IMG/VR virus record: IMGVR_UViG_3300011152_000015
Location: 1-64,000 of that record
Direction: 5' to 3' (one strand)
Origin: a virus
Taxonomy: Duplodnaviria; Caudoviricetes
DNA: 64,000 nucleotides
Program-made: the position numbers and the translations under genes
The notes under the pieces: model-generated
The model's input: the letters and a program-made list of their open reading frames with translations, nothing else
The model's database searches: none
What the model was told of the DNA's origin: nothing
Shown here: piece by piece, positions 1 to 64,000 of the stretch
Layout: each line of letters starts with the position of its first letter
Numbering within the stretch: the first letter of the stretch is position 1

Positions 1-13
1 TCAGCGCGAACAT
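1..13 (-). CDS. umuC: Probable start of UmuC-like Y-family polymerase (runs off the left edge)
   Basis: ATG TTC GCG CTG (MFAL, a typical UmuC N-terminus) overlaps the umuD stop; only 4 codons visible. Confidence 0.6.
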
Positions 14-426
14 AGCTGGTGCAAATTGTGCGTGGCCACACCCCAGACATGCAGGGACTCGGTCACGGGGATCGCGCGGTAATCAGGGTTCTCAGGCTGC
101 AGCCAGACACCGGCCGGCGTCACCTGCAGGCGCTTGACCGTCATCCCACCATCGACGTAGGCGACGACGATGTGGCCGGAGCGCGCTTCCAGCGACCGAT
201 TGATCACCAACACATCGCCATCGTAAATGCCTGCACCGATCATGCTCGGGCCCTCGACCCGGGCGAGATAGACATGAGGCGTGCGTAAATCAATCAGCTC
301 ATCGATAGAGAGCGTCAGCTCCTCATAGTCAGCCGCCGGCGACGGGAAACCGGCCGGCACACGGGTGTCGACGTACTGCGAAAAGACAGGGGACGGGCCA
401 AGTTGGCCCAGGATGGTGGCGCGCAT
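1..426 (-). CDS. umuD: UmuD-like S24 peptidase (Pol V subunit)
   Basis: VPAGFPSPAADY cleavage motif, GPSM serine, TVKRL lysine; LexA box upstream; start taken at ATG 426. Confidence 0.92.
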   Translation of the reverse strand: MRATILGQLGPSPVFSQYVDTRVPAGFPSPAADYEELTLSIDELIDLRTPHVYLARVEGPSMIGAGIYDGDVLVINRSLEARSGHIVVAYVDGGMTVKRLQVTPAGVWLQPENPDYRAIPVTESLHVWGVATHNLHQLCSR

Positions 427-442
427 GGTACTGCTCTGCAAT

Positions 443-462
443 TACTGTATATATATACAGTA
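443..462. promoter_or_regulatory. LexA (SOS) box between divergent umuD and SRAP genes
   Basis: Perfect palindrome TACTGTATATATATACAGTA (CTGT-N8-ACAG). Confidence 0.95.
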
Positions 463-526
463 AACAACGAGCGCCGCACGCGGTCAATGTAGAAAGGCAG
501 CCATCCGATAGCAGGCTGGAGGGGAA

Positions 527-1231
527 ATGTGCGGACGCTTTAGCCAGTACCGAACGGCAATCGAATACCTGGAAGCGCTGCGGTATGACAAGCCGATCGA
601 CAGCGGTATCGACCCGGAGCCGATCAATCGCTACAACGTCGCGCCGCGCTCGAAAGTAATGATTTTCTACGAGACGGATGCAGGCCTGCGCATGGCAAAG
701 CTGCCCTGGGGCTATCAGCCGTTTTGGGCAGCAGGAAAACGGCCCCCAGCAATCAACGCACGCGTCGAGACGGCAGCGACCAGCCGATTCTTTCGAGACA
801 TCTGGGCTACCGGCCGCACGCTGGTCGCGGCGGACGGCTGGTTCGAATGGGTAAAGGATCCAGCGGACCCGAAAAAGAAACAGCCCTACTACATTCGCCG
901 CCGCGACGGCGAACCACTATGGTTTGCGGCGCTCGCCCAGCTGGACCGCACCGGGATGGATGAGCGCGACAGCGATGGGTTCGTGATCATCACGGCGGAC
1001 AGCGACCAGGGCATGGTGGACATCCATGATCGTCGGCCAGTCGTACTCGAGGCAGACCTTGCGCGCGAGTGGATGGAGCCGGACCTACCGCTGGAGCGCG
1101 CCGAAGAGATCGTGCGAGACCTCGCGCTACCAGTCGAAGCTTTCGAATGGTTCGCCGTCGATCGCGCAGTCGGCAACGTGCGAAACGAGGGCGCTCACTT
1201 GATTCAGCGGATCAGCGATCCGGTTTTGTAG
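527..1231 (+). CDS. SOS response-associated peptidase (SRAP, YedK/HMCES family)
   Basis: MCGRF N-terminus, INARVET, EW, IHDRRPV, VGNVRN motifs. Confidence 0.95.
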   Translation: MCGRFSQYRTAIEYLEALRYDKPIDSGIDPEPINRYNVAPRSKVMIFYETDAGLRMAKLPWGYQPFWAAGKRPPAINARVETAATSRFFRDIWATGRTLVAADGWFEWVKDPADPKKKQPYYIRRRDGEPLWFAALAQLDRTGMDERDSDGFVIITADSDQGMVDIHDRRPVVLEADLAREWMEPDLPLERAEEIVRDLALPVEAFEWFAVDRAVGNVRNEGAHLIQRISDPVL

Positions 1232-1273
1232 CCGCTGATCTGCGAGCGCTGGATCGGCTTCTTTGCCGCCTGA

Positions 1274-1291
1274 TACTGTATGCATGCACAG
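1274..1291. promoter_or_regulatory. LexA (SOS) box
   Basis: TACTGT-ATGCATGC-ACAG directly upstream of ORF 1307. Confidence 0.8.
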
Positions 1292-1306
1292 AATCAGTGA
1301 GCCGCC

Positions 1307-1600
1307 ATGTATTTCCAAGTCATCCCTCTGCGCGAACGAGGCGCACCCCGCGACAAGAAGGAGCTGCAGCAGGCCAAGCCAGTCTCAGGAGACCTGCGCA
1401 TCGAGCACCAGCCAACACGCGAGTTCGGCAGGCCTTGCCGGGTAGCCTTCATATCCACAGGCTCGCCGGACGACGGGCCGTTGGGGATACTGTTCGACGC
1501 AGAGGTGCATTCAATGGCGCCGAACGGATTCATAGTGACAGGTGTTGAATTGATCGATGGCGTCGCGTATGGCCAGTCATGGTTGTGCCGCGAGCGTTAG
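1307..1600 (+). CDS. Hypothetical protein, probably SOS-controlled
   Basis: 97-aa ORF with natural composition behind a LexA box. Confidence 0.7.
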   Translation: MYFQVIPLRERGAPRDKKELQQAKPVSGDLRIEHQPTREFGRPCRVAFISTGSPDDGPLGILFDAEVHSMAPNGFIVTGVELIDGVAYGQSWLCRER

Positions 1601-1648
1601 CGGCGAGGCGAATTGGCACGAGCCGGAAGTCATCGAGCCGCATCACGC

Positions 1649-1921
1649 TCATTGGCCAGCAGTATCGAAAGCGACAACACCTTCACCGATGGGTATCCAA
1701 TCCGATTCTGGAGTGTTCGGTTTGCAAATCGCCACCCGCACCGTCGCGCCAACCTTCGGCTCGGCCGGCGAGATGGCGGCGTGACGGTACGGGGTATAGT
1801 CCGGGGGGCTCATGAAGGAGCTGACGGATCGATGGAATTCCCAAATACCATGCTTGCCTGAGTTACCGACCTGGCGATCGAGCGTGTATGTCACTCCGCC
1901 TTTCATGCGTAACAGCAGCAT
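1649..1921 (-). CDS. Hypothetical protein
   Basis: ORF with GGGGGA RBS before ATG 1921, co-oriented with the upstream Rsm-like gene. Confidence 0.65.
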   Translation of the reverse strand: MLLLRMKGGVTYTLDRQVGNSGKHGIWEFHRSVSSFMSPPDYTPYRHAAISPAEPKVGATVRVAICKPNTPESDWIPIGEGVVAFDTAGQ

Positions 1922-1974
1922 AAATCCCCCAAGCAAAGCACCGCATCATACCCCTATCGCCCACGGTGAAGGCG

Positions 1975-2199
1975 TTAGCTGCACCCATCGTTTGCTTGCA
2001 GCAGCTCCTCCCGCGCCACATTGACCGCGGGCGGCGCAGTGATGCAAACCACGATCTGGCCGGGCGTTCGACTGTGATACAGCTCAAGCCAGATGCCCTC
2101 CTCTGTAAGCTGACGATACAGCTCGGCCGCATCCGCTTCGGTTTCTGGCGACAGGAATATCCGCTGGCCTGGCTTGCGATTGATGATGAGATTTCCCAT
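1975..2199 (-). CDS. CsrA/RsmA-family RNA-binding protein, RsmN/RsmF-type with internal helix insertion
   Basis: MGNLIINRKPGQRIFLS...(AAELYRQLTEEG)...GQIVVCITAPPAVNVAREEL matches the CsrA L-x-x-x-R-x-x-G and I-x-AP-x-x-V-x-V-x-REE pattern; RBS AAGGAGGA. Confidence 0.85.
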   Translation of the reverse strand: MGNLIINRKPGQRIFLSPETEADAAELYRQLTEEGIWLELYHSRTPGQIVVCITAPPAVNVAREELLQANDGCS

Positions 2200-2260
2200 A
2201 TATCCTCCTTGACTGGGTCACCTCACCATACAGCGGGAGGTGACGGCGTGCTGTGACTTC

Positions 2261-2782
2261 CTACTCGCCAGCCCGAACCGCCCTCGCCCACTCTTGCAGA
2301 TACTCCAGCTTCTGCCGATCGCTGATCATTCCTCCACGGATATCCCAAACAGCTGATCCAGCTGCTGCACTGAGTTCGACGCTGGTTGCATCGCCCAGGC
2401 TGCTGGAGCCGGTGGCGGCGGACACGATGGCGTCGGCGCGGGCGACGCGGACCTCGATGCGCAGCCGGCGGCGCTCATCATCAGCAGCAGAATACTCGCG
2501 GCGCAGGCGGTCATTTTCAGTTTGTGCATGGGTCAGTTTCTCGGTTGATGTTGTGTCGAGGGCAGCCAGGCGCGCCTCCAGCACAAGGCGGTCGGTCTGT
2601 TGTTTGCGAATGACATCGGCATTGGCCTCGGCGGTGAGGCGCAGGCTCTCGGACCATTCCAAGCGCGACTCCACCAAATCGCGATTGGAGTCCATCACGC
2701 GGTACTGCTGCGCGCCGGCGACCACCACCAGGGCCAGCAGCCACCAAAGCCAGGACGGGAGCATCTTCAGCCAGGCGGTCAT
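2261..2782 (-). CDS. Rz-like i-spanin
   Basis: N-terminal TM helix, coiled coil, ends LEYLQEWAR; follows the endolysin. Confidence 0.85.
   Translation of the reverse strand: MTAWLKMLPSWLWWLLALVVVAGAQQYRVMDSNRDLVESRLEWSESLRLTAEANADVIRKQQTDRLVLEARLAALDTTSTEKLTHAQTENDRLRREYSAADDERRRLRIEVRVARADAIVSAATGSSSLGDATSVELSAAAGSAVWDIRGGMISDRQKLEYLQEWARAVRAGE
2326..2529 (-). CDS. Rz1-like o-spanin lipoprotein embedded in Rz
   Basis: Signal peptide plus lipobox (SAAGC), Pro-rich CPPPPAPAAWAM, alternate frame inside Rz; start could be either early Met. Confidence 0.85.
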   Translation of the reverse strand: MHKLKMTACAASILLLMMSAAGCASRSASPAPTPSCPPPPAPAAWAMQPASNSVQQLDQLFGISVEE

Positions 2783-3120
2783 TTCCGGCCACCGTGCTCG
2801 AGGCTGAAGTGGTTGCCGTCGTTGAACCGGCCGCCCCAGGTGCCACCGAGGCTTTCCCAGTATTCGCCGAGGGGCGCGTAATCTTCGCTGCGCGTCAGGT
2901 ACTGGCCACCCCTGAAGAGGTTGAAGTCCACAGCCAGCCGCTCCTTGTGCAGCGATCCGGCCGAGCTGTAGGACTTCTTCTCGCCAGCCGCACCGTGCAC
3001 ACGCGGGTCACGGTAGGCATCGCCGAAGGTCAGTTCGTAGCCCTCCTGGTAGGCGTACTCGATCAGCAGGCCGACCAGGCGAGTAAAGCGGCGTTGCTTC
3101 TGTCCGAGCGTTTCGGTCAT
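2779..3120 (-). CDS. Endolysin, M15-family metallopeptidase
   Basis: SLHKERLAVD and DGNHFS zinc-ligand motifs, WGGRF; start at ATG 3120 with GGAG RBS. Confidence 0.9.
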   Translation of the reverse strand: MTETLGQKQRRFTRLVGLLIEYAYQEGYELTFGDAYRDPRVHGAAGEKKSYSSAGSLHKERLAVDFNLFRGGQYLTRSEDYAPLGEYWESLGGTWGGRFNDGNHFSLEHGGRK

Positions 3121-3136
3121 GCGTCTTTCTCCAGGC

Positions 3137-3162
3137 AAAAAAAATCCCGCACTAGCGGGATT
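3137..3162 (-). terminator. Intrinsic terminator-like hairpin upstream of the endolysin
   Basis: AATCCCGC-N4-GCGGGATT followed by a T run on the minus strand. Confidence 0.75.
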
Positions 3163-3247
3163 GAACAGGCTGCGCCGCCCTGTTTGCGTAGAAGTGGGCG
3201 GGCTGCTAGGTTCATGATGCCAATTCGGCATCACAGGGAGACATCAG

Positions 3248-3583
3248 ATGAATAGTGGAATTTTTGAGGTGTCCTTTCGCTCGTCCATTCAGGACTTCGG
3301 CGAAGGTTTAGTGGTGATCAAGGACGGCACGGTCAACGGTGGAGACGCTCACTATCTCTACACTGGCCAGTTCGCAGAGTCCAGCGGCACGACCAATGCC
3401 AAGATCAAGGTCCAGATGTGGAAAGCAGGCAGCACGTCGATTGTGAATATCGACAACTACGAGCTTGATCTCACCGGAACCATAGACTTCGAGCATGGCG
3501 CGCTCCGCCTTAGAGGCCAGGTTGTTGGCCAGCCATCTTTGGTGGTTTCAGTAGAAGGCCGGAAGATCGCCGACGCCGCATGA
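3248..3583 (+). CDS. GrlR-like beta-barrel protein (moron, opposite strand)
   Basis: MNSGIFEVSFRS...DFGEGLVVIKDGTVNGGDAHYLYTG resembles the GrlR-family N-terminal pattern. Confidence 0.65.
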   Translation: MNSGIFEVSFRSSIQDFGEGLVVIKDGTVNGGDAHYLYTGQFAESSGTTNAKIKVQMWKAGSTSIVNIDNYELDLTGTIDFEHGALRLRGQVVGQPSLVVSVEGRKIADAA

Positions 3584-3724
3584 CTCTTCTGCTGCAGCGA
3601 TCACTGCTGGCAGTTCAGCATTGATCCGGTCATAGGCGAGGTTTATCCCGAAGTACGCCCCGGCCATGGCACAAGCCAGGCCGAGGGCGGTCGCTGAAAG
3701 CATGCGGGTGATCGAGATACGCAT
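3548..3724 (-). CDS. 58-aa single-TM protein, absent from the ORF track
   Basis: MRISITRMLSATALGLACAMAGAYFGINLAYDRINAELPAVIAAAEESC...; RBS AAGGA. Confidence 0.6.
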   Translation of the reverse strand: MRISITRMLSATALGLACAMAGAYFGINLAYDRINAELPAVIAAAEESCGVGDLPAFY

Positions 3725-3803
3725 GGTCGCAATTCCTTTTGCGGTTGGTTAAGGCCTGATCCTGCCGGACGCGACCAGATTTGCCTGTGAGGCGCTACGC
3801 AGA

Positions 3804-4223
3804 TCAGACGAACTCCAAGGCATGCGATCCTGCGGGGATTGGGTTTGACGTCAGCCCAGACCGGAGGAAGGTTGAAGCAGTTGCCGTCTGGCCGGCCGAG
3901 ACCCAGCCGGTAAGCGGCGCAGCACCATCGATGCTCACACCCGAGAACGGCGCGCTGCCGTAGATTCCGCGCACTTCCACACTGAGGCTGCGCGCCGCAC
4001 CATCCTGCTGGTAATAGAGCGCCAATATCTGCCCGCTTCCTCCGGGCGCTGGTGGCCCACCCGGTATAGCGGTTGATCCGGGCGGCGATATCGAACCGAG
4101 ATCGCCTGACGATGAGTATGCGGACACATAGCCACCAAAGTTCGCCCCGTCGTACGCGGCGACGAGAGTGATACCAGGAGACGAAGCCTTGCGCGGAAAC
4201 CCCGCCACCACACCGGGCATCAT
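3804..4223 (-). CDS. Tail-fibre-associated protein
   Basis: MMPGVVAGFP start overlaps the fibre gene stop (ATGA); Gly/Ser-rich. Confidence 0.7.
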   Translation of the reverse strand: MMPGVVAGFPRKASSPGITLVAAYDGANFGGYVSAYSSSGDLGSISPPGSTAIPGGPPAPGGSGQILALYYQQDGAARSLSVEVRGIYGSAPFSGVSIDGAAPLTGWVSAGQTATASTFLRSGLTSNPIPAGSHALEFV

Positions 4224-5686
4224 GCTGCCACCGTTTGGCCGATCACGATCCATTCGTTCGCGGCAACTTTTTTCAGGGTTACGGTCATACGCGCCGTCAT
4301 GTTTAGCGTGCCGCCTGATTGCGGCTCAAGCACGACGCCACTGGCGGAAGCCAGAGTGATATTGCCGACCGAGCGAATAGTGATCTCGGTTCCGATCTCG
4401 AAAGCGACAGCCGCGTTGGTTGGAACTGTTAGGGTGATGGCGCCTGTCGTTGCTGGGCGCAGTAAGTTCCAGGCGTCGGTCAGGGCTAGCGTGCGGGTTG
4501 TGGCGGTGCCGATGACGGCGGACTTGTCCTGCTTGGTGGCGGGGTCGAAGTTGCCGGTGTGCCAGAGTTCTTGCCAGTCGGTGAACACGCTACCTGACCA
4601 CGACCGCACTGCAACTCGATTCAGGTTGACCCCCCCGCCCATAAGCATTTGCAGGCCGTATGCCGTGCCTCCGCCAGCCACCAACACAACATGACGACCT
4701 TGCCCCCAGCCGGAGGGCAACGGAGTCAGGCCCGCACCAGGGGTTATGAACCCACCGCCGATCGTGTACAGGTTTAGGTTGGCCTCTGCGCTGACGCTGA
4801 CGCCACCTACCCCAAACAACGCCATCGCAGCCTTAACATGCGCCGTAGTAGCAATCGAGGTGTCTCTATCTTCGGCAGCCGGTGTTGGGGCCGTGGGGTT
4901 GCCCGTGAACGTAGGGCTGTTGAGGTCGGCCTTCAGCCCCAGCTGCGCCTGAATCTTCCCGAACGCCGACAACACGGTATCCACCGCCGTGATCGCCGTC
5001 GACACTGCCATGCTCAGGCCGGTCAGCAGCGTGTTCCGTACCCGATGCTCGCTGAAGTAGAGGTTCGTCGAACCTTCGGCCAGCGCGTCCGTGGTACCTG
5101 GCGAGGGGTTGATCTCGGCGTAAACAGAGCCGGTCCAGCGGTACTGGCGAGTGGGGTTCGCCTGGGTGCCCTGGTTGACGGCGATGTAGATTTTCCCGCC
5201 CTCGCCCGTTGCCGGGAAGTCGTCGCGGGTCGGGAACTCCAGCACGTCGTCGACGTAGCTCGGTAGCTGGCTGGACGGGATGCGCGCGTACTCGTCCAGC
5301 GTGGCCACGCCACCGGATACGCCGCGCTCGGTTGTGTCGATCTTCTCGGCCAGCACCGCCTGTAGGCCGCTGACGGTATCGATCGCCTGGGTACCGGTGT
5401 GCGTGGCGCGGTCGCGCAGCTGGGCGTCGGTGGCGTTGGCCGTGGCGCCCGCCTCGATACCACCGAGCTTCGCGCGCTCGGCATCGGTCATCAGCGATTG
5501 CCCTTCGGCCTTGTCCACCTTGCCGGCCAGGCCCAGCGCCGCGTTGGCGGGGTAGCCCACGATCATGCCCGAGCCGTTGGTGACGTAGACATCGTGCCCC
5601 TGCCCGGCGCGCACGTAGTAGATGGCATCGGGCTCCAGCACGGCCGGCAGCGCGGCCACCACCTTGTGATGTTTTACTGTGGCCAT
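4220..5686 (-). CDS. Tail fibre / receptor-binding protein
   Basis: LRDRATHTGTQ, QLPSYVDDVLEF, SPTFTGNPTAPT and WQELWHTGNFDP fibre motifs. Confidence 0.85.
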   Translation of the reverse strand: MATVKHHKVVAALPAVLEPDAIYYVRAGQGHDVYVTNGSGMIVGYPANAALGLAGKVDKAEGQSLMTDAERAKLGGIEAGATANATDAQLRDRATHTGTQAIDTVSGLQAVLAEKIDTTERGVSGGVATLDEYARIPSSQLPSYVDDVLEFPTRDDFPATGEGGKIYIAVNQGTQANPTRQYRWTGSVYAEINPSPGTTDALAEGSTNLYFSEHRVRNTLLTGLSMAVSTAITAVDTVLSAFGKIQAQLGLKADLNSPTFTGNPTAPTPAAEDRDTSIATTAHVKAAMALFGVGGVSVSAEANLNLYTIGGGFITPGAGLTPLPSGWGQGRHVVLVAGGGTAYGLQMLMGGGVNLNRVAVRSWSGSVFTDWQELWHTGNFDPATKQDKSAVIGTATTRTLALTDAWNLLRPATTGAITLTVPTNAAVAFEIGTEITIRSVGNITLASASGVVLEPQSGGTLNMTARMTVTLKKVAANEWIVIGQTVAA

Positions 5687-5690
5687 GCGA

Positions 5691-6257
5691 TCACCAGTTA
5701 GTGGTTGCCCAGCGGCTGCCCACACCTACGCCGTTGAACAGCAGGCCCTCGGCGTCCTCGCCCAGCTTGTCGAGCGTGGCCTTGTTGGTGTGGCTGTGGG
5801 CCATGCTGACGGCGTTGTCGATCTGCGCCGGCGTGCTGGTGGGCCCGCCCTGCAGGTCGCTCCACTGGAGCACCACGTCCATGGATTCGTATTCGGCGAT
5901 TTTGTAGATCGTCTCGGTATCGAACGCGTAGGCGTAAAGCGCAGATCCGGCGGTCACGGTCGGGTCACCGGTGGCGTCCACCACCAGGATCATGGCGTTG
6001 GCTTCGAGGGTGGCGATCAGGGCGTCACGGGCGGCGATGTCCGGCACGATGGAAACGGTGCTGGCGGCACCGGACCAGTTCGCCAGCGCTGCGTCGATCA
6101 GCGCATTGATCATCGCGGTGTTGCCAACGGCGCGCGCCTCGCCTGCGTTGTTGGTGAGGTAGCTTTCCGCGTAGCTGCCGTTTTCGACGTAGTAGAAGGC
6201 GTTGGGTTCGAGGCTGCCGGGCAGTGTGGTGACTTTGTAGAACTTGACCTGGGCCAT
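5691..6257 (-). CDS. Virion/tail accessory protein
   Basis: 188-aa ORF in the tail operon with strong RBS (AGGAGG). Confidence 0.8.
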   Translation of the reverse strand: MAQVKFYKVTTLPGSLEPNAFYYVENGSYAESYLTNNAGEARAVGNTAMINALIDAALANWSGAASTVSIVPDIAARDALIATLEANAMILVVDATGDPTVTAGSALYAYAFDTETIYKIAEYESMDVVLQWSDLQGGPTSTPAQIDNAVSMAHSHTNKATLDKLGEDAEGLLFNGVGVGSRWATTNW

Positions 6258-6269
6258 GTGGCCTCCTGT

Positions 6270-6527
6270 TTACCAGTGGTTGATTTCCCACGAATGGGGA
6301 GGTGCGTAGAGGCCGTTGTCGCTGCCTTGGGTAAGGGTGTTGCCGGGGTCGGCGCTGATGACGGGGGAGCCATCTGAGCCTGGGGCGTCTTTGCCGGGTG
6401 GCCCTGGCGGCCCCTGCTCGCCGGCGGTAACGACGAGCGTCTCGGCATCCGGCTCCAGCGCGACGGCGTATTCGCTGCCGGCCTCGATGACCAGCACCTC
6501 GGGATCGCCGCAGATGGCTACGCTCAT
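6270..6527 (-). CDS. Small virion protein with a short collagen-like Gly-X-Y tract
   Basis: GEQGPPGPPGKDAPG; ISADPGNTLTQGSDNGLY. Confidence 0.75.
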   Translation of the reverse strand: MSVAICGDPEVLVIEAGSEYAVALEPDAETLVVTAGEQGPPGPPGKDAPGSDGSPVISADPGNTLTQGSDNGLYAPPHSWEINHW

Positions 6528-7099
6528 GCAGTCACCTCGCGGCTGACGGTGACGGCTCCCTGCAGGTAGCGCTGCACAGTGCCGTCGGCGTACTCGACTT
6601 CGAGGTCATAGACGCCCTCGGTCCAGGTGAGCGCGGCGGTCTGTTCGGCGCTGAGGGTGCGGCCGAGGGTGCCGGGCGCGGTGATTTCCAGTCCGCCGTT
6701 CTCGGTCGTCAGCTCCAGCAGCACCGGCCCGCCGATTTGCGGGCGGATCTGCATGCGCGCCTTGGCGCCTGTCAGGTCAACGGGCGGCTTGTAGATCAGC
6801 TGCCCGCCGCTGGGCGTGAGGCCGAATGCCGACAGCGCGTTGATCTCCAGCGTGGACTCATCGATTACCGTGACACGGTGCGGACGCTCACGCTGGGAGC
6901 GGTTTAGGCCCTGCATGCCGGTGACGCCCTCTACCCAGGCGAGCCAGTTGCCCGGCAGGCCGTGGTCAACGGTGAGGTGCAGCGGTGACCCGCCGATGGC
7001 GGTAATGGGCCGGTACTCCAGGCGCGGCTGCATCAGCCGCAGGGTGTCGCGCAGGGTCGCGCCCTGCACGATGTGCAGATCGAGTTTGGCGGGTTGCAT
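6524..7099 (-). CDS. Virion structural protein (tail)
   Basis: PVDLTGAKARMQIR...YDLEV motif seen in phage tail adaptor-type proteins. Confidence 0.75.
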   Translation of the reverse strand: MQPAKLDLHIVQGATLRDTLRLMQPRLEYRPITAIGGSPLHLTVDHGLPGNWLAWVEGVTGMQGLNRSQRERPHRVTVIDESTLEINALSAFGLTPSGGQLIYKPPVDLTGAKARMQIRPQIGGPVLLELTTENGGLEITAPGTLGRTLSAEQTAALTWTEGVYDLEVEYADGTVQRYLQGAVTVSREVTA

Positions 7100-7115
7100 G
7101 GAAAACTCCGGGCGT

Positions 7116-7138
7116 AAAAAAGCCCACCGGAGTGGGCT
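7116..7138 (-). terminator. Intrinsic terminator-like hairpin
   Basis: AGCCCAC-N4-GTGGGCT plus T run on the minus strand. Confidence 0.7.
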
Positions 7139-7164
7139 GGGGTTGTACGCGAGCGCTAAGTCAG

Positions 7165-8700
7165 TCAGATCACGCCCAACAGCGTCTTGTCCAGGTGGTC
7201 GACTGAGCGGGTCACTTCAAGCGTCAGAGGGTTGAACACCACAAATGGAACATGTGGCAAGGCAACAACCTTGGGTGCCATTTCGCTGCCTTCTGGCGTG
7301 ATCACAGCCGACATGTAAAGGTCGGTCGCGGTTCTCGCCACGATGGTCCATGCCTTCTGGCAGGTTGCCGATACAGAAGCCTGAACGCCGGTAGGCAACG
7401 AGAGTGGTTCAGGCGCGTAGGTCTTCGTCATGTCCGGCGGCGCAGTGGCGGTGATCGAAAGGATCGCGAGCTCCTGGAAGCTCAAGCCGCTGTCGTCAGT
7501 GGACTCGACGGAATGATCGACCAGTCCCTCCACCAGTTCTGAATCAGCATACTCGACGGACCCCAGATAGGTTGGGGAGCCACCCGATATCGGATTCGAA
7601 TCGACCGCAGCCACTCGGGATCGATCGTCCCTGCCGCTCAGCGTTAACTCATCAGTATCACTGTAAAGCCGGATCTCATACTCACGCTCGCGCGCATAAG
7701 CGACTCGCCAGTGCTGGTTTTCATAGCTGGTCGAGGATGGCGACCACTTCTCCGCGTAGGTACCGGATGGGTCGCCGCTCTGCGTGATGCGCTGCGTGTG
7801 GTCACAACGAACGAGCACCACGCCGCCCGGAGTGAGCCAGCCGCCCATGACCCTGCCCTTGCGCTCGGTCTCCTCGAGCATTGTTCCGGTGTGCGGATGA
7901 GCATAGATGCCGGCGCCGGTCGAGTAGTCGGGGGGAATCGGCGTGAGCTCGAGACTGCCGCTACTGGCGTTGATCCTGGCAGAGTAACGATCCGAATTAC
8001 GGGAGTAGGTGTGCGCACCCAGACACTCAGAGGTTGTCGCAGCCACTGCATAGGTCAGCGTGAGGCTGCCATCTTCAGCCTGGCCGATGGTGACGAGCAC
8101 AACGCCGACAATGAAGTATTGCCGCCCTGCAGGCGAGGTGTAGCTGTTGCTGTGGGTTATCAGCCTGCGCGTGCCATCCGCTGAGCGGTCGATCTGCCTG
8201 GTGACTCCGAAGTCGAGCGGGCCAGGCATTGTGTTGAAGTCACCTCCATAGGGGCTGGTCAGGATATTGACCCCTGCTGTGACGTCCTGCTGGTCGTACG
8301 GGGTAGAGGCGACAACCACGCCATCCTCGACAAGTCGCAACTCGCCGGTGCGCCCATATTCAGCGCTCCACCTGACGTCCAGCTTGCGCGTGACACCGCC
8401 AACCCGCGTCTCTGTATCAGTCACGCGCAGCAACCCCCGGCCGAGCGACTCGCCGCCCGCGTCGTACAGGCACTGCGAGTACGGCGGGTCAGGATTGCCG
8501 ATGTCCCACAATGCAGGGTCGGCCAGGTAGTTCGGGAATTCCTGAAAACTAAGCGGGCTTGGCGGTAGCGGAACGGCTGGGCGCCCTTCGCTGGGCTGCA
8601 GCCATCGGTTATCGGCCTGCTGATACACGAGCCCGTGCCAGGGGTACGGGTCGAAAGCCTCGATCCACAGCGGGGACGGCCAGTAAGCTTCACAGGTCAT
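7165..8700 (-). CDS. Tail-tip/virion protein (probable start MTCEAYW at 8700)
   Basis: ATGA overlap with the stop of 8697..9164; the upstream part of the 737-aa ORF is shadow sequence. Confidence 0.75.
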   Translation of the reverse strand: MTCEAYWPSPLWIEAFDPYPWHGLVYQQADNRWLQPSEGRPAVPLPPSPLSFQEFPNYLADPALWDIGNPDPPYSQCLYDAGGESLGRGLLRVTDTETRVGGVTRKLDVRWSAEYGRTGELRLVEDGVVVASTPYDQQDVTAGVNILTSPYGGDFNTMPGPLDFGVTRQIDRSADGTRRLITHSNSYTSPAGRQYFIVGVVLVTIGQAEDGSLTLTYAVAATTSECLGAHTYSRNSDRYSARINASSGSLELTPIPPDYSTGAGIYAHPHTGTMLEETERKGRVMGGWLTPGGVVLVRCDHTQRITQSGDPSGTYAEKWSPSSTSYENQHWRVAYAREREYEIRLYSDTDELTLSGRDDRSRVAAVDSNPISGGSPTYLGSVEYADSELVEGLVDHSVESTDDSGLSFQELAILSITATAPPDMTKTYAPEPLSLPTGVQASVSATCQKAWTIVARTATDLYMSAVITPEGSEMAPKVVALPHVPFVVFNPLTLEVTRSVDHLDKTLLGVI

Positions 8701-9164
8701 ATGATTGGCGGCGCCTGAAGGGAGTTGAACACAACTTCGTTTCCGTTGGCGTCGACTATGGTGATGGATTCCACCCGGCGAATGCGCCAGTACCCTCGCC
8801 CGTCGATCGACTCGATGAACTCTGGTGTCGACGCGTAGGTGCGCGAGGTTTCCTGCAGCGGGCCGGCAATGCCCCCGCCCGTTGTTGGCGGCGCCTTGTA
8901 CACGCCCCGGCCGCGCGAGGGCGGTAACGCACCAACGGGCTCGACCGGCCGCAACGTCCTGCGCGGCGGACGAGGGTCGGTGAGGCGGTTGATGTCGGCT
9001 GCTACCGATTGGCCGGTGCGCTGCTCTATCATCGCCTGGCCGGCGCCGCGTCGATTTCTCTCCATTGCCTGGCCGGCGGCTTGCCGCTCGGCCTGCCCGG
9101 TTGGGGCCCGACTGGCCGCCATGCCCGCGGCGATCGCTTGTCGCTGCTGTTGTAGTGTGGCCAT
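8697..9164 (-). CDS. Hypothetical tail-region protein
   Basis: Tightly packed, co-oriented ORF. Confidence 0.75.
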   Translation of the reverse strand: MATLQQQRQAIAAGMAASRAPTGQAERQAAGQAMERNRRGAGQAMIEQRTGQSVAADINRLTDPRPPRRTLRPVEPVGALPPSRGRGVYKAPPTTGGGIAGPLQETSRTYASTPEFIESIDGRGYWRIRRVESITIVDANGNEVVFNSLQAPPII

Positions 9165-9167
9165 GAA

Positions 9168-9476
9168 TCACACCTCGGGCGCTACCGTTGCCAGCTCCAG
9201 CCATTGCCAGGTTTCGCCACCCGGGTTGTGCGTCACCCATACGCGGTACGGGCCAGTACGGGTGGTGCACATTGCGCCACCCTGCGGCGCCGGCTCCGGG
9301 GGGGTGTCGATCGTGGTCAGGTACTGCATGCTTTGCGCGGCATCTGCCACCTCGAACCAGTCGAAGCCGCCGCGGCACAGGTACTGCCGGCCTTCGGCAT
9401 CTGTGCAGTGCGAACCGGCATCCGCCATGAAGTCAGGGAAGCCTTCCGATTGATAGGTGTGCTGAACCGTTGCCAT
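9168..9476 (-). CDS. Hypothetical tail-region protein
   Basis: TAATG coupling, GGAGG RBS. Confidence 0.7.
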   Translation of the reverse strand: MATVQHTYQSEGFPDFMADAGSHCTDAEGRQYLCRGGFDWFEVADAAQSMQYLTTIDTPPEPAPQGGAMCTTRTGPYRVWVTHNPGGETWQWLELATVAPEV

Positions 9477-9868
9477 TACGCGACCTCCGTCGTCAGAAAA
9501 TTACCCTCGCCATCGACGAGGGAGCTGCCGTTTTGATCCACCAGCGCGCCATCGGGAACGCTGCCGCCCTCCAGGGCCGAGACCCGCTGTTCCAGGTCGT
9601 CGATGCGCGCCAGCAGATCGTTGAGCTGCCCCGCCGTGACGGCGCAGTAGATGCTGCTGCCGACCGGCCAGTCCTGATCAGCCGTGCCCTCCTGCGCGCG
9701 TGTGAGCGTGGCGGCACCAGCGGCCACCACGGCGTCGACGATTTCCCAGCGGTCGCCCTCGGCGCTGGTGAGTGTCAGCCGGTATTCGCCATCCGGCAGT
9801 GACAAGGCGGCATTCGTCGCCCCGGCCGCGAGCTCGATCGCCTCGCGGTAGTTGTTGACGTATCTCAT
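9476..9868 (-). CDS. Hypothetical tail-region protein
   Basis: LTRAQEGTADQDWP motif; TGATG coupling. Confidence 0.75.
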   Translation of the reverse strand: MRYVNNYREAIELAAGATNAALSLPDGEYRLTLTSAEGDRWEIVDAVVAAGAATLTRAQEGTADQDWPVGSSIYCAVTAGQLNDLLARIDDLEQRVSALEGGSVPDGALVDQNGSSLVDGEGNFLTTEVA

Positions 9869-11583
9869 CAGAGCTCCAGGGTGTTGTTCGGGATGCCGAC
9901 GCGGTAGAGCGTGTCGCTGGAAAGCTGCCGCTCATCGCGGTCCTCAGCCGGTATTTCGTCGGTCACCGCATCGATCCGCCGCGGGTACATCTCGGCGCCC
10001 GGCGCGGTGGTGGAGTAGTTGCCCGCGAAGCCGTCCAGCTCCTCGTCATAGGGCGGTGAGGTGAGGTGCCCGCCTAACTGCGTGGGCAGGTTGTTGGCAT
10101 AGCCGTTCTCGCCATCGTCTCCACCCCCGTTGCCGCCGGCACCGAGCCGAGGCGGCAAGGTCAGCGGGTCGCTCACACCGCCGCCGCGCATCACCGCAAT
10201 GCTGATCGTGGTAATCGCCTGGCCGGCGCCAAGGTCGAACGAATCCACGATGCGCCGGCATTTGCCCACGGCATGCGCGCCCTGGTCGGCCAGTTCCAGC
10301 GTGTGCACCAGGTCCACGCCCAGCGCCAGGCTGGCGGGCACCTGCCAGTTCAGGGTGGTTTCCCGGTGGGCCGCGATGATCTCCGTCTGCCCGGTGCGTA
10401 GCGCCACCGTCAGCGCCGCATCACGCCGAACGCCGTCATCGAGATCGCTGAACCCGCTGTTACCGCCAAGGATGGGCTCGTCCGTCCACTCTTCGGCGCG
10501 ATCATCCTCGATCTCGACGGTGTAGCCGGCACGCTGGACGATCCGCGACTGCTCGCCCTCGCCTGCGGTGGTGGCCAGGGTCAGCCGATAGGTCTCGGTC
10601 ACGGTCTGAACCCAGCGCCGTGCGCCGATCCAGCTCACGCCGAGCAGCAAGCCCTCCTCGTTGTTGATCCAGGGGCTGCCGTCCAAACAGGGGTCTGCCA
10701 TGGACGGCGGCAGGTCGTAGTAGACCGGGCTCAGCAGGGTTTCGCCGTTGCCGGATGCGGCGTCGGCGATCATTTCCTTGTTGGGCAGTTCGTGGCTGTT
10801 GCGCCGCCAGTTGCAGAACCCGCCGATGCCGGTCGAGCCGTCCGTTTCGGGCGAGACCCAGCTGTAGTTCTTGTTGCGCTGCCAGAGCCGGCTGTAGCGG
10901 TAGCTGAATTCGATCTCGATGCGGTTGGTGGTGCGATCGAGGTCGGCCTGCTGCAGCTCGACGGATTGGTACAGCGTGGTGCCCGGGCCAAACACGAAGT
11001 GCGGCGCGGTGGCGTACCAGCTGGTGACACGCAGCTGGCCAGTGGGCGAGCAGTCGAGGCTGACCGGGCGGGTGCCCAGGCGCTCCAGGGCATAGTCCCA
11101 TCGGCTGCGCCCTTCGACGGGCTCGAACACGTCCGCCGACCAATATCCGCCGACCAGCACATCGATGGCCGGGACGCTCAAGGCCTCTACCCGCTGCTGC
11201 AGCTGGTCGGAGCATTCGCAGCTCAGTACGCGGCTGACGGGGTCCCATGTGGCCTGGCTGATGCTGCCGGTGTAGCGCCGCGTCTCGGTGGTCTCACCCT
11301 TGGCGGTGCTGATGTAGTCGATGGTGACGGCGCGGCCCTTCCAGTCCGGGGGCGCGACAGGCGTACCGGGCGCGATGAACAGGTCGAACCCGGCGATGCC
11401 GGCGGCGCCCTCTTCCCGGTCGACGGTGACGGTACCGGTGAGCTGGGCAGTGACGTCGGACCCGGCCACCATCAGCCGCAGTGCCCACACGAAGGCCTGG
11501 CCACGCACCACGTACTCAGGCTCGCCAGCGCCGCCCGGCAGGCTGTTGAGCGGCCCGGAGTTGAGGGGCGATCCGTTGAGCAT
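9868..11583 (-). CDS. Tail tip/hub protein
   Basis: 571-aa ORF two genes after the tape measure, translationally coupled. Confidence 0.75.
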   Translation of the reverse strand: MLNGSPLNSGPLNSLPGGAGEPEYVVRGQAFVWALRLMVAGSDVTAQLTGTVTVDREEGAAGIAGFDLFIAPGTPVAPPDWKGRAVTIDYISTAKGETTETRRYTGSISQATWDPVSRVLSCECSDQLQQRVEALSVPAIDVLVGGYWSADVFEPVEGRSRWDYALERLGTRPVSLDCSPTGQLRVTSWYATAPHFVFGPGTTLYQSVELQQADLDRTTNRIEIEFSYRYSRLWQRNKNYSWVSPETDGSTGIGGFCNWRRNSHELPNKEMIADAASGNGETLLSPVYYDLPPSMADPCLDGSPWINNEEGLLLGVSWIGARRWVQTVTETYRLTLATTAGEGEQSRIVQRAGYTVEIEDDRAEEWTDEPILGGNSGFSDLDDGVRRDAALTVALRTGQTEIIAAHRETTLNWQVPASLALGVDLVHTLELADQGAHAVGKCRRIVDSFDLGAGQAITTISIAVMRGGGVSDPLTLPPRLGAGGNGGGDDGENGYANNLPTQLGGHLTSPPYDEELDGFAGNYSTTAPGAEMYPRRIDAVTDEIPAEDRDERQLSSDTLYRVGIPNNTLEL

Positions 11584-12092
11584 CAGGCTTCTTCCCAGTT
11601 GAGCGACCAGCCGTGGGTGGCGGTACCGGCGCTTTGCGTTTCCGAAGGCTGCTCGGCGAACACCGAGAACACCGGCATGTAGCAGGCCTGGTACAGCGCG
11701 GCGCCGGGCACGGGCGGAATGGTCACCACCCCCTCCTCATAGCTGCAGGGCACGGTTACCCACTCCCCACCTACCAGGGCCTGCGCCCAAGGCGCTACGT
11801 CGGGGCGCGGCGTGCCCATCAGCGTGAAAGCCGGGCCCTCGCCGACGAGGCTCACGGTCTTGGTGCTGCGCAGCTCCAGCGGCTGCGAGTAGTCCAGGCC
11901 TGACAGCCCGGGCGGCATCCAGCCAGAGCCGGAAATGCTGCCGGCCGAACGCTGCCAGTGCTGCATCTTCACGCCCGCGCCATCGCTCATGCGCAGCACG
12001 GTGGAACCACCAATGGGCCCGATACTTTCCTCAGGCGCACCGGCGTGCAGCACGATCGGCACGCCGCCGAGCATGATTCGTGGTTTGGGCAT
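11583..12092 (-). CDS. Distal-tail-like protein
   Basis: First gene after the tape measure; start MPKPRIML with CTGGAG RBS. Confidence 0.7.
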   Translation of the reverse strand: MPKPRIMLGGVPIVLHAGAPEESIGPIGGSTVLRMSDGAGVKMQHWQRSAGSISGSGWMPPGLSGLDYSQPLELRSTKTVSLVGEGPAFTLMGTPRPDVAPWAQALVGGEWVTVPCSYEEGVVTIPPVPGAALYQACYMPVFSVFAEQPSETQSAGTATHGWSLNWEEA

Positions 12093-12135
12093 TCGAGGCT
12101 CCAGAAACAAGAAGCCCCGCGGGTGCGGGGCTGGT

Positions 12136-14958
12136 TTAGCCGTTGCGGTGCGTGCGGCCGAACTTGCGCGCGGCCAATCGCAGCGGGTCGACCTGGCTTT
12201 GGTTGACGAACACCTGGAAAGACTCGCCGCCCAGGTTGAAGTCCACCGAACCCAGGTGAGGCATCGATGGCCCCGCCGCCGCATCCAGCAGCGCCTGGCT
12301 CGGTGCCGGCACGTTCGGGACGAAGCGTGGCAGCGGCACCACCGGCCCGCCGTTGGCGTAGCCGCGGCGCTGGATCTGCTCCAGCGTGGCGCGGAAGCCG
12401 TTGCGGCGGATGCGTTCGAGGAAATGCAGCGCCCCCGGCTCGCGCACCACCTCCTGCGGCTGCACATGCTCGCCGGCGTGCACGATGCCGGCTGGCTGGT
12501 ATTTGCCGCCTGGGCCGGTGTATCCGCCGTAGGCGAAGCCGGACGGCGCCGGGCCGGGGTCCTGCAGCGTGTACGGCTGGGTGAAATCGTACTGCGCGCC
12601 TACCTGCACCATGATCTTGGTGTCAGCCAGGGCCGAAAGTGCCTGTTTCACCTGCTCCAGCGCCGCGTCATCCATCTTGACGCTGACCGGCATATCTGCC
12701 AGGGCCGCCGCCTTCGCCTTCAGGTCGATCATTTCGGCCTTGATGGCTTCGATCTTCTGCTCGGCATTGGTCTGCTCGATGTCGTTGGCGGCCAGTTCAA
12801 TGTCGCGCAGCTCCCCGATGAAACCGGCGAAACCGTAGGTACTCTCCCCTGCGGCCTGCAGCTCCTGCAGCATCTTGAGGGCAGCCTGGGCCTGGGCCTT
12901 CGCCCCCTCGACATCGCCAGCCTGTAGCGCCTGGCGGGCCGCCACCTTGAGCGACTGGGCCGCCCCGTAGGAGGCCGCGCCGCCGCCATTCATGCTGGCC
13001 AGGGCTTGCTGGTACCGCTCTTCGATCTTCAGGCGATCCGCGCGGACCTTTTCGAGGTCCTGCGTTGCCTTTTTCTCGGCGGCGGCCAGTTGCTTGCCCG
13101 CAGCTTCGGCGGATTTCAACAGGCGCTCCTGCTGTGCCTTCGTCTCATTGATGTAGGCGTTGCGGCTCTTTATCTCCTTGTCACGCACGGCTTCCGCAGC
13201 AGCGGCGCCAACCTCGGCGAGGAACTGCATTTCGGCGTTCAGGCCGTTTTGCTGCTCAACCAGAGCTTCGCGGAACTGCACCAGTGCCTGGCGCTTGGCT
13301 TGCAGCTCTTCTTCGGTGAACCACAAGCCACCCAGGGTTGTTTTAAGACCTGTGCCCTGAAGGCTGCGGTCAATATCAGCGATCTGCTGATCAACCTCCT
13401 CCAGCTCCGTAGTAAGACCGCGTGCTGCCGCAACGGCAAACTGCGTGCGCTTCACCAGGTCGCCGAACTCCGAGGCGCCATCAACCGCAGCGCCCGCAAG
13501 CAAGGCGATGGCAGAGGCGAGCTTGACGAGGTTGTCCATCACGACTGGATCGGAGACTGTCTCACCCAATCCGTTGATCGCATCGATCAGCGGCTTAACG
13601 TCCGCCTGACCGATGGCCTTGTTCCATCGATCAGTGAGGTCTGTCATGGCGCCGCCGACGGTATCAGGCAGCGTCTCGGCCTCCTTGCGCAACACATCAA
13701 GCTGACTGGTCAAGGCATCCGTGACGATATCGCTGGTGAGCTGGCCTTGGGCGGCCATCTCTTTCAGCGCACCAACCGGCACACCAATGCCGTCGGCCAA
13801 CGCCTGCATCAAGCGCGGCGCCTGCTCGGCGACGGAGTTGAACTCATCCCCGCGCAGCGCGCCAGCACCCAGGGCCTGAGCAAACTGGATCACCCCATTC
13901 TCGGCTTCTGTCGCACTCGCACCCGACACCCGGAACGACGTGGCCACGGCCTCGGTAACCTGCAGAATTTCCGATTGGCTCCGCCCCGCCTCTTTCAGCG
14001 GACGGCTGATTCGGCCATACAGCGTCACGAGCGAAGCAACCGGGGTTTCGGTACGGCGGGCGATGCTTTCAAGGCCAGCCTGGGCAGCGTTGAACTCTTC
14101 CTGGGATTCGGTGGCAAGCTTCAGGCGGGCATTCATCAGGGTGTAGGCGTCTGACATTGCCGCTACGCCGCGAGCTCCGCGATAAAACGCATAGACAGCA
14201 GCAAGCACACCGCCCACTGCCCCCATGGCTGCGACTGCAGAAGAACGCATGCGACCTTGCTCAAGCAGAAGACCCCGCAACTCCGCGCGCGTCTCCCTGA
14301 TACGCTGGGCCATCGCCAGCTGGGCCACCGCCAACTCGCGCCCAGTCAGGTTGCCTGAGCGACGCAACAGCTCGTAGTTGCGGCGGGTCTGGGCCAACTC
14401 TGCCTGAAGCGCCCGGTACCGGTTTACGCCCAGGTCAGCGCGCGCGGCTTCCAAGTTGGCAATGCGCTGCTCACGCGCCACCTGGCCGAGCGCTGCGGCG
14501 CGGGCTCGAATGCCGGACACCGCCTGCTGGTTGCGCTCAGCGCCTTGCGCAGCTTCAAGTTCACGAGCCAGGCGCTGTTGCTCTGCCGCCAGATTGCGCG
14601 TGTCAACTCCCGCTGCCTGAAGCTCGCGGCGCCGTCCAACCAGCCGACTTTGCGCAACGCTTTCTGCTCGCTCCAACCGCCGCAGCTGATTAACGGCATC
14701 CCGGTACGAGGCGGTGAGAGCCGCGCTCGGGCGCTCCGTGCGCGCCATCTCATTGCCGAGGTCGCGCACACGCTCCCGGGCCGCCCGCGCTTCGCGGCCA
14801 GTGCTCTCAAGGCCTGCTTCTAACTCACGAAATGCATTGACCTGACGCAGCGGCTTTTCGATCGCCTTGACCAGTTCGGCGTACTGCTTACGAAAGCCGC
14901 CTACATTCTTGGTCGCCTGGTCCACATCAGCCGTCAGGCGCAGTTCTACGTCAGTCAT
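12136..14958 (-). CDS. Tail tape measure protein
   Basis: 940 aa, Ala-rich helical; QFAQALGAGALRGDEFNSVAEQAP; C-terminal GGYTGPGGKYQPAGIVHAGE. Confidence 0.95.
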   Translation of the reverse strand: MTDVELRLTADVDQATKNVGGFRKQYAELVKAIEKPLRQVNAFRELEAGLESTGREARAARERVRDLGNEMARTERPSAALTASYRDAVNQLRRLERAESVAQSRLVGRRRELQAAGVDTRNLAAEQQRLARELEAAQGAERNQQAVSGIRARAAALGQVAREQRIANLEAARADLGVNRYRALQAELAQTRRNYELLRRSGNLTGRELAVAQLAMAQRIRETRAELRGLLLEQGRMRSSAVAAMGAVGGVLAAVYAFYRGARGVAAMSDAYTLMNARLKLATESQEEFNAAQAGLESIARRTETPVASLVTLYGRISRPLKEAGRSQSEILQVTEAVATSFRVSGASATEAENGVIQFAQALGAGALRGDEFNSVAEQAPRLMQALADGIGVPVGALKEMAAQGQLTSDIVTDALTSQLDVLRKEAETLPDTVGGAMTDLTDRWNKAIGQADVKPLIDAINGLGETVSDPVVMDNLVKLASAIALLAGAAVDGASEFGDLVKRTQFAVAAARGLTTELEEVDQQIADIDRSLQGTGLKTTLGGLWFTEEELQAKRQALVQFREALVEQQNGLNAEMQFLAEVGAAAAEAVRDKEIKSRNAYINETKAQQERLLKSAEAAGKQLAAAEKKATQDLEKVRADRLKIEERYQQALASMNGGGAASYGAAQSLKVAARQALQAGDVEGAKAQAQAALKMLQELQAAGESTYGFAGFIGELRDIELAANDIEQTNAEQKIEAIKAEMIDLKAKAAALADMPVSVKMDDAALEQVKQALSALADTKIMVQVGAQYDFTQPYTLQDPGPAPSGFAYGGYTGPGGKYQPAGIVHAGEHVQPQEVVREPGALHFLERIRRNGFRATLEQIQRRGYANGGPVVPLPRFVPNVPAPSQALLDAAAGPSMPHLGSVDFNLGGESFQVFVNQSQVDPLRLAARKFGRTHRNG

Positions 14959-14964
14959 GATGGC

Positions 14965-15123
14965 TCACTTCTTCGACGCCGCCCTCAGGGCAGCCAGGAA
15001 ATACGTCCAGGGGTAAAAAGGGGCGTTGGCGTGGCCGATGCGAATCATCGCGTCCAGCGTACGGTCGAGGCTGGCTACTGCTGAGCCGGGATCGCCGCCA
15101 CCCTGCCCAGCAGCCCGAAAAAA
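14965..15123 (-). CDS. Frameshift extension of tail assembly chaperone (gpT-like)
   Basis: The -1 frame is open from slippery T TTT TTC (15117-15123) to just before the tape measure gene. Confidence 0.65.
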   Translation of the reverse strand, partial: FFRAAGQGGGDPGSAVASLDRTLDAMIRIGHANAPFYPWTYFLAALRAASKK

Positions 15124-15383
15124 TGCGGGTTCAACTCCTTGCAGACGGCAATGACCTGTTCGAGTTGCGACGGGCGCATGGCATTGATGCGGTCGTCGCT
15201 TAGGTCCGTCATGCGCTTGATTTCTGCCAGGCCGCAATCCTTGAACAGCGCCCCCTCAAGCGGGTCAGTCTGCGTTGGATTGATCATCTCACTGAGCCAA
15301 TCACGAACCTGCAGCACCGTCAGTTCGCGGCAGATGACCGCCTGACCATCTACGATGACTTCGCGGCTGTTTGTTGTTTGCAT
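15075..15383 (-). CDS. Tail assembly chaperone (gpG-like)
   Basis: Position before the tape measure; CRELTVLQVR...KELNPHFF. Confidence 0.8.
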   Translation of the reverse strand: MQTTNSREVIVDGQAVICRELTVLQVRDWLSEMINPTQTDPLEGALFKDCGLAEIKRMTDLSDDRINAMRPSQLEQVIAVCKELNPHFFGLLGRVAAIPAQQ

Positions 15384-15398
15384 GCTTTTCTCCGGTCG

Positions 15399-15424
15399 AA
15401 AAAAAGCCCGCTTCAGCGGGCTTT
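15399..15424 (-). terminator. Intrinsic terminator after the moron
   Basis: AAAGCCCGC-N4-GCGGGCTTT with T run on the minus strand. Confidence 0.75.
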
Positions 15425-15431
15425 GGCAAAT

Positions 15432-16031
15432 TCATCTGGCGCATAGCTTTTGCCATGTCGCCTCAAACTGGTCGTCTGGCATGTCACCTTCCATGAAGGC
15501 GAGCCCTCCGCCCGATGCCACATAACGTACGAAACCGTTATAAGCACCGAATGAGTTTTTTGCATTTACTTCCCCGCAGGGAATTCCAGCCGGTCCGACA
15601 AATTGGTTTCTGAACCTGGCTGACTCTGCATCCTTGAGCCTGTCCTCAATGGCGCGCTGCCCGACACGATTAATCGCGTACTCATTGGGCGGCTCAGCCT
15701 TCCGTGCTGAGGCGGGCTGCTCGTCACCGCGCTGAGTGAGCATCACAATTCCTGCAACCACTGCAAATACTAAAACCGCGCGCGCAAAAAAATGGCTTCG
15801 GAAGAACGCTTCTAATAGCGACCAACTCAGTGATACTGACCGTGCCACGGGCTTGGAAGCCGCACCGATCTTGCGCTTCCGCTCATCCCGCTCCGCAGCC
15901 CGATAAAGGATCTCTGCCTTTTTTGCCCGGGCTACCACCGCCTTTTCATAGTAAGCCCCGCATGATGGGCACTGAAGCGGGCTGCCAAATGCAGCTTCAT
16001 CCTCAATGTGATTACAGGCCGGACACTGCAT
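15432..16031 (-). CDS. Moron: Zn-ribbon plus TM plus periplasmic domain protein
   Basis: CPAC...CPSC, one TM helix, CGEVNAKNSFGAYNGF motif; flanked by hairpins; less GC-biased than neighbours. Confidence 0.8.
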   Translation of the reverse strand: MQCPACNHIEDEAAFGSPLQCPSCGAYYEKAVVARAKKAEILYRAAERDERKRKIGAASKPVARSVSLSWSLLEAFFRSHFFARAVLVFAVVAGIVMLTQRGDEQPASARKAEPPNEYAINRVGQRAIEDRLKDAESARFRNQFVGPAGIPCGEVNAKNSFGAYNGFVRYVASGGGLAFMEGDMPDDQFEATWQKLCAR

Positions 16032-16120
16032 CTGGTTTCCCTCCCATGTGATCTGGCCGGGACTGTACCAAAACGCCAGCACCAAAGCCCAGCGCGGGGC
16101 TGGGCTTGGATTCGGGCGCT

Positions 16121-16915
16121 CTAAGCCGCCACCGGCAGTTCCTTCTTGATGCGGAAGTACTTCGACTTACCCGCGCCGACCTTCGACGGATCGCTGATCA
16201 CCTTGCAGGTGGATTCGGCGCCCATGAAGTCGTCGACGTTGAGCCAGTCCTGGCTGGAAGCCGGGTTGAGGCGGCATTTCCAGAAGCGGGCCTCGATGCG
16301 CTTCTTGGTGCCGGCGGCGTTCTCGCCCTCGAACAGCAGTTCCAGCTCCAAGCCGGAGTTGGTCAGCGCTTCGACCACATCGACCGCAGCGGACTTGTAG
16401 TCGACCGACACGCTGTAGGGCGTCCCTTCCGGGGCGGCAAGGATGGCAGTCTCCAGCGCGCCGCCGGCGACGACCTCGATCCCGGAACCGGTCATGACCC
16501 AGTCGTCGAACTCATCGAAGACTTCCGTGCCAGGGGCGCCATCGACCACGTTGGTCACGCCATCGATCTCCAGCGGCATGTTGTCGAGGGCAATGGTGCC
16601 GTCGACAGCGGCGACGTGCTGTTCGTCGGTGTGCGTGGCGGCCGGTACGGTGGAGACGTCACCCCAGAGAATGCCAGCCAGGATCGCCGTGAAGAACTCG
16701 CGGAAGTTGATCGCCAGACCGACCGAGGTGATGCGGTCCACCGAGTCGTACTCGCCACCCTGCGGAGTGGTGGTGTCGCTCAGGGTCAGGTTGTTGGTTT
16801 CGATGGTGGTCTGGATGCTGGAGACCAAGCCACACTTCTGGAAGGGCAAGCCGCTGCCGGCGACGCGCATCTTCAGGTGGCCGCCGATTACGAATGTTTC
16901 TTTCAGGACTGCCAT
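16121..16915 (-). CDS. Major tail tube protein
   Basis: 264 aa, located after the tail terminator; ELLFEGENAA. Confidence 0.8.
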   Translation of the reverse strand: MAVLKETFVIGGHLKMRVAGSGLPFQKCGLVSSIQTTIETNNLTLSDTTTPQGGEYDSVDRITSVGLAINFREFFTAILAGILWGDVSTVPAATHTDEQHVAAVDGTIALDNMPLEIDGVTNVVDGAPGTEVFDEFDDWVMTGSGIEVVAGGALETAILAAPEGTPYSVSVDYKSAAVDVVEALTNSGLELELLFEGENAAGTKKRIEARFWKCRLNPASSQDWLNVDDFMGAESTCKVISDPSKVGAGKSKYFRIKKELPVAA

Positions 16916-16918
16916 GGG

Positions 16919-17119
16919 TCAGACCTCCTTGGGGCCGGCGACGATGCCGCGGACGATGAGGGTTTCGCGCTGTGCAGGGGTGACCTTGATCTTGTCGCCC
17001 TTCTGGAACGCTTTGCGCTTGTGGGTATGAGCCTGTTCGAGCTTGACCTCGACCAGTTCGGCGGCTTTCTTCGGGGCGGCCGAATCCCCTGCCTTGGCGG
17101 CAGTCACGTTGTGCGTCAT
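16919..17119 (-). CDS. Small hypothetical virion-operon protein
   Basis: 66-aa ORF with AGGA RBS. Confidence 0.7.
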   Translation of the reverse strand: MTHNVTAAKAGDSAAPKKAAELVEVKLEQAHTHKRKAFQKGDKIKVTPAQRETLIVRGIVAGPKEV

Positions 17120-17122
17120 GGG

Positions 17123-17587
17123 TTATGTCCTTTCGATGATGGTGTGCAGGTGCACCGGGATCAGCACGCTGGCGGCTCGCTCGCCGTTGCCAGGCGGAAA
17201 TTGCTCGGGCGCGCCGACGGTGATGCCTTTGATGCCTCTGGGTAGCCAGCGGGGAAACTGACCCTCTGTTGGCATCAGCGCCAGCAGCAGGTCGTGCTCC
17301 AGCTCGTCCAGGGCGTCTTCGTAATCGTCCAGGCCAACATCGACCGCGCCGACAACGTAGAAGCCGCTGAACTTGAGCAGCGCCGCCGGCCCGGGCTTGG
17401 GCGCCAGGTCCTTGCCCTTCTGCAGGCAGATGAGCGGGAAGCTGACGTCATCGGTCTTGAGCACTTCGTTGAACCAGCCGGTGCGCACGTTGGTGCCTGC
17501 GTTGGTTGCGTAGCCGTTGGCCACGGTGACCGTACCCAGGTGCTGCACCAGGCCCTTGCGGCCCATGGTAAGGGGGTTGCGGTTCAT
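17123..17587 (-). CDS. Tail terminator-like protein
   Basis: TVTVANGYATNAG motif and position. Confidence 0.75.
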   Translation of the reverse strand: MNRNPLTMGRKGLVQHLGTVTVANGYATNAGTNVRTGWFNEVLKTDDVSFPLICLQKGKDLAPKPGPAALLKFSGFYVVGAVDVGLDDYEDALDELEHDLLLALMPTEGQFPRWLPRGIKGITVGAPEQFPPGNGERAASVLIPVHLHTIIERT

Positions 17588-17901
17588 TTCATCTCCATGC
17601 AGGCGGCGGTGATGACGTGCCCGTCGTTGCTGAGCACAAGCTCGACGGCGTAGCGCTTGTAACCGACGATGAACAGGTCCCCGCGGTCCACGTCTGGGAC
17701 TTGCTCACATCTGCATGAGATACCGAGAGCGTCGGTGGCGTGCAGACCTTGCGGGCCCACCTGCTGCAGGTTGTGGTCGATGATCAGTTGCACATCGCTC
17801 CGGGGTCGGCAGCCCGGGCGGCGATGTTCGCCAACGGCGGTGGACAGCGCGTCGAACAACGCGCTGTCCATGTCATCGACCAGTTGGCTGAACTCACTCA
17901 T
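17584..17901 (-). CDS. Head-tail joining protein (FII-like)
   Basis: Start MSEFSQLV overlaps the capsid stop; ~105 aa. Confidence 0.7.
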   Translation of the reverse strand: MSEFSQLVDDMDSALFDALSTAVGEHRRPGCRPRSDVQLIIDHNLQQVGPQGLHATDALGISCRCEQVPDVDRGDLFIVGYKRYAVELVLSNDGHVITAACMEMK

Positions 17902-18902
17902 TGCTTGGTGAGCTTGATGATGGCTCGCGGCAAGGTCACCAGGCTGAGTGGGTTGCTCTGCGCCTCGAGGTCTACGCCCTTGTTGTGGCTCAGCGGCTCT
18001 TGGCTGGCGTAGTACGGCAGGCCCTCGGTGTTGACCGTTTCCATGTAGTTGGCCGGGGCGAAGCGGGTGATGAACATGCCATCGACCCCGATGGGGATCA
18101 GGTAGGCGACGTCCGGGTCGATGAAGGTGATGTCGCCGACTTTGCCATAGAACTCTTCCCAGGCGACACCGCCGTAGCTGAAGCCGGGCCAGCCGCCTTC
18201 GCGCAGGAATTGGCCGTCGCTCCAACGGTCGTAGGCCTTCAGGACGCTGTCGTGTTGGACGAAGGCGTCGAACCAGTTACGGCCCGCCAGGCCGAGCCAG
18301 CCGGCGATGATGCCGCTACCGCCGACGACGTCCTCAGCCTTGCGCTTGGCGGAGTTGATGGCGCCGAGCAGACTGGTTTCCTGGGCGGTGAGGTTGAACT
18401 GTTGCACCTGCTCCTGAATACCGAACTTGGCGTGCAGGTCGAGCAGCAGGCGGGTGCCGTTGGCGTCGTACACCTTGCCAGTGATCGCGCCCACGCGCTG
18501 GTAGCGGATGGTGGCGTCGAGGCGCTTGCGCATCTTGGCCAGGCGCTTCTCGACCCGGGCCTGCACGGTTTCCAGCTCGGACTCGCTGCCGAAAGCGCGA
18601 ATGCCCTGGACTTCATCGGCCATGATGGTGGCGCGAGTCGGCAGGTGGATGGTGCTGAAGGGAATGAGGTCACGCGGATCGCCCGAGGTGGGATCAGCCG
18701 GTGCGCCGCGGTCAGCGGCCGGCACCAGTGTCAGCGTGTCGTGTTCACGCTCGATGAATACCGAGGTGGTGGTGATGCCTTCTTCTTCGAAGAGGGAATC
18801 CAGGCGGGTGGGCTGGGCCTGGCCTTCCTGGGGCTGGTTGATGGTTGCGGTGAGGCCGGTAACGCTGAAGGCGTCATCGTTGAAAATGTCGAGCGATGCC
18901 AT
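17898..18902 (-). CDS. Major capsid protein (lambda gpE family)
   Basis: DIFNDDAFSVTGLTATIN...ADEVQGIRAFGSE...LEAQSNPL. Confidence 0.95.
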   Translation of the reverse strand: MASLDIFNDDAFSVTGLTATINQPQEGQAQPTRLDSLFEEEGITTTSVFIEREHDTLTLVPAADRGAPADPTSGDPRDLIPFSTIHLPTRATIMADEVQGIRAFGSESELETVQARVEKRLAKMRKRLDATIRYQRVGAITGKVYDANGTRLLLDLHAKFGIQEQVQQFNLTAQETSLLGAINSAKRKAEDVVGGSGIIAGWLGLAGRNWFDAFVQHDSVLKAYDRWSDGQFLREGGWPGFSYGGVAWEEFYGKVGDITFIDPDVAYLIPIGVDGMFITRFAPANYMETVNTEGLPYYASQEPLSHNKGVDLEAQSNPLSLVTLPRAIIKLTKQ

Positions 18903-18977
18903 TTGTTCGTCTCCAGAAACGAGAAAACCGCCAGCGGCGGTTCGGGATGTCATGTTGAGCCGCCGGGCGGCAGAGCG

Positions 18978-19337
18978 TTATGCGGGGCGGATGATGATGC
19001 CCTGCGCGATCAACGCGGCTTCGGCGGTTTCATCGAGACCTATGAGCAGGCTGCGGTCCACTTCGGCATCGCGAACGATGGCGGCCGCCAGCTGAGCGTC
19101 TTCACTCGCAGGCTTGTTGTTGTATAGGATGGCCAGTGCCGGGGCTTCGGCCGGGTTCTCCGGGTCCGGCTCGACAGGCTCATAGGGTGCATAGCCTGCG
19201 CCGGACAGCGCAACGATGGTGCCCGCGGAAATCGCCACCGCTGTGGCAAGCAGGTTGATCTGGGCGCGGGAGCGTTCGCCGGAAGCTTCACTCAGCAGGA
19301 AGTCGGCGCTACGGGCGCCCTGGGTAACGATGCTCAT
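18978..19337 (-). CDS. Head decoration protein (gpD-like)
   Basis: FLLSEASGERSR...IVRDAEV; located between protease and capsid. Confidence 0.85.
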   Translation of the reverse strand: MSIVTQGARSADFLLSEASGERSRAQINLLATAVAISAGTIVALSGAGYAPYEPVEPDPENPAEAPALAILYNNKPASEDAQLAAAIVRDAEVDRSLLIGLDETAEAALIAQGIIIRPA

Positions 19338-20563
19338 TGCTTGGCTCCTTTACGGGCTGCCCAGATGGACGAGGTAGAGATTTTGGGGGCCTTGTCGCCG
19401 CCAGGCGGCGTGCTGGCCTTGGCTTTAGTGGCGTCGCTCTTGATGGCCTGCAGGGTAATGCCGCGATCCTGCGCAGCCTTGTAGAGCGAGAGGCCGGCCG
19501 CTTCTACGGTGAGGCCGTCATCGATGGCGGCCTGGACTTCGGCCTCAAATCCCTTCTGGGCCAGGGCGTGAATACCGGCGATGCGATCGCGCTCGGTCTT
19601 GGCGCCCTCGGTACGGGCGGCGGCTTTGATGGCCTCGATGTCGGGTTGATTGGCTTCGGCGATCTCGATGGTCTGCGGGTCAGTGCCGGCAGCCAGGGCC
19701 GCCTGCAGCTCCGCGGTGGTGCTGACTTTCATGCTTCTGTTCCTTGGGTTGGTTGAGGCCGGCTTGGCCAGTTCGGCGATTACCCCTTCGAGGGAGCCGA
19801 TTCGATGTGCAAGGCCAGCCTCAACAGCGGCGGCCCCTACGCGCAGCCCGCCATGGTCACCCATGCCAGGTACTTGCTCTGCTGTTACGCCCAGGTTGCG
19901 GGCCACCTTGCTGACAAAGACCTCTTCGAGCGCATCGATGGTCTCTGCGACTTTGGCGCGGCCCTCTTCGGTGCTGACATCGGGGCGCTTGTTCGGCGCG
20001 TTGCGGCTGACGATCTGGTAACGCTTGCGGCCATTGGCGGATTCGCCATCGACCACTGCTTCCACCACTACGCCGACGCTTCCGGCGATGCCGGTTTCGT
20101 CGATGACGATTTCGTGCGCGGCGGACGCGAGCCAGTACGCGCCAGAGGCGCCGCTACCTCCGATGTAGGCGACGATGCGCTTCTGGCTACGGCCGGCGTG
20201 GATCACTTCGGCCAGTTCGTTGATGCCGCTGGCGACGCCACCGGGGCTATCGATGTTGAGGACGATGGCTTTCACCGCCGGGTTGTCGAGCGCCTCGCGA
20301 ATGTCGGTAGCCAGCACCTGGGTACTGGTGGCACCGCTGATCTCGGTGAACAGGTTGGCGTAACGGAAGATGGGCCCGACCACTGGTACAACGGCGACGC
20401 CGTCTCGCAGGGTGACGGTGCGGCTGTTGTCCAGCCGTCGACCCAGCTGGGTTTCGAGCGCGACGGGGTCACCCATGCGCTCGGCGATCGCCAGCAGGTT
20501 GTCCAGGCTGTCGGGCAGCATCAGCCAAGGCTGCGCGGCGGCCAACTCGAATGCGCGGGGCAT
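19334..20563 (-). CDS. Prohead protease (S49) with C-terminal scaffold region
   Basis: LNIDSPGG and ASGAYWLASAA motifs. Confidence 0.93.
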   Translation of the reverse strand: MPRAFELAAAQPWLMLPDSLDNLLAIAERMGDPVALETQLGRRLDNSRTVTLRDGVAVVPVVGPIFRYANLFTEISGATSTQVLATDIREALDNPAVKAIVLNIDSPGGVASGINELAEVIHAGRSQKRIVAYIGGSGASGAYWLASAAHEIVIDETGIAGSVGVVVEAVVDGESANGRKRYQIVSRNAPNKRPDVSTEEGRAKVAETIDALEEVFVSKVARNLGVTAEQVPGMGDHGGLRVGAAAVEAGLAHRIGSLEGVIAELAKPASTNPRNRSMKVSTTAELQAALAAGTDPQTIEIAEANQPDIEAIKAAARTEGAKTERDRIAGIHALAQKGFEAEVQAAIDDGLTVEAAGLSLYKAAQDRGITLQAIKSDATKAKASTPPGGDKAPKISTSSIWAARKGAKQ

Positions 20564-20565
20564 GG

Positions 20566-22155
20566 CTATTCCTCTTCTTTCGGTTCGGCGGGGGGTTCCG
20601 CCTGCTTCGAGTTGGGCAGTTCCAGGCCATCGGCGCGGCGCTGCTGAACTTCACGCTTGCGCTGCCGGTAGATCTGCAACCAGGTTTCACCGGTCATGGC
20701 GGCGGCTTCGATGGTCTCGTTGCTGAGGCCAGCATCTATCCGCGCCTGGGCGGCCTTGGCTTCCTTGAGTTCGTCGATGGCACCCCGGGCAGGGCCGATC
20801 CAGACGGCGCGGGTGTAGGCGCGGCGGCGGGCGGGGTCGAAGTAGCCAGGCAAGCGCAGGCGGCCTCTGGCCACGGCTTCGTCAACCAGCAGTTCATATG
20901 ATGGCTGGCAGAAGTCACAGACCAACCACCACCGCCGCAGGTTGTACATGCGCCATGCCTGCAACATCGCAGCACGCGCCGCGCTGTAGCTGCTGCTGTA
21001 GTAGAGCAGTAGCTCTTCTACTGGCATTTCCAGGGCGGCGCCGATCTCCTTGGCCACAGCCATGAAGAAGGGGTCGAACTGCGCGTTGGGTCTGGCCGGG
21101 TTGGCGGTGATCGGTTCCTCACCTGGAGCCAGGTCTACGACTGCACCTTCGCCCAGCTCAACCGGAGGCAGTTCTTGGGCGAGCCCTTCAGGCTGCTCGT
21201 TGCCCAGCGCCGCCATTGGCAGGTTGCTCTGGTTGAATTCGCTGCCCTTCTTCAAGAACACCGTGAACATGGCTGAAATGACGGCGGCCATCAGCTCGGC
21301 GCTGCTGTAGCGTTCAAGCTTCTGCAGGGGCTCCAGCACGGGCGCAAGATAGGGAGCCCCCCGTTTCTGCCCGGGCCGTTCCTTGTCGCACCACACCTGA
21401 AGTACGCGACGGCGGCCCGTCTGCTCGCCGAATACCTCAAGGCGTTCCCAGGTGAGCGGTTTGGCGAGACGCTTGTCGCCGGGGTAACCGCTGCATACCC
21501 AGACGGCGATGGGGGCGCCTGTTTGCGTATCGAATTCGATTCCCTCCGACAGGCTGGCCGTGTCCGGCTGCCCGTTGGGATTGCTGATGCGGTCCGTTTC
21601 GAGCAGTTGCAGGCGTGTACTGAACAGCGTGCCGTCGCGCTCGATGTCAGGCGTGGCGACGAACAGGTCACCACCTGTGAGCGCGGACATCAGCGCGATC
21701 GCCTGTTGCTGGTAATGGGTGCTGCTGGCCTCGGCGTCGCACTCGCGAGGATCCTCGGCGTAGAGCGTCCATTCCCGCTCAAGATGTTCGTTGAGTTGTT
21801 CTCCCTCCTCCTCGCTGATGCCAAGGGCTTCGTAATCGACCTGCGGTCTGCAGATGAGCCCGGTGCCCACCACGCTGGTTCTGACCCGCACGATGGCGGC
21901 GCGGCCCAGCAAGTGGTTCCGCATCGCATCGCGGGAGCGGGCAATCAGGGTGCTGCGCTCTATCTTGCTAAGGTCGCGAGACGGACTGCCAAGATGCGGC
22001 ACCCAACTGGCCATGCTTCGCAGCATTCGCGAGGCGCCGCGCCAACGCGTTTCGCTGCCGCCGCCCCCGCCTTGTGCCCGAGGCTGGCTCTGCACCAGAT
22101 CGAGCGCCGCGCGAACGGCCTTCTCTTCCGGCGTCTTTCGATTGAACCAGGCCAT
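20566..22155 (-). CDS. Portal protein (lambda family)
   Basis: ARSRDAMRN, RPGQKRGAPYLAPV, SSYSAARAA. Confidence 0.95.
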   Translation of the reverse strand: MAWFNRKTPEEKAVRAALDLVQSQPRAQGGGGGSETRWRGASRMLRSMASWVPHLGSPSRDLSKIERSTLIARSRDAMRNHLLGRAAIVRVRTSVVGTGLICRPQVDYEALGISEEEGEQLNEHLEREWTLYAEDPRECDAEASSTHYQQQAIALMSALTGGDLFVATPDIERDGTLFSTRLQLLETDRISNPNGQPDTASLSEGIEFDTQTGAPIAVWVCSGYPGDKRLAKPLTWERLEVFGEQTGRRRVLQVWCDKERPGQKRGAPYLAPVLEPLQKLERYSSAELMAAVISAMFTVFLKKGSEFNQSNLPMAALGNEQPEGLAQELPPVELGEGAVVDLAPGEEPITANPARPNAQFDPFFMAVAKEIGAALEMPVEELLLYYSSSYSAARAAMLQAWRMYNLRRWWLVCDFCQPSYELLVDEAVARGRLRLPGYFDPARRRAYTRAVWIGPARGAIDELKEAKAAQARIDAGLSNETIEAAAMTGETWLQIYRQRKREVQQRRADGLELPNSKQAEPPAEPKEEE

Positions 22156-22156
22156 G

Positions 22157-22381
22157 TCAGATACTCAGGTAGTTGATGCGGTTGCGCCCGCGCCCGGCCT
22201 GCCGGGCTTCTTCGGAAGCGACTTCTTTCGCGTACTGCTGCTCGAGCATGCGCAGGGAAGCGAGCTCGGCGCGATTCACCTGCCGATCACCAAAGCGCAC
22301 GGACTGAGCGCCATTGACGATCTTGCTGATAGCCGCGCGCACTTCGTCGAGCCGGATGCGGGCTTCTGTTGTCGGTTTCAT
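22157..22381 (-). CDS. gpW-like head completion protein
   Basis: GAQSVRFGDRQVNRAEL; located between terminase and portal. Confidence 0.8.
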   Translation of the reverse strand: MKPTTEARIRLDEVRAAISKIVNGAQSVRFGDRQVNRAELASLRMLEQQYAKEVASEEARQAGRGRNRINYLSI

Positions 22382-22389
22382 GGGATTCC

Positions 22390-24399
22390 TCAGCGGACAC
22401 GGCTTCGCGTTCCGCGCGTTTGTTGGGCACGGCGCGGTACATTGGCCACGGGTTGGTCGCTGGTGAACAGGGCCGGCTGCATCAGCTGCTGCTCGAGCTG
22501 ATCCCATTCGCTGTCTCGCAGCAGATGAGTTTTCAGGCTGCGAGCGGCATGCAGGGCGTATACCTCGCAGTCGAGCGCTTCGTTGCGGCGGCCGGCCTTG
22601 CGCTGCCATACCATCTTGCTTGGCTGTCGCGGGTGCGGCGCCAGAACTTCGTTGGTGACCTGCTCGTAATAATCGGCACGGATCTCGCTGTACCAGTGCA
22701 TACGGCCTGGACCTGCACCCGTAAGCCTGAGCCTGTTGTCGATCAGTGTCTTGGCCTTATGGGTGCCGACGATGTTGACCCGCAGCCCGTACTTCGCGGC
22801 CTTGGTGTTGTCCTGGGTGGTATCTACCGAGGTTGGCGGCTTGGAGTAGATCTCCTTCTCGCGACTATCGATGGACGCGCCTTTGATCGCCATTATGTTG
22901 TAGCGCAGGCGATCACGGACGTAGGTGTAGACGGCGTCACTGGTGTTTCCGTCAGAGCTGTCTACGCTCGCTGCTGAGACTGCCAGGCGAGTGCCTCCGG
23001 CACCCGGAATGGATGTAGCCAGCAGGCGATCCAGCTCGCGCCATACGCCATCGCTGGGGTCCTTAGGATTTCCAGCCAATTCCCCCCAGTACAGACGCCA
23101 GGATTCCTCACCACGGCCCCAGCCGACTATCACCACAGCCAGACGATCGCCTTGCACATCCACGCCAGCAGTGATCAGCAATACGCCGTTCGGGGCGGTC
23201 AGTTCCTGATACGGCTCTGCGCGCTTTTCCAGTTCGTCGGTCTTGGGCGCATCGCTCTTGTATTCGTAGCTTTCGCCCATGGAGCTGTTGGTAAAGGCGA
23301 TCATCGGGCCGATGTTGCCGCGCTCGGCGGCATATTCGGCCTGAAGCTTCTTCTCCATCAGCACGGCGAAGCGGGAGCCGTAGAACGTTGCGTAAAGCTC
23401 GTTGAGGATGTAACCGGCTATGCCTCGGAACTCAGCGGTCGCCTGCCATCGGCCGCGCTTTAGGTTGGCGTTCTTCTGGTTGTCATCCCAACTTGAACCA
23501 CAATGCGGACAGGCGTAGTAGGTCCGCTCGGGACGCTTGTTACCGTATACCTCGTGCTGATAGTCCGGGTCGTCCGGGCAGTGGAGATTGTCGAAGCTGA
23601 GCGCGTGCTCCTCCCCACAATCATGACAAGGCACAAGGCCTACGCGCTTGTCGGACAGCTCCAGCTCGGCATCGATGGCCGAAAGCCCTTTGATCGTGGG
23701 CGTACCGCCGATGATGATCTTAGAGCGACGAAAGGTCTTCAGGCGCTCCTTGGCCAGCTTGATGCTGTCACCCTGCCCGCGCAGGTTGAGGTTACAGTCA
23801 TCCGGTTCTTCCACCGCCACGCGAGGCACCGGCGTGGACTTGACGCTGGCCGGACTATTGGAGCCGACCATCTTGAGAAATCCGCCAGGGAATTTCTTGA
23901 AGTCCTGCCGCTGCTGAAGCCTGCGGCTGCGCAAGTCCACTTTGCGGCGAAGGCGCGGAGTGGCTTCGATCATCGGTTCCAGCTTTTCGCCAACGTACTG
24001 CTTGACCGATTCGGCCTTGGGAAACAGGACCAGGATGGGCGAAGGGTCGATATCGATCCACTTGCCGATGGCGTTACCCATCACGCCTGATGTCCATGCC
24101 ACCTGGGCGGACTTGCGACCGACAATCTCGGTCACGCTGGGGTCATCCAGCGCTTCCAGCGGATTGCCCGGCCACGTCAGGTGGGGGGTGACTTCGAAGC
24201 GGTACTTGCCGGGGCGGGCCGCTTCTTCGGGCGCCAGCCAGCGGTACCTGTCGGCCCACTCGATAATGCTCATGCGAGGCGGCGGGGACCATTTGCGGCT
24301 CGCCTGCCGGATGGCTTTACGGGCCGTCTTCTTCAGCATCCTCCGGATCGTCCGATCCGTCATGATCCCCGTCTGACGGGTCATCGTCATCGGGGTCAT
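22390..24399 (-). CDS. Terminase large subunit (GpA family); start uncertain
   Basis: KSAQVAWT, GGTPTIKG, AGVDVQGDRL, RNEALDCEVY. Confidence 0.95.
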   Translation of the reverse strand: MTPMTMTRQTGIMTDRTIRRMLKKTARKAIRQASRKWSPPPRMSIIEWADRYRWLAPEEAARPGKYRFEVTPHLTWPGNPLEALDDPSVTEIVGRKSAQVAWTSGVMGNAIGKWIDIDPSPILVLFPKAESVKQYVGEKLEPMIEATPRLRRKVDLRSRRLQQRQDFKKFPGGFLKMVGSNSPASVKSTPVPRVAVEEPDDCNLNLRGQGDSIKLAKERLKTFRRSKIIIGGTPTIKGLSAIDAELELSDKRVGLVPCHDCGEEHALSFDNLHCPDDPDYQHEVYGNKRPERTYYACPHCGSSWDDNQKNANLKRGRWQATAEFRGIAGYILNELYATFYGSRFAVLMEKKLQAEYAAERGNIGPMIAFTNSSMGESYEYKSDAPKTDELEKRAEPYQELTAPNGVLLITAGVDVQGDRLAVVIVGWGRGEESWRLYWGELAGNPKDPSDGVWRELDRLLATSIPGAGGTRLAVSAASVDSSDGNTSDAVYTYVRDRLRYNIMAIKGASIDSREKEIYSKPPTSVDTTQDNTKAAKYGLRVNIVGTHKAKTLIDNRLRLTGAGPGRMHWYSEIRADYYEQVTNEVLAPHPRQPSKMVWQRKAGRRNEALDCEVYALHAARSLKTHLLRDSEWDQLEQQLMQPALFTSDQPVANVPRRAQQTRGTRSRVR

Positions 24400-24844
24400 A
24401 GTTGGCCAGCTCTCTCAGAATCGCTTCGATGGGGTCCCGGATCAGTTGGTCATCAATCTCCACGCCATAGCGAGCGGAAAGCTCACTGGCAAGATTCTCC
24501 GGAAGGGTGTTCAACAATTCGATCTTGGCGGCCTGGATCATCGCCTCGAAACGCTCGATCAGTTCGGCGGCGATTACGACTTCGCCGAGGTCTTTTGCCA
24601 GCGCCATTTCTTCGCGGTCGGCTCTCACCCGGTCGAGGCGGTCACGTGCGGATTCTTTTTTGCCGTTCAGCGCAGCTTGCTGCACGAGCCATTCGATCAC
24701 CTCTTGGGTGTCGTACAGGTTCTCGTTGCCCCGGCCGAGGCCAAACTCCTGAACCGGCATGCCAGCGTTCTGCCAGCGGCTCAGTGTTCGCTCATCGCGG
24801 CCGACCAAGTCACCCAGCTCTGACTTCGTTACTTGCCGGCCCAT
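24317..24844 (-). CDS. Terminase small subunit (Nu1-like)
   Basis: N-terminal winged HTH (VTKSELGDLVGRDERTLSRW...YDTQEVIEW). Confidence 0.9.
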   Translation of the reverse strand: MGRQVTKSELGDLVGRDERTLSRWQNAGMPVQEFGLGRGNENLYDTQEVIEWLVQQAALNGKKESARDRLDRVRADREEMALAKDLGEVVIAAELIERFEAMIQAAKIELLNTLPENLASELSARYGVEIDDQLIRDPIEAILRELANYDPDDDDPSDGDHDGSDDPEDAEEDGP

Positions 24845-24879
24845 ACCTAACCCTTTGAAAGACGGACATCTCTGTCCAG

Positions 24880-24944
24880 ATTTCAGCTAGAGAGAAAACG
24901 CGGCTCGAATTACCCGTGTAAGGGTGGGCCGCCAGGAAGGACCC
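24880..24944 (-). other. Lambda-like cos packaging site
   Basis: Minus strand GGGTCCT (identical to lambda cosQ, 24938-24944), then TTACACGGGTAATTCGAGCCGCGTTTTC, just upstream of the small terminase. Confidence 0.75.
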
Positions 24945-24957
24945 ATTGACCGCCCCT

Positions 24958-25707
24958 TCATTGCCTGCGAGTAGCGAGGGCTCGAGCCAGGGCCTTCTCG
25001 AACTCAATCGGCAACGCGTCCTGAGCAACACGCTCGGCCGTTCCGTAGAAGTCGAACAGCTTGCTATAAGCGGGTCGCCGAGCAAAAACCAATACCATGC
25101 GGATGTTGTTGCGGCTGCCTTTGCCACGGCTAAGCCGCTCGGCAATCCCAATAGCTGTTCGGCCTTTCTTGATCAGGAAGTAGCGCCGATTGCCTTTGCG
25201 CATACTGCGGGCGCTATCGGTCGCGTTTGCATCGTAACCTTCCTCGGTGAACAGCCCCGCGCCCGAGAGAATCTTCGTCAGCCTGCCCCGCCCTATGTTG
25301 CCGTGAGCGTCGAGCTGCAGCTTGTCGCCGGGCAATACGTACTGGCCGGAGCTCAGCGCGCCCCGGCGATACAGCATCTTCTCGGTTCCCTTGTAGTCGC
25401 GCGGACCGCCGTATATCTGAGGTGAGAGATATTCCGCAGCCGCACTCCCGCCGCTACCGGGGTCCTGGTCTTTTAACCAGACCCTGGCCTCCATGCGGGC
25501 TTTGGTGGCTGGCTCGATGAACACGCTGTTCAGTGTCCAGCGCGTCGGTCGGTCGAAGACCGAGCTCATCTCCTCCACCAGGGTCGCCTTCACCTCCTTC
25601 GCAGTCGCCGTTAGCGTCAGCGCTGCAGCAAACGGCAGCTGCTCACGCTCAAGACGATCAAGGGTTTGCAGGCGCTCGCGCATGCCGCTGAACGTCACCT
25701 TAATCAT
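24958..25707 (-). CDS. Probable tail completion/neck protein (gpZ-like), displaced upstream of cos
   Basis: Basic 249-aa protein with QLPFAAALTLT...VFDRPT; no such gene between the joining and terminator genes. Confidence 0.55.
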   Translation of the reverse strand: MIKVTFSGMRERLQTLDRLEREQLPFAAALTLTATAKEVKATLVEEMSSVFDRPTRWTLNSVFIEPATKARMEARVWLKDQDPGSGGSAAAEYLSPQIYGGPRDYKGTEKMLYRRGALSSGQYVLPGDKLQLDAHGNIGRGRLTKILSGAGLFTEEGYDANATDSARSMRKGNRRYFLIKKGRTAIGIAERLSRGKGSRNNIRMVLVFARRPAYSKLFDFYGTAERVAQDALPIEFEKALARALATRRQ

Positions 25708-26048
25708 CGCCGCCTCGCCTGCCCCAATGCATCGCGCCGCTCATGCTGCCGCCGCTCGACGCCATCCCACCCAGCCGGCCGGAACGCACCGGCCAGGTTG
25801 CCGCCGCTTTGCCACACCGCCCAGGCGAACACCGCCAACAGCAGCACCAGCGGCCAGGCAGGCGGTGGGATCAGCAGCTTGCCGATCAGGATGTAGATCA
25901 CCGCTGCACCGGCGCTGCCCATCACCAGCATGGCCAGGCAGGACACCCCACGGCGAAACCGCGCTGCGCCACGCCGATAGGTGAACAGCCGCGCGAACAG
26001 CACCAGGCAGATCAGGAAAGTCGCCTGAGTTAGCAGAGCACTAGCCAT
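25704..26048 (-). CDS. Holin-family membrane protein (3 TM)
   Basis: Three hydrophobic segments, YRRGAARFR, GGNLA. Confidence 0.8.
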   Translation of the reverse strand: MASALLTQATFLICLVLFARLFTYRRGAARFRRGVSCLAMLVMGSAGAAVIYILIGKLLIPPPAWPLVLLLAVFAWAVWQSGGNLAGAFRPAGWDGVERRQHERRDALGQARRR

Positions 26049-26406
26049 CCGCACCTCCGTCACTGCCCAGAGATGGCGCGGCACGGCGGCGGATGGCGGC
26101 CAACGCCACCGTCACCACCAGCACCGCCGCACCGAACGCAGCCGGCCCAGGGTAAGCGAACGGGCGGATACCCCAGAACTCGGCCTCAACGATGGCGGGC
26201 GAGAACTGGTAGCCCATCACGAACGAAACCATGAAGAACAACAGCCGCTTCCAGATGGGCAGATCGTGGGTCGTGGTCACATACACCAGCGCACCCAGCA
26301 GCGCGCCAACAGCCGCGTCGCCATTCACGCCCGCCATGAATCCAGCCAGCCCGACGCCCGCCGCACCGGCGACAACAATGCCCGCAGTGCTCGTCGGCTC
26401 GCCCAT
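26041..26406 (-). CDS. Putative holin/antiholin membrane protein
   Basis: MGEPTST start, several TM helices, first late gene. Confidence 0.75.
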   Translation of the reverse strand: MGEPTSTAGIVVAGAAGVGLAGFMAGVNGDAAVGALLGALVYVTTTHDLPIWKRLLFFMVSFVMGYQFSPAIVEAEFWGIRPFAYPGPAAFGAAVLVVTVALAAIRRRAAPSLGSDGGADG

Positions 26407-26442
26407 GCCTGCTCTCCAACCGTTGAATGATTCAGAAAAGAC

Positions 26443-26468
26443 AAAGCCCCGCACGATGGCGGGGCTTT
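26443..26468 (-). terminator. Terminator-like hairpin ahead of the late operon
   Basis: AAAGCCCCGC-N6-GCGGGGCTTT with a T-rich tail on the minus strand. Confidence 0.7.
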
Positions 26469-26684
26469 GAGGGGTGACCGGCAGGGGGACCGGCCGTTGC
26501 CTGACACAGCAAGTAAGGCTCGTTTCGGTCATCGCCTTGGCGCTGCTCTGACCTGTTATGCGCTTTGTACCCCTCGAACCCGGAGGCGTAAACAGCGAAT
26601 TAACGCCAATGGCTCACCACGGGTTCTACACGGGGTCTGCACGGGCTCGCCACGGGACGACGGCGGATTTCTGAAAGCGATTTT

Positions 26685-27176
26685 TTACGCGACGTACCTC
26701 CCGCCGTGCACCCGCTGCATACGCGCCCGGCGGTCCAGCTCAGCCTGCACCAGTTCATGCAGCCGCTGGACCCGTGCGTCATACGTGCTAGTCGAATTGA
26801 TGCGCACCCGCCGCATCTGCTGCGCAACAGTCGGGATCGGGTCCGGCAGGTAGCGCACCATTGCCAACTTCACCAGCTGCGTCTCCAGGCAGTAAGGCGC
26901 CCGCCCCTTGTTGCCAGCCAGGCGCCAAGCCCTGGCCAACTTGCGGTCCTCACGCAGGCCGGCCTGCTTGATGCTGCCGATGGCTGCATCCACCTCCTCA
27001 GCCACACGATCCACCGCGCCCGCCAGCCCCATCGAACCGCGACCAGATGAGGGCACCATCCCGCCGTACTGCATCGCCACTGCCAGCGGCGTCGAACCGC
27101 CCTCGCCCGGGGCGCCCAGGCCACGCCGGCAACGCTCCCCCCAGTGCTGCATCAACGCTTCCACTGCCTCGATCAT
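26685..27176 (-). CDS. Probable late-gene regulator (Q-position antiterminator/activator)
   Basis: MIEAVEALMQHWG N-terminus, C-terminal HTH-like segment, located between replication and late genes. Confidence 0.6.
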   Translation of the reverse strand: MIEAVEALMQHWGERCRRGLGAPGEGGSTPLAVAMQYGGMVPSSGRGSMGLAGAVDRVAEEVDAAIGSIKQAGLREDRKLARAWRLAGNKGRAPYCLETQLVKLAMVRYLPDPIPTVAQQMRRVRINSTSTYDARVQRLHELVQAELDRRARMQRVHGGRYVA

Positions 27177-27198
27177 GGCCTCACCTCCCCTGCAAAAC

Positions 27199-27495
27199 GC
27201 AACCCAACACAAAAAGCCCAACCCAACACAAACCCAACACAGCCAAAAGCCTTATAAATCAATGCCTTCAAAGCACCTGTGTTGAGTGTGTTGGGTTTGT
27301 TGGGTTTTTCAGCCCTCGCATAGAGAAATTTCACGCCTCCGATCAAAGCGCCGTACAAAAACATTGCGCATGCGCGCGCGCGTGGCCAAACCCAACACAC
27401 CCCGCACACCGCCCGCAAAGCCCCGCCATTCGCGGCCTCGGCCTGTGCTGGGTTACGAAAACCAACCCGACACAACCCAACACAACCCAACACAC
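27199..27495. repeat. Cluster of direct and inverted CCCAACAC repeats; probable replication origin
   Basis: About a dozen exact or near copies of (AA)CCCAACAC / GTGTTGGG directly downstream of the primase-helicase. Confidence 0.75.
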
Positions 27496-27507
27496 ATTCA
27501 TGCGCAT

Positions 27508-30207
27508 TCATGCTGCAGCCGCCTTCAGGTGCTCCCACCTGTCCACGTCCCAGCCCGCCAACCGCGCCTTTCCACGCCACTCCGTCACATGCTGGCCGAG
27601 CGCAGCGGCTGCCAGAGATGGGGGCAGGGAAGAGTCCGGGTCACCGGGAAAGAAAAACGCCCCGAAGCGCCGCGTCGCGCCATCCGTCCAGGGGATCGAG
27701 CGCGTCTTCTCCACCTCCGCACTGATGAACAGACTGAACTTCGTCTGGCTCATCGCATGCTCACGGTTGCGCTGGCACCACTCCAGAAACATCGCATACA
27801 GGTCCGTTGACAGGCACGCGCCCCAAAGCCCCTGGCCAAGGTCACCCGTCTGCCACTGATGCAGGAACGTCTGCCACCCCGCCCTGCTCAAAGCCACCAG
27901 CCGCTGCCGCGCCTCGGTGCGCGGCGGGCGCGTGCGCTGGTTGAACTCGCCCAGGTCCAGCGACAGCAACCAGCCATACAGCGCCGCCACCCCATTGCCG
28001 GCCAACTCCGCGCCGATGGCCTTCTGCCGCGCCTCCGGCAGCGTCTCCTGCGGCCAGATCACCAGCATCCGCCGATCGCTGTCACTGATCGGCCACGGCA
28101 GAATCTCGTTCGAGAGGAACACCGCATTCATATGGTTGGCTTCCTCCCAACCATTGATGAACTTGCTCTCCATCCGCACCGTCTTGCCCGTGATCAGATG
28201 CTTGATCTTCCCCACCTGGTTGTAGCGCTGGTCCCGGCTTACAACCTCCTCGAACACAGCCCACAACTTGCGGCTCTGCCACGCGTTGAAGCTCGATTCC
28301 AGCTGCGTCTGCCCCACCGTCGCCGCATAAATGCCGAACAACTGGCCGAATGCATCGGCGAACAACAGGCTCTTGCCCGAGCCCTCCATGATCGAGTGGG
28401 CCAGCACCGCCGTGTCCATCTTCGCGCCCATGTGCTGCAACGGGTAAGCCAGCCACCTCGTCAGCCAGTCGCGCGCCTGCTCGTCGTGATTGCACAGGAA
28501 CGAGATCAACCACCGCAGGTTCTCGCACGCCGCATCATCTCGAATCGGCTCCAGCGGCAGCCCCTCGAACGTATTGATGTAAACAGCCGGGTCCTTCGTC
28601 ATCGCCGGGTCGAACACAATGTGGTCCACATCCACCGTGCGCCGCTCTGCCGAGTTCAGCCACAACGCATACGCATCGCCCAGCGCCATCTTCACCGCGC
28701 CCTCCGGGATGCGCCGCTTCTTCTCGCGGTCCCACACATCCTTCGTGCCGTCGATGTACACATAGCGGTCGATCGGCGTCATCCCCAGCGCCGTCGCCTT
28801 CTTGCCCGCCATGCGCCGCGCCTGCTCGATCTCGCGCACCGCATCGGCGCCGATCAGCTTCTTCTCCGCGTCATCCATCCAGGCCTTCGCCAGCGGCTTT
28901 GTCACCAGGGCCTCGAAGGCGGTCTTCTTCATCACCGTCTTCTTGTCCTGGTCCCAGACGTGCGTCGTACCCTCCACCAGCGCAAAGCGCCGCAGCACCT
29001 GCTCACCCGTCAGCCCCGCCCCCTGCCCCCCGTTTTCGGAGGAGCCGGCCGGCGCGGCGGCTTCGGTTTCGGATGGGGCCGGGGAAGGCTCACCAGCGGC
29101 CAGAGCAGCCTCCAGCTGCGCCGCCACGGCCTCGAGCCCGTCGCACGCATGCAAGTCATTCCAGTCCCCGCCCTGCTCGCCCTCAGGCAACAGCGGGAAG
29201 GCCGGCACACCGCCCACCTGCCCCGCCGCCGCCTCGGCCTTCGTCCTGCCCGGGTTGCCCGCCACGGTCGGGTCATCATCCCCGGCGATCACCAGCGGCA
29301 CGTCTGGGCACTGCGCCCGCAGCGCCGCAGCCACCGCCGGCACGTTGCCCGAATCGATCGCCACTGCCACCGGCCAACCCTTGGCCATATGCACACTGGC
29401 CGCCGTGGCATAACCCTCCGCCTCGGCAACGACATCGGCGCCGGCCAACTCGCCCAGCACATGAAAGCAACCCGCCTTGCGCCCGTACTTCGGGAACAGC
29501 TTCGTCCCCTGCTCGTTGATCGCCTGCAGGCTCCACAGCTTGCCCGCCGCATCGCGCAGCGGCACCGCAATGGTCCCGGCCTTGAACATCAGAAAGCTGA
29601 TCGAATCCGGCCGCGGCTTCGGCAGGTTCGCGAAGAATTCCCGCGTCTCGCTGCCCACCCACACATCGCAACGCTGCCGCGCATCGTCGATGGCCAGCAC
29701 AACCGTGTAATGAAAAAACCCAACACCAAAAGCCCCCACCTGCTTGCGCTCCAGGTAGGGGCTCACGCCTTGCGGCTTGCAATGCTTCTCCCAGATCAAC
29801 TGGCACGCGCTCGCAACCGCCTCACGCATCACCGCCAGCCGTGCCTCATCCGCCTCGATCTCCGCCTGGCGCACGGCGCGCCGGGCTTCCGCCTCGGCAT
29901 TCAACCGCCGCTTCTCCTCGGCCGTCATCGGCTCGCGGCGAGGCGTCCAGCCGTTATCCTTCGCCAGCTTGATCACCGTACCCATGCCGGTCCCGCGCTT
30001 GCGGCAGCTCTTCCACACGCTGCGCGCATCGGCGGCCTTATAGCCGTCACCGGTCTGGCTCCAGCCATCCCAGGCATCGAAACCCGCCTCGCCAAACTCG
30101 GCCTTCACGCCCATCGCCACCGCCAACCAGGTGTCGCGGTCGTCGGCGTGAATGAAGGTAAGCAGCTCGGCGAGGTCTGTAAGCGTCAGCGGGACTTGTT
30201 CAGACAT
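27508..30207 (-). CDS. Primase-helicase (PriCT-2-like, TOPRIM and SF3 helicase domains)
   Basis: DDRDTWLAVAMG..WDGWSQ; AEGYATAAS..IAGDDD; EGSGKS Walker A; FEEV. Confidence 0.92.
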   Translation of the reverse strand: MSEQVPLTLTDLAELLTFIHADDRDTWLAVAMGVKAEFGEAGFDAWDGWSQTGDGYKAADARSVWKSCRKRGTGMGTVIKLAKDNGWTPRREPMTAEEKRRLNAEAEARRAVRQAEIEADEARLAVMREAVASACQLIWEKHCKPQGVSPYLERKQVGAFGVGFFHYTVVLAIDDARQRCDVWVGSETREFFANLPKPRPDSISFLMFKAGTIAVPLRDAAGKLWSLQAINEQGTKLFPKYGRKAGCFHVLGELAGADVVAEAEGYATAASVHMAKGWPVAVAIDSGNVPAVAAALRAQCPDVPLVIAGDDDPTVAGNPGRTKAEAAAGQVGGVPAFPLLPEGEQGGDWNDLHACDGLEAVAAQLEAALAAGEPSPAPSETEAAAPAGSSENGGQGAGLTGEQVLRRFALVEGTTHVWDQDKKTVMKKTAFEALVTKPLAKAWMDDAEKKLIGADAVREIEQARRMAGKKATALGMTPIDRYVYIDGTKDVWDREKKRRIPEGAVKMALGDAYALWLNSAERRTVDVDHIVFDPAMTKDPAVYINTFEGLPLEPIRDDAACENLRWLISFLCNHDEQARDWLTRWLAYPLQHMGAKMDTAVLAHSIMEGSGKSLLFADAFGQLFGIYAATVGQTQLESSFNAWQSRKLWAVFEEVVSRDQRYNQVGKIKHLITGKTVRMESKFINGWEEANHMNAVFLSNEILPWPISDSDRRMLVIWPQETLPEARQKAIGAELAGNGVAALYGWLLSLDLGEFNQRTRPPRTEARQRLVALSRAGWQTFLHQWQTGDLGQGLWGACLSTDLYAMFLEWCQRNREHAMSQTKFSLFISAEVEKTRSIPWTDGATRRFGAFFFPGDPDSSLPPSLAAAALGQHVTEWRGKARLAGWDVDRWEHLKAAAA

Positions 30208-30940
30208 CGCCCGCCTCCACCCGCTTGAACTCGACGACCCAGACCCAAGGGTTAGCATCCCATGACTCAGCGCCGTTCATATCCGCCCAAAGGCGCTTAA
30301 ACCGGTCACGGGGCTGGTTCATCGCATTGAACAGCTCACGTTCGGCTCCGTCCCAAACATCAACATCACGGATGCCCTCAGGCCGCTCGACGCCCTCAGC
30401 AACTGCCTGATCCTCGCTGATGTCATGTAGGCGCTCGACGTGCACAGCGGTGATCTCCAGCAGGATGCGCGAGGCCCAGCGGGGCATGTGGATGCTGGGC
30501 TTCCAACGACACTGCATGTTGCCGTCCGGATCAGTGAATTCGCACGAATCACCGCTAGCACGATAGGAGCAATGCGCCGTGTTCTGGTAAGGCGACATGT
30601 CCTTCCACCAACTTGGGTCGGCTCGCATCTCGTCATCGTCGACAAGGGGGCCTTGCCACGCCTCCCGCACCCATAGCCGGTCGCCTGGCCGGCCATAAGG
30701 GCATGCTCCGAACTCGCCGAGCTCCATTGCGCACTCTTCCTCTGTCTCGCCAAACACGCAGAATCCATAGCGGGGATGACGCTGCCCGACCGCGCTCCAG
30801 CGATGGCGGGTTTCCCCTTTTGAGGGATCTTCCTTTGGAATCTGTAGGCCCTTTACTGGCCGCCGCGTCACCGTCTTACGGCCTTCAAGAATCGCGCGAA
30901 CCATGGCGCTATCGAACAGAATCGGACGCTCTTTAACCAC
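30200..30940 (-). CDS. ASCH/PUA-like phage protein
   Basis: KERPILF..MVRAILEGRKTVTRR, WKPSIHMPRWASRI, NPWVWVVEF. Confidence 0.85.
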   Translation of the reverse strand: MVKERPILFDSAMVRAILEGRKTVTRRPVKGLQIPKEDPSKGETRHRWSAVGQRHPRYGFCVFGETEEECAMELGEFGACPYGRPGDRLWVREAWQGPLVDDDEMRADPSWWKDMSPYQNTAHCSYRASGDSCEFTDPDGNMQCRWKPSIHMPRWASRILLEITAVHVERLHDISEDQAVAEGVERPEGIRDVDVWDGAERELFNAMNQPRDRFKRLWADMNGAESWDANPWVWVVEFKRVEAGDV

Positions 30941-31154
30941 GACGCACCCCCGCATCCAGTTTATCCAACAAGGTCTGGCAGTCGATGCACGTCTGGCAGC
31001 CCGGTGCTGCTTCGCGTCGAGCCTGCGGAATCTCTACGCCGCACTCCTCGCAATGCGTAGCACTCGGCCCGGTCGGCAGCTGCGCGCGGCGCGCCAAGGC
31101 CACCTCCAGCAGATACTCGGCCTGCTCATTGCCGCGGTCGATTACATCAGCCAT
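30933..31154 (-). CDS. TraR/DksA C4-type zinc finger protein
   Basis: MADVID, CEECG..IPQARR..PGCQTCIDCQ. Confidence 0.92.
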   Translation of the reverse strand: MADVIDRGNEQAEYLLEVALARRAQLPTGPSATHCEECGVEIPQARREAAPGCQTCIDCQTLLDKLDAGVRRG

Positions 31155-31650
31155 GGGTCACCTCCCCTTCTGCAACGGCCTCGAGCATCGCCAGCTCCGC
31201 CCCGGCCACGATGCCCAGCAGCTGAGCCACCACCTGGTTGGCGTGGTAGCGCAGCGCCTCCACCTCGTGGGGCAACCAACGGTCGTCGGCCACCCCCTCA
31301 TGCAGGCTCTGCACGAAGTCGCCCTTAGCGCGCATCACCTGGGCCAGCCCCTTCAACGCCTCGCGCGAGGCGCGAACCGGCACCGGCACATACGCCACCG
31401 CACCGGCCGGGCGCACCAAGGCCGCCAGCAGGCGCGGGTCCCGCGTGGCGGCCACGATCTCCTCCAGGAACTCAGGGTGGATGGGGCGGTTGTTGTTCGG
31501 GCTGACGCGCTTGTTCAGCTCGTCCGGGTCCATGCCGATGGTCAGCGCCACCGCATTCTGGCCCCCTGTTGCGTCGCGCGTGGCGCGGTACAGCGCCTGG
31601 CGGGTGTTCAGCACCGGGCCAGCGCCCGGTAATAGATCCTTGCGACTCAT
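31147..31650 (-). CDS. Phage regulatory CII-family protein
   Basis: GGQNAVALTIGM..LNKRVSPN HTH; located downstream of cro. Confidence 0.75.
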   Translation of the reverse strand: MSRKDLLPGAGPVLNTRQALYRATRDATGGQNAVALTIGMDPDELNKRVSPNNNRPIHPEFLEEIVAATRDPRLLAALVRPAGAVAYVPVPVRASREALKGLAQVMRAKGDFVQSLHEGVADDRWLPHEVEALRYHANQVVAQLLGIVAGAELAMLEAVAEGEVTHG

Positions 31651-31710
31651 AGCGTTAATGCCCCCTTAACGCTGTAGCCAACCGCAGGGCGATTGCCCTA
31701 CAGTTCGCTT

Positions 31711-31879
31711 ACAGCTCGCGACCCTCCCGATACGTGCTGTGTCCTCGGGTCGCGGGTTGAGGCGGTCGGGGTGGTACCCGACTACCGGACCGCAGGAACC
31801 AGGGCTGACGCTTTGGTGAGTGAACTGCCCTTGGTTCCTGCCTCTACACAAGCCTGCCGCCGTAGCGACAGGCTTTTTT
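31711..31879 (+). ncRNA. Candidate structured antisense/trans-acting sRNA
   Basis: TACAGT -10 at 31699-31704; stems 31712-24/31747-59, 31764-83 and 31792-805/31827-41; plus-strand terminator 31851-31879; loops complementary to repeated early-leader motifs. Confidence 0.7.
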
Positions 31880-31995
31880 GCTTCTGGGCTGCTTGCCCGG
31901 CGCCGGCCCGATGGCGCTGGTGAGGCTCTCGGGCCGGCTCCCGCCGTGATACTTGGTTGTTGCTGTGCTGTGTCCTGTCGGCGGGCTGTGATTCG

Positions 31996-32256
31996 TTATG
32001 CGCGGCGCTCGCCTTGTCGGCGTTCGTTCTGACGGCGATCCCCATCGCGTCGCTCAACGCGCGGATCCGCCGCAATACCGCCTTCCGCCAGCTCTTGTGC
32101 GTAAAGAGCCTCGATTGCCTTTCCAGTGGTGTATCGGATATCCGCGCCATTAAGCGCCCGATGAATCGTCGGCTGGGTGGTTCCCACCGCGTCGGCGATC
32201 GAGCCTTGCGAGTAGCCAAGTTCCACCAGTCGCTCAATCATCTTTTTGATTTTCAT
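31996..32256 (-). CDS. Cro-like HTH repressor with Arg-rich ERR/DRR tail
   Basis: SQGSIADAVGTTQPTIHR HTH; divergent from cI. Confidence 0.9.
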   Translation of the reverse strand: MKIKKMIERLVELGYSQGSIADAVGTTQPTIHRALNGADIRYTTGKAIEALYAQELAEGGIAADPRVERRDGDRRQNERRQGERRA

Positions 32257-32268
32257 CGCCTCTATACC

Positions 32269-32346
32269 TATGCGCATTCGCATTAAACTCGATAATACGC
32301 GGACGTATTAAATGAATCAATACACTTGCCTATACGTTTACGAATC
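32269..32346. promoter_or_regulatory. Three operators between cro and cI
   Basis: TATGCG-CATT-CGCATT (32269), AATACG-CGGA-CGTATT (32294), TATACG-TTTA-CGAATC (32331). Confidence 0.8.
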
Positions 32347-32356
32347 GGGCACGGAC

Positions 32357-33022
32357 ATGAACATAGGCAAGCGGCTTGCAGCCATGCTGGAGGAGCTCGA
32401 CTGGTCCGAAGGTGAGCTCAAGCGACGATCTGGCGTGCCGCAGCCCACCATCCATCGGATCATTACCGGCGAGTCTCAGGACCCCCGGCAAGGCAACGTT
32501 GAAAAGATCGCCAAGGCGCTTGGAGTAACTGCTCATTGGCTCCGCCATGGCGGCTCGAGGGACCAGAGCGTCAAGGAGGATATTGCGCTCTATGCTTCCA
32601 ACGTCGAGCCCGGCCCACCGATCACCAGCCCGTATCGCGCCATTAAGATCGTAGGCACAGCACAGATGGGCAACGAAGGCTACTGGTACGCCCTGGACGA
32701 GGCGGAAGGTTATATCGACGTACCGTCGCGTGATCCTGATGCCTACGCGCTACGGCTGAAGGGGCACAGCATGGCCCCAGCGATCAAAGATGGATGGCTG
32801 GCAGTAGTTGAGCCGAACAGCCCTCTGGTTCCGTTTGAGTACGTGATGATCCGCCTGCATGACGGCGAGTCCATGGTGAAAGAGCTTCTGCGCGCTACCG
32901 AAGATGAGGTGCTTGTAGGCTCCGTTAATAGCGAGTACGGGCGGCGCACGATTCCTACCGATCAGATCGAGCAGATCCACTATGTCGGCGGCATTGCTCC
33001 GCCCAGCAAGATTAGGCTTTGA
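32357..33022 (+). CDS. CI-like repressor (HTH plus S24 autopeptidase)
   Basis: ELKRRSGVPQPTIHRI; KGHSMAP serine; MVKEL lysine. Confidence 0.95.
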   Translation: MNIGKRLAAMLEELDWSEGELKRRSGVPQPTIHRIITGESQDPRQGNVEKIAKALGVTAHWLRHGGSRDQSVKEDIALYASNVEPGPPITSPYRAIKIVGTAQMGNEGYWYALDEAEGYIDVPSRDPDAYALRLKGHSMAPAIKDGWLAVVEPNSPLVPFEYVMIRLHDGESMVKELLRATEDEVLVGSVNSEYGRRTIPTDQIEQIHYVGGIAPPSKIRL

Positions 33023-33063
33023 TGTGGCGCGCCGGCGGCTAGTCCGCCTACTACGTTGGATGC

Positions 33064-33088
33064 AAGCCCCGCACCTAGCGGGGCTTTT
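33064..33088 (+). terminator. cI terminator
   Basis: AAGCCCCGC-N5-GCGGGGCTTTT. Confidence 0.8.
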
Positions 33089-33103
33089 GATAAGCGATAC
33101 GAC

Positions 33104-33121
33104 TGTAAGCCATCACCTACA
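33104..33121 (+). promoter_or_regulatory. GacA-box-like upstream activating sequence
   Basis: TGTAAG-CCATCA-CCTACA versus consensus TGTAAG-N6-CTTACA (one mismatch), ~60-75 nt upstream of the GGA-rich RNA. Confidence 0.75.
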
Positions 33122-33177
33122 GCTGGCGTCATGATCAAGCCGTATCCGGCTCCGATCATTTCGATCATAGTTCGCTC

Positions 33178-33294
33178 GCAATAGCGCAGGACGCGCCCCG
33201 GGCCTGGAGGGCCGATGGACCACCGCGTGGATCGCGGAGCTTGGAGCACCGGGACAACAGCATCAATTCAGCCCCGCCTCGTGCGGGGCTTTTT
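33178..33294 (+). ncRNA. RsmX/RsmY-like CsrA-sequestering sRNA
   Basis: Seven GGA in ~70 nt, three in hairpin loops (GCGC-AGGAC-GCGC, GGCC-TGGAG-GGCC, CCGCG-TGGAT-CGCGG); terminator 33270-33294; 5' end estimated. Confidence 0.8.
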
Positions 33295-33420
33295 ACACCC
33301 ACGATACCCATCCCCCGGCACGACTCGCTGATTGCTGATCAACCTGCTGCCCGCCATCGAACGCATTATTCAGGCTTAGCCATACGACCAAGGCGACTTG
33401 TTCTGTCGTGCATCCTTGCA

Positions 33421-33440
33421 TACTGTATGGACATACAGCA
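33421..33440. promoter_or_regulatory. LexA (SOS) box
   Basis: TACTGT-ATGGACAT-ACAGCA upstream of ORF 33455. Confidence 0.88.
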
Positions 33441-33454
33441 GTAAGGAGCTTCTA

Positions 33455-33715
33455 ATGCCTTGGACACAGGCTCGCGCCATCACCCACCAGAGACATATTT
33501 CCAGCTACAACCGCCTGCTCCGGCGGGTGAACCATCTAATCACCACGCCACGCGCCAGGGCTGAACGCCAGGCGAACCTAGCCCGCCATCCTGACGACCG
33601 GCCCGAAGATTGGGAGCGCCTCTTGGATGAGATTCAGCAAACCGAAGGCGTCTCGATGACGCTTCGGTCGGACGGCAGCATCCATGTCCGATGGTTATCA
33701 GTCGAAACTTGTTGA
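33455..33715 (+). CDS. DUF1654-like protein
   Basis: SSYNRLLRRVNHLI...DWERLLDEI...DGSIHVRW; AAGGAG RBS. Confidence 0.75.
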   Translation: MPWTQARAITHQRHISSYNRLLRRVNHLITTPRARAERQANLARHPDDRPEDWERLLDEIQQTEGVSMTLRSDGSIHVRWLSVETC

Positions 33716-33734
33716 GCCAGCCCAGACGTCCTTG

Positions 33735-33797
33735 AATTCGCAATCGAATAAAGTAATGCGCTGACGTATTGACTGGAATAATACGTTGACGTATTGT
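33735..33797 (+). promoter_or_regulatory. Early promoter with three operators
   Basis: AATTCG-N4-CGAATA (33735), AATGCG-N4-CGTATT (33755), AATACG-N4-CGTATT (33780); TTGACT-N17-TATTGT at 33769-33797. Confidence 0.8.
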
Positions 33798-33831
33798 CTG
33801 TCGCGTACCCACTCACCAAGGGAACGCGACA

Positions 33832-34038
33832 ATGGACACAGCACGTCACAACACCACCCGCTGCCCGGTGTTCCTGCACCCGGCAGCCGCAACAAACCCC
33901 CGCACCGTCGCAAGCATCCAGCAGGCCACCGGCCAACTGATCGTGCTCGCCGGGGGCCGCCCGCAGCTCAAGCGCAACACCCTGCCCGCCCTTGATGATT
34001 ACCAAGGCTTTGGGCCGTTTGACGGAGGTGCGGCATGA
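33832..34038 (+). CDS. Hypothetical protein, first early gene
   Basis: 68 aa, AAGGGA RBS, ATGA overlap with the next gene. Confidence 0.75.
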   Translation: MDTARHNTTRCPVFLHPAAATNPRTVASIQQATGQLIVLAGGRPQLKRNTLPALDDYQGFGPFDGGAA

Positions 34039-34613
34039 ACCATCTCCTCATCGGCCTGCACGGCCTCGCTCGCACCGGCAAGGACACAGCTGCCGCCTAC
34101 CTGACAGCTCAGTTCGCGCTGTACAGCTACGCCTTCGCCGACCCACTCAAGGCCGCCATCGCCCAGCTTTTCAACCTCACCCATGAACACATGGAAGGCA
34201 CGCTGAAAGAGGCCCTGCTGCCGGGAATCGGCAAGTCGCCTCGGCAACTGATGCAGCTGCTCGGCACCGAATGGGGCCGCCAGCAAGTACACCCTGAGCT
34301 CTGGCTGCTGCTGGCCCAGCAGAACATTGGCTACCAGCTGGAAGTCGACCAGAGCCACTACAACGGCGTGGTGATCCGCGACGTGCGCTTCGAGAACGAG
34401 GCCAAGTGGATTCGCCGCCAGGGCGGGCATGTGGTGCACATCCTGCGCCCGGATGCACAAGCCGTAGCACTGCATTCCAGTGAAAGCGGCATTGCCATCC
34501 ACGATAACGACTCCGTCGTGCACAACGAAGGCACCCTGGACGATCTCTATCGCCAGCTCGACCGCATCATGTGCGCCGCCGCATCCGCGCACCGCCATCG
34601 GTCGGTAGCCTGA
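34035..34613 (+). CDS. Deoxynucleoside monophosphate kinase
   Basis: LIGLHGLARTGKDT P-loop, FADPLK, RQLMQLLGTEWGR, DVRFENE. Confidence 0.9.
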   Translation: MNHLLIGLHGLARTGKDTAAAYLTAQFALYSYAFADPLKAAIAQLFNLTHEHMEGTLKEALLPGIGKSPRQLMQLLGTEWGRQQVHPELWLLLAQQNIGYQLEVDQSHYNGVVIRDVRFENEAKWIRRQGGHVVHILRPDAQAVALHSSESGIAIHDNDSVVHNEGTLDDLYRQLDRIMCAAASAHRHRSVA

Positions 34614-34624
34614 GGCTCGCCGCC

Positions 34625-34897
34625 ATGAACCGCGACCTGACCCAAGCCGCCGCCGTGCTCGGCCTCGGCCCGCGCAAGCTGCGCCGCCAGCTACGCGCGC
34701 TGGGCATCCTCGACCACGAGGGCAAGCTCGCCCCGGCCTACCGCGACAAGGGCAACCTGTACGTGGACACCCGCCAGCGCTGGAACGCATCCATCAGCAG
34801 CTGGACGAGCTACGGCGTGGTCATGAGCACTGAGCGCGGCATCGAGTGGCTGGCCAAGCAACTGGGCATCACCATCACCCGGAAGGACGTCGCATGA
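34625..34897 (+). CDS. Antirepressor KilAC-like DNA-binding protein
   Basis: LTQAAAVLGLGPRKLRRQLR...TERGIEWL. Confidence 0.65.
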   Translation: MNRDLTQAAAVLGLGPRKLRRQLRALGILDHEGKLAPAYRDKGNLYVDTRQRWNASISSWTSYGVVMSTERGIEWLAKQLGITITRKDVA

Positions 34898-35289
34898 ACA
34901 CCTGCATTGATGACGCCATCGGCGCGCTCAAACTCGTGCCGCTGCACTTCAGCCACCCCAGCATGATCAGCCGCGCCACCGTCATCGGCGCAGCCTGCGA
35001 GGCCCCGGCCCGGCTGGAGGCCATGCCCGCGCGCAGCAACGAACTGCTGGAGGCCTACCGCAAGGTGCGCCAGGTGCTGCGTGAGGGCGATACCGCCTAC
35101 GTCACCCCTACCACCTGCCCCGAGCGCCCGTTCGGCGCCGTCGTGGTGGATGCCTCCGGCCGGCTTGCCGCCTCCGCCACTGGCAAAACCATTGAAGGCC
35201 TCGCCGAACTGATCCGCCTGCGCCTCCCGGAGGCGAACCCGGCACACACCGCAGAGGGGCGCGGGGAGAAAGGAGGGCCGCAGGCGTGA
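34894..35289 (+). CDS. Hypothetical protein
   Basis: ATGA/GTGA coupling on both sides. Confidence 0.7.
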   Translation: MNTCIDDAIGALKLVPLHFSHPSMISRATVIGAACEAPARLEAMPARSNELLEAYRKVRQVLREGDTAYVTPTTCPERPFGAVVVDASGRLAASATGKTIEGLAELIRLRLPEANPAHTAEGRGEKGGPQA

Positions 35290-35549
35290 CCAGCACCTAC
35301 CAACAACTCCAGCGCCGCTACGACCGGCCCTGCCTGCCGCTCGACGATGTGCGCCGCGAATACCTGCCCCACATCAGCAGCGATGAATACCTGATGGAGG
35401 CCATCCGCACCGGCACCATCCGCCTGCGCTACGTGCGCCTGGGCGGCTCCCGGCTCGGCCCCCCCGTTGTTTACCTGCGTGACCTGGCCACCTGGCTGGA
35501 CGCGCACGACCCGAGCAACACCAAACCAGCCACTGACCCGGTGGCGTAA
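35286..35549 (+). CDS. PrtN-family protein
   Basis: LPLDDVRREYLPHIS...VYLRDLATWLD. Confidence 0.75.
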   Translation: MTSTYQQLQRRYDRPCLPLDDVRREYLPHISSDEYLMEAIRTGTIRLRYVRLGGSRLGPPVVYLRDLATWLDAHDPSNTKPATDPVA

Positions 35550-35574
35550 CCACTGCAAAAGGACACAGCACGTC

Positions 35575-35922
35575 ATGAAACCTACCGATACCAGCGAGTT
35601 CATCAACAGCCTCAACGCCGGCGTATTCGCCCAGCAAGTGGGTCGCGCCCTCTCCGACGTCGCCGCCGGCGTGGTCGAGCACGGCAAGAAGGGCAAGCTC
35701 AGCATCACCTTCGAGCTGAGCCAGATCGGCGAAAGCAACCAGGTGAAGATCAACCACAAGCTGGATTTCACCCAGCCCACCAAGCGCGGCAGCAAGCGCG
35801 AGGACACCGCCCTCGACACGCCCATGTACGTCACCGCCAACGGCCTGGAACTGTTCCAGACGGACCCGACCGCGCAGATGTTCAGCCGCGAGGAAGCGCC
35901 CGTAATCGCCCGCGAAGTCTGA
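35575..35922 (+). CDS. Conserved phage protein (partner of the DUF2303 gene)
   Basis: LNAGVFAQQVGRALSDVAAGV...TPMYV. Confidence 0.8.
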   Translation: MKPTDTSEFINSLNAGVFAQQVGRALSDVAAGVVEHGKKGKLSITFELSQIGESNQVKINHKLDFTQPTKRGSKREDTALDTPMYVTANGLELFQTDPTAQMFSREEAPVIAREV

Positions 35923-35973
35923 GCCGGCGCCTGACCCAGCAACACCCAAATCACTCACCAAGGAATCAACGCA

Positions 35974-36789
35974 ATGTCACTGACGAAAGAAACCATCCAG
36001 CACATCGAAGCCAACGCTATCGCCGCCCTTGGCGTCATGCCACACCAGCAGGTGCCGACGATTGCCCTGCCGGATGACATGAGCATCCACAACCTCGAGC
36101 GCTACGCCGAGTACCGCGCCCGCTTCCGTGGCGCGCTCAACACCCACGCCCTGGCCGACTTCGCCCGCTACGTCGAGGCCCGCGACGGCGACGGCGCCCG
36201 CGGCTTCATCGACCAGGACCGCATGTCCTGCAGCATCATTTTCAACCTGGGCAATGACCAGCTGGCCGGCCACGGCGACGACACCGCCACCCTTACCCTC
36301 AAGCCCACCGCCGCCTACAAGGCCCTGCTCGCCGCAGTAGGCCAGCGGCTCGACCAGCAGCAGTTGGCCGAATTCCTCGAAGACTGGGCGCCCAACATCA
36401 CCGCCTTCGCTGGCGATGAAAAACTGAACACCGCCCAAGCCATCACCGGCATCCGCAAGATGACCATCAAGGCCACCAGCCAGCGCGACAGCACTGTTGG
36501 CGACCTCAACCACGCCCGCAGCGCCATGGATGAAATCGAGGCCCGGAGCCAGGAAACCCTGCCGACCCGCTTCGAGTTCACCACGGTGCCGTTCGAGGGC
36601 CTGCAGCCCGCCACCATCACCCTGCGCCTGTCTGTCATCACCGGCAGCGATGCGCCCGTGCTCAAGCTGCGCTGGGTGGCCGAAGAAGCCCAGCGCGAAG
36701 AGTTCGCCCGTGAGTTCAAGGGCGTGCTGGAGCAGCAGGTCGGCGGCTTCGTTCCGCTCACCATCGGCACCTTCCAGCTCGGCGCCTAA
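35974..36789 (+). CDS. DUF2303/YfdQ-family protein
   Basis: RFRGAL, IFNLG..GH, AEFLEDW, RSAMDEIEA. Confidence 0.85.
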   Translation: MSLTKETIQHIEANAIAALGVMPHQQVPTIALPDDMSIHNLERYAEYRARFRGALNTHALADFARYVEARDGDGARGFIDQDRMSCSIIFNLGNDQLAGHGDDTATLTLKPTAAYKALLAAVGQRLDQQQLAEFLEDWAPNITAFAGDEKLNTAQAITGIRKMTIKATSQRDSTVGDLNHARSAMDEIEARSQETLPTRFEFTTVPFEGLQPATITLRLSVITGSDAPVLKLRWVAEEAQREEFAREFKGVLEQQVGGFVPLTIGTFQLGA

Positions 36790-36845
36790 GCCACCACCCG
36801 CCGGCCTCACCAGCCGGCGGGCACTCACAACAGGGGACACAGCAC

Positions 36846-37364
36846 ATGAACCTCACCACCTTCCAAACCATGGCCTTCATCGGCATGGTCGCCGGCATCG
36901 CTATCGTATTCGGCATGGGCTACCTCGAAGGTCGCCGCCGCTCGCTCAACGACTGGCAGCAGTACGCCGAGGATTCACGCAACCAGGCCAACCAGCTGCG
37001 CGCCACGCTGCACCAGGTACGCCACGACCTGGACATCCAGCGCCACAACGCCGCCCAGGCCCTGGAGGCCATGACCGAGCAGCACGACCGCCTCGCAAGC
37101 GAGGCCGCCACCCTGCAGCTGCGCCTCATCACCGCCCAGGAGCGCACCGAGGCCCTGCAAGCCACCGCCCTGAACGATGAAGCTGCCGAGGACCTGGCCG
37201 CCATGGCCGGCAAGCTCAGCCTGGCCGCCACCCAGTTCAGCCTCATGGGCGCCACCGACCAAGCCAGCAGCGCCCGCCACCTCGCCGCCAAGGCCCGCGA
37301 CCTCAGTCAGCGCTACTACAACGCCACCCCCGTGCCGGCCCAGCAGCAGGAGCGTGCAGCATGA
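36846..37364 (+). CDS. Hypothetical TM plus coiled-coil protein
   Basis: N-terminal TM helix followed by heptad-like region. Confidence 0.75.
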   Translation: MNLTTFQTMAFIGMVAGIAIVFGMGYLEGRRRSLNDWQQYAEDSRNQANQLRATLHQVRHDLDIQRHNAAQALEAMTEQHDRLASEAATLQLRLITAQERTEALQATALNDEAAEDLAAMAGKLSLAATQFSLMGATDQASSARHLAAKARDLSQRYYNATPVPAQQQERAA

Positions 37365-38254
37365 TCAACGCCACCCATTACGTCATCGACCTGGAAACCA
37401 TGGGCACTGGCCCAGCCGCCGCCATCGCCGCCATCGCCTGCGTGGAGGTCACCCAGGGCGCCATCGGGCGCGAGCTGTACCACCGCGTGACGCTGCAGAG
37501 CAGCCTCGATGCCGGCGCCGGCGGCTCAGTCGATGCCAGCACCATCCAATGGTGGCTGCGCCAGAGCGAGGCCGCACGCGCCGAGGTTAACGGCACCCAA
37601 GCGTCCGTGAGCCTGTTCGATGCGCTCGGCAGCCTGAGCCTGTTCATGGCCCAGCAGGGGCACCCGAGCGAGATTCTGGTGTGGGGCAACGGCGCCACCT
37701 TCGACAACGTCATCCTCGGCAGCGCCTTCGCCGCCTACGGCATGCAGCTGCCCTGGCAATTCTGGAACGACCGCGACCTGCGCACCCTGCTCGCCCTGTA
37801 CCCCCAGGCCAAAAAGCTCCCGTTCGAGGGCACCAAACACCACGCCCTGCACGATGCGCGGCATGAGGCCAAGCAGCTGATCGCGGCGTTGCAGCAGCAC
37901 GTGGCCTGCACACGCTCTTACGACCGGCCAATCCGCCCAATGACCATCGTGCGCGACGAGCTCGGACACTGGACCCACCCCGCCTGGCCGCAGGATGGAG
38001 AGGAAGACGCTATCCCGAAAACCTGGTTCGCGGCCCAAGAGCTTGAGTTGTTCATCGTCGATTTCGAGACCGACGCTTCTGAAGAACTGAACGATGCCTA
38101 CTTCGAGCAAGGCAACCCTGACTGCAGCGCATGGCAGCCAAGCACGCCACCCGGCGAAGGGTGGTTCGTCTTCTCCCTCCACGATACCGAAGACGGTCCA
38201 GTGTGCATTTGGGTCCGTCCTGCGCAGCGTGCAGCAGAAGGAGCCGCAGCATGA
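37361..38254 (+). CDS. DEDDh 3'-5' exonuclease with an extra C-terminal domain
   Basis: IDLETMG, WGNGATFD, HHALHDA; extra IVRDELGHWTHP...HDTEDGP domain. Confidence 0.85.
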   Translation: MINATHYVIDLETMGTGPAAAIAAIACVEVTQGAIGRELYHRVTLQSSLDAGAGGSVDASTIQWWLRQSEAARAEVNGTQASVSLFDALGSLSLFMAQQGHPSEILVWGNGATFDNVILGSAFAAYGMQLPWQFWNDRDLRTLLALYPQAKKLPFEGTKHHALHDARHEAKQLIAALQQHVACTRSYDRPIRPMTIVRDELGHWTHPAWPQDGEEDAIPKTWFAAQELELFIVDFETDASEELNDAYFEQGNPDCSAWQPSTPPGEGWFVFSLHDTEDGPVCIWVRPAQRAAEGAAA

Positions 38255-38832
38255 AGATGGCCAAGCCTTCAGCTCAAGACATTGAAGCCGCAGAAGAACT
38301 GCACCAAGTGCTGCAGCTGATCGACGCCCGCTTCGGTGGCCCGCTCCAGAACCACGAGGCAGGCGACGACCTCGCCGTGTTGCTGGACAACGGCACCAAC
38401 GCCTTCGACAGCGACGACCTGCAGCACCTGCAGACGCTCTACAACCACTTGGCCCGCCTGCATCGCAACGCGCCCAACTACTACGGGCGCGTAATCGGCG
38501 GCATGCTGTGGGTGATCATGAACGAGGCCAATCAAATCCTCGATCCGAAGTCGGACTGCATCGACCTGCACCCACGCTTCCAGGAGATGGCTGACCAGCT
38601 CAAAGAGGCCGAGCGCGGCATAGCTGCATTCAACGCAGTGATCAGCTACATGCTCGGCGAGGGTCGATGGGAAGAACCCTTGGAGTTCCTCCGCCTGTGG
38701 AACGAAGGCGACTTCGACGCCTTGCGAGCAGAGTGGCCAGACGCCCCGCAGGCCATCTACTACGCCGACCCACTGGCCGACCACGCGGCCATTGACGCAG
38801 CCCTGGACCGCGCCGACGAGGTATTGCCATGA
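38251..38832 (+). CDS. Hypothetical protein
   Basis: Coupled by ATGA overlaps. Confidence 0.75.
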   Translation: MKMAKPSAQDIEAAEELHQVLQLIDARFGGPLQNHEAGDDLAVLLDNGTNAFDSDDLQHLQTLYNHLARLHRNAPNYYGRVIGGMLWVIMNEANQILDPKSDCIDLHPRFQEMADQLKEAERGIAAFNAVISYMLGEGRWEEPLEFLRLWNEGDFDALRAEWPDAPQAIYYADPLADHAAIDAALDRADEVLP

Positions 38833-39428
38833 CCTGGATTCTCACCCGCACCGGCCAGCGCTTCGATCTGCTCCAGCCACGCGCGTCCCAGATTGCAGTG
38901 CTCGACATCGCCCACGCCCTGGCGCACCTGTGCCGCTTCAACGGCCACGCCAGTCGGCACTACTCCGTCGCCCAGCACAGCCTGCTGGTTGCCAGCATCG
39001 TGCCGCCGGAGCACCAACTGGCCGCCTTGCTGCATGACGCCACCGAAGCCTACGTCGGCGACATGGTCCGCCCGCTCAAGCAGGTGATGCCCGAGTACCA
39101 GCAGATCGAACAGCGCATCTGGCTCGCCATCTGCGAGCGCTTCGACATCGCCCCGGAACTGCCGGAATGCGTGCGCGAGGCCGACATGATCGCCCTGGCC
39201 ACCGAACGCGCCCAGCTCATGCCTCACCACCCTGGCGAATGGGACTGCCTGGCCGGCGTTACCCCGCTGCCCGACGCGCTGGATCACTGGACGCCCCAAC
39301 AGGCCCAGACCCAGTACCTCGATCGCCTGCTCGAACTGCTACAAACCACCCACCGCGCCCACGACCGCCACACCTGGGAGCGGGTCGACGAAGCGCACGC
39401 AGGCCAGCCTGCGCCGATGTGCATGTGA
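38829..39428 (+). CDS. HD-domain phosphohydrolase (YfbR-like)
   Basis: CRFNGH..HYSVAQHS, LLHDATEAYVGD. Confidence 0.9.
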   Translation: MTWILTRTGQRFDLLQPRASQIAVLDIAHALAHLCRFNGHASRHYSVAQHSLLVASIVPPEHQLAALLHDATEAYVGDMVRPLKQVMPEYQQIEQRIWLAICERFDIAPELPECVREADMIALATERAQLMPHHPGEWDCLAGVTPLPDALDHWTPQQAQTQYLDRLLELLQTTHRAHDRHTWERVDEAHAGQPAPMCM

Positions 39429-39432
39429 GGGC

Positions 39433-40218
39433 ATGGCCATGAGCGAAGAACTGAAGCCGTGCCCGTTTTGCGGGCAGCAAGAAGCGTTCGTCGAGCAGCT
39501 GGATTCCGATGCCTCGGTGGTGATCTGCCAGGGCATGGTTGACGAGCACAGCGCCTGCCTGGCGCGAGGGCCTGTCGGCGTGCAGGAAGACGAGCGTGAA
39601 GATCAGCCCGGCAAGGATGCTGCCATTCGGGAGTGGAACCGGCGAGCCCAGCCAGCAGAGGCGGAAGGGGTTAAGACCTGGCGGGAGCGAATCGTTGCCG
39701 CCCACCCCAAGAGCGAGCCCGGTTACTGGCCTGACGCGCTGCTGGTTGAGCACATGCAGCCAGAGATCGAAGAGCTTCGCGCCGCCCTGTCTGCCGTGAC
39801 CGCCGAGCGGGATAGGCTGGATGAACTCAGCGAGTCCCTAGGCCGGCAAATTGTTGATGCCGGAAAGCGTGAGATTGCCTATCGAGACGAGCGCGACCAG
39901 CTCCGCGCCGAGGTTGAGGCGCTGCGGAAGGATGCGGATCGCAAAGGAATGCGCATCAAGGAACTTGATCTGCTGTTCGGTCGCTACCTGCTAGCCATGA
40001 AGGCAGCGCTCATCGACGCGGATTATCGCGGAGACGAGGAAGGGATGCGGTGGATCTACAACAGCCTGGCAGGCCCTGGCGAGCTTCCGCCAGAAAACGA
40101 GAGCGACGCTCAAGCGTTCTTCGACCGGGAGATTAAAGCCGTGAACGACGGAATGGCTGAGGTTCTAGCGTGGCACAAGGCCGAGCGAGACGCCGCCATG
40201 GCTGCGAAGGAGGCGTAA
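39433..40218 (+). CDS. Lar-like Zn-finger plus Ead/Ea22-like mosaic protein
   Basis: LKPCPFCG...AIREWNRR followed by coiled coil. Confidence 0.7.
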   Translation: MAMSEELKPCPFCGQQEAFVEQLDSDASVVICQGMVDEHSACLARGPVGVQEDEREDQPGKDAAIREWNRRAQPAEAEGVKTWRERIVAAHPKSEPGYWPDALLVEHMQPEIEELRAALSAVTAERDRLDELSESLGRQIVDAGKREIAYRDERDQLRAEVEALRKDADRKGMRIKELDLLFGRYLLAMKAALIDADYRGDEEGMRWIYNSLAGPGELPPENESDAQAFFDREIKAVNDGMAEVLAWHKAERDAAMAAKEA

Positions 40219-40400
40219 TGCAACCAGGCCGCCGCTCAGCCACCCGCAGCAAAGTCCCCGGCACGCTGCAAATGGGCCTTATGAAAGGCACCTGCGATAT
40301 CTGCAAACGCCACCGTCTCGTTGGCAACCACACCGCCTGCTCTCGCCAGCGACAGGCCAAATACCGACACCTCTGGGAGGCGCCCAACCAAGGCGCCTAA
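40218..40400 (+). CDS. Small Cys/His-containing hypothetical protein
   Basis: CDICKRHRLVGNHTACS; TAATG coupling. Confidence 0.65.
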   Translation: MQPGRRSATRSKVPGTLQMGLMKGTCDICKRHRLVGNHTACSRQRQAKYRHLWEAPNQGA

Positions 40401-40447
40401 ACAACACCCGCCGCCTCACCAGCGGCGGCAGCACGGACACAGCACAC

Positions 40448-42130
40448 ATGAACAACCTCTACCGCATTCACCCCCAGGCCGGCATGAATTTCCACGGCCT
40501 GGTCATCGACAACTTCGCCGGGGGCGGCGGCGCCTCCACTGGCATCGAGCTGGGCCTCGGCCGGCCGGTGGACATCGCCGTCAACCACGACCCCGAGGCC
40601 GTGGCGATGCACGATATCAACCACCCGCACACCCGGCACTACTGCGAATCCGTATGGGAAGTGGACCCGCGCGTGATCGTCGACGGCCGCCCCGTCGACC
40701 TGGCGTGGTTCAGCCCCGACTGCAAGCATTTCAGCAAGGCCAAGGGCGGCGCACCGGTGAAGAAGGAAATCCGCGGGCTCGCCTGGGTCGCCATCCGCTA
40801 CGCCGCCACGGTCAAGCCCAAGGTCATCATGCTGGAGAACGTCGAAGAGTTCGTGACCTGGGGCCCGTTGGCCACTGACGGCCGCCCCTGCCCGAAGAAC
40901 AAGGGCCGCACCTTCGCCAGCTTCACCAACGCTCTGCGCCGCCTCGGCTATCAGGTGGACTGGCGCGAGCTGCGCGCCTGCGAATATGGTGCTCCGACCA
41001 TCCGCAAGCGCTTGTTCCTGATCGCCCGTTGCGACGGCCAGCCGATCGTCTGGCCCGAGCCCACCCACGGGGACCCGGCGAGCGAGGCGGTAAAGGCCAA
41101 GCGCCTGAAGCCCTGGCGCACCGCAGCGGAAATCATCGACTGGTCGCTGCCCTGCCCCTCGATCTTCGAACGCAAGCGCCCGCTGGCCGAGGCCACCCTT
41201 CGACGTATTGCTCGGGGCATCCAGCGCTATGTGCTGGAGTCGGCGAACCCCTTTCTGGTCAAGGTCAACCACGGTTACGACTACTTCCGCGGCCAGCCGC
41301 TGGACGAGCCCCTGCAGACCATCACCAGCAAGCTGGGCACCGGGCTGGTCGTGCCGACGCTGGCACCTTTCATCACAGAGCACGCCAACGGCAGCACCCA
41401 GCGCAACATGCCCGCCGACGCGCCGCTGCGCACCATCTGCGCCCAGGTTAAGGGTGGCCACTTCGCATTGGTCGCCCCGACACTGGTACAGGTCGGCTAC
41501 GGCGAGCGCAAGGGCCAGGCGCCACGCGTGCCCGGCCTAGATAAGCCGCTGGGCACAGTCGTCGCCGGCGGGCAAAAACACGGCCTCGTCGCCGCATTCC
41601 TCGCAAAACACTACGGCGGCAACTACACCGGCCCAGGCAGCAGCCTGGAAAACCCACTGCCAACCGCAACCACCGTCGACCACAACGCGCTGGTGACCAG
41701 CCACCTGGTGAAGCTTCGCAACAACCAGCACAGCCAGGCCGTGACCGAACCCATGCCCACCCTCACAGCCGGCGGCGGGCACGTCGGCGAGGTCCGGGCG
41801 TTCCTGCTGAAGTATTACGGGCATGGCGACGGTCAGCCCCTGCAGGAGCCGCTGCACACCGTCACCACCAAGGACCGCCACGCCCTGGTCATGATCAAGG
41901 GCGAGCCCTACCAGATCGTCGACATCGGCATGCGCATGCTCGAGCCGCACGAACTGTTCGCCGCCCAGGGCTTTCCCGCCGACTACATCCACAGCCGCAC
42001 CGGCGGCGGCAAGAAACTCAGCAAGGCCGCCCAGGTGCGCATGTGCGGCAACAGCGTCTGCCCACCGGTCGCCGCCGCCCTCGTCCGCGCCAACCTCGGC
42101 CAGCAGCAGATTGGGGAGGAAGCGGCATGA
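40448..42130 (+). CDS. DNA (cytosine-5) methyltransferase, orphan
   Basis: FAGGGG, SPDC, ENVEEF, RKRLF, CGNSV motifs. Confidence 0.95.
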   Translation: MNNLYRIHPQAGMNFHGLVIDNFAGGGGASTGIELGLGRPVDIAVNHDPEAVAMHDINHPHTRHYCESVWEVDPRVIVDGRPVDLAWFSPDCKHFSKAKGGAPVKKEIRGLAWVAIRYAATVKPKVIMLENVEEFVTWGPLATDGRPCPKNKGRTFASFTNALRRLGYQVDWRELRACEYGAPTIRKRLFLIARCDGQPIVWPEPTHGDPASEAVKAKRLKPWRTAAEIIDWSLPCPSIFERKRPLAEATLRRIARGIQRYVLESANPFLVKVNHGYDYFRGQPLDEPLQTITSKLGTGLVVPTLAPFITEHANGSTQRNMPADAPLRTICAQVKGGHFALVAPTLVQVGYGERKGQAPRVPGLDKPLGTVVAGGQKHGLVAAFLAKHYGGNYTGPGSSLENPLPTATTVDHNALVTSHLVKLRNNQHSQAVTEPMPTLTAGGGHVGEVRAFLLKYYGHGDGQPLQEPLHTVTTKDRHALVMIKGEPYQIVDIGMRMLEPHELFAAQGFPADYIHSRTGGGKKLSKAAQVRMCGNSVCPPVAAALVRANLGQQQIGEEAA

Positions 42131-42429
42131 CCTGCTCAATCTTCTTCAGCACCGAGCTCCCCAACGACCGGCCCCAGGTCAGCGGCGCCCTGCCCCGCGC
42201 ACCGCAGCGCTGGACAATGGAATGGCTCGTCAAAACCCCAGACGGCCGCACCCACGTCAACAACTCACGCACCATCCAGCGCGCCACCGTCGCAGAGGTC
42301 AACGCCATCATGGCCACCACCATCGCCGACATCAAAGCCGAAATCGGCGAGCTGGCCACCTTCATCAGCTGGCGCCTCACCAGCCACGGCGGCACCAGGA
42401 AAAACCGCAAGGGAGGGAAGCGGCGATGA
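42127..42429 (+). CDS. Hypothetical protein
   Basis: ATGA coupling on both sides. Confidence 0.65.
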   Translation: MTCSIFFSTELPNDRPQVSGALPRAPQRWTMEWLVKTPDGRTHVNNSRTIQRATVAEVNAIMATTIADIKAEIGELATFISWRLTSHGGTRKNRKGGKRR

Positions 42430-42704
42430 ACACCGCATTTCTGCTGATGGCGCAGTACAACGGCCAGGCGATTATCCCGCTGGAGCGGGTGTGCGCGGAC
42501 TATTTCAGCCACCTGACGCCGGACAAGCTCCAGCGCAAGGTGGCCGCTGGCGAGGTCGATCTCCCGGTGGTCCGCATCGAGGGCAGCCAGAAGGCAGCCA
42601 AGGGCGTGCACCTCACCGACCTGGCGTCTTACCTCGACGAGCAACGGCGCAAGGCCGTGGCCGAGAATGACAAGCTCCACGGCCGATTCAAGCGGGCCAG
42701 CTGA
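42426..42704 (+). CDS. PrtN-family protein next to the integrase (possible directionality factor)
   Basis: MNTAFLLMAQY..IPLERVCADYF..SQKAAKGVHLTDLASYLD. Confidence 0.85.
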   Translation: MNTAFLLMAQYNGQAIIPLERVCADYFSHLTPDKLQRKVAAGEVDLPVVRIEGSQKAAKGVHLTDLASYLDEQRRKAVAENDKLHGRFKRAS

Positions 42705-43838
42705 TCACCGTTCCGCACGATCCACCCTGGCGCCCAGCTCAACGGGCGCCGCAATTATCTTCTCCAACCAATGCCAGCCGGCATATGGGTCGCCCCGCCC
42801 CCGCAGATGGGTATAACGCCGCAGCGAATTCCAATCCCGATGGCCAGACACGCTGGCCACCCGCGGGATATCCCAGTCCATCTCGAACAACCGGCTCACG
42901 CCATCATGTCGAAGGTCGTGAAACCATAGGTCGTCCAACTCCAGGAACTGGCCCGCCCGGGTAAACGAAGCGGAGATCGAGTCGCTGTTGTACGGAAAGA
43001 TTTCTTCACACTGCCTCGGCATGCTGTGCAGAATCGCCCAGGCCTCATCCGGCAGATGGCACCACACATCGTTGCCGATCTTCTGGCCAGGGTTCTTCAT
43101 ATCGCGAACCAGTACCGCCTGCCTCTTTTCATCCAGGTCGGCCCATCGGATACGCGTTATCTCCTCCTGACGCCGCGTGGAGAAAATGGCGAAACCGATG
43201 ACCTTCGGCATGTTGATGGAGGTCGGGCGACGCTTCTGCATCTCGAAGAAATGCTCGAGCAGCCTGTCCAGCTCATCCGCCGTGGGCCGGCGCTCGCGCT
43301 CTTCGCTCTTGGTGCGCACCCCGAGCTTGCGCAACACCTTGCGCGCATCACCAACCGCGTGCGGGTCGACGTCATAGCCCCAGGCCGGCTTGGCCACCGA
43401 TAGCACCGCCCCGAGGTGAGCCAGATCATTGCCAACGGTCTGCCCCTTCACGCCGCCGCCCTCTGGCCCCATCCGCCAGGTCGCGAACTCCACCAGCCGC
43501 TGGCTGTTCACCTCGGCATCGGTCAAGTCACCCAGCCAAGTGCTACCAATCGCTTTCAATGTTGCACGCTTGGTCTTGCCCAATGGCCGAATCCGTTCGT
43601 ACTCCTCAAGGTACTGATCGATGATATCTCGCAGTATCAGCGCCTTGCGATTCGCCCGCTCGAGCGCACCGGGCTCGGCCAGCTCCGTCTCCCGTCGCTT
43701 TACCCAAGCCTGGGCAGTCTGCTTGCGGTCGAAGGTCTGGCTTTCTTGGTAGACTACCTTTCCTTCGCGCTTGATCCTGATCTGCGCGGTATACCCAACC
43801 CCGCCGCCTTTGCGCGGCCGCGCCGTTATCGTCGCCAT
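42705..43838 (-). CDS. Tyrosine integrase, dusA-associated type
   Basis: STRRQEEI (R), MKNP (K), HDLRH, SGH..W..LRRYTH; divergent from the dusA 5' end. Confidence 0.95.
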   Translation of the reverse strand: MATITARPRKGGGVGYTAQIRIKREGKVVYQESQTFDRKQTAQAWVKRRETELAEPGALERANRKALILRDIIDQYLEEYERIRPLGKTKRATLKAIGSTWLGDLTDAEVNSQRLVEFATWRMGPEGGGVKGQTVGNDLAHLGAVLSVAKPAWGYDVDPHAVGDARKVLRKLGVRTKSEERERRPTADELDRLLEHFFEMQKRRPTSINMPKVIGFAIFSTRRQEEITRIRWADLDEKRQAVLVRDMKNPGQKIGNDVWCHLPDEAWAILHSMPRQCEEIFPYNSDSISASFTRAGQFLELDDLWFHDLRHDGVSRLFEMDWDIPRVASVSGHRDWNSLRRYTHLRGRGDPYAGWHWLEKIIAAPVELGARVDRAER

Positions 43839-43848
43839 CCTTTTCCCC

Positions 43849-43887
43849 GGTGCTACACGCCAAAACGGCGTCCTACAATGTAGCACC
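43849..43887. repeat. 9-bp inverted repeat upstream of the integrase
   Basis: GGTGCTACA-N21-TGTAGCACC. Confidence 0.6.
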
Positions 43888-43943
43888 GCCCCTGAAAAAA
43901 TGGGCAAAAACAGGCGAAAACGAGCAACAATCAGACAGCCGAA

Positions 43944-44063
43944 ATGCCAGAGAAAACCGCCTCCACGCCAGCAACCACGCGCCATGCACTGTCCCGCCGC
44001 TTCAGCGTGGCGCCGATGATGGATGGGATCGACTCAAAGCTCTGCAAGCCCCGTATTTCCTGA
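43944..44063 (+). pseudogene. dusA: 5' fragment of dusA containing the att junction
   Basis: MPEKTASTPATTRHALSRRFSVAPMMD, then GID and a premature stop where DusA continues WTDRHCR. Confidence 0.85.
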
Positions 44064-44314
44064 CGCTAAGCCCTTTTATAAAACCTTCCGTGTGCACTGT
44101 GTGTGCAATTTTGCGACCGCTCGTCATACCCTTTACGCGTACCGGCCATACCCTTTTCGTGGCCAAAGCGAAAAATCAGTCCAATCACTAGGTTTGCCAG
44201 GATGAGAAATATGGGTAGTGCCGGTCTGTCCAATACATGGCACTGCAGACATCAGCCCGCACCTTCAAACCGTCCGAAAGCCCCTCTCTGGATCGCACAC
44301 CGTTAAAGCGAATC

Positions 44315-44430
44315 CGCACTCATCGCCTGCGACATCATTCGGTTTCACACTCACCGACTGCGACAAATTTAAAGTTCGCACTCATGGTCTGTGACATCCA
44401 ATACTTGTCGCATTGACACTCTGCGAACTC
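44315..44430 (+). repeat. Four imperfect ~22-bp direct repeats with 31-32 bp period
   Basis: CGCACTCATCGCCTGCGACATC (44315), CACACTCACCGACTGCGACAAA (44346), CGCACTCATGGTCTGTGACATC (44377), CGCATTGACACTCTGCGAACTC (44409). Confidence 0.75.
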
Positions 44431-44644
44431 CGCAATATACCGGGTCATTACAGTCACTTTAAATGTCTGGAAAGTCACTCAAGCTGCCTTTTGGGTCACT
44501 TATAGAGTCAGCTCAGTCAATTTTTTTAAATAAACTCTTCCCCCATCACTTGCTCCATAAGCATAATAAAACTGTATCTTGTGGGTGGCCAGTTGTGTCT
44601 ATGATAGACATTTAATGCTGCTCACTCTCCTTCGGAGGTTGCGC

Positions 44645-44968
44645 GTGGAAAATAATAATAAGAAAGGCAGGCCAAGCATTAGTGAATCTGCTCGCCGTAA
44701 CAAACCACTGATTATTCGCCTTAACGACAAAGAGCGCGAGACAATTAAGGCTAAATGCGAAGAGGCAGGCTACCAAGCCGCAGGGGCATTTGTACGGGAC
44801 TTGCTAATAAAGGGTAAGCCAGGCCAAAAGCAACGCATCCCCCTGAGTCACCTCCAGCTTTCATTGGAGCTGCAACGTATCGCGAGACTAATCCAGAAAG
44901 GCAATGACTCAGAACATGTAGTTCGAGAGCTATTCGCACTAAACAATAAGCTTCTAACTGGAGAATAA
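44645..44968 (+). CDS. mobC: MobC-like ribbon-helix-helix relaxosome protein
   Basis: KGRP..RNKPLIIRLNDKERETIKAKC..GAFVRDLL; GGAGG plus GTG start; precedes the relaxase. Confidence 0.75.
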   Translation: MENNNKKGRPSISESARRNKPLIIRLNDKERETIKAKCEEAGYQAAGAFVRDLLIKGKPGQKQRIPLSHLQLSLELQRIARLIQKGNDSEHVVRELFALNNKLLTGE

Positions 44969-44972
44969 TAAT

Positions 44973-46163
44973 ATGATTGGTAAAATCACAGAAAAAGGCA
45001 TCGGCTCGTTTAGAAATCGCATTGAGTACATCTTTGGATTGCGCAAGCATGAGCACGCCCTGACAACAATAAGAACTATCGGACGGAACTGCTTTTCTCC
45101 CGATCCTCTTCGCCATGGCCACGACAAAGACAAGATCGATGTAGAAGGCATGATTGCCGAGTTTGATGCTGTCGAAAAACTTAGGAATAACTCGATCGAC
45201 AGTGACAGAGTTGTAAAGCCCGTCTGGCACGCAATCCTCGCACTGCCCCCAGGAGAGCATCTGGACGACCAGCAATGGCACGAAGCGATCGAGATGTATC
45301 TTGCCGACCTGGGTTTCAGTGACCTGAACAAGTGGGTTGCGGTGCTCCACGGGGACACAGACCACGAGCATGTCCACATCGTAGCTAATCGCATTCGTTT
45401 AGATGAAGAGTTTTCCATGGTCAAGGACTCAAACGAGCGCTCACGCAGCTGCGACAGCACGTCTCGGATTGAGGATCACTTTGGCCTCAGCAAAGCCCCG
45501 GCTCCCACTGAAACCTGGGGAACGGCGATCTCCCGTGCGCAAATTGAAGCCGCTGAGCGCGAAGGAACGATCCCTCTGAAGCACCGCATGATCGCAAAGA
45601 TCGCGGGAGCTGTTGAAGCCACCCAGCAAGCCCAAGGCGACATGTTTATGCTTATCCGCCTACTCCGCAAACAGCAGGTCTACGTTCACTTCACGAAAAA
45701 CCAGGATGGTCAGCCCACCGGCATTGCCTACGAATATGCGGGCAAGATCATATCTGGACGCAAGCTAAAACGCAGCCGCCTCACATTCCAAAAATTAACA
45801 ACCCAGGAGCAAATTTCATATGACCCCGAAACCTTTTGCGATCTTGAGAGAGAAGCTTCTCGAAGAGATAGCGAGCGCGAAGAACGAGTGCGAATCTACT
45901 ACTTGGTTCTCAGAGCCAAAAATAGAAGACCCCTGCGTCTTAGCTTCAAGGCGCGCCAACAAAAAGAGCTCGAAGACACCATTAAATTGATCGTAGCCGC
46001 CATATTAGCTCTGTTTGGAATTCGAGCAAATTGGGAGTTTGAAGACAAAAAGGAAGGCGAGCACTACCACCAGCTCCGGAGCAATTGGGTAACGCTACCT
46101 CAAGCTGAACAGCAACAGGACTTATCAATGGCTTGGGACGACCACAGAGAACTAGCACTTTAA
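44973..46163 (+). CDS. Relaxase / mobilization nuclease (MOBP/VirD2-like)
   Basis: N-terminal Tyr (RIEYI), VWHAILALPPGE, HGDTDHEHVHIVANRI HUH motif. Confidence 0.92.
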   Translation: MIGKITEKGIGSFRNRIEYIFGLRKHEHALTTIRTIGRNCFSPDPLRHGHDKDKIDVEGMIAEFDAVEKLRNNSIDSDRVVKPVWHAILALPPGEHLDDQQWHEAIEMYLADLGFSDLNKWVAVLHGDTDHEHVHIVANRIRLDEEFSMVKDSNERSRSCDSTSRIEDHFGLSKAPAPTETWGTAISRAQIEAAEREGTIPLKHRMIAKIAGAVEATQQAQGDMFMLIRLLRKQQVYVHFTKNQDGQPTGIAYEYAGKIISGRKLKRSRLTFQKLTTQEQISYDPETFCDLEREASRRDSEREERVRIYYLVLRAKNRRPLRLSFKARQQKELEDTIKLIVAAILALFGIRANWEFEDKKEGEHYHQLRSNWVTLPQAEQQQDLSMAWDDHRELAL

Positions 46164-46164
46164 T

Positions 46165-46187
46165 AAAAAAGCCCCGCAGTGCGGGGC
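46165..46187. terminator. Terminator between convergent genes
   Basis: AAAAAAGCCCCGC-AGT-GCGGGGC. Confidence 0.7.
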
Positions 46188-46216
46188 AGATAATAAATAA
46201 CGGAAAATTGCCAGAT

Positions 46217-46663
46217 CTAATCAAACTTCAATATCTGATCTACCAATGTTTCTTCGATTACAGCATTGTAGTTCTTGACTATCCCGCCCTCGCCCACGAG
46301 CAAATATGTCGTGTTAGCAGTGATAAATGAGTTGTTGTTTACAAAAAATCTCAGGTAGCTCGTGATGTATACCTCGCCCAGATCTCTTTGTTTCCGATCC
46401 TCAAGAATTTCCCCGCAGAAGAGTTTGAATGGCTTGACGAGGCTGTAATCGGGTACTGGCGGCCACTCCCACTCATCAAAATCATTTGGGATGACGAACC
46501 AGTCTCGGACAATGGCCATGGACTCAACGCCGGAATCTCGATAAATGACGCGAGCCTGATCTTCGCTCATTCCGCTGTCGATAATGGGGCGCGAGTGCTT
46601 TCGGAGGGCAGCAACTTTTTGCTCTTGATTGCCGCCTGGGTACAGCATAGGTCGCCTTGTCAT
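46217..46663 (-). CDS. Hypothetical protein
   Basis: GGAGGTGA RBS before ATG 46663; TGcTATGAT extended -10 upstream. Confidence 0.7.
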   Translation of the reverse strand: MTRRPMLYPGGNQEQKVAALRKHSRPIIDSGMSEDQARVIYRDSGVESMAIVRDWFVIPNDFDEWEWPPVPDYSLVKPFKLFCGEILEDRKQRDLGEVYITSYLRFFVNNNSFITANTTYLLVGEGGIVKNYNAVIEETLVDQILKFD

Positions 46664-46708
46664 GCTCACCTCCCAAATACTAATCATAGCATTTACTGTG
46701 AGCTGAGC

Positions 46709-49075
46709 TTAAACCGCCACTGGTCTATTCACTTTTACTACGACCGGCACTGACGATACACCGGAAGCATAGGTACTGACCCGAAACTCCAGTTCATCCC
46801 GCAACACCCCTCCATTGCTTGACGCCTCGCCATCAAATCTCCAGCTGTTTCCAGTCAGGTTGTCTGCCTGTCCGACCTTGGCGCCTGCAGACCAAACCCC
46901 AATTGAAACGGAGCCAGCGAAAGCCTGATCACGATCATCCCCATAAAACACGACCGCTTGCTCAGCACCGCTCCGATACCTCCAGGAAACCTCAGCAACC
47001 CCAGAAATCTCCCCACCCCCAACACCATTGACCAAAACCCTCGCTGGCGGAAAAACTTGGTCATTGGTGCCTTTGACGACAAAGCTTTGCTCTGCTGCCT
47101 CGGCTTCGGTTTGGCGGCGTGTCTGGGTTTTGACCAGGGTTTTGAGGTACACAGCGCTGCCGGCGTTGAACTGGCTTTGGGTGATGCCGTGACCTTCGGA
47201 TACCGCCCAGGTTTTGGTACCGACCAGGTGTGCTTTTGCGGTGCTACCGAAGAGAGCGCGGCGGACGTTTTTGAGCTGGGCGGTGGTGCTGGTCAGAATA
47301 GTGAAGGTCTCGTAGGACATCCATTCGCCGTTGATGTACAGGATGCCCAGGGCCTCGCGGTTTTCATTTGTGCTGTAGTTGTCGAGCAGCTCGATCGGGC
47401 CTGAGATGATGGGGCCGGTGGCCAGGGTTGTGGGGCTTGCCGGCAGGGCTTCAGTGAGCTGGAAAACAGGGGTGAATGGGTAGACGCCCTGATCACTCCA
47501 GGACTCTGCGCCTTGCCTGGTGATCAGCTTGTAATCTTGGCCTGCTGGTGGCTGCTCAATTAGGGTCATGAGCGTGCGTGTAAGGCCTGCGGTGGCGTTA
47601 AAGATTGCCGGGGCTTCAACGATTTGGACGTCTGGCGGATCAACAGGCTCAAACGTGGGCTTTGTCCAAGCGTGCTCACCACCGTCGCTGTACACAGTGT
47701 TTTGCACGCCAAAGACGTCTTGGGTGAGTGTAAGCCTGATTGCGCTGTCCAGCATGTTACCGACGTCGACCCCCATTACGCGCATAACAAGGCCTTCGAC
47801 TTGCAGCGGGGGCCAGTCGAGACGGACTACGTCTAGCATCTCGATATCGAACATCGAACGGTTGCACTCAACAATGCAGCTGGCCAGTGGCACGGACAAA
47901 GGCCGAAGCTCACGCTGAGCAATCATCGCGGCCAAGGCCCCCGTCGAAACGCTCATAAAGTCGTAAGTGACGCCGTCCGTATCGCCTTTGTGGATGCGCA
48001 ACCCGAGGTTTTGAGCTGTTGCTGTTCGATCATTAAATCCGTCCGCGATGGACAGGTATTTGACTTTGACTTCGTTTGTCGCGGTATCTAGAGAGCCACG
48101 GTTGAAATTGCTGATGCTCTTGATGTTGCTGGCGTTAAGGACTGGTAAATCAGCAATTGCGTAGTCTTCCCTAGCTAGCTTGAGTTTTAGCTGACCGGTG
48201 GCGGCATCCGTTATTAGCGAGCCGTTTATCACTCTGAGGATGTCATCAATAACGGCTGATGCTGATTTAGCCGAGTCAACCACCCCACTTACGCCGTAAC
48301 CCTCGCCATGCAAAATCTCAGCGCAACTCTCGATGGTACTAACGTCGACCAGCGAGGACGAGATAGAGGCCCCGAATCTCTTATCCGTCAAGAATTCATG
48401 GATGGCATAAGCTGGATTTGCATCGTCTCCAATAATTTCTAAAGCTGTGTTGCCGCCAGGCGACCTAGGGAAGCGACTGCAGACAAAAGAGATCTTGGCC
48501 GGTGTCTCACTATTGCCAATGTAAAAACCTTCCAGAACGGCGTAGCAGAGACCGCGTAGCCCAGCAACGATGTCGATACCAACTACTCGCTGCAGATACT
48601 GATTTGCTAGCTGTGTGAGGCTTCCGCTGTAAAAACGGATTGTTCCAGACACTCCGCCTGAACCATCTTCGCCTCCAAAAAGCTCTGGCTTGTTGATTTG
48701 GATCGCGCCATCCGATATCTGTCCTGACCAAGCCTTGTCGTCATCAAACCAAACTTCTTTGAGCGTTACTCCAGATCCGTGGCAAATACCAAGCTGTACG
48801 CCCATGTAGTACTTGTAACCAACGGTCATTTTTTTTGATGAAAAGCCGGACTTAACTTTTTTGGTGATCGCCTGCGAGCGCAAATCCCCGTACCAAAGTA
48901 CATTGGGCCCACTCAACTTGCGGGTGCCATATAAAACCTGGATTGGGCGTTCAGCTGCTGTTGGGAAAGTAAAGTCTTCGAGCGCTGCAGACTTTCTATC
49001 CTCAATCTTTGGCCCTCTTGACATCATCCATACAGACAAGAGGAACATAACAACGTAGAAAATTGCTAAAACCAT
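46709..49075 (-). CDS. Tail tip / central tail protein (D3112/GTA-like)
   Basis: LEDFTFPTA..GPNVLWYGD, VGYKYYMG, INKPELFGG, DANPAY, VRRALFGS. Confidence 0.85.
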   Translation of the reverse strand: MVLAIFYVVMFLLSVWMMSRGPKIEDRKSAALEDFTFPTAAERPIQVLYGTRKLSGPNVLWYGDLRSQAITKKVKSGFSSKKMTVGYKYYMGVQLGICHGSGVTLKEVWFDDDKAWSGQISDGAIQINKPELFGGEDGSGGVSGTIRFYSGSLTQLANQYLQRVVGIDIVAGLRGLCYAVLEGFYIGNSETPAKISFVCSRFPRSPGGNTALEIIGDDANPAYAIHEFLTDKRFGASISSSLVDVSTIESCAEILHGEGYGVSGVVDSAKSASAVIDDILRVINGSLITDAATGQLKLKLAREDYAIADLPVLNASNIKSISNFNRGSLDTATNEVKVKYLSIADGFNDRTATAQNLGLRIHKGDTDGVTYDFMSVSTGALAAMIAQRELRPLSVPLASCIVECNRSMFDIEMLDVVRLDWPPLQVEGLVMRVMGVDVGNMLDSAIRLTLTQDVFGVQNTVYSDGGEHAWTKPTFEPVDPPDVQIVEAPAIFNATAGLTRTLMTLIEQPPAGQDYKLITRQGAESWSDQGVYPFTPVFQLTEALPASPTTLATGPIISGPIELLDNYSTNENREALGILYINGEWMSYETFTILTSTTAQLKNVRRALFGSTAKAHLVGTKTWAVSEGHGITQSQFNAGSAVYLKTLVKTQTRRQTEAEAAEQSFVVKGTNDQVFPPARVLVNGVGGGEISGVAEVSWRYRSGAEQAVVFYGDDRDQAFAGSVSIGVWSAGAKVGQADNLTGNSWRFDGEASSNGGVLRDELEFRVSTYASGVSSVPVVVKVNRPVAV

Positions 49076-49094
49076 TTTGTTCTTCTTATTGTTT

Positions 49095-49895
49095 TTATAT
49101 GAACGGGTTTTGTTCTGGGATCGTCAAGCAGCCTGAGAAGTTCTCAAAATTATTAAAGGAGTGACAGGCACTTGATGAGCGATCACAGCCTTTTGCTAAT
49201 TTGACCGAGCTACCAGCTTTGAGGGAATCGATACCCGAAATTAGAGTAATGCTCTTTTCGGCAGCATTTGCTTCCAAAATCATCCTATGGTCAGTTTCGT
49301 CAAACGAACAAAGTCCCGCCAGATAGTACTCGGGATCATGATCCAAACTGGTAAGATAGATTTTAGCCCCACCGCCCTCCACTTTGATTACCGTTTGTGT
49401 TTCCTGATAGTTTGTAATATCAAGGCTACACATATCGTCATACAGGTGGTGGTTGCATTGACTATGATATCCAAACCTCAGAATTTGACGTCTAACCAGC
49501 GCGCTTGAGGGGTTGCAGGTGAGAGTTGCAATCGAGTTATTCCACGCTACAGCACTTACTTCGCCGCCAAAAACGTTAACAAAAAGGTTTTTGTTGTCGC
49601 GCTGACTTCGGAACACTTTGAGAGTTACGTGCTTCGCAGGGAGGTGTGAGCGAAACAGCAGAGGGACAGGGCTGTCGCCAGGAAGGTCGATGTCGAGGCG
49701 ATTTTTGTAGTCTTCAGCAGTGCGCTGCACCTTCCCACGCTTAATGGCAATCGGCTGGTAAACGATGCCGTCTGTGTGCAAGTGCTGACGAGTGCCAGAG
49801 GTGTAGGCAAAGTATTGCGATCCGAACTCAAAAAGATAGAGCTCAACGGGCTTATTGAGAGATAGCGACCTCTCTATCGATTTCAGAGTCAACAT
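49095..49895 (-). CDS. Phage BR0599-family baseplate hub protein
   Basis: PVELYLF, QCNHHLYD..C, GCDRS..C..FNN..NFSG..IP..NPF. Confidence 0.88.
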   Translation of the reverse strand: MLTLKSIERSLSLNKPVELYLFEFGSQYFAYTSGTRQHLHTDGIVYQPIAIKRGKVQRTAEDYKNRLDIDLPGDSPVPLLFRSHLPAKHVTLKVFRSQRDNKNLFVNVFGGEVSAVAWNNSIATLTCNPSSALVRRQILRFGYHSQCNHHLYDDMCSLDITNYQETQTVIKVEGGGAKIYLTSLDHDPEYYLAGLCSFDETDHRMILEANAAEKSITLISGIDSLKAGSSVKLAKGCDRSSSACHSFNNFENFSGCLTIPEQNPFI

Positions 49896-51534
49896 ACAGG
49901 AGCTGCTTTATTATTTTAGTTATCGAGCTGTCTACAGGCGTATCGAAGATGTAATTAAACTCATCGGATTCGAAACGCCCCAAAAATAGTGGTGCTATAT
50001 ACTCAACGTCATCTTTATTAATATTTTCGACTGATTCGCGAAGCGTAATTACTTCAGTTTCCTCTAGTCCTTCTTCCACGGATTTGACATTTCGGTATAG
50101 CACAGTCCCATTATACAAGTGAATCGAGATAGCGGGTGCGAATGTACGGGATTTCAGGAAGTTTTTGTAGTTTGCCCTGTTGATAGTGATATCTAGTGTT
50201 GCAGGGCCAATGTCTTTTGCTAATTTCATAGCAGTGAGCGGGCTCTCGATATAAAACTCACCTTGACTGCCGCGCTCAAGGGCGGAAAAGAACTCAAAGC
50301 GCTGGCGATCATACTCTGTAAAAAAACGCCAAGAATATTGCAGGTATTTAACTGCTCCAGAAGTGCGGTCATAAATGTGACGTCTCCCGATGCCGGGGTC
50401 GAGTGTTTCCCGTAACCGCTTGTACTGAATAGTGCAATCTTTTGACCGATCAGCTCTCACATCCAGCACTCGGCGAGAGTTAAAAATGACAAAGTCATCA
50501 ATCGGCGCTGGTGGCTCTACCACATCAAAATCAAAAGATGCCGATGTAAGCTCGACGTCTAAGCCATGAGCAATTGAATTCGCCTCGTCGCTTATCCATG
50601 CTGAGTGAATGGGCACAAGGCGGGAACCGATACGGTAGTTTTTCTTAACCAATTCTTTAAAAGAAACGCCCTCCTCAGAAATCGCATCAATCACAGCAAT
50701 CTCCCATGCGTCACCATCACTCAACATGACTCTGCTACCTGGCGTAACCACTGCACTTAAATTCAAGACAAAAGCCTTGGCATCAAACCTCGACACTGGA
50801 GCGATAAGCTCGGACTGCATTGGCCATACCGGTACCAAAAATTGACCAGAAAAATTCCCTACCAAGCTTCCAAACAGGTATTGGTCAGCATCACTGAGCC
50901 CGTATTGGTACGTAGCCGAGAGCCGGGGTTGGTCGCGAAGAGAGATCCGCTGCTCAGATCCATCCCAAGACTCAATGACTTCCGTGAGGTAGCTTTGCCG
51001 GAGTTCCGGTTGCATGCTCCAGTCGATCGGCCAATGCACGACAAGAGCCAGGCTAGCGGTAAACTTAAAGTCGTAGCTTCCTGCAGCCCCAAAATCAAAG
51101 GTCGCTCGGTAAGCGACATCGCCGCTATTTTGGTTAAGAGAAACTTGGTATGTGGACGGCACAAAGGAAAACACTGAGCCAGATCTATCGCCCGCCAGAT
51201 CTACAGCCTCACCCCCGAACTCCTCAACCCCATGCAGCCCCAAGCTCGATCGATACGAGTGCCAAACTGCAAACTCAAACGTCTCGCCACCAGTAACCAG
51301 CCCAGCATCGATCACAGCTGGCGTGATAAATACATTGTCAAAAAATACATCACCCCAACCACCTGCCTGCAGCCCACCGATGCTCAAATCCAGCCCGCTG
51401 TAGCCTACATACCCATAACCACCGCGAATCATTTTGCGAGCAAAGACAGGCTCAGGCACGAGCTCAAAGTCGTACCCGCAATATCCTGATTCCTTTGCCT
51501 GGATGACCTGGAATTTGGCTGCGATCTTAGACAT
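49852..51534 (-). CDS. Virion structural (distal tail) protein
   Basis: TEVIESWDGSEQRISLRDQPR motif; located before the BR0599 gene. Confidence 0.75.
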   Translation of the reverse strand: MSKIAAKFQVIQAKESGYCGYDFELVPEPVFARKMIRGGYGYVGYSGLDLSIGGLQAGGWGDVFFDNVFITPAVIDAGLVTGGETFEFAVWHSYRSSLGLHGVEEFGGEAVDLAGDRSGSVFSFVPSTYQVSLNQNSGDVAYRATFDFGAAGSYDFKFTASLALVVHWPIDWSMQPELRQSYLTEVIESWDGSEQRISLRDQPRLSATYQYGLSDADQYLFGSLVGNFSGQFLVPVWPMQSELIAPVSRFDAKAFVLNLSAVVTPGSRVMLSDGDAWEIAVIDAISEEGVSFKELVKKNYRIGSRLVPIHSAWISDEANSIAHGLDVELTSASFDFDVVEPPAPIDDFVIFNSRRVLDVRADRSKDCTIQYKRLRETLDPGIGRRHIYDRTSGAVKYLQYSWRFFTEYDRQRFEFFSALERGSQGEFYIESPLTAMKLAKDIGPATLDITINRANYKNFLKSRTFAPAISIHLYNGTVLYRNVKSVEEGLEETEVITLRESVENINKDDVEYIAPLFLGRFESDEFNYIFDTPVDSSITKIIKQLLYVDSEIDREVAISQ

Positions 51535-52471
51535 CGACTTTCACCGCGAACCCTAAACCGAAGTACGGCTGGATGCGGACAGCCGGGATTTCTTTGCCAA
51601 AAAAGGGAAAAATCTTGAACGTCTGGTCACCGACTACGTAGTCCTGGCCCGCAGTCATCAGGTCGCAATTCACAAAGTGCAGGTCATCAAATTCCGCAAA
51701 TGGAGACCAAGCACTTTCATTTTTGACATACAAGTAGATCGGCATTAGAGCCGACATGCCGTTTAATCGATTCGAGCTGCGCGCACTGCTGCCAATTGTC
51801 CCGACCTGTCCAGGGGATGATGGGCTGAAATTGGGCACCCGCACGCCATTGCTAGCTGATAACCCAGATGCATAACCCCTCGTTTCAGAGTCTTGGTATG
51901 AGTACAGCCAGCCGCTGTAATCCGCCTTCGAAACCCACAGTGAAGTGACTGCCCCAGAGTGATCGAAAGGCACTGACTTTCCATCCCCGCTCGCGTACTC
52001 CATTCCCGTGAGCACACTGCCGCCTGCACCAGGAACCACGACCGGCGAATCCCCGAAAAACGCATGGCTATACCGACCATTTTCAAATTCCGAGATCAGC
52101 AACACGCGCTCATCTGCAGTGAACAGATGATATGTCCCTGCCGCCCCGGCTCGAACGTACCGACCATTGTTGGAGTAACCAGGCTGCTGAAACCAAGCCA
52201 GCGAGGCTTCGAACCCAGTGCTGATCCGCATATCGATACCAGATTTCCCGTATCCGCTGCTCCAGCTCGGCCCCGTTGGGTTGAAGTCGTCGAAGCTACG
52301 CAGAGCGATGTATGTGGCCCCTTTGTGTAAGTGCAGCCGCTTCCCAAAACGTGTGTCAGCGCTGTCGACGTATGCGTGTAAATCAACCACCCAGCCCTCG
52401 GCAAAGAGCTTCTCTCTCACCAGCTGCAGGAGGTTTTCGGAGCCCGCAAACGAGCCAGTTTGATATTTCAT
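51527..52471 (-). CDS. Virion structural protein
   Basis: MKYQTGS start; apparent paralogue of the neighbouring gene. Confidence 0.75.
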   Translation of the reverse strand: MKYQTGSFAGSENLLQLVREKLFAEGWVVDLHAYVDSADTRFGKRLHLHKGATYIALRSFDDFNPTGPSWSSGYGKSGIDMRISTGFEASLAWFQQPGYSNNGRYVRAGAAGTYHLFTADERVLLISEFENGRYSHAFFGDSPVVVPGAGGSVLTGMEYASGDGKSVPFDHSGAVTSLWVSKADYSGWLYSYQDSETRGYASGLSASNGVRVPNFSPSSPGQVGTIGSSARSSNRLNGMSALMPIYLYVKNESAWSPFAEFDDLHFVNCDLMTAGQDYVVGDQTFKIFPFFGKEIPAVRIQPYFGLGFAVKVDV

Positions 52472-53340
52472 GCGAGCCTCAGAGCAAAGTATTGGGAGCC
52501 CCTAAAGATGTTGGGGACGAGGAGGTATTGCTCATCGCCGATAGTTATGACGGACTCAGCGGAAGCCCCGGCATTGCTCACTGCAAATACGCCGTCGAGA
52601 TACCCGCACCACAACCCATCATCGACGCCTTCCCCAGCTGTAGGAGCCCCAGAAACCACCATCGCGTTGTAGAGCACATGATCCCCGGCGAGGGTCTTGC
52701 CGAGGTCTGCAACACCGCCGTCAAAGGGCCACACGTAGCCCAGGTCATAACCGTAGTTGGGGGTGAAATTGAGGCTGTCGCCGGAGTCGTTTTTGGCCAC
52801 TGCCTGCCATCCACCGCCAGGTAGACAAACCCTCGGAGGCCTGGAACTGCCGCCATACCAAGGAAAACCAGAGGCTGTTGAAGCAGTGGAAGACCAGACA
52901 TCAGCATCCCCCGAACCCCCAGCAAAACACGGAAACGGATAGCTATCGGTGTTTGCAAATGGCAACAGCAAGCCCAAGTAAAACGAGTGATAAGTGTTCG
53001 AAATCCGGCAGACCCCCGCCAGTCGCCGCTCACTTACTGAGACCCAGCACTCAAAAGACTGGTTATGCAGCGGCACCCGAGGCAGCTTGTACCCGCCAGT
53101 TGGTGTCTTCATGGCTCCAATTTGATCAGCAATACCACGAGCAGGATCGAACGACCGAAACGCCTGCATTTCGATATTCACGCCATCGATCAACAGCGCC
53201 ACGAACCCACCTGCCGGCACGCGCAAGACCTTCGAAGAAACAGTATCCGACTCAACAACCCACCCCTCAGCCTGCGCAGCGGCAAGGAGTTTGGTCACAA
53301 AATCGGTGTGATTTGAGGCAGTAAAAGTGTGAAGAGCCAT
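52468..53340 (-). CDS. Virion structural protein
   Basis: YHSFYLGLLLPFA..YPFPCFAGG; GYLDGVFAV; ends YFALRLA. Confidence 0.75.
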   Translation of the reverse strand: MALHTFTASNHTDFVTKLLAAAQAEGWVVESDTVSSKVLRVPAGGFVALLIDGVNIEMQAFRSFDPARGIADQIGAMKTPTGGYKLPRVPLHNQSFECWVSVSERRLAGVCRISNTYHSFYLGLLLPFANTDSYPFPCFAGGSGDADVWSSTASTASGFPWYGGSSRPPRVCLPGGGWQAVAKNDSGDSLNFTPNYGYDLGYVWPFDGGVADLGKTLAGDHVLYNAMVVSGAPTAGEGVDDGLWCGYLDGVFAVSNAGASAESVITIGDEQYLLVPNIFRGSQYFALRLA

Positions 53341-53378
53341 GTTGTTATTCTTATCGGCCTTTTTATTTATTATAGCAC

Positions 53379-56174
53379 TTACATGTTCTTGATTTCAGAG
53401 CGATTTGCTCTAATGTGGTTCATGATTACTCGCTCTCCATCCGCACCTTCGAGCGCGCTGGCAATGCTTGGGGCGTCGATTACGTTGTTAATAGTTACGC
53501 GAGCTTGATCACTTGCAGAGCTGCTGCCAGATCCCTTGCCGATGTTGTTACGGTGCCTCGGATCGCTAGCAGTAAGCATCTCTTCGCCTTTTTCAGCAAT
53601 GATCGGAACCTCATTTGGCTTGAGTCCGATAACTCCGCCTGTGTGATATTTGAGTGCGCCACCAAACATCCATCCTGGTACTGATCGACTACGGCCACCA
53701 CCAGATCCAATCAGGCCGCCGTCGTGCTTAACTCCACCAGCAACGGCCCCGGCTGCTGTAGATGCCCCGCCACTGACCATCCCCAACATGCTTTGAATTG
53801 CGTACTGGACAAGCATCTGAGCAATGACCTGCATAATTGTGTTGATCATCGCCGCCCCCATGTCAGCAAAGGCCTCCTGTGCTGACTTGCTGCCGCTAAT
53901 GATCGATGTAAACGCGTCGCCCAGGCCATTGCTCATGCTGCCCTGCAGGTCTTGCCATGTTTTTTGAAAGCTGAAGACCTCAGATTTCGCTGACTCTAAG
54001 CTGTCTTTTGTGCGGTCAACATCGGCTTCATTGCCAGTAGTCTCAGCAGCCTTTTGGCCTCGATCCCCCAACGCATTAACCTGAGCAAGGTAATCGCGAG
54101 ACGAAATCTGGTTGTTCTCCAGCTTCCTTTTCAGCGCAGCATATTGCCGGTCGATCTCATCCAACTCGGCCTTTGCCTTTTTCGCGTTTACAAGATCCTT
54201 GGCCGCTGTTGAGTCCTCTCCCATCGCCTCAAGGATGCGCTTGGTGTCCGCAAACTCACGCTCGATCTCTAGTAAATCAGCTTTGTAATCAGAGCCTCTG
54301 ATACGCAGCAGATCGACTTCCAGCTGCTCCTTAATCGCCTCCACCTGCGCCTTTGAATCTGCTAGGGCAGACGCACGCTCAGCTTTGAGCAGCGCTTCCT
54401 GGTTGGCCAAAGCTGACGTCAGGTTGAGCTGCTCCTGCTTCTTCACGCTGATCTGGGCTTCGATATCAGCGATCGCACCAAGCGCAGTGCCGCGTTCCGA
54501 ATCAATAGTCGACTGCCCCAACACTTTTTGCTGAGCACTTAGCTGCGCCTGAAGCACCTTGAGGTCTTCGCCCAGGCTCGCTTTGCGCTGGTCGCTGATC
54601 TCCCTGTTTGCTTTCAAATCTATAGCCAGCCTGGCGTCGGCGATCTCGATAGCAGTCAGGTTCTCGGACTTAGCACGATCTTCCAAGGCTCTGTTATCAA
54701 GCTGCTGCTGTGTCTGAATGCGCTCGATGTTTTTGTCGATTGCCAGTTTGGCCAGGTCGGCTTGGAGCTTGGCCTGGGTAGCAGCCAGGGTGGCCGCAGT
54801 CTGGGTACTTGTTAGGTTGTTTTTTGCGTCACCACCTCGACCCAGGCCCAGCTTTGCGCGCTCCGCATCCTGGGCGACCATGGCTTTGTTTTGCTCAGCG
54901 ATGGCAGCGCCGGCATCGAGCAGTTTGTCGGTTGCGCTTGAGATAGCACCGCTTATGCCGCCCACGCCTGTCAGCGTTGCTTTAATTGCTTCCTGGCCGA
55001 GCTTGTCGAGGGTGCTTGATGCCCGGTCGGCTTGTGCAGCGAAGTCTTTGAAGATGCCGCCGCCGAGGTTGAGGTTGACCGGTTTGTTTAGATCGGCGAC
55101 TGAGCTGTTGATGTAGCTGCGGACGCTGTCGAGGCTCGATGACATGGAGCTTGCGAGGCTGCCGGGGATTTTGTTTAGCAGGCTCTGGATGCCGGGAACA
55201 AAGGTATTGCCCACGAGATTGAGCACGTCAGCAAACGCCCGCCTGTAAAACGTGACGAAGCTGTTTACGAATTTCCCTAGGTACGTGAGGATCTGGTCGA
55301 ATCCTCTGGCAAACACACCTGCAGTGTCTGTAGCGCCCTTGGCAATGGCGAAAAAGATCGCGTATAGGGCATCACCAACCCGGCCAAAGGCGGCAAAGGC
55401 CTGGCCAGCAGCGTACACAATCCCCCTAAACTGCTCGCGCCCAGACACGCCAAGGTCGTCGACACCAGCTTTAACGTTGGTGGTGCCTTGCAACATCATT
55501 TGTATCAGGGCTGTAAATTCAGGTGCAGCGTCGGCCACTGACTTTTTAAAGCTGGTCGAAATCGATGTTGAAAGCTCGTTAAACGTGCGGTTGAGCTGCT
55601 CGACGTTTTTTGTGTCGAGACTGTTTAGGGTGTAACCGGCAGCTTTGGCCTGGGCCATGAGCTCTTTGAACTTGCCAGACCCGTCTTCCAGCAATGGCAG
55701 TAAGTTGCGAAGGTTGTCCGAACCAATCTGGTCAAGAAAAGTGAACTGGGCACTCGACGACATGCCCTTCATTACGTCACTGATTTTTTGCAGCTGCTCA
55801 AGCGGGTTGAGCTTCATGAACTCGGCGCTGGAGACCTGCATAATTTGGAAAAAATCGATCGCGCCACCGCTTTGGATCGAGTTCATCTCTTCGATTTTTA
55901 TACGCACTTCTTCGAGGGCATCAGCAAACTGCCCAGCTTCTACACCGGAGGTTTTAAATGCCGCATATTGAGCTGCAGTAAGGTCTTCAACACTTATCTG
56001 CAATCGTCTGGCAACGATATCTAGCTCGGTCAGTTGGGTGACTGTTTGCTTAATAGCAGCACCGCCAGCAAACGCAGCGATAAGACCTGCAACTTTCCCA
56101 GCTGCGCCTGTCAAGGCATTAGACATCTCGTCCCTTGCACGCAAGACGAGCTGAATTACTGTACTTCCGGCCAT
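53379..56174 (-). CDS. Tail tape measure protein
   Basis: 931 aa, helical; C-terminal HTGGVIGLKPNEVPIIAEKGEEMLT. Confidence 0.9.
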   Translation of the reverse strand: MAGSTVIQLVLRARDEMSNALTGAAGKVAGLIAAFAGGAAIKQTVTQLTELDIVARRLQISVEDLTAAQYAAFKTSGVEAGQFADALEEVRIKIEEMNSIQSGGAIDFFQIMQVSSAEFMKLNPLEQLQKISDVMKGMSSSAQFTFLDQIGSDNLRNLLPLLEDGSGKFKELMAQAKAAGYTLNSLDTKNVEQLNRTFNELSTSISTSFKKSVADAAPEFTALIQMMLQGTTNVKAGVDDLGVSGREQFRGIVYAAGQAFAAFGRVGDALYAIFFAIAKGATDTAGVFARGFDQILTYLGKFVNSFVTFYRRAFADVLNLVGNTFVPGIQSLLNKIPGSLASSMSSSLDSVRSYINSSVADLNKPVNLNLGGGIFKDFAAQADRASSTLDKLGQEAIKATLTGVGGISGAISSATDKLLDAGAAIAEQNKAMVAQDAERAKLGLGRGGDAKNNLTSTQTAATLAATQAKLQADLAKLAIDKNIERIQTQQQLDNRALEDRAKSENLTAIEIADARLAIDLKANREISDQRKASLGEDLKVLQAQLSAQQKVLGQSTIDSERGTALGAIADIEAQISVKKQEQLNLTSALANQEALLKAERASALADSKAQVEAIKEQLEVDLLRIRGSDYKADLLEIEREFADTKRILEAMGEDSTAAKDLVNAKKAKAELDEIDRQYAALKRKLENNQISSRDYLAQVNALGDRGQKAAETTGNEADVDRTKDSLESAKSEVFSFQKTWQDLQGSMSNGLGDAFTSIISGSKSAQEAFADMGAAMINTIMQVIAQMLVQYAIQSMLGMVSGGASTAAGAVAGGVKHDGGLIGSGGGRSRSVPGWMFGGALKYHTGGVIGLKPNEVPIIAEKGEEMLTASDPRHRNNIGKGSGSSSASDQARVTINNVIDAPSIASALEGADGERVIMNHIRANRSEIKNM

Positions 56175-56192
56175 GTTTTGTTCTTCTTATTA

Positions 56193-56531
56193 TTATTGGC
56201 TTAGCTGATCAATCAGAGTCTTAAACTCTTTGCCATCCCCAGTGGCAACTGCAATGCGGGACATATGATCAGCGATGATCTTTGTCACCATCTGATCCCG
56301 TATCCTCTCTTTATTCACTTCAGCGAGGTGTAGCAGGCGCTTAATAGAGTACAAATACGGATTTGAATGCCCGCAAGATACAAGGAGCTCGCAACACTCA
56401 ATTAGTACAAGGCCAAACTGCTCAGGGTCTTGTTCCTCTGTCGACGCACTCTTTTTCCTGCTGGCCTCGAATTGCTTTACTTTTTGATCAGCGGTAAGAG
56501 TATCGGCACCAGTTTTTCCAGACTTTTTTTT
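56193..56531 (-). CDS. Frameshift extension of tail assembly chaperone (gpT-like), absent from the ORF track
   Basis: The -1 frame is open from an A8 run (56524-56531) to TAA 56193: KSGKTGADT...ELLVSCGHSNPYLYSIKR...FKTLIDQLSQ. Confidence 0.75.
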   Translation of the reverse strand, partial: KKKSGKTGADTLTADQKVKQFEASRKKSASTEEQDPEQFGLVLIECCELLVSCGHSNPYLYSIKRLLHLAEVNKERIRDQMVTKIIADHMSRIAVATGDGKEFKTLIDQLSQ

Positions 56532-56884
56532 AGCCCGTCAGGGAAAGTCAAAGAGAATACTGTTGCGAGTAATTCCAGCTGGATAGGGAAAGGCAAGTTC
56601 TGGATATACCCTTCAGCATCGCGCTGCTTACAAGCGCAGGCAACACAAGCAGCCGCAAAACCCGGAAAGCTCAGAAGCACCGTTTTGGAAACATCGGGGT
56701 CAGCCAACGACTCCTTGGCATTACTTAAAAAGATAGCCGCAAGCGCAGTGCGATAGCCGTCAGCAAGGTAAACAAAATCCTCTGTATTAAGACCAAACAC
56801 ATCAATCGTCACCTCGGGCTTGTCGGCAGACGCTTGTGTAATTGTGATGGGACGTGACGGGATGACGAGATCAGAGAGTGCCAT
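56477..56884 (-). CDS. Tail assembly chaperone (pre-tape-measure protein)
   Basis: LPFPIQLELL..LTFPDGLKK; located before the tape measure. Confidence 0.82.
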   Translation of the reverse strand: MALSDLVIPSRPITITQASADKPEVTIDVFGLNTEDFVYLADGYRTALAAIFLSNAKESLADPDVSKTVLLSFPGFAAACVACACKQRDAEGYIQNLPFPIQLELLATVFSLTFPDGLKKSLEKLVPILLPLIKK

Positions 56885-57087
56885 TTTTTATTCTTATTAT
56901 AAGGCTTTTAACTATTATACCGAACCCCGCGACCCCCGTGAGACAAAACCAGTTTGACAACAAAAATAATCGAGGCAGAACAATATTCGCTGCATACCTC
57001 AACTCTCTTCGTTGTCTACTATCGCGATATGGTACTCAGCAGTAATATTGAAACTGTAGCTACACACAACAATAAGAGAGCAGAAAA

Positions 57088-57276
57088 ATGATTACTACAT
57101 CCAAAACAATAGGCGGCATTGCCCTTGAGCTAGCCTACAGCTCAGCAACAGCCGACATGACTCAGTTTATAGAGGAAGTAGCCAGTGAATTGGATCAAAA
57201 AGGCTTTTCGTTATCAGAGTCAGAGCTCGTTAGCCTCTGCAACGAAGTTTGCCATCTTGCGATGGAGGCAGCGTAA
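57088..57276 (+). CDS. Small acidic hypothetical protein (inverted moron, gene 1)
   Basis: 62 aa, TAATG coupling to the next gene. Confidence 0.65.
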   Translation: MITTSKTIGGIALELAYSSATADMTQFIEEVASELDQKGFSLSESELVSLCNEVCHLAMEAA

Positions 57277-57614
57277 TGTTTGATCCACGCACTGATTTGC
57301 CACTGAGCCCTAACGACACCAACTTTGAAGAGATGAGCTACAAACAGCTTATGGACAAGCTGAGCGCTGAATACATTCAAATTCGCACGCCCGGCACGCC
57401 TGAAAACATCGCTTTTGAGCGCAAACAAATTGATGAGTTGGCGGACTTTATTGAGGCGAATCTGTTAGATGAACTGGCGGATCAGGGGTGTGTTGAGGGA
57501 TTTAGGCTGCTTGCGATTGCCGGGCTGCGAAGGGATTTCAAAGGGCTTGAGCGCTACAATAACGGCGTGCGGCATGCGGCTTGTAGCCAGGTTTGGTACA
57601 AGTACAATCACTGA
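57276..57614 (+). CDS. Hypothetical protein (inverted moron, gene 2)
   Basis: GGAGG RBS, start MFDPRTD. Confidence 0.7.
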   Translation: MFDPRTDLPLSPNDTNFEEMSYKQLMDKLSAEYIQIRTPGTPENIAFERKQIDELADFIEANLLDELADQGCVEGFRLLAIAGLRRDFKGLERYNNGVRHAACSQVWYKYNH

Positions 57615-57625
57615 TCAGCAGCGAT

Positions 57626-57658
57626 AAAAAAACCGGCCACCTGGGCCGGCTTTTGTTT
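57626..57658. terminator. Bidirectional terminator
   Basis: A8-CCGGCC-N6-GGCCGG-CTTTTGTTT between convergent genes. Confidence 0.75.
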
Positions 57659-57675
57659 GCCATCAAAATGCTTTG

Positions 57676-58449
57676 TTAGGCAATTTCAACGTGCTCTTCC
57701 TTAAAATACCTCGAAAGTCCGGTGCCTGTCACATGCCTTGCGAGCTGTAGAGTACCTTTGAGCTCCATCTCGCCAAAGTCGCTACCAATCAACTGTCTTT
57801 GCGATAGGGGTGAAAGGCTAACGTTGTACATTGTCACTTTTACTGGAGTGTTTTCGTAAGCAAAGTTGCGACCGTCAAAAACAATGCAAAGTTCGACGTC
57901 CCCAGTAGTCAGCGCTTCGACTCGCTTAGTCGCAGACGTGGAATAAGTTACAGTGACCTCCGTGCCGTCCTCTATGCTAGTGGTTTCTGGAAAGTAGATA
58001 TGGCCATCACTCACCATATAATCTTCACCTTCAACAAGCGCTAGGCCGTCCGCCTCAATTGACTCGACAGAGGCAATAACACCATCAGGCACTATCGATT
58101 TGCCCTTGTAAGCCAGATCCGTAAAGATTTTACCGGTTGCAGCAGCGTCTCTGACTACAGTGCCACTTGTGCCTCGCGCTACGTTTTCGGGGCTTAACGA
58201 TTTTAGATTAAGAGTTACTTCGACAGTCGTCTTAACCGTTTTGGACATCACCACGCCCATAGTGCCTGACATCGTATCTTGCATCTCAACTTTGTCGTTT
58301 GTGATCGAAAAAGACGCGCTGCTCAGCATGCCTAAGTTAGCAAATCCTCCGACAGGCTTTCCGGTAGTTTTCGAAACTAGGGATGCGATAGCGGCACCAT
58401 TCCCTACATAGCCGATTGTGTCCGTTGGGGAATTGAATCCAATTGCCAT
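57676..58449 (-). CDS. Major tail tube protein
   Basis: Start MAIGFN; YVGNG, LKSLSPENVA, FDGRNFA, LIGSDFGEMELKG. Confidence 0.82.
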   Translation of the reverse strand: MAIGFNSPTDTIGYVGNGAAIASLVSKTTGKPVGGFANLGMLSSASFSITNDKVEMQDTMSGTMGVVMSKTVKTTVEVTLNLKSLSPENVARGTSGTVVRDAAATGKIFTDLAYKGKSIVPDGVIASVESIEADGLALVEGEDYMVSDGHIYFPETTSIEDGTEVTVTYSTSATKRVEALTTGDVELCIVFDGRNFAYENTPVKVTMYNVSLSPLSQRQLIGSDFGEMELKGTLQLARHVTGTGLSRYFKEEHVEIA

Positions 58450-58499
58450 TGTTTTCACCTTTATTATTATTTTTGTTGGTGTTTTTTGTTTTGTTAGGA

Positions 58500-58940
58500 T
58501 CAGCCGAAGTAGATCCAGTGAGTCCATGCCAGTTGCCAGGCACTATGATTGTTGTTCGCCGATTCAAAGCCTGACAAAAGCTCTTCAAATGAAACTATTT
58601 GCGGAAGATTTGGGTTTATTTTTGGATTGCCGCGATGCACTGCCAGGGCGTTAGAGATTTCGATACCCAGATCCATTGCGGCCCTGGAAACACCCTTAGT
58701 GTCCTGATCGGATCGACAGATGATAAATGCTCCAAATACCGCGTCACATACAAGCTTTGGCCCTTTACTAACTATTGGCCCACCACCGCACGCAAGCAAG
58801 ACACTCGGCCTTCCGCCATCCAGAGTAATGTTTTTAAGCGTTTTGTCGGCTACGGTGCCAGAGAACAAGTCGACCTTCGGCTTTGATGGCAAAGATTCGA
58901 TCAGGGTTTTGTAGTCTTCAAGGGTTTGTGTGATTGACAT
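58500..58940 (-). CDS. Tail terminator-like protein (Mu gp37 position)
   Basis: RPSVLLAC...AWQLAW; position. Confidence 0.6.
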   Translation of the reverse strand: MSITQTLEDYKTLIESLPSKPKVDLFSGTVADKTLKNITLDGGRPSVLLACGGGPIVSKGPKLVCDAVFGAFIICRSDQDTKGVSRAAMDLGIEISNALAVHRGNPKINPNLPQIVSFEELLSGFESANNNHSAWQLAWTHWIYFG

Positions 58941-58957
58941 AAGTGTTTTTGTTTTAA

Positions 58958-59416
58958 TTATAACACTTGAGCAGTTGGGGTTATGGCTTTATCGATACTT
59001 TCGACAAGTATTTTTTGGTATTCGTCAAGCCAGGCTTTCGGGAGTCCCGATTTGTCTGGAAGAAACCGTCTTTGTTTTACGCTAATGCCATACTGATGGT
59101 TATCTGCATATATTAGGTTGCTTGCTAATTCCAGGTTTGTTCCTCGCACGTTATGTTTGACGCTATTCCGCAGCCGGCCTGTGTCAAGTAGGGGCTGGCC
59201 CTGCCTGTGAGTGATTGGGGCCCAGCGGTTGCCATAGGGGTCTACTCCGCGTTGAAAGCATTGTTTGATCTTTGCGACCCACCTGACCCCAATTGTGTTG
59301 AGGCCTTTACGGACGTGGGGGTTGTTCGGGCCGAGCTGGCGTACACGGCGGACGAGCTCTTCGAGGCCCCTGGTGTCGACCTGGAGCGTTATTGGCTGGC
59401 TTCCGCTTGTGATCAT
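58958..59416 (-). CDS. Phage virion morphogenesis protein (Mu gpG-like)
   Basis: DPYGNRWAP, LLDTGRLRNS, YADNHQYG, RRFLP. Confidence 0.88.
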   Translation of the reverse strand: MITSGSQPITLQVDTRGLEELVRRVRQLGPNNPHVRKGLNTIGVRWVAKIKQCFQRGVDPYGNRWAPITHRQGQPLLDTGRLRNSVKHNVRGTNLELASNLIYADNHQYGISVKQRRFLPDKSGLPKAWLDEYQKILVESIDKAITPTAQVL

Positions 59417-59778
59417 GAGCGAATGAGACGCACGTTGTGGAATCCGGACTTACGGGACTCCTGGGTCGACGTACGAAGGCGGTTGCGGCCACTAGCAAGG
59501 CCCTCCAGCCAACGGACAGCGTCTTCAAAACGCCTCCTCTGCTCATCTGTTGGGTTTTCATTCCACAAGTAGTATCGAGAGATGTCCAACACGTGGCCTT
59601 TAATGTCTTCGATCGCTTCCTGGTCAATCAGTGGTGAGCTGAGGCCACCGGCTCTGATGTAGCTGTCAGCCAGCCGCGATGCCTTCTCGATTGCCCTGAT
59701 GATTCTGGCTTCACCGTCATCATTAGGGATCTGATCGTTTTTGAATTCTTGGGTGTATTGCTCGTAGGTTGAGTACAT
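59413..59778 (-). CDS. Mu gp36-like head-tail adaptor
   Basis: MYST, AIEKASRLADSYI, DISRYYL, FEDAVRWLEGLASG. Confidence 0.85.
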   Translation of the reverse strand: MYSTYEQYTQEFKNDQIPNDDGEARIIRAIEKASRLADSYIRAGGLSSPLIDQEAIEDIKGHVLDISRYYLWNENPTDEQRRRFEDAVRWLEGLASGRNRLRTSTQESRKSGFHNVRLIRS

Positions 59779-59914
59779 AGTTTTTCTTAACCAATCTTCT
59801 TATTGTTATGTCTCCCCTCCAGGATCTTTACCCTCAACGGTCATTTCCTTTTTAAAAGAGAAAGATACCGTTGCGGGTGGAAAGCCAAAAATCTTTGGTT
59901 AAGAGAAACGCTTT

Positions 59915-60859
59915 TTAGGAAAGTGATAAACCTTGCAACTGACTCAGTGGGATTACGTGAGTCGAGTCTTGATCAACGAATCCGTCCAGTGGCATCCCCT
60001 TTTTCCACATCCTGTGTCTAGTCGCACCTAAAATCTTTATCTGATCGTCTTCATCAAGCGATTTCAGATGCTCGTCGAAACTGTCAGGCACTGGATCATC
60101 GTCGTCAAAAATCGCGATCATTGTGGTACGGCATCCTGGATGGAACGGAGGCACTTTCTTTTTCGGGTCGCTGACCTTGAATTTCTTTCCGTTCTGGGAT
60201 GCACAAGTCAGTGTTGTTCGCGTGTCCAAGATCGCACTGAGTTGGTACATCTCGACGCCGGCCTCCTGAAACCCCAGCAGATCTGCATTGGCTGTCACAT
60301 GAGCCGCAGCCGTCCGCACCAATATCTCGATATTTCTACGCGAGGCATTAAACGGATTGACCGGATCTGACACCACAGCATCAACGATTTTGCTCACAGG
60401 CAGCCCGTTAACCACTCCTAACCGCACCGCCCTCTTAACAGCATTCTGCGTGGCCAAGCTCTGCTCGCTGACCCACTCCCGGAGCAATTTGCCATCAAAG
60501 GGATCACTTTCAATAAAAGACCGGATGAAGTCCTCGGACGTCTGCGCACCACCCAGATCAACCTCAAGCGCATCCCCCACCCAATCGGCCTCAGCTTTGT
60601 ACAGCTGCTCAAGCTCGTCGACGAGATCGCGCTCCATTGCGCTGTACTGATCGCTGATTGCTCGATCGATCTTGTCGAGCTTTCTCCTTAGCTTGTACAC
60701 ACTCAGGATCGCACCGCGCTTTACGTCCGCCTGTAGCTCTTCGGCTACCTGAGTCTTCAGTTGCTGCAACTGTGCTACAGCCCCACGGGCAATTCGGGTG
60801 TACTGCCCCCGCAACTGGATCTGCCTGCCGATCGCCTTCTTTGCAGTGAGCTTTGCCAT
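59915..60859 (-). CDS. Head morphogenesis / minor capsid protein (Mu F / SPP1 gp7 family)
   Basis: LVRTA, AILDTRTTLTC, PPFHPGCRTT. Confidence 0.9.
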   Translation of the reverse strand: MAKLTAKKAIGRQIQLRGQYTRIARGAVAQLQQLKTQVAEELQADVKRGAILSVYKLRRKLDKIDRAISDQYSAMERDLVDELEQLYKAEADWVGDALEVDLGGAQTSEDFIRSFIESDPFDGKLLREWVSEQSLATQNAVKRAVRLGVVNGLPVSKIVDAVVSDPVNPFNASRRNIEILVRTAAAHVTANADLLGFQEAGVEMYQLSAILDTRTTLTCASQNGKKFKVSDPKKKVPPFHPGCRTTMIAIFDDDDPVPDSFDEHLKSLDEDDQIKILGATRHRMWKKGMPLDGFVDQDSTHVIPLSQLQGLSLS

Positions 60860-61350
60860 CAGGCTACCCAGAGCTCAGCTTCAGCCCGGCGTCTCTTTAC
60901 AAGCCCCGGAAGCTTCACACCCTTGGCGTAGACCCACCTCATGAGCTGCCCAGGCACAGCCCCAAAATCACCCCGGTTAATCACTCGCCTAAGCGTCGAA
61001 ACCTCGAAATTCCCGGCGCCACAGTTGTAAACAAAGTCGATCAGCGCAGCCAGCTGATTGGCATTGAGCTTGATCTTTACTAGCCTCAAAACCGCATTTG
61101 CAGCCTTCATCAGATCAGCCCTAAGCAACGCTTCCGCACGCTCCATACTGATAGCTGGAAACTGACTCAGCGGAGCCCAAGCTTTGCGCGACAGCAAGTG
61201 CCCATACCCAATTGTTGGAAGGCCAACAGGATCGTGGTAAGGCTCGATCTCCGGTGTACGGCGATCCGGGTCATGCAACCCGTCGAACTCCGGACGACTG
61301 ACCAGCTTGGCCGCGATCTCAATCGCTTGCTCTAGCACAGACCTAGTCAT
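60859..61350 (-). CDS. Lysozyme (GH24 endolysin)
   Basis: YHDPVGLPTIGYGH, ALIDFVYNCG, LPGLVKRRRAE. Confidence 0.93.
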   Translation of the reverse strand: MTRSVLEQAIEIAAKLVSRPEFDGLHDPDRRTPEIEPYHDPVGLPTIGYGHLLSRKAWAPLSQFPAISMERAEALLRADLMKAANAVLRLVKIKLNANQLAALIDFVYNCGAGNFEVSTLRRVINRGDFGAVPGQLMRWVYAKGVKLPGLVKRRRAEAELWVA

Positions 61351-61875
61351 TTACTTGGCCTGCAGATGACGCTGGAGTACTCGACCACCGAACCAAAAGC
61401 TGATGACGGCAGCGAGCATGGCCTCATCAAATTCAGTCCAACTGCCCTTTAACGCCTCGAACCCCGTAAGCCCAGCAGCCTCCAACGCATGAAAAACGGC
61501 AACCTTGTAGCCCATGTAAAACACGACCAAGGCATAGGTAATCAGCGGTCGGCACATCCGGATAACAAAGTCGACATGCACTCCCACCAGCGCCACGTAC
61601 GCCTTTACCCACCCAGGCAAACTCCCACCACCGACCGACGTAATTAGCTTGTCCGCGTAACTCTCTTCCGGACGATGTACTGCGATCGCTTCCTCTATAT
61701 CAGCGCGAGCATTAATTTCTTCCAACCGCCACATATGCTCAGAAGCAGCAGATTCCATTCGCAGTTTCATTAATTCCATTTCTTGCTTGTGGTCTTGCTT
61801 GGCTTGAAATAGATCAAAGACTTTGGGAACAAACGGCCCCAAAAACCCGAAAAAAGCACTTATCATCGCGATCAT
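61351..61875 (-). CDS. Holin-like membrane protein (3TM type)
   Basis: RPLITYALVVFY...ISFWFGGR; next to the lysozyme. Confidence 0.65.
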   Translation of the reverse strand: MIAMISAFFGFLGPFVPKVFDLFQAKQDHKQEMELMKLRMESAASEHMWRLEEINARADIEEAIAVHRPEESYADKLITSVGGGSLPGWVKAYVALVGVHVDFVIRMCRPLITYALVVFYMGYKVAVFHALEAAGLTGFEALKGSWTEFDEAMLAAVISFWFGGRVLQRHLQAK

Positions 61876-62147
61876 TTGGACACCCCTTTTACAATCAAGG
61901 CATCGATGCGCGAGCTGATTCTATCGAGCTTTTCCTCAATGCGGATCGTGCTTTCTTTTCTTTCAATTTGATACGACTGAATCTGAGCTGAAACAATATC
62001 AACACGCTGATCAAGTAGCTCAATCTTCTTGTCTAAACCCGAATAAGCCCAAACGCCACTTACTACTAGCGACAGTAGTGGTATGACTGCGTATAGGGAA
62101 ATAACGAGGCTGCTGGCGTTAGTGGGCGCCGGAGGGGTTGCTGACAT
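61872..62147 (-). CDS. Small TM plus coiled-coil protein in the lysis cluster
   Basis: One TM helix, then RIEEKLDRI. Confidence 0.7.
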   Translation of the reverse strand: MSATPPAPTNASSLVISLYAVIPLLSLVVSGVWAYSGLDKKIELLDQRVDIVSAQIQSYQIERKESTIRIEEKLDRISSRIDALIVKGVSK

Positions 62148-62252
62148 TATTGTTCTTCTTATTATTGTTATTGTCAGAAGGGCTCTATGGCCAATGACTT
62201 ATTATAACATGCGTTACTTTTGCAATGTGGCGAGTACATGCATAAAGTTTAT

Positions 62253-62636
62253 TTACCAGGGCTTTTGCGGCCAAATAACCAATGCTGGATCTGCTGCAAG
62301 CGTAATGTCTCGAAGGGCTTGGCGGTATTCTGCAATAGCCCTCAAGCGCGCTGGATCTGCTGTCGTTTGGGTGATCCGAGCCTCGTCATAGACAATGTTT
62401 AGAGCATAGTCAGCGTCGATTAGCAGCTCATCGCGGCGGGCTCTGATCATCTCCCAAGCTGCCGCTCTGTCTTGTTCCCAAACCAGCTCGCCGGCTACGA
62501 CACGCGGGACAAGGCCCAGGTTGAGCTGTTCCAGGTAGTCTTGGAGGTCTGGGATTTCAAGGCTTGGGAGGTTGGCCAGGCCAGATGTAGTGAGCGCGGT
62601 TACGTATCCAGTGCTCTCGTTGTATGAGATTCTCAT
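62253..62636 (-). CDS. Tail fibre assembly chaperone
   Basis: IRARRDELL...YRQALRDIT...WPQKP. Confidence 0.85.
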   Translation of the reverse strand: MRISYNESTGYVTALTTSGLANLPSLEIPDLQDYLEQLNLGLVPRVVAGELVWEQDRAAAWEMIRARRDELLIDADYALNIVYDEARITQTTADPARLRAIAEYRQALRDITLAADPALVIWPQKPW

Positions 62637-63883
62637 GTCTTAATGTACGCCTTTAAGCCAGCGACCCCGCTGTTGATTTTAGGAGTGCGGAAGACGATGT
62701 CGCTCGGAAAATTCATGGCGTTGTTTTGTATTGCGCCTGATTGCCCGTTTACTGACCCTGCTGTTCCAGCGCCGCCGCATATCACTAGCTCACCAGCAGT
62801 GTGGTCGTAGTCAACACCGCGATAGCTCGACATCTCTGGAACATTTTCCCATGTAGCTCCGCCATCAAAACTCATAGCAGGACGACTGCCGTTTAAAACA
62901 ACAAAGCTTGAACCGTGCGCAACCCCAGTGTAAAAGCCGGAGGGAAAAACTATGCTAACAAACGTGTCGTCCTCAGCGTTTAATCTGTACTCAAGATTCC
63001 CACTACCGAAAAACAAATAGTTAGATTTTCCGCCAACCAATCGCACAAGCGCACCCTCTACAACAAGCTCAGAAACTACAGAGTTGGCACTAAGCGTCAG
63101 TTTGTGCAGTCCCCGGACTCCGTCAATCGTCCCCACAAAATAGGTATTTCCGTTTTCGGCCTGCACAGCCCAAGCAGCCGTATTTCCCTGCGCGTCCAAT
63201 GCTCCGATCGAGACGCCCTGATTTACTGACGTTGTGTCGTACTTAATCAATAAAACCCCTGTCGATGTTTTAACAAATACAACATCGACGACTGGACTGA
63301 TCGAGATCGCACCCAAAACATCAACCAGACCGCTTGCAGTCCAAATGGCAGTTGCTAATCCCTGATGATCGACAAAATATACCGACTCCGACCCTGTGGA
63401 CTTGCGCTCTTTAAAGTAAATGCCGCGTTCGGTTTTAAATACAGATGTGTTGATAGTGCTGTAATAGCTGATTGAGGAGCTCAGCACGTTGTCGACGTAA
63501 ATACGCATGTAGCCAGATTCACTTGCGACTTTAACCCGCCCCAACTGCTTAATGTTGTAGGTAAGAGTCGAGCCGAACCGAGTCCCGCTATTGGCGTTTA
63601 TGGAGATCGGAGTGGTACCAAAAGCCCCGATATTAAGCTTGCCTGCCAACACAGGGAAATCAGCCGTGGGCCTTAGCTTTCCATCACACTCCAAAGCATC
63701 CGGGTACGACCAGTTTGGCCGCAAAACGATATCCCCAACTTGCAGGCCCTCGCCAGTCGTGATCAGGCCAGCGAACTCACTCAGGGTCAGTGCCTGTGAG
63801 CTTCCTGGCTTGTGCACGTGCATCCGCATCGAGGGGTCACCGCCCCAGCTGGGCAGATCAGAAATTGTCTTCTTGGAACTCAT
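62633..63883 (-). CDS. Tail fibre protein with collar-like domain
   Basis: VGDIV..LECDG..DFPVL N-terminal motif, beta-rich body, FRTP..KAYIK end. Confidence 0.8.
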   Translation of the reverse strand: MSSKKTISDLPSWGGDPSMRMHVHKPGSSQALTLSEFAGLITTGEGLQVGDIVLRPNWSYPDALECDGKLRPTADFPVLAGKLNIGAFGTTPISINANSGTRFGSTLTYNIKQLGRVKVASESGYMRIYVDNVLSSSISYYSTINTSVFKTERGIYFKERKSTGSESVYFVDHQGLATAIWTASGLVDVLGAISISPVVDVVFVKTSTGVLLIKYDTTSVNQGVSIGALDAQGNTAAWAVQAENGNTYFVGTIDGVRGLHKLTLSANSVVSELVVEGALVRLVGGKSNYLFFGSGNLEYRLNAEDDTFVSIVFPSGFYTGVAHGSSFVVLNGSRPAMSFDGGATWENVPEMSSYRGVDYDHTAGELVICGGAGTAGSVNGQSGAIQNNAMNFPSDIVFRTPKINSGVAGLKAYIKT

Positions 63884-64000
63884 AACTCAGTAACTCAAGT
63901 TCGTCAGTATGCTCGCCAGTGAACGACCCTGGAGTCATTTCAAACAGGACGGCATCGACAGGAATTGATTCAAATAGGTGTGCTTGCTTCGGCGCCAAGC
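63858..64000 (-). CDS. 3' end of an upstream gene (truncated by the window)
   Basis: Open frame LAPKQAHLFESIPVDAVLFEMTPGSFTGEHTDELELLSYEFQEDNF*. Confidence 0.5.
   Translation of the reverse strand, partial: LAPKQAHLFESIPVDAVLFEMTPGSFTGEHTDELELLSYEFQEDNF

Follow-up and report, generated by a model that had tools for sequence, protein, structure and literature searches.

A putative RsmN-type protein and a predicted RsmY-like sRNA in the lysis and immunity modules of a Stutzerimonas prophage

Introduction

The IMG/VR virus record IMGVR_UViG_3300011152_000015 raises the question of whether a temperate phage can carry its own Gac/Rsm circuit. A preliminary description of its positions 1–64,000 (the whole stretch analysed here, hereafter the window) had noted a CsrA-family protein at the late/lysis end, a CsrA-titrating sRNA in the immunity region and a repeated early-leader motif containing GGA, and had joined them into a self-contained circuit. 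The analysis presented here supports the presence of the protein and sRNA genes, and favours a reading in which they are separate accessory genes of the host pathway.

Results

An RsmN/RsmF-type protein is encoded in the lysis block

The gene at positions 1975–2199 (minus strand; hereafter rsmN) encodes a 74 amino acid protein, P0001, for which a phmmer search returned the structures 4K59 and 4KJI (E 2e-5) over residues 1–70, essentially its full length. In RsmN, an insert of about 16 amino acids between beta2 and beta3 forms a helix; the protein binds RsmZ at its GGA hairpins, an interaction for which Arg62 is required (PMC3791407). The alignment of P0001 to 4K59 extends through the helix insert, and the AF2 model (mean pLDDT 76.6) is composed of strands at residues 2–7 and 14–18, a helix at 24–33 and strands at 37–42, 48–54 and 59–63, which places the hallmark alpha-helix of RsmN/RsmF between beta2 and beta3. 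The only significant Foldseek matches of the model in the PDB were RsmF/RsmN structures (4K59, 4KJI and 4KRW; E 2e-5 to 9e-5, TM 0.72–0.80), the next match having an E value of 0.19. Residues R8, R63 and E65 are invariant in all 12 sequences of an alignment of RsmN-type proteins (A4) and align to residues of 4K59: R63 is the equivalent of RsmN Arg62 and RsmA Arg44, and R8 and E65 correspond to the Arg8–Glu64 salt-bridge pair.

Against the Pfam CsrA family (PF02599) P0001 scores 23.3 bits, over residues 47–69 only and under the 27-bit gathering cut-off, which the rearranged fold of the RsmN type would lead one to expect; RsmN-type proteins from islands score higher, at 31–45 bits. A PF02599 search of the window's own record missed P0001, and the surveys described below were therefore made with alignment A4. 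Sequence and model together assign P0001 to the RsmN/RsmF subtype of the CsrA family, with RNA binding predicted, in agreement with the preliminary description. The phage-type clade is small and narrow (6 clusters at 90% identity; a relative is encoded at 22 IMG/VR loci). P0001 is only 31–35% identical to chromosomal and island RsmN-type proteins of Stutzerimonas, and no match was found by tblastn in 50,697 GenBank phages.

The rsmN gene lies directly after the genes of the lysis cassette, an Rz-like spanin (2261–2782; phrog_2466, E 7e-31) and an endolysin (2779–3234; phrog_1768), and is followed by a conserved phage ORF that is the end gene of the mobile block (1649–1936; phrog_3944, E 9e-30), all on the minus strand. 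An intrinsic terminator on the same strand (3143–3162) stands upstream of the lysis/rsmN block, and the true start of the endolysin is probably downstream of it. The block at 1649–3159, rsmN included, shows 85–97% identity across otherwise different proviruses, and by this comparison rsmN moves with it. The rsmN leader (2200–2260, minus strand) comprises UAGGAAG, a conserved hairpin with a CCUCC arm and then the ribosome-binding site AAGGAGGA; 13 proviruses share it, and some of the changes among them are paired. Neither a sigma-70-like promoter nor a terminator was found within this leader. Since rsmN sits in the lysis cassette and neither a promoter nor a terminator could be recognised for it alone, it is probably made with the late genes, although the timing is uncertain, as the sigma-70 scan is blind to late promoters.

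A GGA-rich sRNA gene lies in the immunity region

A putative sponge sRNA of ~115 nt resembling RsmY is predicted at 33179–33294 (plus strand) from its Rfam match, GGA density and covariation. Rfam at gathering thresholds returned nothing in the 64-kb window; the score of the sRNA against RsmY (RF00195) is 30 bits (E 0.0013), below the cut-off of 57. It has 7 GGA in 84 nt (at 33189, 33206, 33217, 33229, 33236, 33243 and 33252), the highest count on either strand of the window, against a mean of ~1. Three hairpins with GGA pentaloops (33184–33196, 33201–33213 and 33223–33237) were drawn by hand and then tested on 11 diverse copies, in which 5 pairs show compensatory changes and 88% of cells are paired, versus 31–50% in slid controls. 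Sequence and covariation thus point to multiple GGA exposed in hairpin loops or linkers, the hallmark of sponge sRNAs. The single-sequence MFE fold is not more stable than shuffles (z = -0.61) and buries the GGA loops. A long-range fold given by RNAalifold for five near-identical copies was implausible and was replaced by the three-hairpin model. The sRNA ends in its own terminator (33270–33294).

Homologues were identified in 5 other records (81–91% identity) and in 6 Stutzerimonas species (71–74%); the core is nearly invariant across copies and the flanks diverge. Blastn found no match in 50,697 GenBank phages and 72,556 plasmids. An exact 21-mer scan of genome contigs gave one true match and 15 chance matches, the latter in actinomycetes and further unrelated genomes of high GC content.

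A GacA box, TGTAAGCCATCACCTACA (33104–33121, plus strand), begins at -75 from the predicted sRNA start, compared with -76/-77 for the boxes of host rsmY in 5 species. It has one mismatch to the consensus TGTAAG-N6-CTTACA and is the sole match with at most one mismatch in the window, against 0.01 expected by chance. The position of the box is kept in sRNA homologues, some of which have a degenerate version (2–3 mismatches), and the -10 element CATAGT (33166–33171, plus strand) is conserved in phage-type copies. On the position of the box, the sRNA is predicted to be GacA-dependent.

The sRNA gene is situated between a cI-type repressor gene (32312–33022, plus strand; phrog_4, E 1e-37) and two left operators (33755–33795) that overlap the leftward early promoter. 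It is separated from cI by a terminator (33064–33088, plus strand), a hairpin that also precedes the sRNA copies in the genome G014. The interval holds other cargo as well, a DUF1654 gene (33398–33715, plus strand; PF07867, E 5e-20). The right operator AATACGCGGACGTATT (32294–32309) overlaps the cro promoter, and the minus strand encodes a cro-like regulator (31996–32283; phrog_6831) and a CII-like activator (31147–31650; phrog_101). An RsmY-like sRNA in the immunity region is thus borne out, with titration of CsrA proteins as its predicted function. The sRNA follows the cI unit in each of three distinct immunity contexts, and its slot is swappable, since the close relatives G005 and G013 have a different 1-kb insert there.

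Distribution in proviruses and on Stutzerimonas chromosomes

The sRNA is present in 3 of the 17 proviruses that have rsmN. The three are this window, G007 and G011, which share one layout with the parts 31–36 kb apart on opposite strands; they represent two or three mosaic lineages, G007 and G011 having ~40% of their DNA in common and so not being fully independent. The complete provirus G099 has the same cro–cI–sRNA block (95.9% identity over 3.1 kb) without rsmN; by this comparison the sRNA moves with the cro–cI immunity module. The occurrence of the sRNA, 3/17 versus 1/18, gives a one-sided Fisher p of 0.28 (0.57 for complete records only). In 10 rsmN-bearing proviruses without the sRNA, a model-free scan detected no GGA-dense, T-run-terminated stretch; the sole candidate, in G005, maps within the primase gene and was discarded. 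Co-occurrence across related prophages had been proposed as a check of the circuit; the distribution proved largely independent there, which had been named among the refuting outcomes, and the two genes do not behave as a co-inherited module in phages, whereas their proximity is enriched on chromosomal islands.

Of the 26 RsmN-type genes on Stutzerimonas chromosomes, 4–5 lie within 10 kb of a GGA-rich Rsm-type sRNA, with 0.42 expected (P ~1e-3 to 8e-5); genes of the two types occur in proximity on the accessory DNA of this genus more often than by chance. One such pair, at G074:C9, is ambiguous in that the sRNA falls outside the rsmN-bearing P4-like satellite, across the bounding tRNA and integrase on the side of the chromosome. 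Weak matches to the sRNA model R1 near rsmN in three further genomes (G032, G022 and G079) were set aside, having only 1–3 GGA and drawing their score from the terminator. Model R1 identified an accessory RsmY-like family whose 21 copies (68–132 bits) are spread over 15 of the 67 species, so that about a fifth of Stutzerimonas species have such sRNAs, which Rfam thresholds miss. Many copies are in RsmA-only genomes (e.g. G072 and G021), and one, in G061, is truncated. S. nitrititolerans GL14, the sole species representative of the 67 with a phage-type protein, also has two sRNA copies.

Discussion

Circuit or separate accessory genes

The reading that we favour, with some reserve, is that the protein and the sRNA are two separate accessory genes ("morons") of the host Gac/Rsm pathway, joined by module shuffling and forming no obligate pair. 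The Stutzerimonas prophage would plausibly tap the host switch at two points. With a GacA-type promoter and a terminator of its own, the sRNA is expected to be expressed in the lysogen when host GacS/GacA is active; it would then act as an additional RsmY-like decoy, soaking up host RsmA and any RsmN, and push the lysogen further toward the Gac-on state. The RsmN-type protein, if made late, would act in the opposite direction by binding GGA hairpins and keeping host mRNAs, and perhaps those of the phage, from being translated. The rsmN leader has a GGA ~45 nt upstream of the GGAGGA ribosome-binding site, so that the gene may in turn be gated by host RsmA, and in phages that have both parts the sRNA should titrate the phage protein too. 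The proposal that the phage reads host GacS/GacA status and acts on GGA-containing mRNAs hence appears plausible from the GacA-box sRNA and the RsmN-type protein.

The alternative of a co-adapted, self-contained circuit, in which the sRNA serves mainly to buffer or gate phage RsmN in line with the host's Gac status and selection acts on the two together, draws on the common layout in three proviruses, on GL14 with its two sRNA copies and on the proximity of the genes on chromosomes; the three proviruses, GL14 and the island enrichment give some sign of closer coupling than would be expected of independent morons, and the enrichment makes some functional coupling of rsmN and the sRNA plausible. 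We nevertheless consider such a circuit unlikely, given the 14 of 17 rsmN-bearing proviruses without the sRNA and the lack of a substitute GGA-dense RNA in the 10 scanned, the sRNA without rsmN in G099, the Fisher values, the partial dependence of G007 and G011, the sRNA copies in RsmA-only genomes and the island pair whose sRNA lies beyond the satellite border. Of the circuit as proposed, both parts stand; their linkage in phages and the involvement of the leader motif are not supported.

That motif, GGACACAGCAC, occurs in six exact copies (31734 and 31965, minus strand; 33834, spanning 33834–33844, 35561, 36835 and 40435, plus strand), a number reached in 0 of 100 shuffles, and the AAGGAC, ACGGAC and ATGGAC contexts given for it are correct. 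Were these leaders Rsm targets, they would tie early-gene translation and the 31.7-kb antisense RNA into the circuit, and the copy number, the location of three copies 8–11 nt upstream of start codons and the related GGAAGUCACAGCACG in the rsmN leader could be taken in this sense. In three copies, however, the GGA is the Shine-Dalgarno core and as such not specific, and in every leader the GGA stands alone, unaccompanied by a second site or a convincing hairpin loop. Moreover, the motif set is found in five proviruses that lack the sRNA (G001, G005, G009, G010 and G013) and is absent from G007 and G011, the two other phages holding both Rsm parts. On its distribution and its single GGA without hairpin presentation GGACACAGCAC was rejected as an Rsm site; the motif travels with the early-gene module, unrelated to the Rsm parts as far as these sequences tell, and a role for it in Rsm control is most improbable. 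Scarcely more credit is due to the view that the sRNA stretch is a structured, terminator-rich remnant or a cis-acting immunity element, and that the protein lacks RNA binding or has another role. The Rfam and Pfam scores below their cut-offs, the unremarkable MFE and the truncated copy in G061 would fit that view; set against it are the near-invariant core between diverged flanks, the promoter elements and GacA box kept in position, the compensatory changes in the GGA hairpins, the highest GGA density of the window and the invariant RNA-binding Arg and salt-bridge residues of the protein family.

It is a speculative extension, and one we hold to be improbable, that sponge RNA and RsmN-type protein are co-adapted and together give the virus a two-part switch acting on the host pathway. 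If so, the GacA-driven sponge would lift Gac-dependent outputs in the lysogen, including antiphage and antibacterial defences, which are under Gac/Rsm control in pseudomonads (PMC11888443), and would neutralise any phage RsmN that leaks; once the prophage is induced, late RsmN would swamp the sponges, shut Gac outputs and favour phage production. Other mobile elements would then use this device too, in the form of the paired RsmN and Rsm-type sRNA genes on islands and satellites.

Comparison with known systems

P0001 resembles P. aeruginosa RsmN/RsmF (4K59, 4KJI, 4KRW; PMC3791407) in its rearranged CsrA fold with a helix between strands 2 and 3, its length of ~70 amino acids, its equivalents of Arg8, Arg62 and Glu64 and its hydrophobic helix residues (40% structure-based identity), but its gene lies in a temperate phage, within the lysis module, rather than at a chromosomal locus. 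Like Pseudomonas/Stutzerimonas RsmY (RF00195), the sRNA is ~115 nt long, has a GCGC-AGGAN-GCGC hairpin on its 5' side, several GGA in loops or linkers and a terminator rich in GC, and is preceded by a GacA box at about -75. It differs in its Rfam score (30 bits, against 65–77 bits for host RsmY), in belonging to a separate, paralogous accessory family and in its location in a prophage immunity region. In phage lambda, rexAB is cargo expressed in the lysogen from between cI and OL. The sRNA occupies the corresponding place, with the repressor gene on one side and the left operators on the other, and is oriented as cI, but this cargo is non-coding, has a predicted host-regulated promoter and a terminator of its own, and is set off from cI by a terminator.

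Among mobile elements, the plasmid pQBR103 encodes RsmQ, which binds host RsmY/Z (PMC9928087); RsmM is found in P. aeruginosa phages, 30 csrA-bearing phages having been reported (PMC7366521), and CsrT on Legionella ICEs, as related in papers citing it (PMC9928087, PMC7366521). The 2020 survey placed rsmN in only one possible genomic island (PMC7366521). No phage-borne Rsm sponge was described in the collection of full-text literature searched for phage, prophage and island Rsm/Csr proteins and sponge sRNAs. As with RsmQ, RsmM and CsrT, a mobile element here supplies a CsrA-family translational regulator able to disturb the host Gac/Rsm network; those proteins are RsmA/E/H/M-like and none is described alongside an element-borne, GacA-driven sponge RNA, whereas the protein of this prophage is of the RsmN type, a type not reported in phages before. 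CsrA-family genes on plasmids and phages were thus already known, and what this virus adds is the system's other half, a putative decoy RNA under a host-like GacA promoter architecture. A prophage whose sponge is predicted to push Gac/Rsm up, and whose RsmN may push it down, would offer a concrete, genetically tractable example of how a virus can control a post-transcriptional switch of global reach.

Organization of the prophage

The source record is a 91-kb IMG/VR provirus, of which the window covers the first 64 kb, and the left 44 kb of the window is a lambdoid prophage whose layout was read from PHROG matches and repeated operators. PHROG matches place the integrase at 42705-43985 (minus strand), cI at 32312-33022 (plus strand), and a cro-like gene (31996-32283) and a CII-like gene (31147-31650) on the minus strand; the leftward early operon, assigned from both PHROG matches and operators, lies on the plus strand. 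Two left operators (33755-33795) and a right operator (32294-32309) were recognised from their repeats, and a DUF1654 gene is situated between the left operators and a candidate sRNA (33179-33294, plus strand). The primase, large terminase and structural genes are matched by PHROGs on the minus strand. A strong terminator (3143-3162, minus strand) precedes the lysis genes and falls within the mechanically called endolysin ORF; after it come the endolysin, the Rz spanin, an rsmN-like gene (1975-2199, minus strand) and a phrog_3944 ORF, with genes for an SRAP and an S24 peptidase beyond. Stutzerimonas provides the closest cellular relative: in S. nitrititolerans GL14 the rsmN-encoded protein is 99% identical and the sRNA 89-91% identical.

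Next to the rsmN end of the prophage, almost every related provirus also has the S24 (UmuD/LexA-like; 1-441, minus strand) and SRAP (YedK-like; 527-1231, plus strand) genes; their identity is only 66-82%, and they could belong to the phage as cargo or to the flanking host DNA. An ORF (3248-3583, plus strand) immediately upstream of the lysis block, on the strand opposite to the late genes, has a GrlR match of 30 bits, above the cut-off, and a weak match to the PliI lysozyme-inhibitor family; it may be a moron encoding a lipocalin-like lysozyme inhibitor. An 83-nt tRNA-Cys call by ARAGORN (8553-8635, minus strand), within a long ORF (7165-9378, minus strand), is probably false, there being no tRNA at this place by Rfam. 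A sub-threshold match to the Pseudomonas rnk leader (26434-26531, minus strand; 32.7 bits versus a cut-off of 55) is owed mostly to a GC-rich terminator lying between the genes for replication and those for packaging.

The RsmN-type protein

The rsmN-like gene encodes P0001, a 74 amino acid protein along all of which P. aeruginosa RsmF/RsmN can be aligned (PDB codes: 4K59/4KJI; E 2e-5). The Pfam CsrA model covers only the C-terminal third, with 23.3 bits, below its 27-bit cut-off. An AlphaFold2 model calculated on a 12-sequence alignment (mean pLDDT 76.6) predicts the order strand-strand-helix (24-33)-three strands, corresponding to the RsmN rearrangement, and a Foldseek search of the PDB with this model returned RsmF/RsmN alone (TM 0.72-0.80), the next match having an E of 0.19. 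The features that define RsmN according to Morris et al. are the inserted helix, Arg62 and the Arg8-Glu64 pair (PMC3791407); the helix and the equivalent residues, R63, R8 and E65, are all invariant in the P0001 family. This family is small: a word-indexed search of 5.8 billion proteins gave 6 clusters. Relatives are encoded at 22 IMG/VR loci, and no match was found in 50,697 GenBank phages. A promoter and terminator scan identified neither element for the rsmN-like gene itself. In its leader, UAGGAAG stands approximately 45 nt before AAGGAGGA, with a conserved hairpin between the two.

One related provirus, G007 (an 82-kb record), has a second RsmN-type gene, 49% identical, at 5592-5789 (locus L218). 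It adjoins a segment (4356-5555) homologous to the SRAP/S24 genes of the window (1-1199), which suggests either a second prophage in the record or an end structure that is repeated.

The RsmY-like sRNA and the early leaders

Downstream of the cI terminator (33064-33088) and ahead of a second one (33270-33294), 84 nt contain seven GGA motifs, a density that is the maximum of either window strand, for which the mean is about 1. The Rfam RsmY model aligns end-to-end at 30 bits (E 0.0013; cut-off 57 bits); host RsmY scores 65-77 bits and host RsmZ 91-99 bits. A GacA-box match, TGTAAGCCATCACCTACA, at 33104-33121 is the sole one in the window with at most one mismatch (0.01 expected). Relative to an sRNA start set 7-8 nt past a conserved CATAGT (33166-33171), the box has its first nucleotide at -75, compared with -76 or -77 in the canonical rsmY of five Stutzerimonas species.

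Five other records (the proviruses G007 and G011, a 19-kb IMG/VR fragment and two GL14 contigs) contain homologues with 81-91% identity, and six further species have copies at 71-74%. Among these the body is conserved and the flanks are not, while the GacA box and -10 hold position. In an 11-sequence alignment, three GGA-pentaloop hairpins and the terminator have 88% of cells paired, versus 31-50% with slid partners, and compensatory changes are seen at five pairs, a count equalled in 8 of 500 shuffles. Judged from these sequence features, the RNA is RsmY-like in its predicted action, yet outside RF00195 by curated score.

The preliminary description had also tied repeated GGA-bearing early leaders to an Rsm circuit. 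The repeat, GGACACAGCAC, is present in six exact copies in the window, a number reached in none of 100 shuffles. In three copies its GGA is the Shine-Dalgarno sequence, 8-11 nt ahead of a start codon; one copy overlaps a start codon and two are on the cro-cII transcript. Neither a second GGA nor convincing loop presentation was seen at the copies. The six-copy set occurs in relatives lacking the sRNA (G001, G005, G009, G010 and G013) and is missing from the two other phages with both sRNA and rsmN, G007 and G011. The motif is part of the early-gene module, and the proposed tie to Rsm finds no support.

Inheritance of the two genes

That protein and sRNA form a self-contained phage circuit had been suggested as well, co-occurrence across related prophages being the proposed check. 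Proviruses were gathered via P0001, with a comparison set gathered via the neighbouring Rz spanin, and whole records were searched with R1, a covariance model of the accessory sRNA tuned to Stutzerimonas, and A4, an alignment of RsmN-type proteins. The sRNA was found in three of the 17 records with rsmN (the window, G007 and G011; absent from 14) and in one without it (G099; both absent from 17). The one-sided Fisher p is 0.28, or 0.57 among records at least 90% complete, for phage records that come mostly from one metagenome series and are not independent samples. The complete provirus G099 matches the window at 95.9% identity across 3.1 kb in its cro-cI-sRNA block. In ten rsmN-bearing phages without the sRNA, a model-free scan detected no other GGA-dense terminated RNA. 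Each of the three phages that combine rsmN and sRNA has the sRNA behind its repressor unit and oriented like it; G007 and G011 have about 40% of their DNA in common. By this comparison the two genes are largely inherited independently in phages, and the circuit as first conceived is only partly supported.

Each gene has its own surroundings. The rsmN gene moves within block 1649-3159 (endolysin, Rz, rsmN and phrog_3944 ORF), which is 85-97% identical among phages unlike elsewhere and thus resembles a mobile lysis cassette in its behaviour. The cargo site that follows cI varies in content: G005 and G013 share the right flank and a cI 94% identical to that of the window, and window positions 33023-33347 are replaced in them by a 1,066-bp insert that carries a thermonuclease-like ORF (…VADGDTLTCL…; 36531-37597 in G005, locus L063). 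In G007 a thermonuclease-like ORF lies directly upstream of the sRNA (65843-66352, locus L074).

Outside phages, 67 Stutzerimonas species representatives yielded 21 strong R1 copies (68-132 bits) in 15 species, apart from canonical RsmY/X/Z, and 27 RsmN-type genes by A4 in 22 species. Scanning 10 kb each side of 26 RsmN-type loci for GGA-rich terminated Rsm-type sRNAs identified pairs 2.1 kb apart in G081 (an island with RadC and DUF4256), 2.0 kb in G068 (an integrated element that encodes a replication initiator and an MvaT-like silencer), 1.9 kb in G061 (a truncated phage-type copy) and 7.2 kb on contig C6 of G074. A fifth, at 9.7 kb on contig C9 of G074, is ambiguous, the sRNA being separated by a tRNA and an integrase from the rsmN-bearing P4-like satellite. 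This gives 4-5 of 26 loci versus 0.42 expected (P of at least 5, 8e-5; of at least 4, 1e-3). In several genomes (G072, G021) accessory sRNAs stand alongside RsmA only. Physical coupling of the two gene types thus recurs on accessory DNA, without being the rule.

The satellite in G074:C9 (L138:10914-18500; RsmN-type gene, L146:6672-6875) has a tRNA-adjacent integrase, Toprim primase, DUF3987 and a capsid gene. In G068 the MvaT-like xenogeneic silencer gene (L212:10380-10808, minus strand) adjoins the RsmN-type and replication-initiator genes, making neighbours of two global-regulator mimics. RsmX-like sRNA genes were seen in Stutzerimonas genomes as tandem arrays of two or three, 0.2-2.4 kb from one another (G021:C3:438230-438798, G074:C5:183238-185631 and others; 40-62 bits with R1, 39-44 bits with Rfam RsmY). 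In three species, group-I-intron-like Rfam matches (37-39 bits, cut-off 50; L095:2236-2424, L096:791-979, L097:2129-2285) lie some 600-700 nt downstream of the accessory sRNA; a tRNA is found at equal distance in L099 and L107, and the matches may mark an intron-bearing tRNA.

Proposed mechanism and comparison with known systems

The best-supported reading, for which we infer all expression and binding, is of two morons, independent of each other, that share one host pathway as their target. The sRNA would be made in lysogens while Gac is on, as expected from its host-type GacA promoter, its terminator insulation from cI and its position at a site of lysogen-expressed cargo, and would supply extra decoy sites for RsmA-family proteins. 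P0001 would repress GGA-bearing mRNAs; its expression is likely late, since the gene comes after the spanin without a visible promoter or terminator of its own. The layout of its leader (UAGGAAG, hairpin, AAGGAGGA) would permit repression by host RsmA. Marden et al. are said to have found in 2013 that rsmF of P. aeruginosa is repressed by RsmA. Where a phage has both parts, the sponge would be expected to bind the phage protein as well, because RsmN binds RsmZ hairpins (PMC3791407) and the plasmid protein RsmQ binds host RsmY/Z (PMC9928087). In pseudomonads, defence against phages and against bacteria is set by Gac/Rsm (2025 preprint, PMC11888443), which offers a plausible pay-off for both sRNA and P0001.

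A full-text literature search found no description of a phage-borne Rsm sRNA, and the RsmQ paper describes no plasmid sponge (PMC9928087). A 2020 survey, which does not mention an element-borne sponge, reports csrA genes in 30 phages, of RsmM type in P. aeruginosa phages, and places rsmN in only one possible genomic island (PMC7366521).

Follow-up and report, generated by a model that had tools for sequence, protein, structure and literature searches.

What does the gap between cro and cII of a lambda-like prophage contain, and could an RNA transcribed from it address several early genes of the same genome? The DNA analysed here (the window) is 64,000 nt long and belongs to a 91-kb IMG/VR provirus record, the closest cultured relatives of which are the Stutzerimonas stutzeri phages PG1 and vB_PstS-pAN (pAN). 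A preliminary description, made from the sequence alone, had proposed that an antisense small RNA (sRNA) with two seed loops is encoded in this gap and coordinately silences at least five early cistrons. Our results make it very likely that the gap of this Stutzerimonas/Pseudomonas prophage carries a structured plus-strand sRNA gene of ~ 170 nt, the transcript of which has not been shown. The question of whether this RNA controls early genes is addressed step by step below.

Genome context and the putative sRNA gene

The cro-cII gap is 345 bp long, and the features of the region are collected in Table 1. The early-left (PL) operon on the plus strand encodes a 68-aa protein, a dNMP kinase, an excisionase-like protein, phrog_204, DUF2303/YfdQ, an exonuclease, a dNMP phosphatase, a Lar-like protein and a C5 methyltransferase. 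An operator palindrome, AATACGTTGACGTATT (33779-33794), overlaps the PL-like promoter, and a comparable palindrome, TAATACG-N4-CGTATTA (32293-32310), occupies the interval between cro and cI. Both are probably cI/Cro operators.

Table 1 Coordinates of the genes, sRNA elements and predicted target sites in the window
Feature	Position	Strand	Remarks
CII, CP76 family (PF06892; 186-type)	31147-31650	-	followed by TraR-like gene and primase
sRNA promoter	31675-31704	+	-35 TAGCCA 31675-31680; -10 TACAGT 31699-31704
sRNA gene (putative)	31709-31881	+	~ 170 nt; three stem-loops and terminator
sRNA stem 1	31712-31724 with 31747-31759	+	from the fold
Seed 1, loop 1: ACGUGCUGUGUCCU	31732-31745	+	pairs 11-14 nt at 33834, 35560, 36835, 40435 (+) and 31975-31965 (-)
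sRNA stem-loop 2	~ 31761-31786	+	loop GUGGUA
sRNA stem-loop 3	31792-31841	+	from the fold
Seed 2, loop 3: CUUUGGUGAGUGA	31811-31823	+	
sRNA terminator hairpin and T6	31851-31879	+	from the fold
PR (cro) transcript module	31902-31985	-	just past the cro stop; hairpins H-c and H-b
H-b	31938-31902	-	CUCACCA (31924-31918) in loop
H-c	31985-31940	-	GGACACAGCAC (31975-31965) in loop
cro-like HTH gene	31996-32283	-	likely true start 32256
cI, S24 peptidase domain	32312-33022	+	
Terminator beyond cI	33276-33289	+	
PL-like promoter TTGACT-17-TATTGT	33769-33797	+	sigma-70-type; from a promoter scan
Bipartite target 1, PL leader	33810-33846	+	CACUCACCAAGG in hairpin loop, running to SD AAGGGA; AUG 33832; GGACACAGCACGU 33834-33846
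Target 2	35560-35577	+	AGGACACAGCACGU (14 nt); AUG 35575 of phrog_204 gene
Target 3, seed 2 only	35951-35976	+	UCACUCACCAAGG overlaps SD AAGGAA; AUG 35974, DUF2303/YfdQ gene
Bipartite target 4	36797-36848	+	hairpin 36797-36821, loop CUCACCA; GGACACAGCAC 36835-36845; AUG 36846
Bipartite target 5	40408-40450	+	hairpin 40408-40428, loop CUCACCA; GGACACAGCAC 40435-40445; AUG 40448, C5 cytosine methyltransferase
Integrase gene	42705-43985	-	

Several neighbouring features were recorded as observations in their own right. A LexA-box-like palindrome, TACTGTATGGACATACAGCA (33421-33440), lies directly upstream of an 86-aa ORF (33455-33715, +) of unknown function (phrog_2707), situated between the cI terminator and PL; by analogy, this ORF could be an SOS-controlled gene like 186 Tum. 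A GGA-rich structured stretch (33104-33294, +) is found between the cI terminator and a second terminator (33276-33289), and the whole-window Rfam gathering scan returned no Rsm family match for it. The cII start codon is preceded by the hairpin AGCGUUAA-GGGGGCA-UUAACGCU (31650-31673, -), whose loop is the Shine-Dalgarno (SD) sequence. As the hairpin is kept in pAN with a different stem (GGUAG...CUACC), it is likely to be a conserved structure governing cII translation.

The spacer of the sRNA promoter is 18 nt long and contains the palindrome GGGCGATTGCCC. All 32 distinct upstream sequences (32/32) fit the pattern (G/A)TAGCC(A)-N17/18-TAnnnT at a constant distance from a conserved CTACAGC start, and the distant type represented by loci L196 and L197 keeps the promoter as TAGCCA-N17-TACTAT. 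Since only the T-A---T positions of the -10 hexamer are fixed and the middle positions are free to vary, we read the promoter as sigma-70-type. It lies within a ~ 45-bp palindrome (31671-31715), the arms of which cover the -35 element and +1 and the inner part of which reads GGGC-N4-GCCC. In homologues the complementarity of this palindrome is kept, and its sequence is not; it may form a long hairpin on the PR transcript or serve as a regulator site. The palindrome in the promoter is unrelated to the cI/Cro operator-like palindromes.

The plus strand of 31706-31880 folds with -95.5 kcal/mol (z = -6.1) into three stem-loops and, ahead of a T6 tract, a terminator hairpin; the minus strand of the same block also folds well (-86.1 kcal/mol, z = -5.9). 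In the minimum free energy fold a weak 5-bp helix takes in part of loop 1, which counts against an exposed first seed. Helix 1 includes one invariant G.U pair, and several pairs alternate between G.U and A-U or G-C. Most family members end in a hairpin and a T-rich tract, the tract being poor in some distant ones; the terminator hairpin with its U-tract is the only Hfq-related trait visible in the sRNA. Loop 2 (GUGGUA) hardly varies and is similar to loop 3 (UGGUGAG). The two loops share the sequence GGUCAGAG in L196/L197, and loop 2 is for this reason perhaps a second copy of seed 2.

Two other possibilities were considered. RNAalifold pairing of the 5' ACAGC with loop 1 came from a MAFFT alignment that mis-registered stem 1 between subfamilies; the alternative ACAGC/GCUGU pairing has no covariation, yet it cannot be excluded. 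A small protein encoded in the sRNA is ruled out by 1-, 2- and 3-nt indels in the loops and stems of homologues.

Searches with blastn and a covariance model (R1) revealed ~ 50 distinct versions of the sRNA, each upstream of a CP76-type cII, in PG1, pAN, IMG/VR contigs and prophages of Stutzerimonas (S. stutzeri), Pseudomonas and Halopseudomonas. The window sRNA scores 188 bits with R1. The sRNA of L196/L197 reaches an E-value of only ~ 0.01 and accompanies a CII that is just 47% identical, with the same position and promoter. A near-identical prophage region was also met in two metagenome-assembled genomes labelled Bacteroidetes and Phycisphaerae (L188 and L191), which are probably mis-binned Pseudomonadaceae prophage contigs.

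Covariation across related prophages and Rfam searches including C4-like families had been named in the preliminary description as checks, and both were run. For the former, alignments were built with the covariance model, replacing MAFFT. In the diverse alignment A3 (20 sequences), 94% of the cells are paired and 23 of the 41 pairs show compensatory (two-sided) changes, a stem covariation that none of 500 shuffles reached (0/500) and that slid controls came nowhere near. The loops are the most conserved parts of the family. The Rfam check gave no family match: the Rfam 15 cmscan of the whole window at gathering scores returned 0 hits, and cmscan of 31300-32400 with E up to 10 returned four chance-level matches to unrelated families and no C4. 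The claim that such an RNA is undescribed for this phage type fits these results, the absence of any annotation in the sRNA gap of the PG1 and pAN records, and the literature as searched: publications on phage sRNAs, PG1/pAN and c4 contained no description of the cro-cII sRNA, and a 2025 review of phage sRNAs contained nothing comparable to it.

Another question is which strand is active. An A.C pair on the plus strand corresponds to a G.U pair on the minus strand, so the relative frequency of the two carries strand information. In the sRNA stems of 40 distinct sequences G.U pairs prevail over A.C pairs (141 vs 30). This count is biased to the plus strand, the alignment having been fitted to a plus-strand model, and no correction was made for shared ancestry. 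However, the neighbouring hairpin H-b shows the opposite bias (plus-strand A.C 23 vs G.U 6), so base composition does not account for the bias of the sRNA stems; by the same counts, H-b is inferred to act on the minus strand. For H-c the counts (22 to 19) favour neither strand. At the PL-side target hairpins the A.C counts stem from C/A-rich flanks and thus give no strand information. A plus-strand sRNA beside a minus-strand hairpin of the PR mRNA (H-b) is the simplest reading and a likely one.

Could the plus-strand transcript instead arise mainly as a terminated leader from an establishment promoter that CII activates, equivalent to lambda PRE or 186 pE? Read-through would then run antisense through cro into cI, and the sRNA would be a by-product or an attenuator, which is compatible with pairing in trans. 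PRE and pE are known to sit at the start of cII and to point towards cro and cI, and the sRNA promoter is placed likewise. In addition, CII here belongs to the 186 CP76 family, cI lies downstream on the same strand, and the promoter is inside a conserved palindrome that could bind a regulator. Against this, a strong intrinsic terminator (GC-rich hairpin and T6) stands 115 nt before cro, and the -35 element is recognisable and invariant, in which it differs from typical CII-dependent promoters. What is conserved in the palindrome is the complementarity and not the sequence, and this points to an RNA hairpin more than to a protein site. We also looked for a motif (a CII box) common to the sRNA promoter and other promoters, and found none. 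This explanation also leaves the seeds, the five targets and their co-variation, described below, unaccounted for, and we consider it unlikely.

Seeds and target sites

Loop 1 (GUGCUGUGUCC) of the proposed sRNA complements the motif GGACACAGCAC, which occurs at four start codons of the PL operon (+) or immediately ahead of them; the core of the loop, GCUGUGU, is invariant across the family. There are exactly six copies of GGACACAGCAC in the 64 kb and no extra copies with one mismatch, compared with a mean of 1.45 and a maximum of 5 in shuffles with one mismatch allowed. Four copies are on the plus strand (33834, 35561, 36835 and 40435) and two on the minus strand (31975-31965 and 31744-31734), the last being the complement of loop 1 itself. 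The plus-strand copies lie 0-3 nt before the ATGs at 35575, 36846 and 40448 and overlap the ATG at 33832, where the target 1 motif extends over the first codons of the 68-aa gene (33832-34038; phrog_13491).

The core of loop 3, UGGUGAG, is matched by CUCACCA, either in hairpin loops or against the SD sequence just upstream of the start. Seed 2 complements 33810-33821 and 35951-35963 over 10-13 bp, one G.U pair included, and the 7-nt hairpin loops at 36806, 40415 and 31924-31918 (-). CTCACCA is the loop of the GC hairpins at 36797-36821 and 40408-40428, while the longer form, (T)CACTCACCAAGG, is found at 33810 in the PL leader and at 35951 before the ATG at 35974 and continues into the SD sequence; as RNA, this version reads (U)CACUCACCAAGG in the PL leader and before the DUF2303 gene. 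All of the mapped PL-operon junctions with a gap of at least 25 nt (4/4) carry a target site, and so does the PL leader. The PR transcript module, with both motifs, is kept in nearly all homologues.

Both strands were scanned for duplex energy (21,324 windows) using the seed nucleotides only, as inclusion of stem nucleotides swamped the scan with GC-rich background. All five non-self loop-1 sites (5/5) were within the top 9 of the 21,324 windows. For loop 3, the two long sites ranked 6 and 11, and the 7-nt hairpin-loop sites were unranked. Loop 3 alone is not exceptional by duplex energy in GC-rich DNA over these 21,324 windows, and the case for it therefore rests on adjacency to loop-1 sites and on co-variation.

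Every coordinate given in the preliminary description for the sRNA, its loops and the target motifs proved correct. Its claim of at least five early cistrons held in the form of five translation starts (33832, 35575, 35974, 36846 and 40448), their silencing being inferred, and the reversed order of the motifs on the cro transcript was also confirmed and corresponds to the H-c/H-b module.

Loops and targets change together across related phages

If the loops read the target motifs by base pairing, a change in one should be met by a change in the other, and this co-variation had been named beforehand as a test of the two-loop RNA with bipartite targets. It was found: seed and target alleles change together across related phages. 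The loops GGUAAG, GGUAGG, GUCAGAG, GUGUCU and UGGCUGUGU are accompanied by the targets CUUACC, CCUACC, CUCUGAC, AGACAC and ACACAGCCA, respectively. Alleles were counted on both strands of 43 distinct loci. Loci with a GGUAAG sRNA have 2-4 sense-strand copies of CTTACCA, and those with other recognised loop-3 alleles have 0-1, the mosaic L128 excepted. The GGUAGG sRNAs are accompanied by 2-6 copies of CCTACCA, the GUCAGAG sRNAs (L196/L197) by 4 copies of CTCTGAC, and the GCUGUGUCU sRNAs by 2-3 copies of AGACACAGC and 0-1 of GGACACAGC. For UGGCUGUGU sRNAs, 2 copies of ACACAGCCA were counted, and every other locus among the 43 has zero. On the antisense strand, the counts of target motifs are near zero in the 43 loci.

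These counts correspond to particular sites. In PG1-type phages loop 3 reads GGUAAG, and CUUACC occupies the PL-leader, pre-DUF2303, hairpin-loop and PR-transcript sites. L037 and L189 combine loop 3 GGUAAG with loop 1 GUGUCU and have the targets CUUACC and AGACACAGCA, while L050, L071, L051 and L194 combine GGUAGG with UGGCUGUGU and have CCUACC and (G)ACACAGCCA. In L196/L197, loops 2 and 3 show GUCAGAG and the target hairpin loops read CUCUGAC; their loop 1 (GUGCUGUGC) is matched by four (G)CACAGCAC boxes, each directly before an ATG. The entire second seed has been swapped in these two loci with the architecture retained. The allele of target 3 (pre-DUF2303) tracks the sRNA loop in PG1, L050, L128, L189 and L194, and in hairpins homologous to target 4 the stem-loop is kept and the stem sequence varies, but the loop follows the cognate sRNA. 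The reading frame of the PL-leader box differs between phages (ATG-GACACAG in the window vs ATGC-AGACACAG in L041, with L050 also different), which indicates that the box is constrained at the nucleotide or RNA level and not at the protein level. Three loop-3 alleles can be linked via G.U intermediates, a path that is inferred and would be expected of compensatory evolution.

There are exceptions, all of them in loop 3. In L011 (loop 3 UAGCGAGCG) and L101/L140 (UUGCGAGUG) the targets remain CTCACCA, with two central mismatches, so that no match exists; in the mosaic L128 the match is partial, loop 3 fitting just one of its targets. The loop-3 seed is absent from L046 and L123. In view of these exceptions, seed 1 looks universal and seed 2 looks like an accessory contact, which could have been reshuffled by module exchange.

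It could be argued that the repeats act at the level of DNA, as sites of protein binding or recombination, or that they are a reused ribosome-binding cassette without a partner RNA. The recurrence of the cassette at gene starts speaks for this possibility. However, the motifs are strand-specific, as the near-zero antisense counts in the 43 loci demonstrate, and are placed at translation starts, and an independently conserved structured gene shows their exact complements in its loops and co-varies with them. This explanation is all but excluded.

A more serious objection is that co-variation of loops and targets alone cannot exclude a shared protein reading same-sense motifs, since the complement of the sRNA on the PR transcript bears the same motifs as the targets. 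According to this alternative, RNA motifs on the PR and PL transcripts are read by a protein or host factor (a translational regulator, or antitermination of the nut/put type), the active strand of the cro-cII block is the minus strand, and the promoter and terminator on the plus strand are incidental. The PL leader and the cro-cII gap are known as the places of lambda nutL/nutR and HK022 putL/putR, the good fold of the minus strand reported above would be consistent with such an element, and the co-variation fits it as well, as the minus-strand complement of the sRNA carries the target motifs. On the other hand, the G.U to A.C ratio of 141 to 30, with H-b as a control of opposite bias, favours the plus strand, and the promoter and terminator signals are conserved on that strand only. 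There are at least five sites per genome and not two, and the sites are on start codons; the order and spacing of the motifs vary (24 nt in the leader, ~ 80 nt in the gap, reversed in the PR (cro) transcript module); and the first PL protein (68 aa, phrog_13491) has no arginine-rich motif at its N-terminus. Thus, the same-sense element appears unlikely.

Proposed mechanism and comparison with known RNA regulators

The preferred reading is that of a two-seed antisense sRNA, which we regard as likely to control early genes at the RNA level in a way that has not been described before. The analysis shows the signals of the gene and its structure, as well as the complementarity and co-variation of loops and targets; expression, repression and role are inferred. 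In this reading, a primary plus-strand transcript of ~ 170 nt would start near 31709-31712 (an inferred start site), end at the terminator at 31879, and run convergent with, and antisense to, the PR (cro-cII) transcript, presenting two seeds atop long stable stems. Seed 1 would pair with (A)GGACACAGCAC(GU), that is, with the SD GGA and the spacer, and the duplex would reach or cross the AUG. Seed 2 would pair with CUCACCA in one of two modes: a 7-bp loop-loop kiss with the hairpin that precedes the seed-1 site by 13-22 nt, or a 12-13-bp duplex continuing into the SD sequence. The target sites are at junctions where translational coupling would be broken (a gap of at least 25 nt), and pairing is predicted to block 30S binding at the five cistrons starting at 33832, 35575, 35974, 36846 and 40448. 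Pairing in the leader may also bring polarity or decay to the whole PL operon. The excisionase-like gene (35286-35549, +; phrog_1300; PrtN family in the PG1 annotation) lies immediately upstream of target 2; being inside the PL operon, its expression would also fall under leader-level silencing.

On the PR transcript, the sRNA would kiss H-c and H-b, and the next 170 nt are fully complementary to it. By analogy with lambda OOP, the resulting duplex would be expected to lead to cleavage between cro and cII, upstream of cII. The candidate roles, all inferred, are the quenching of leaky early-left expression in lysogens, an aid to timing or to the lysogeny decision, and cross-immunity.

The sRNA could also pair as described and act as an activator, opening the target hairpins or stabilising the mRNAs as a positive early-left timer. 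Three targets do have a hairpin just upstream of the ribosome-binding site, and sRNAs that activate by relieving such structures exist. However, the SD GGA and the spacer lie within the stretch paired by seed 1, as does the AUG in the leader, so that the duplex would occlude the ribosome, and the target hairpins sequester neither the SD sequence nor the AUG. Activation is thus very unlikely. The coordinate silencing proposed in the preliminary description is an interpretation that the comparison supports, with transcription, repression as opposed to activation, and role remaining inferred.

The closest parallel to the preferred reading, silencing by a two-seed sRNA, is c4 of phages P1 and P7, whose loop seeds pair with a bipartite target over the ribosome-binding site and whose seed alleles set specificity (PMC12197685). 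The P4 CI RNA and the N15 CA RNA share this principle. Like these RNAs, the cro-cII sRNA has separate loop seeds and bipartite targets with one part over the ribosome-binding site, the pairs of sites for loops 3 and 1 being 33810/33834, 36806/36835 and 40415/40435. The differences are considerable: the sRNA has no match to the Rfam C4 covariance model, even at E up to 10, and is ~ 170 nt long in contrast to ~ 70-80 nt for the c4 type. While c4 is cut from the leader of the operon that it controls (RNase P), the cro-cII sRNA has its own promoter and terminator and is not co-transcribed with its targets, being located 2 kb away from PL and on the other strand than PR; that it is not released by processing is inferred from this arrangement. 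The c4 type controls a single antirepressor operon, whereas the cro-cII sRNA has at least five target cistrons and the PR-transcript site and, again unlike the c4 type, is encoded antisense to the PR transcript, within the cI-cro-cII region of a lambdoid phage. It is therefore not a member of the C4 family, and we regard it as a new family built on a known regulatory principle.

Other systems share single features with it. Lambda OOP is likewise short, has its own transcription and terminator and is convergent with PR near cII, and by analogy the cro-cII sRNA would be expected to lower cII-operon expression by duplex formation. However, OOP is a purely cis-acting RNA that overlaps cII at its 3' end, while the cro-cII sRNA (31709-31881) lies upstream of cII (31650-31147, -), does not reach its 3' end and has predicted targets in trans, in the PL operon at a distance of 2-9 kb. 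Similar to P22 sar, it would be a small phage antisense RNA blocking translation initiation of early regulatory genes, which is inferred here; sar is a pure cis-antisense RNA to ant, lacking both separate loop seeds and a set of several target genes. R1 CopA/CopT and ColE1 RNA I/RNA II also have complementary loops on both partners, as UGGUGAG and CUCACCA are here. Plasmid kissing systems of this kind nucleate via 6-7-nt complementary hairpin loops, but, unlike the cro-cII sRNA, they are cis-encoded, serve replication control and have a single target.

A bolder reading, which we put forward only as a possibility, combines three elements: an 'RNA repressor and operator' system of one sRNA with two exchangeable seeds and modular leader cassettes; a cassette, made of a kissing hairpin and an anti-RBS box, at every uncoupled early-left cistron and on the PR transcript; and alleles (at least four of seed 2 and at least four of seed 1) that define RNA specificity groups cutting across cI immunity types. 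In such a system, heteroimmune relatives with the same cassette allele could have their early genes silenced by a resident prophage, which would amount to RNA-based cross-immunity.

Known phage antisense RNAs (c4, CI, CA, sar, OOP and aQ) each control one gene or operon leader. The cro-cII sRNA appears to address a regulon in its own genome via a reusable two-part leader cassette, and it does so from within the lysis-lysogeny core of a lambdoid phage in which cI, cro and cII are present as well. The family is widespread in Stutzerimonas, Pseudomonas and Halopseudomonas prophages, and its natural series of seed and target alleles amounts to a ready-made compensatory-mutation experiment, and the prediction is directly testable, as two cultured phages, PG1 and vB_PstS-pAN, carry the sRNA. 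If true, it would provide a design for RNA regulators in Pseudomonas that are compact, orthogonal and directed at several targets. For the phages themselves, an RNA layer would be added to the lambdoid switch.

Follow-up and report, generated by a model that had tools for sequence, protein, structure and literature searches.

The window analysed in the current study comprises the first 64 kb of a 91-kb provirus record in IMG/VR, and includes a short stretch between a cI-type repressor gene and a gene of the DUF1654 family. The repressor gene is the upstream neighbour of this stretch and is read in the same direction, ending with its stop at 33022, and the cro-like and cII genes lie to the left of cI in divergent orientation. 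The stretch holds a predicted RNA gene with its own candidate promoter and terminator, hereafter referred to as the cassette. The features considered are the following:

1975-2199, minus strand: divergent CsrA-like ORF of the same prophage (PF02599, 23.3 bits against a cut-off of 27)
31147-31650, minus strand: cII gene
31996-32283, minus strand: cro-like gene
32312-33022, plus strand: cI-type repressor gene (Pfam PF01381, HTH_3, and PF00717, Peptidase_S24)
33066-33088, plus strand: upstream intrinsic terminator GCCCCGC-ACCTA-GCGGGGC-TTTT, read from the sequence
33104-33121, plus strand: GacA-box-like palindrome TGTAAG-CCATCA-CCTACA, with one mismatch to TGTAAG-N6-CTTACA
33122-33165, plus strand: 44-nt spacer from the box to the -10, with TATCCG at the -35 position
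33166-33171, plus strand: -10 hexamer CATAGT, recognized by its conservation across variants
33178-33294, plus strand: predicted Rsm-type sRNA of about 115 nt with seven GGA motifs, its 5' end placed from the -10 and its 3' end at the U-run
33184-33196, plus strand: hairpin 1, GCGC/AGGAC/GCGC, with compensatory changes in variants
33201-33213, plus strand: hairpin 2, GGCC/UGGAG/GGCC, from the comparative alignment
33223-33237, plus strand: hairpin 3, CCGCG/UGGAU/CGCGG, from the comparative alignment
33271-33294, plus strand: intrinsic terminator of the sRNA, GCCCCGC-CTCGT-GCGGGGC-TTTTT, from sequence reading and the terminator scan
33421-33440, plus strand: LexA (SOS) box TACTGTAT-N4-ATACAG with one mismatch, before the DUF1654 gene and outside the RNA
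33455-33715, plus strand: DUF1654 gene (PF07867, 72 bits)

The two intrinsic terminators mark the edges of the cassette. The upstream terminator closes the transcription of cI and constitutes the left edge in most relatives, and the same terminator stands before the box also where the upstream gene codes for a ParA-like or a DUF1828 protein. The terminator of the sRNA forms the right edge, at which the homology stops among relatives with differing downstream genes. The terminator scan lists the latter alone because it requires five T residues and the upstream terminator has four. The DUF1654 gene is the usual gene downstream of the cassette, as also seen in L049, L059, L094, L115, L253, and L256, and the LexA box in front of it is one of three LexA-type sites in the 64-kb window, for which 0.03 were expected.

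The first-pass annotation of this DNA had noticed the motif TGTAAG-N6-CCTACA between the cI terminator and a second terminator, and had read it as a GacA-box-like site belonging to a downstream RNA. The motif was confirmed at 33104-33121. A search for the GacA-box pattern with at most one mismatch returned this site as the single match in 64 kb, with 0.01 matches expected, and only one of 100 shuffled sequences gave any match. The consensus of the GacA box is TGTAAG-N6-CTTACA (PMC11837529, PMC8523701), from which the box in the window differs by one mismatch and that of some variants by two or three, and which is found in its perfect form in the variants L014 and L115. The position of the box is constant in all 16 promoter-plus-RNA variants compared, with the general form [T/C]GTA[A/C]G-N6-..TAC[A/G], and in each of them it is separated from the -10 by exactly 44 nt of otherwise divergent sequence. 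The -10 itself reads CATAGT with a single exception among the 16 variants, which has CATTAT. No usable -35 is present in the window promoter, where a conserved CGTATC occupies the place, and the promoter scan called no sigma-70 -35/-10 pair at the cassette. Work on P. protegens has reportedly described Gac-dependent rsm promoters without a -35. The same geometry is found in the host, since the rsmY promoter (G001) combines a perfect box with a spacing of 44 nt to the -10, as counted on the promoter sequence, and the chromosomal rsmX and group-2 promoters checked (group 2 being an unclassified chromosomal paralogue) have a box-to-(-10) spacing of 44 nt too, again counted on the sequences. Judged by its motifs and their spacing, the promoter of the cassette is laid out like the Gac-type promoters of the host, which agrees with the earlier reading of the box as the RNA's own putative GacA-responsive site. 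A role of the palindrome as a cI operator was ruled out, as it is unchanged across cI alleles of 100, 73, 56, and 51% identity and is also present where no cI adjoins.

Downstream of the -10, GGA triplets start at 33189, 33206, 33217, 33229, 33236, 33243, and 33252, and three of these seven sit in the 5-nt loops of hairpins 1 to 3, exactly as the first-pass annotation had reported. This is the sole stretch of the 64-kb window with seven GGA per 93 nt on either strand, the window mean being 1.12. Dinucleotide shuffles of the 93-nt body contained 3.0 ± 1.2 GGA and reached seven in one case out of 2000. Six to seven GGA motifs are located at constant positions in all 16 variants. The ANGGA form is matched by only one GGA of the window RNA (AUGGA), and AGGA is present once.

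The single-sequence minimum free energy (MFE) fold of the RNA is no more stable than those of shuffled sequences (z = -1.15), and hairpins 2 and 3 as drawn are absent from the MFE structure. As the fold is not significant alone, the hairpins rest on comparative evidence. Within the phage-type set, 93% of the stem cells are paired and RNAalifold, unaided, recovers hairpins 2 and 3 and the terminator. Compensated pairs within this set alone amount to a thin two, one in hairpin 1, where three variants show a change from G-C to A-U, and one in the terminator, whose closing pair likewise changes from G-C to A-U in three variants. In hairpin 2, the three inner pairs and the GGA are invariant among the 14 phage-type matches and the outer pair is either G-C or G-U, and in hairpin 3, 95% of the cells are paired in the phage-type sequences. 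A wider alignment of 38 sequences of three types (phage-type including island copies, group 2, and rsmX), aligned to the covariance model, showed compensatory changes in all four pairs of hairpin 2 and covariation in all five pairs of hairpin 3. In this alignment, 94.5% of the cells are paired, compared to 28-54% in slid controls, and 12 of 20 pairs are compensated, a number that none of 500 shuffles reached; both values are biased towards the structure, because the sequences were fitted to the model's own structure, even so, the slid and shuffled controls stay well below them. The single-stranded 3' third of the RNA is variable and diverges freely among the variants.

The 16 variants have no ORF with a common start, frame, or length, and the possibility that the cassette codes for a small protein is out, as the variants have no reading frame in common. 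Taken from the comparison of its variants, the RNA of the cassette is a predicted stand-alone, conserved, non-coding gene with an rsmX-like architecture.

At the gathering thresholds of Rfam, no match was obtained in the whole 64-kb window. With permissive settings, the RsmY model (RF00195) matched 33175-33292 over model positions 1-121 of 121 with 30 bits (gathering score 57) and with an E value of 1.7e-5 for the region searched and 6.9e-7 for the 91-kb record. RsmY is the best Rfam match of the window RNA, which scored lower than these 30 bits on the rsmX model (RF02144, gathering score 56), and sister copies gave 24-41 bits on the RsmY model. The resemblance to RsmY claimed by the first-pass annotation is thus partly upheld, since the alignment is full-length and includes the GCGCAGGA(A/C)GCGC hairpin and the CCCCGC terminator; membership in RsmY did not stand. 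The search with the Rfam Rsm models that it had proposed gave the same mixed outcome, with matches to RsmY (30 bits) and, for the variant L010, to rsmX (35.9 bits, gathering score 56), none of them at the gathering level. With scores below the gathering thresholds, the window RNA falls into no curated family and is not filed as RsmY, and the Rfam match is a lead, not a family membership. Two further weak matches in the window were dropped, namely one of 12 bits at 3141-3215 and one to RsmY of 16.5 bits at 15402-15520 on the minus strand, which corresponds to the 3' end of a coding region and its terminator.

Our own covariance models, R1 and R2, score the window RNA at 145-148 bits. On R2, group 2 reaches 56-66 bits and the rsmX RNAs of Stutzerimonas reach 36-54 bits. 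The mean identity of the phage type is approximately 60% to group 2, 54% to rsmX, 44% to the RsmY of the host, and 43% to RsmZ. In a tree of these short sequences, rsmX (99/99) and group 2 (96/90) form separate supported groups, the cassette RNA lies on a branch separate from rsmX, and the island copies nest within the phage copies. A first hairpin of the form GCGC-AGGA(N)-GCGC, in which the last base of the loop varies, opens nearly all rsmX and group-2 RNAs compared. By model score and identity, the window RNA is closer to rsmX and to the unclassified chromosomal paralogue than to RsmY.

RsmX of Pseudomonas and Stutzerimonas, a GacA-dependent sRNA that titrates RsmA/RsmE, resembles the cassette RNA in size (approximately 110-120 nt), and both have the GCGC-AGGA(N)-GCGC opening hairpin, three hairpins with GGA loops, single-stranded GGA motifs, and an intrinsic terminator, as well as a promoter with an upstream palindrome, a 44-nt spacer, and a -10 without a -35. 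They differ in sequence, in branch, and in the position of the cassette RNA below the Rfam threshold, and also in location, as RsmX is found at a conserved, often tandem, chromosomal locus and the cassette RNA on prophages and islands. RsmY resembles the cassette RNA as the best Rfam match and by the perfect box and equal spacing of the host rsmY promoter, and is set apart by the low score and identity given above. Group 2 (e.g., L269-L276 and L316) comes closest to the cassette RNA among its chromosomal relatives, both in model score and in identity, and has the same first hairpin, 44-nt promoter geometry, and type of terminator, but its RNAs are 128-132 nt long, its box reads TGTAGG/CGTAAG-N6-CTGACA, and the stems of its hairpins 2 and 3 are other ones. 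Its copies seem to occupy conserved positions of the chromosome, which in at least one genome lie close to tRNA genes, and group 2 is itself below the Rfam thresholds.

That the closest relatives of the RNA are chromosomal RNAs of the host genus, and that it scores under the Rfam thresholds, could also mean that a host rsmX-like fragment was acquired by the phage and is now decaying as a non-functional hitch-hiker. This is the least probable of the alternatives considered here, and we give it very little weight. Despite a divergence of 9-49% among the RNAs of the variants, the box, the -10 at its exact distance of 44 nt, and the stems with six to seven GGA have all been kept, and compensatory stem changes occur within the phage-type set. 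The retention of these motifs while the sequence of the spacer and the 3' third of the RNA drift is as expected for a working gene under purifying selection.

Relatives of the cassette were collected in successive steps. Viral contigs were searched with the cI protein, which gave L005-L007, with the same RNA, and L008-L010. In L008 and L009, the cI is 98% identical and the DNA beyond cI is different, while L010, with a cI of 73% identity, has an RNA at the equivalent place. The covariance model R1 was built from these cI-found relatives and run over loci seeded with sequence patterns. One of the patterns for viral contigs and that for genome contigs were too loose, and the matches listed for them were mostly chance GC-rich sequences. 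For the genome contigs, the two copies of Stutzerimonas nitrititolerans GL14 (L199 and L231) were the only real ones among the matches listed, and pattern matches in Pseudomonas sp. FEN and MWU13-2100 were rejected, having no match to the covariance model. In total, at least 16 distinct promoter-plus-RNA variants, with at least 13 distinct RNAs, were obtained from IMG/VR phage contigs and one Stutzerimonas genome, and three further distinct copies were found, one each, in three other Stutzerimonas genomes (L311, L313, and L314). Run over 67 genomes of Stutzerimonas species, R2 separated three tiers, with the mobile type at 88-145 bits in four genomes, group 2 at about 56-66 bits, and rsmX at about 40-54 bits. 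The rsmX RNAs are often in tandem in the Stutzerimonas genomes. Within a 151-genome sample of the family, only genomes also present in the Stutzerimonas set gave matches at E ≤ 1e-12. No match to the cassette was obtained by blastn among GenBank phages or PLSDB plasmids, so the cassette is absent from the isolated and sequenced phages and plasmids of those collections. In L115, L253, and L059, weak model matches of 19-23 bits occur just upstream of the RNA, which we attribute to a similar upstream terminator and not to a second gene.

The neighbourhoods of these copies differ. The RNA is found between cI and DUF1654 with cI alleles at 100, 73, 56, and 51% identity, and in L010 two small ORFs precede the cassette in this slot. 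In L009, genes for a GNAT acetyltransferase and a SNase-type nuclease are present there instead, with a cI that is 98% identical. In other phages, the cassette follows the repressor and a gene for a ParA-like, DUF1828, or BstA-like abortive-infection protein, and precedes a SNase nuclease gene. The chromosomal copies in accessory DNA adjoin a Type ISP restriction enzyme and an integrase fragment (L311), or a serine recombinase, UmuDC, SRAP, SNase, and an Arc-like repressor (L314), or are surrounded by unannotated genes (L313). Among loci with different neighbours, the homology starts at the upstream terminator or approximately 10-15 nt before the box, and with its other limit at the sRNA terminator it defines a unit of approximately 190-230 bp. 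The cassette has its own predicted promoter and terminator and is variably present between conserved phage genes, as is typical of morons, and, as far as these comparisons reach, it is a mobile unit in a variable slot after cI.

The location in the immunity region, a part of the genome in which phages keep regulatory RNAs, together with the unstructured and variable 3' third, would be compatible with a phage RNA that regulates by base-pairing or with a phage cis element, such as an antisense regulator of phage mRNAs, an element insulating cI and the SOS-controlled DUF1654 gene from each other, or a leader of DUF1654, for which the GGA motifs and the palindrome would be incidental. We regard this as very unlikely. 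Conservation is concentrated in the GGA triplets and their hairpins and includes no contiguous seed, the architecture is common to chromosomal rsmX, and the cassette is found beside unrelated neighbours and on genomic islands without phage genes. Moreover, a strong terminator lies between the RNA and DUF1654, and DUF1654 is preceded by a LexA box of its own.

Considering the anatomy of the cassette, its kinship, and its distribution, we think it likely that 33066-33294 forms a moron complete in itself, running from terminator to terminator within the immunity region of a lambda-like prophage of Stutzerimonas, and that it encodes an RNA of about 115 nt of the RsmX/RsmY kind. The predictions that the first-pass annotation made from the letters, i.e., an RsmX/Y-like RNA with a GacA-type promoter on a prophage, hold in the 16 variants, and its reading of 33104-33294 as a GacA-driven sponge RNA is supported at this level.

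The same annotation had also tied the RNA to a phage protein. A divergent CsrA-like ORF (1975-2199, minus strand) is indeed encoded by the same prophage, GGAGGA occurs within its ribosome-binding region, and any GGA sponge could in principle bind its product, so that the RNA could be the dedicated partner of this protein in a closed phage Rsm circuit instead of acting on host RsmA. The complete record G076 carries both the RNA and the CsrA-like ORF, as the sole other such record among the related ones. The two genes are nevertheless inherited independently: five complete or near-complete records with the sRNA (G069, G077, G078, G079, and G081) are without the CsrA-like protein, and conversely the complete record G071 has the protein at 97% identity and no sRNA in its 49 kb, where the best R2 match is 23 bits. 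On this ground, an obligate pairing of the RNA with the CsrA-like gene is rejected and the proposed link finds no support. The sRNA was no more complementary to the CsrA-like gene's leader than shuffled controls, with 76% of shuffled RNAs pairing at least as well, and for the leader of host rsmA this was the case for 93%, so base-pairing with either leader was dismissed. A dedicated phage circuit is, in our judgement, highly improbable, though the least so of the alternatives.

For an RsmX/RsmY-like RNA acting on the host, the relevant partners are present. Genuine RsmY, with 70-82 bits, is found elsewhere in every Stutzerimonas genome checked, and the genuine rsmX copies of the genus score 73-85 bits with Rfam. 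The lysogen S. nitrititolerans GL14 has RsmY (70 bits), rsmX (76 bits), RsmZ (98 bits), RsmA (91 bits), and a second CsrA homologue, and its prophage cassette copies are additional to these canonical Rsm RNAs of the host. This bears out the expectation that a lysogen carries the phage RNA as an extra member of the set. Since the RNA is built like host RsmX/RsmY and has the same promoter layout, it probably provides the host with one more decoy for RsmA, a global regulator.

Based on the features of the cassette and on what is known of the Gac/Rsm pathway (PMC7366521, PMC11837529, PMC9928087), we propose a theoretical scheme for its action. At high cell density, GacS would phosphorylate host GacA, which would bind the palindrome at 33104-33121 and switch on a promoter with a -10 (CATAGT) and no -35, like those of host rsmX and rsmY. 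The predicted transcript would stop at the intrinsic terminator and would present seven GGA motifs, of which three occupy the pentaloops of short and GC-rich hairpins, as suggested by the sequence and by comparison. These motifs would bind dimers of host RsmA and possibly those of the second CsrA-family homologue. The pool of RsmX/Y/Z RNAs would thereby become larger, repression by RsmA would be relieved, and the lysogen would be pushed towards the Gac-on state. Possible benefits for the phage are a lysogenic conversion of biofilm formation and secondary metabolism, a tuning of Rsm-controlled anti-phage defence, or a coupling of phage physiology to the density signal of the host. Regarding defence, two reports (PMC8450108, PMC8523701) describe control of CRISPR-Cas and phage resistance by Gac/Rsm in other gammaproteobacteria. 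Together with the defence-type morons among which the cassette is found (BstA-like, nucleases), these links make modulation of host defence a testable idea, and the cassette could be relevant to prophage-mediated protection.

Mobile elements are known to intervene in this network with proteins. RsmM-type alleles are CsrA/Rsm proteins in P. aeruginosa phages (PMC7366521), and the plasmid-encoded CsrA/Rsm protein RsmQ takes over host behaviour (PMC9928087). As in the present case, a mobile element thereby puts an extra component into the host Gac/Rsm post-transcriptional network. However, RsmM and RsmQ are RNA-binding repressor proteins, whereas the cassette encodes a putative antagonist RNA, whose effect would be the reverse and which is predicted to be wired to host GacA. 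Sponge RNAs of phages or plasmids are described in neither of the two studies, and no phage- or plasmid-encoded Csr/Rsm sponge RNA was reported in the full-text literature searched, taken from non-subscription journals. The cassette also resembles phage morons in general, having its own predicted promoter and terminator, a place between conserved genes beside the repressor, and a presence that varies among phages with near-identical neighbours; it differs from them in that its cargo would be a non-coding regulatory RNA and not a protein gene, and in that its promoter appears to depend on a two-component system of the host.

RNAs of this kind and their mechanism are well known, and what appears to be new is a distinct lineage below the Rfam thresholds that temperate phages and islands carry in the form of a cassette. 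With a confidence only somewhat above even, we favour the broader view that temperate phages of Stutzerimonas spread a non-coding, GacA-responsive Rsm-sponge moron of approximately 230 bp, that this would be the first virus-borne Csr/Rsm antagonist RNA, using the density-sensing input of the host, and that translation in the lysogen would be retuned by it. If this is true, Rsm-controlled anti-phage defences or prophage decisions could be re-tuned by the phage, and the sponge RNA would be the opposite lever to the mobile CsrA/Rsm proteins on the same global switch. Such an RNA would escape protein-based annotation as well as Rfam at its thresholds, and it would offer a compact and testable case of a prophage moron driven by the GacS/GacA input of the host. 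The comparison also indicates that the Rsm RNA repertoire of Stutzerimonas exceeds the curated families, as it includes multiple rsmX copies, the unclassified chromosomal paralogue, and the mobile lineage.

Besides the phage-borne sRNA, Stutzerimonas chromosomes carry an unclassified Rsm-clan RNA of 128–132 nt, here called group-2 RNA, at about positions 1501–1631 of each of the loci L269–L276 and L316, and many species of the genus have matches within its score range. This RNA contains at least six GGA-type motifs and is preceded by a promoter with a variant box (TGTAGG/CGTAAG-N6-CTGACA), which has the same 44-nt spacing as the promoter of the phage sRNA. The group-2 RNA has Rfam RsmY scores of only ~26–30 bits and appears to be an uncatalogued chromosomal paralogue. 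In three species, sub-threshold Group I intron matches (37–39 bits, cut-off 50) are found downstream, ~500–610 nt from the end of the group-2 sRNA:

L269, 2242–2430: Group I intron match, sub-threshold
L272, 2135–2291: Group I intron match, sub-threshold
L270, 792–980: Group I intron match, sub-threshold

Chromosomal rsmX itself is present in two to three copies in many Stutzerimonas genomes, with the copies ~0.2–3 kb and often ~1 kb apart, as in the chromosomal locus L279 (513–623 and 1501–1614) and in genome G033 (contig C30, 12428–13532).

Within the 44-nt spacer of the phage promoter, which is otherwise divergent, a CGTATC-like hexamer (window 33141–33146) occupies the -35 position and is conserved at the equivalent position in relatives. 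The window and the majority of variants have CGTATC here, and a few variants deviate from it at one or two bases. The hexamer could serve as an additional binding site for a protein or as an atypical -35 element. The terminators bracketing the cassette (33066–33088 and 33271–33294) share AGCCCCGC...GCGGGGCTTTT and differ solely in the 5-nt loop. Together they form a direct repeat of ~20 matched bases at which recombination could, speculatively, more readily insert or remove the cassette.

In one related phage locus, L065, a BstA-like abortive-infection gene lies directly 5' of the cassette, a place held by a ParA-like gene in the phage locus L086:

L065, 4264–5205, minus strand: BstA-like abortive-infection gene (phrog_6287, E = 2.8e-92)

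The Stutzerimonas nitrititolerans genome G001 has two slightly different cassette copies, one on the 1494-bp contig C42 and the other on the 2348-bp contig C36. Both contigs are very short, which suggests two related prophages whose common sequence broke the assembly.

Elsewhere in the window, three LexA/SOS-box matches were detected against 0.03 expected, and the lysis end of the prophage contains a 74-aa CsrA-like ORF:

1–426, minus strand: UmuD-like gene
443–462, 1274–1293 and 33421–33440: LexA/SOS-box matches
527–1231, plus strand: SRAP gene
1975–2199, minus strand: CsrA-like ORF (PF02599, 23.3 bits, under the cut-off of 27)

A perfect LexA/SOS box separates the UmuD-like and SRAP genes. 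Another is immediately 5' of DUF1654, the next gene after the sRNA, and because of this position the gene is probably SOS-induced. The CsrA-like ORF has GGAGGA within its ribosome-binding region, and the related complete virus record G076 encodes a second copy, 48% identical.
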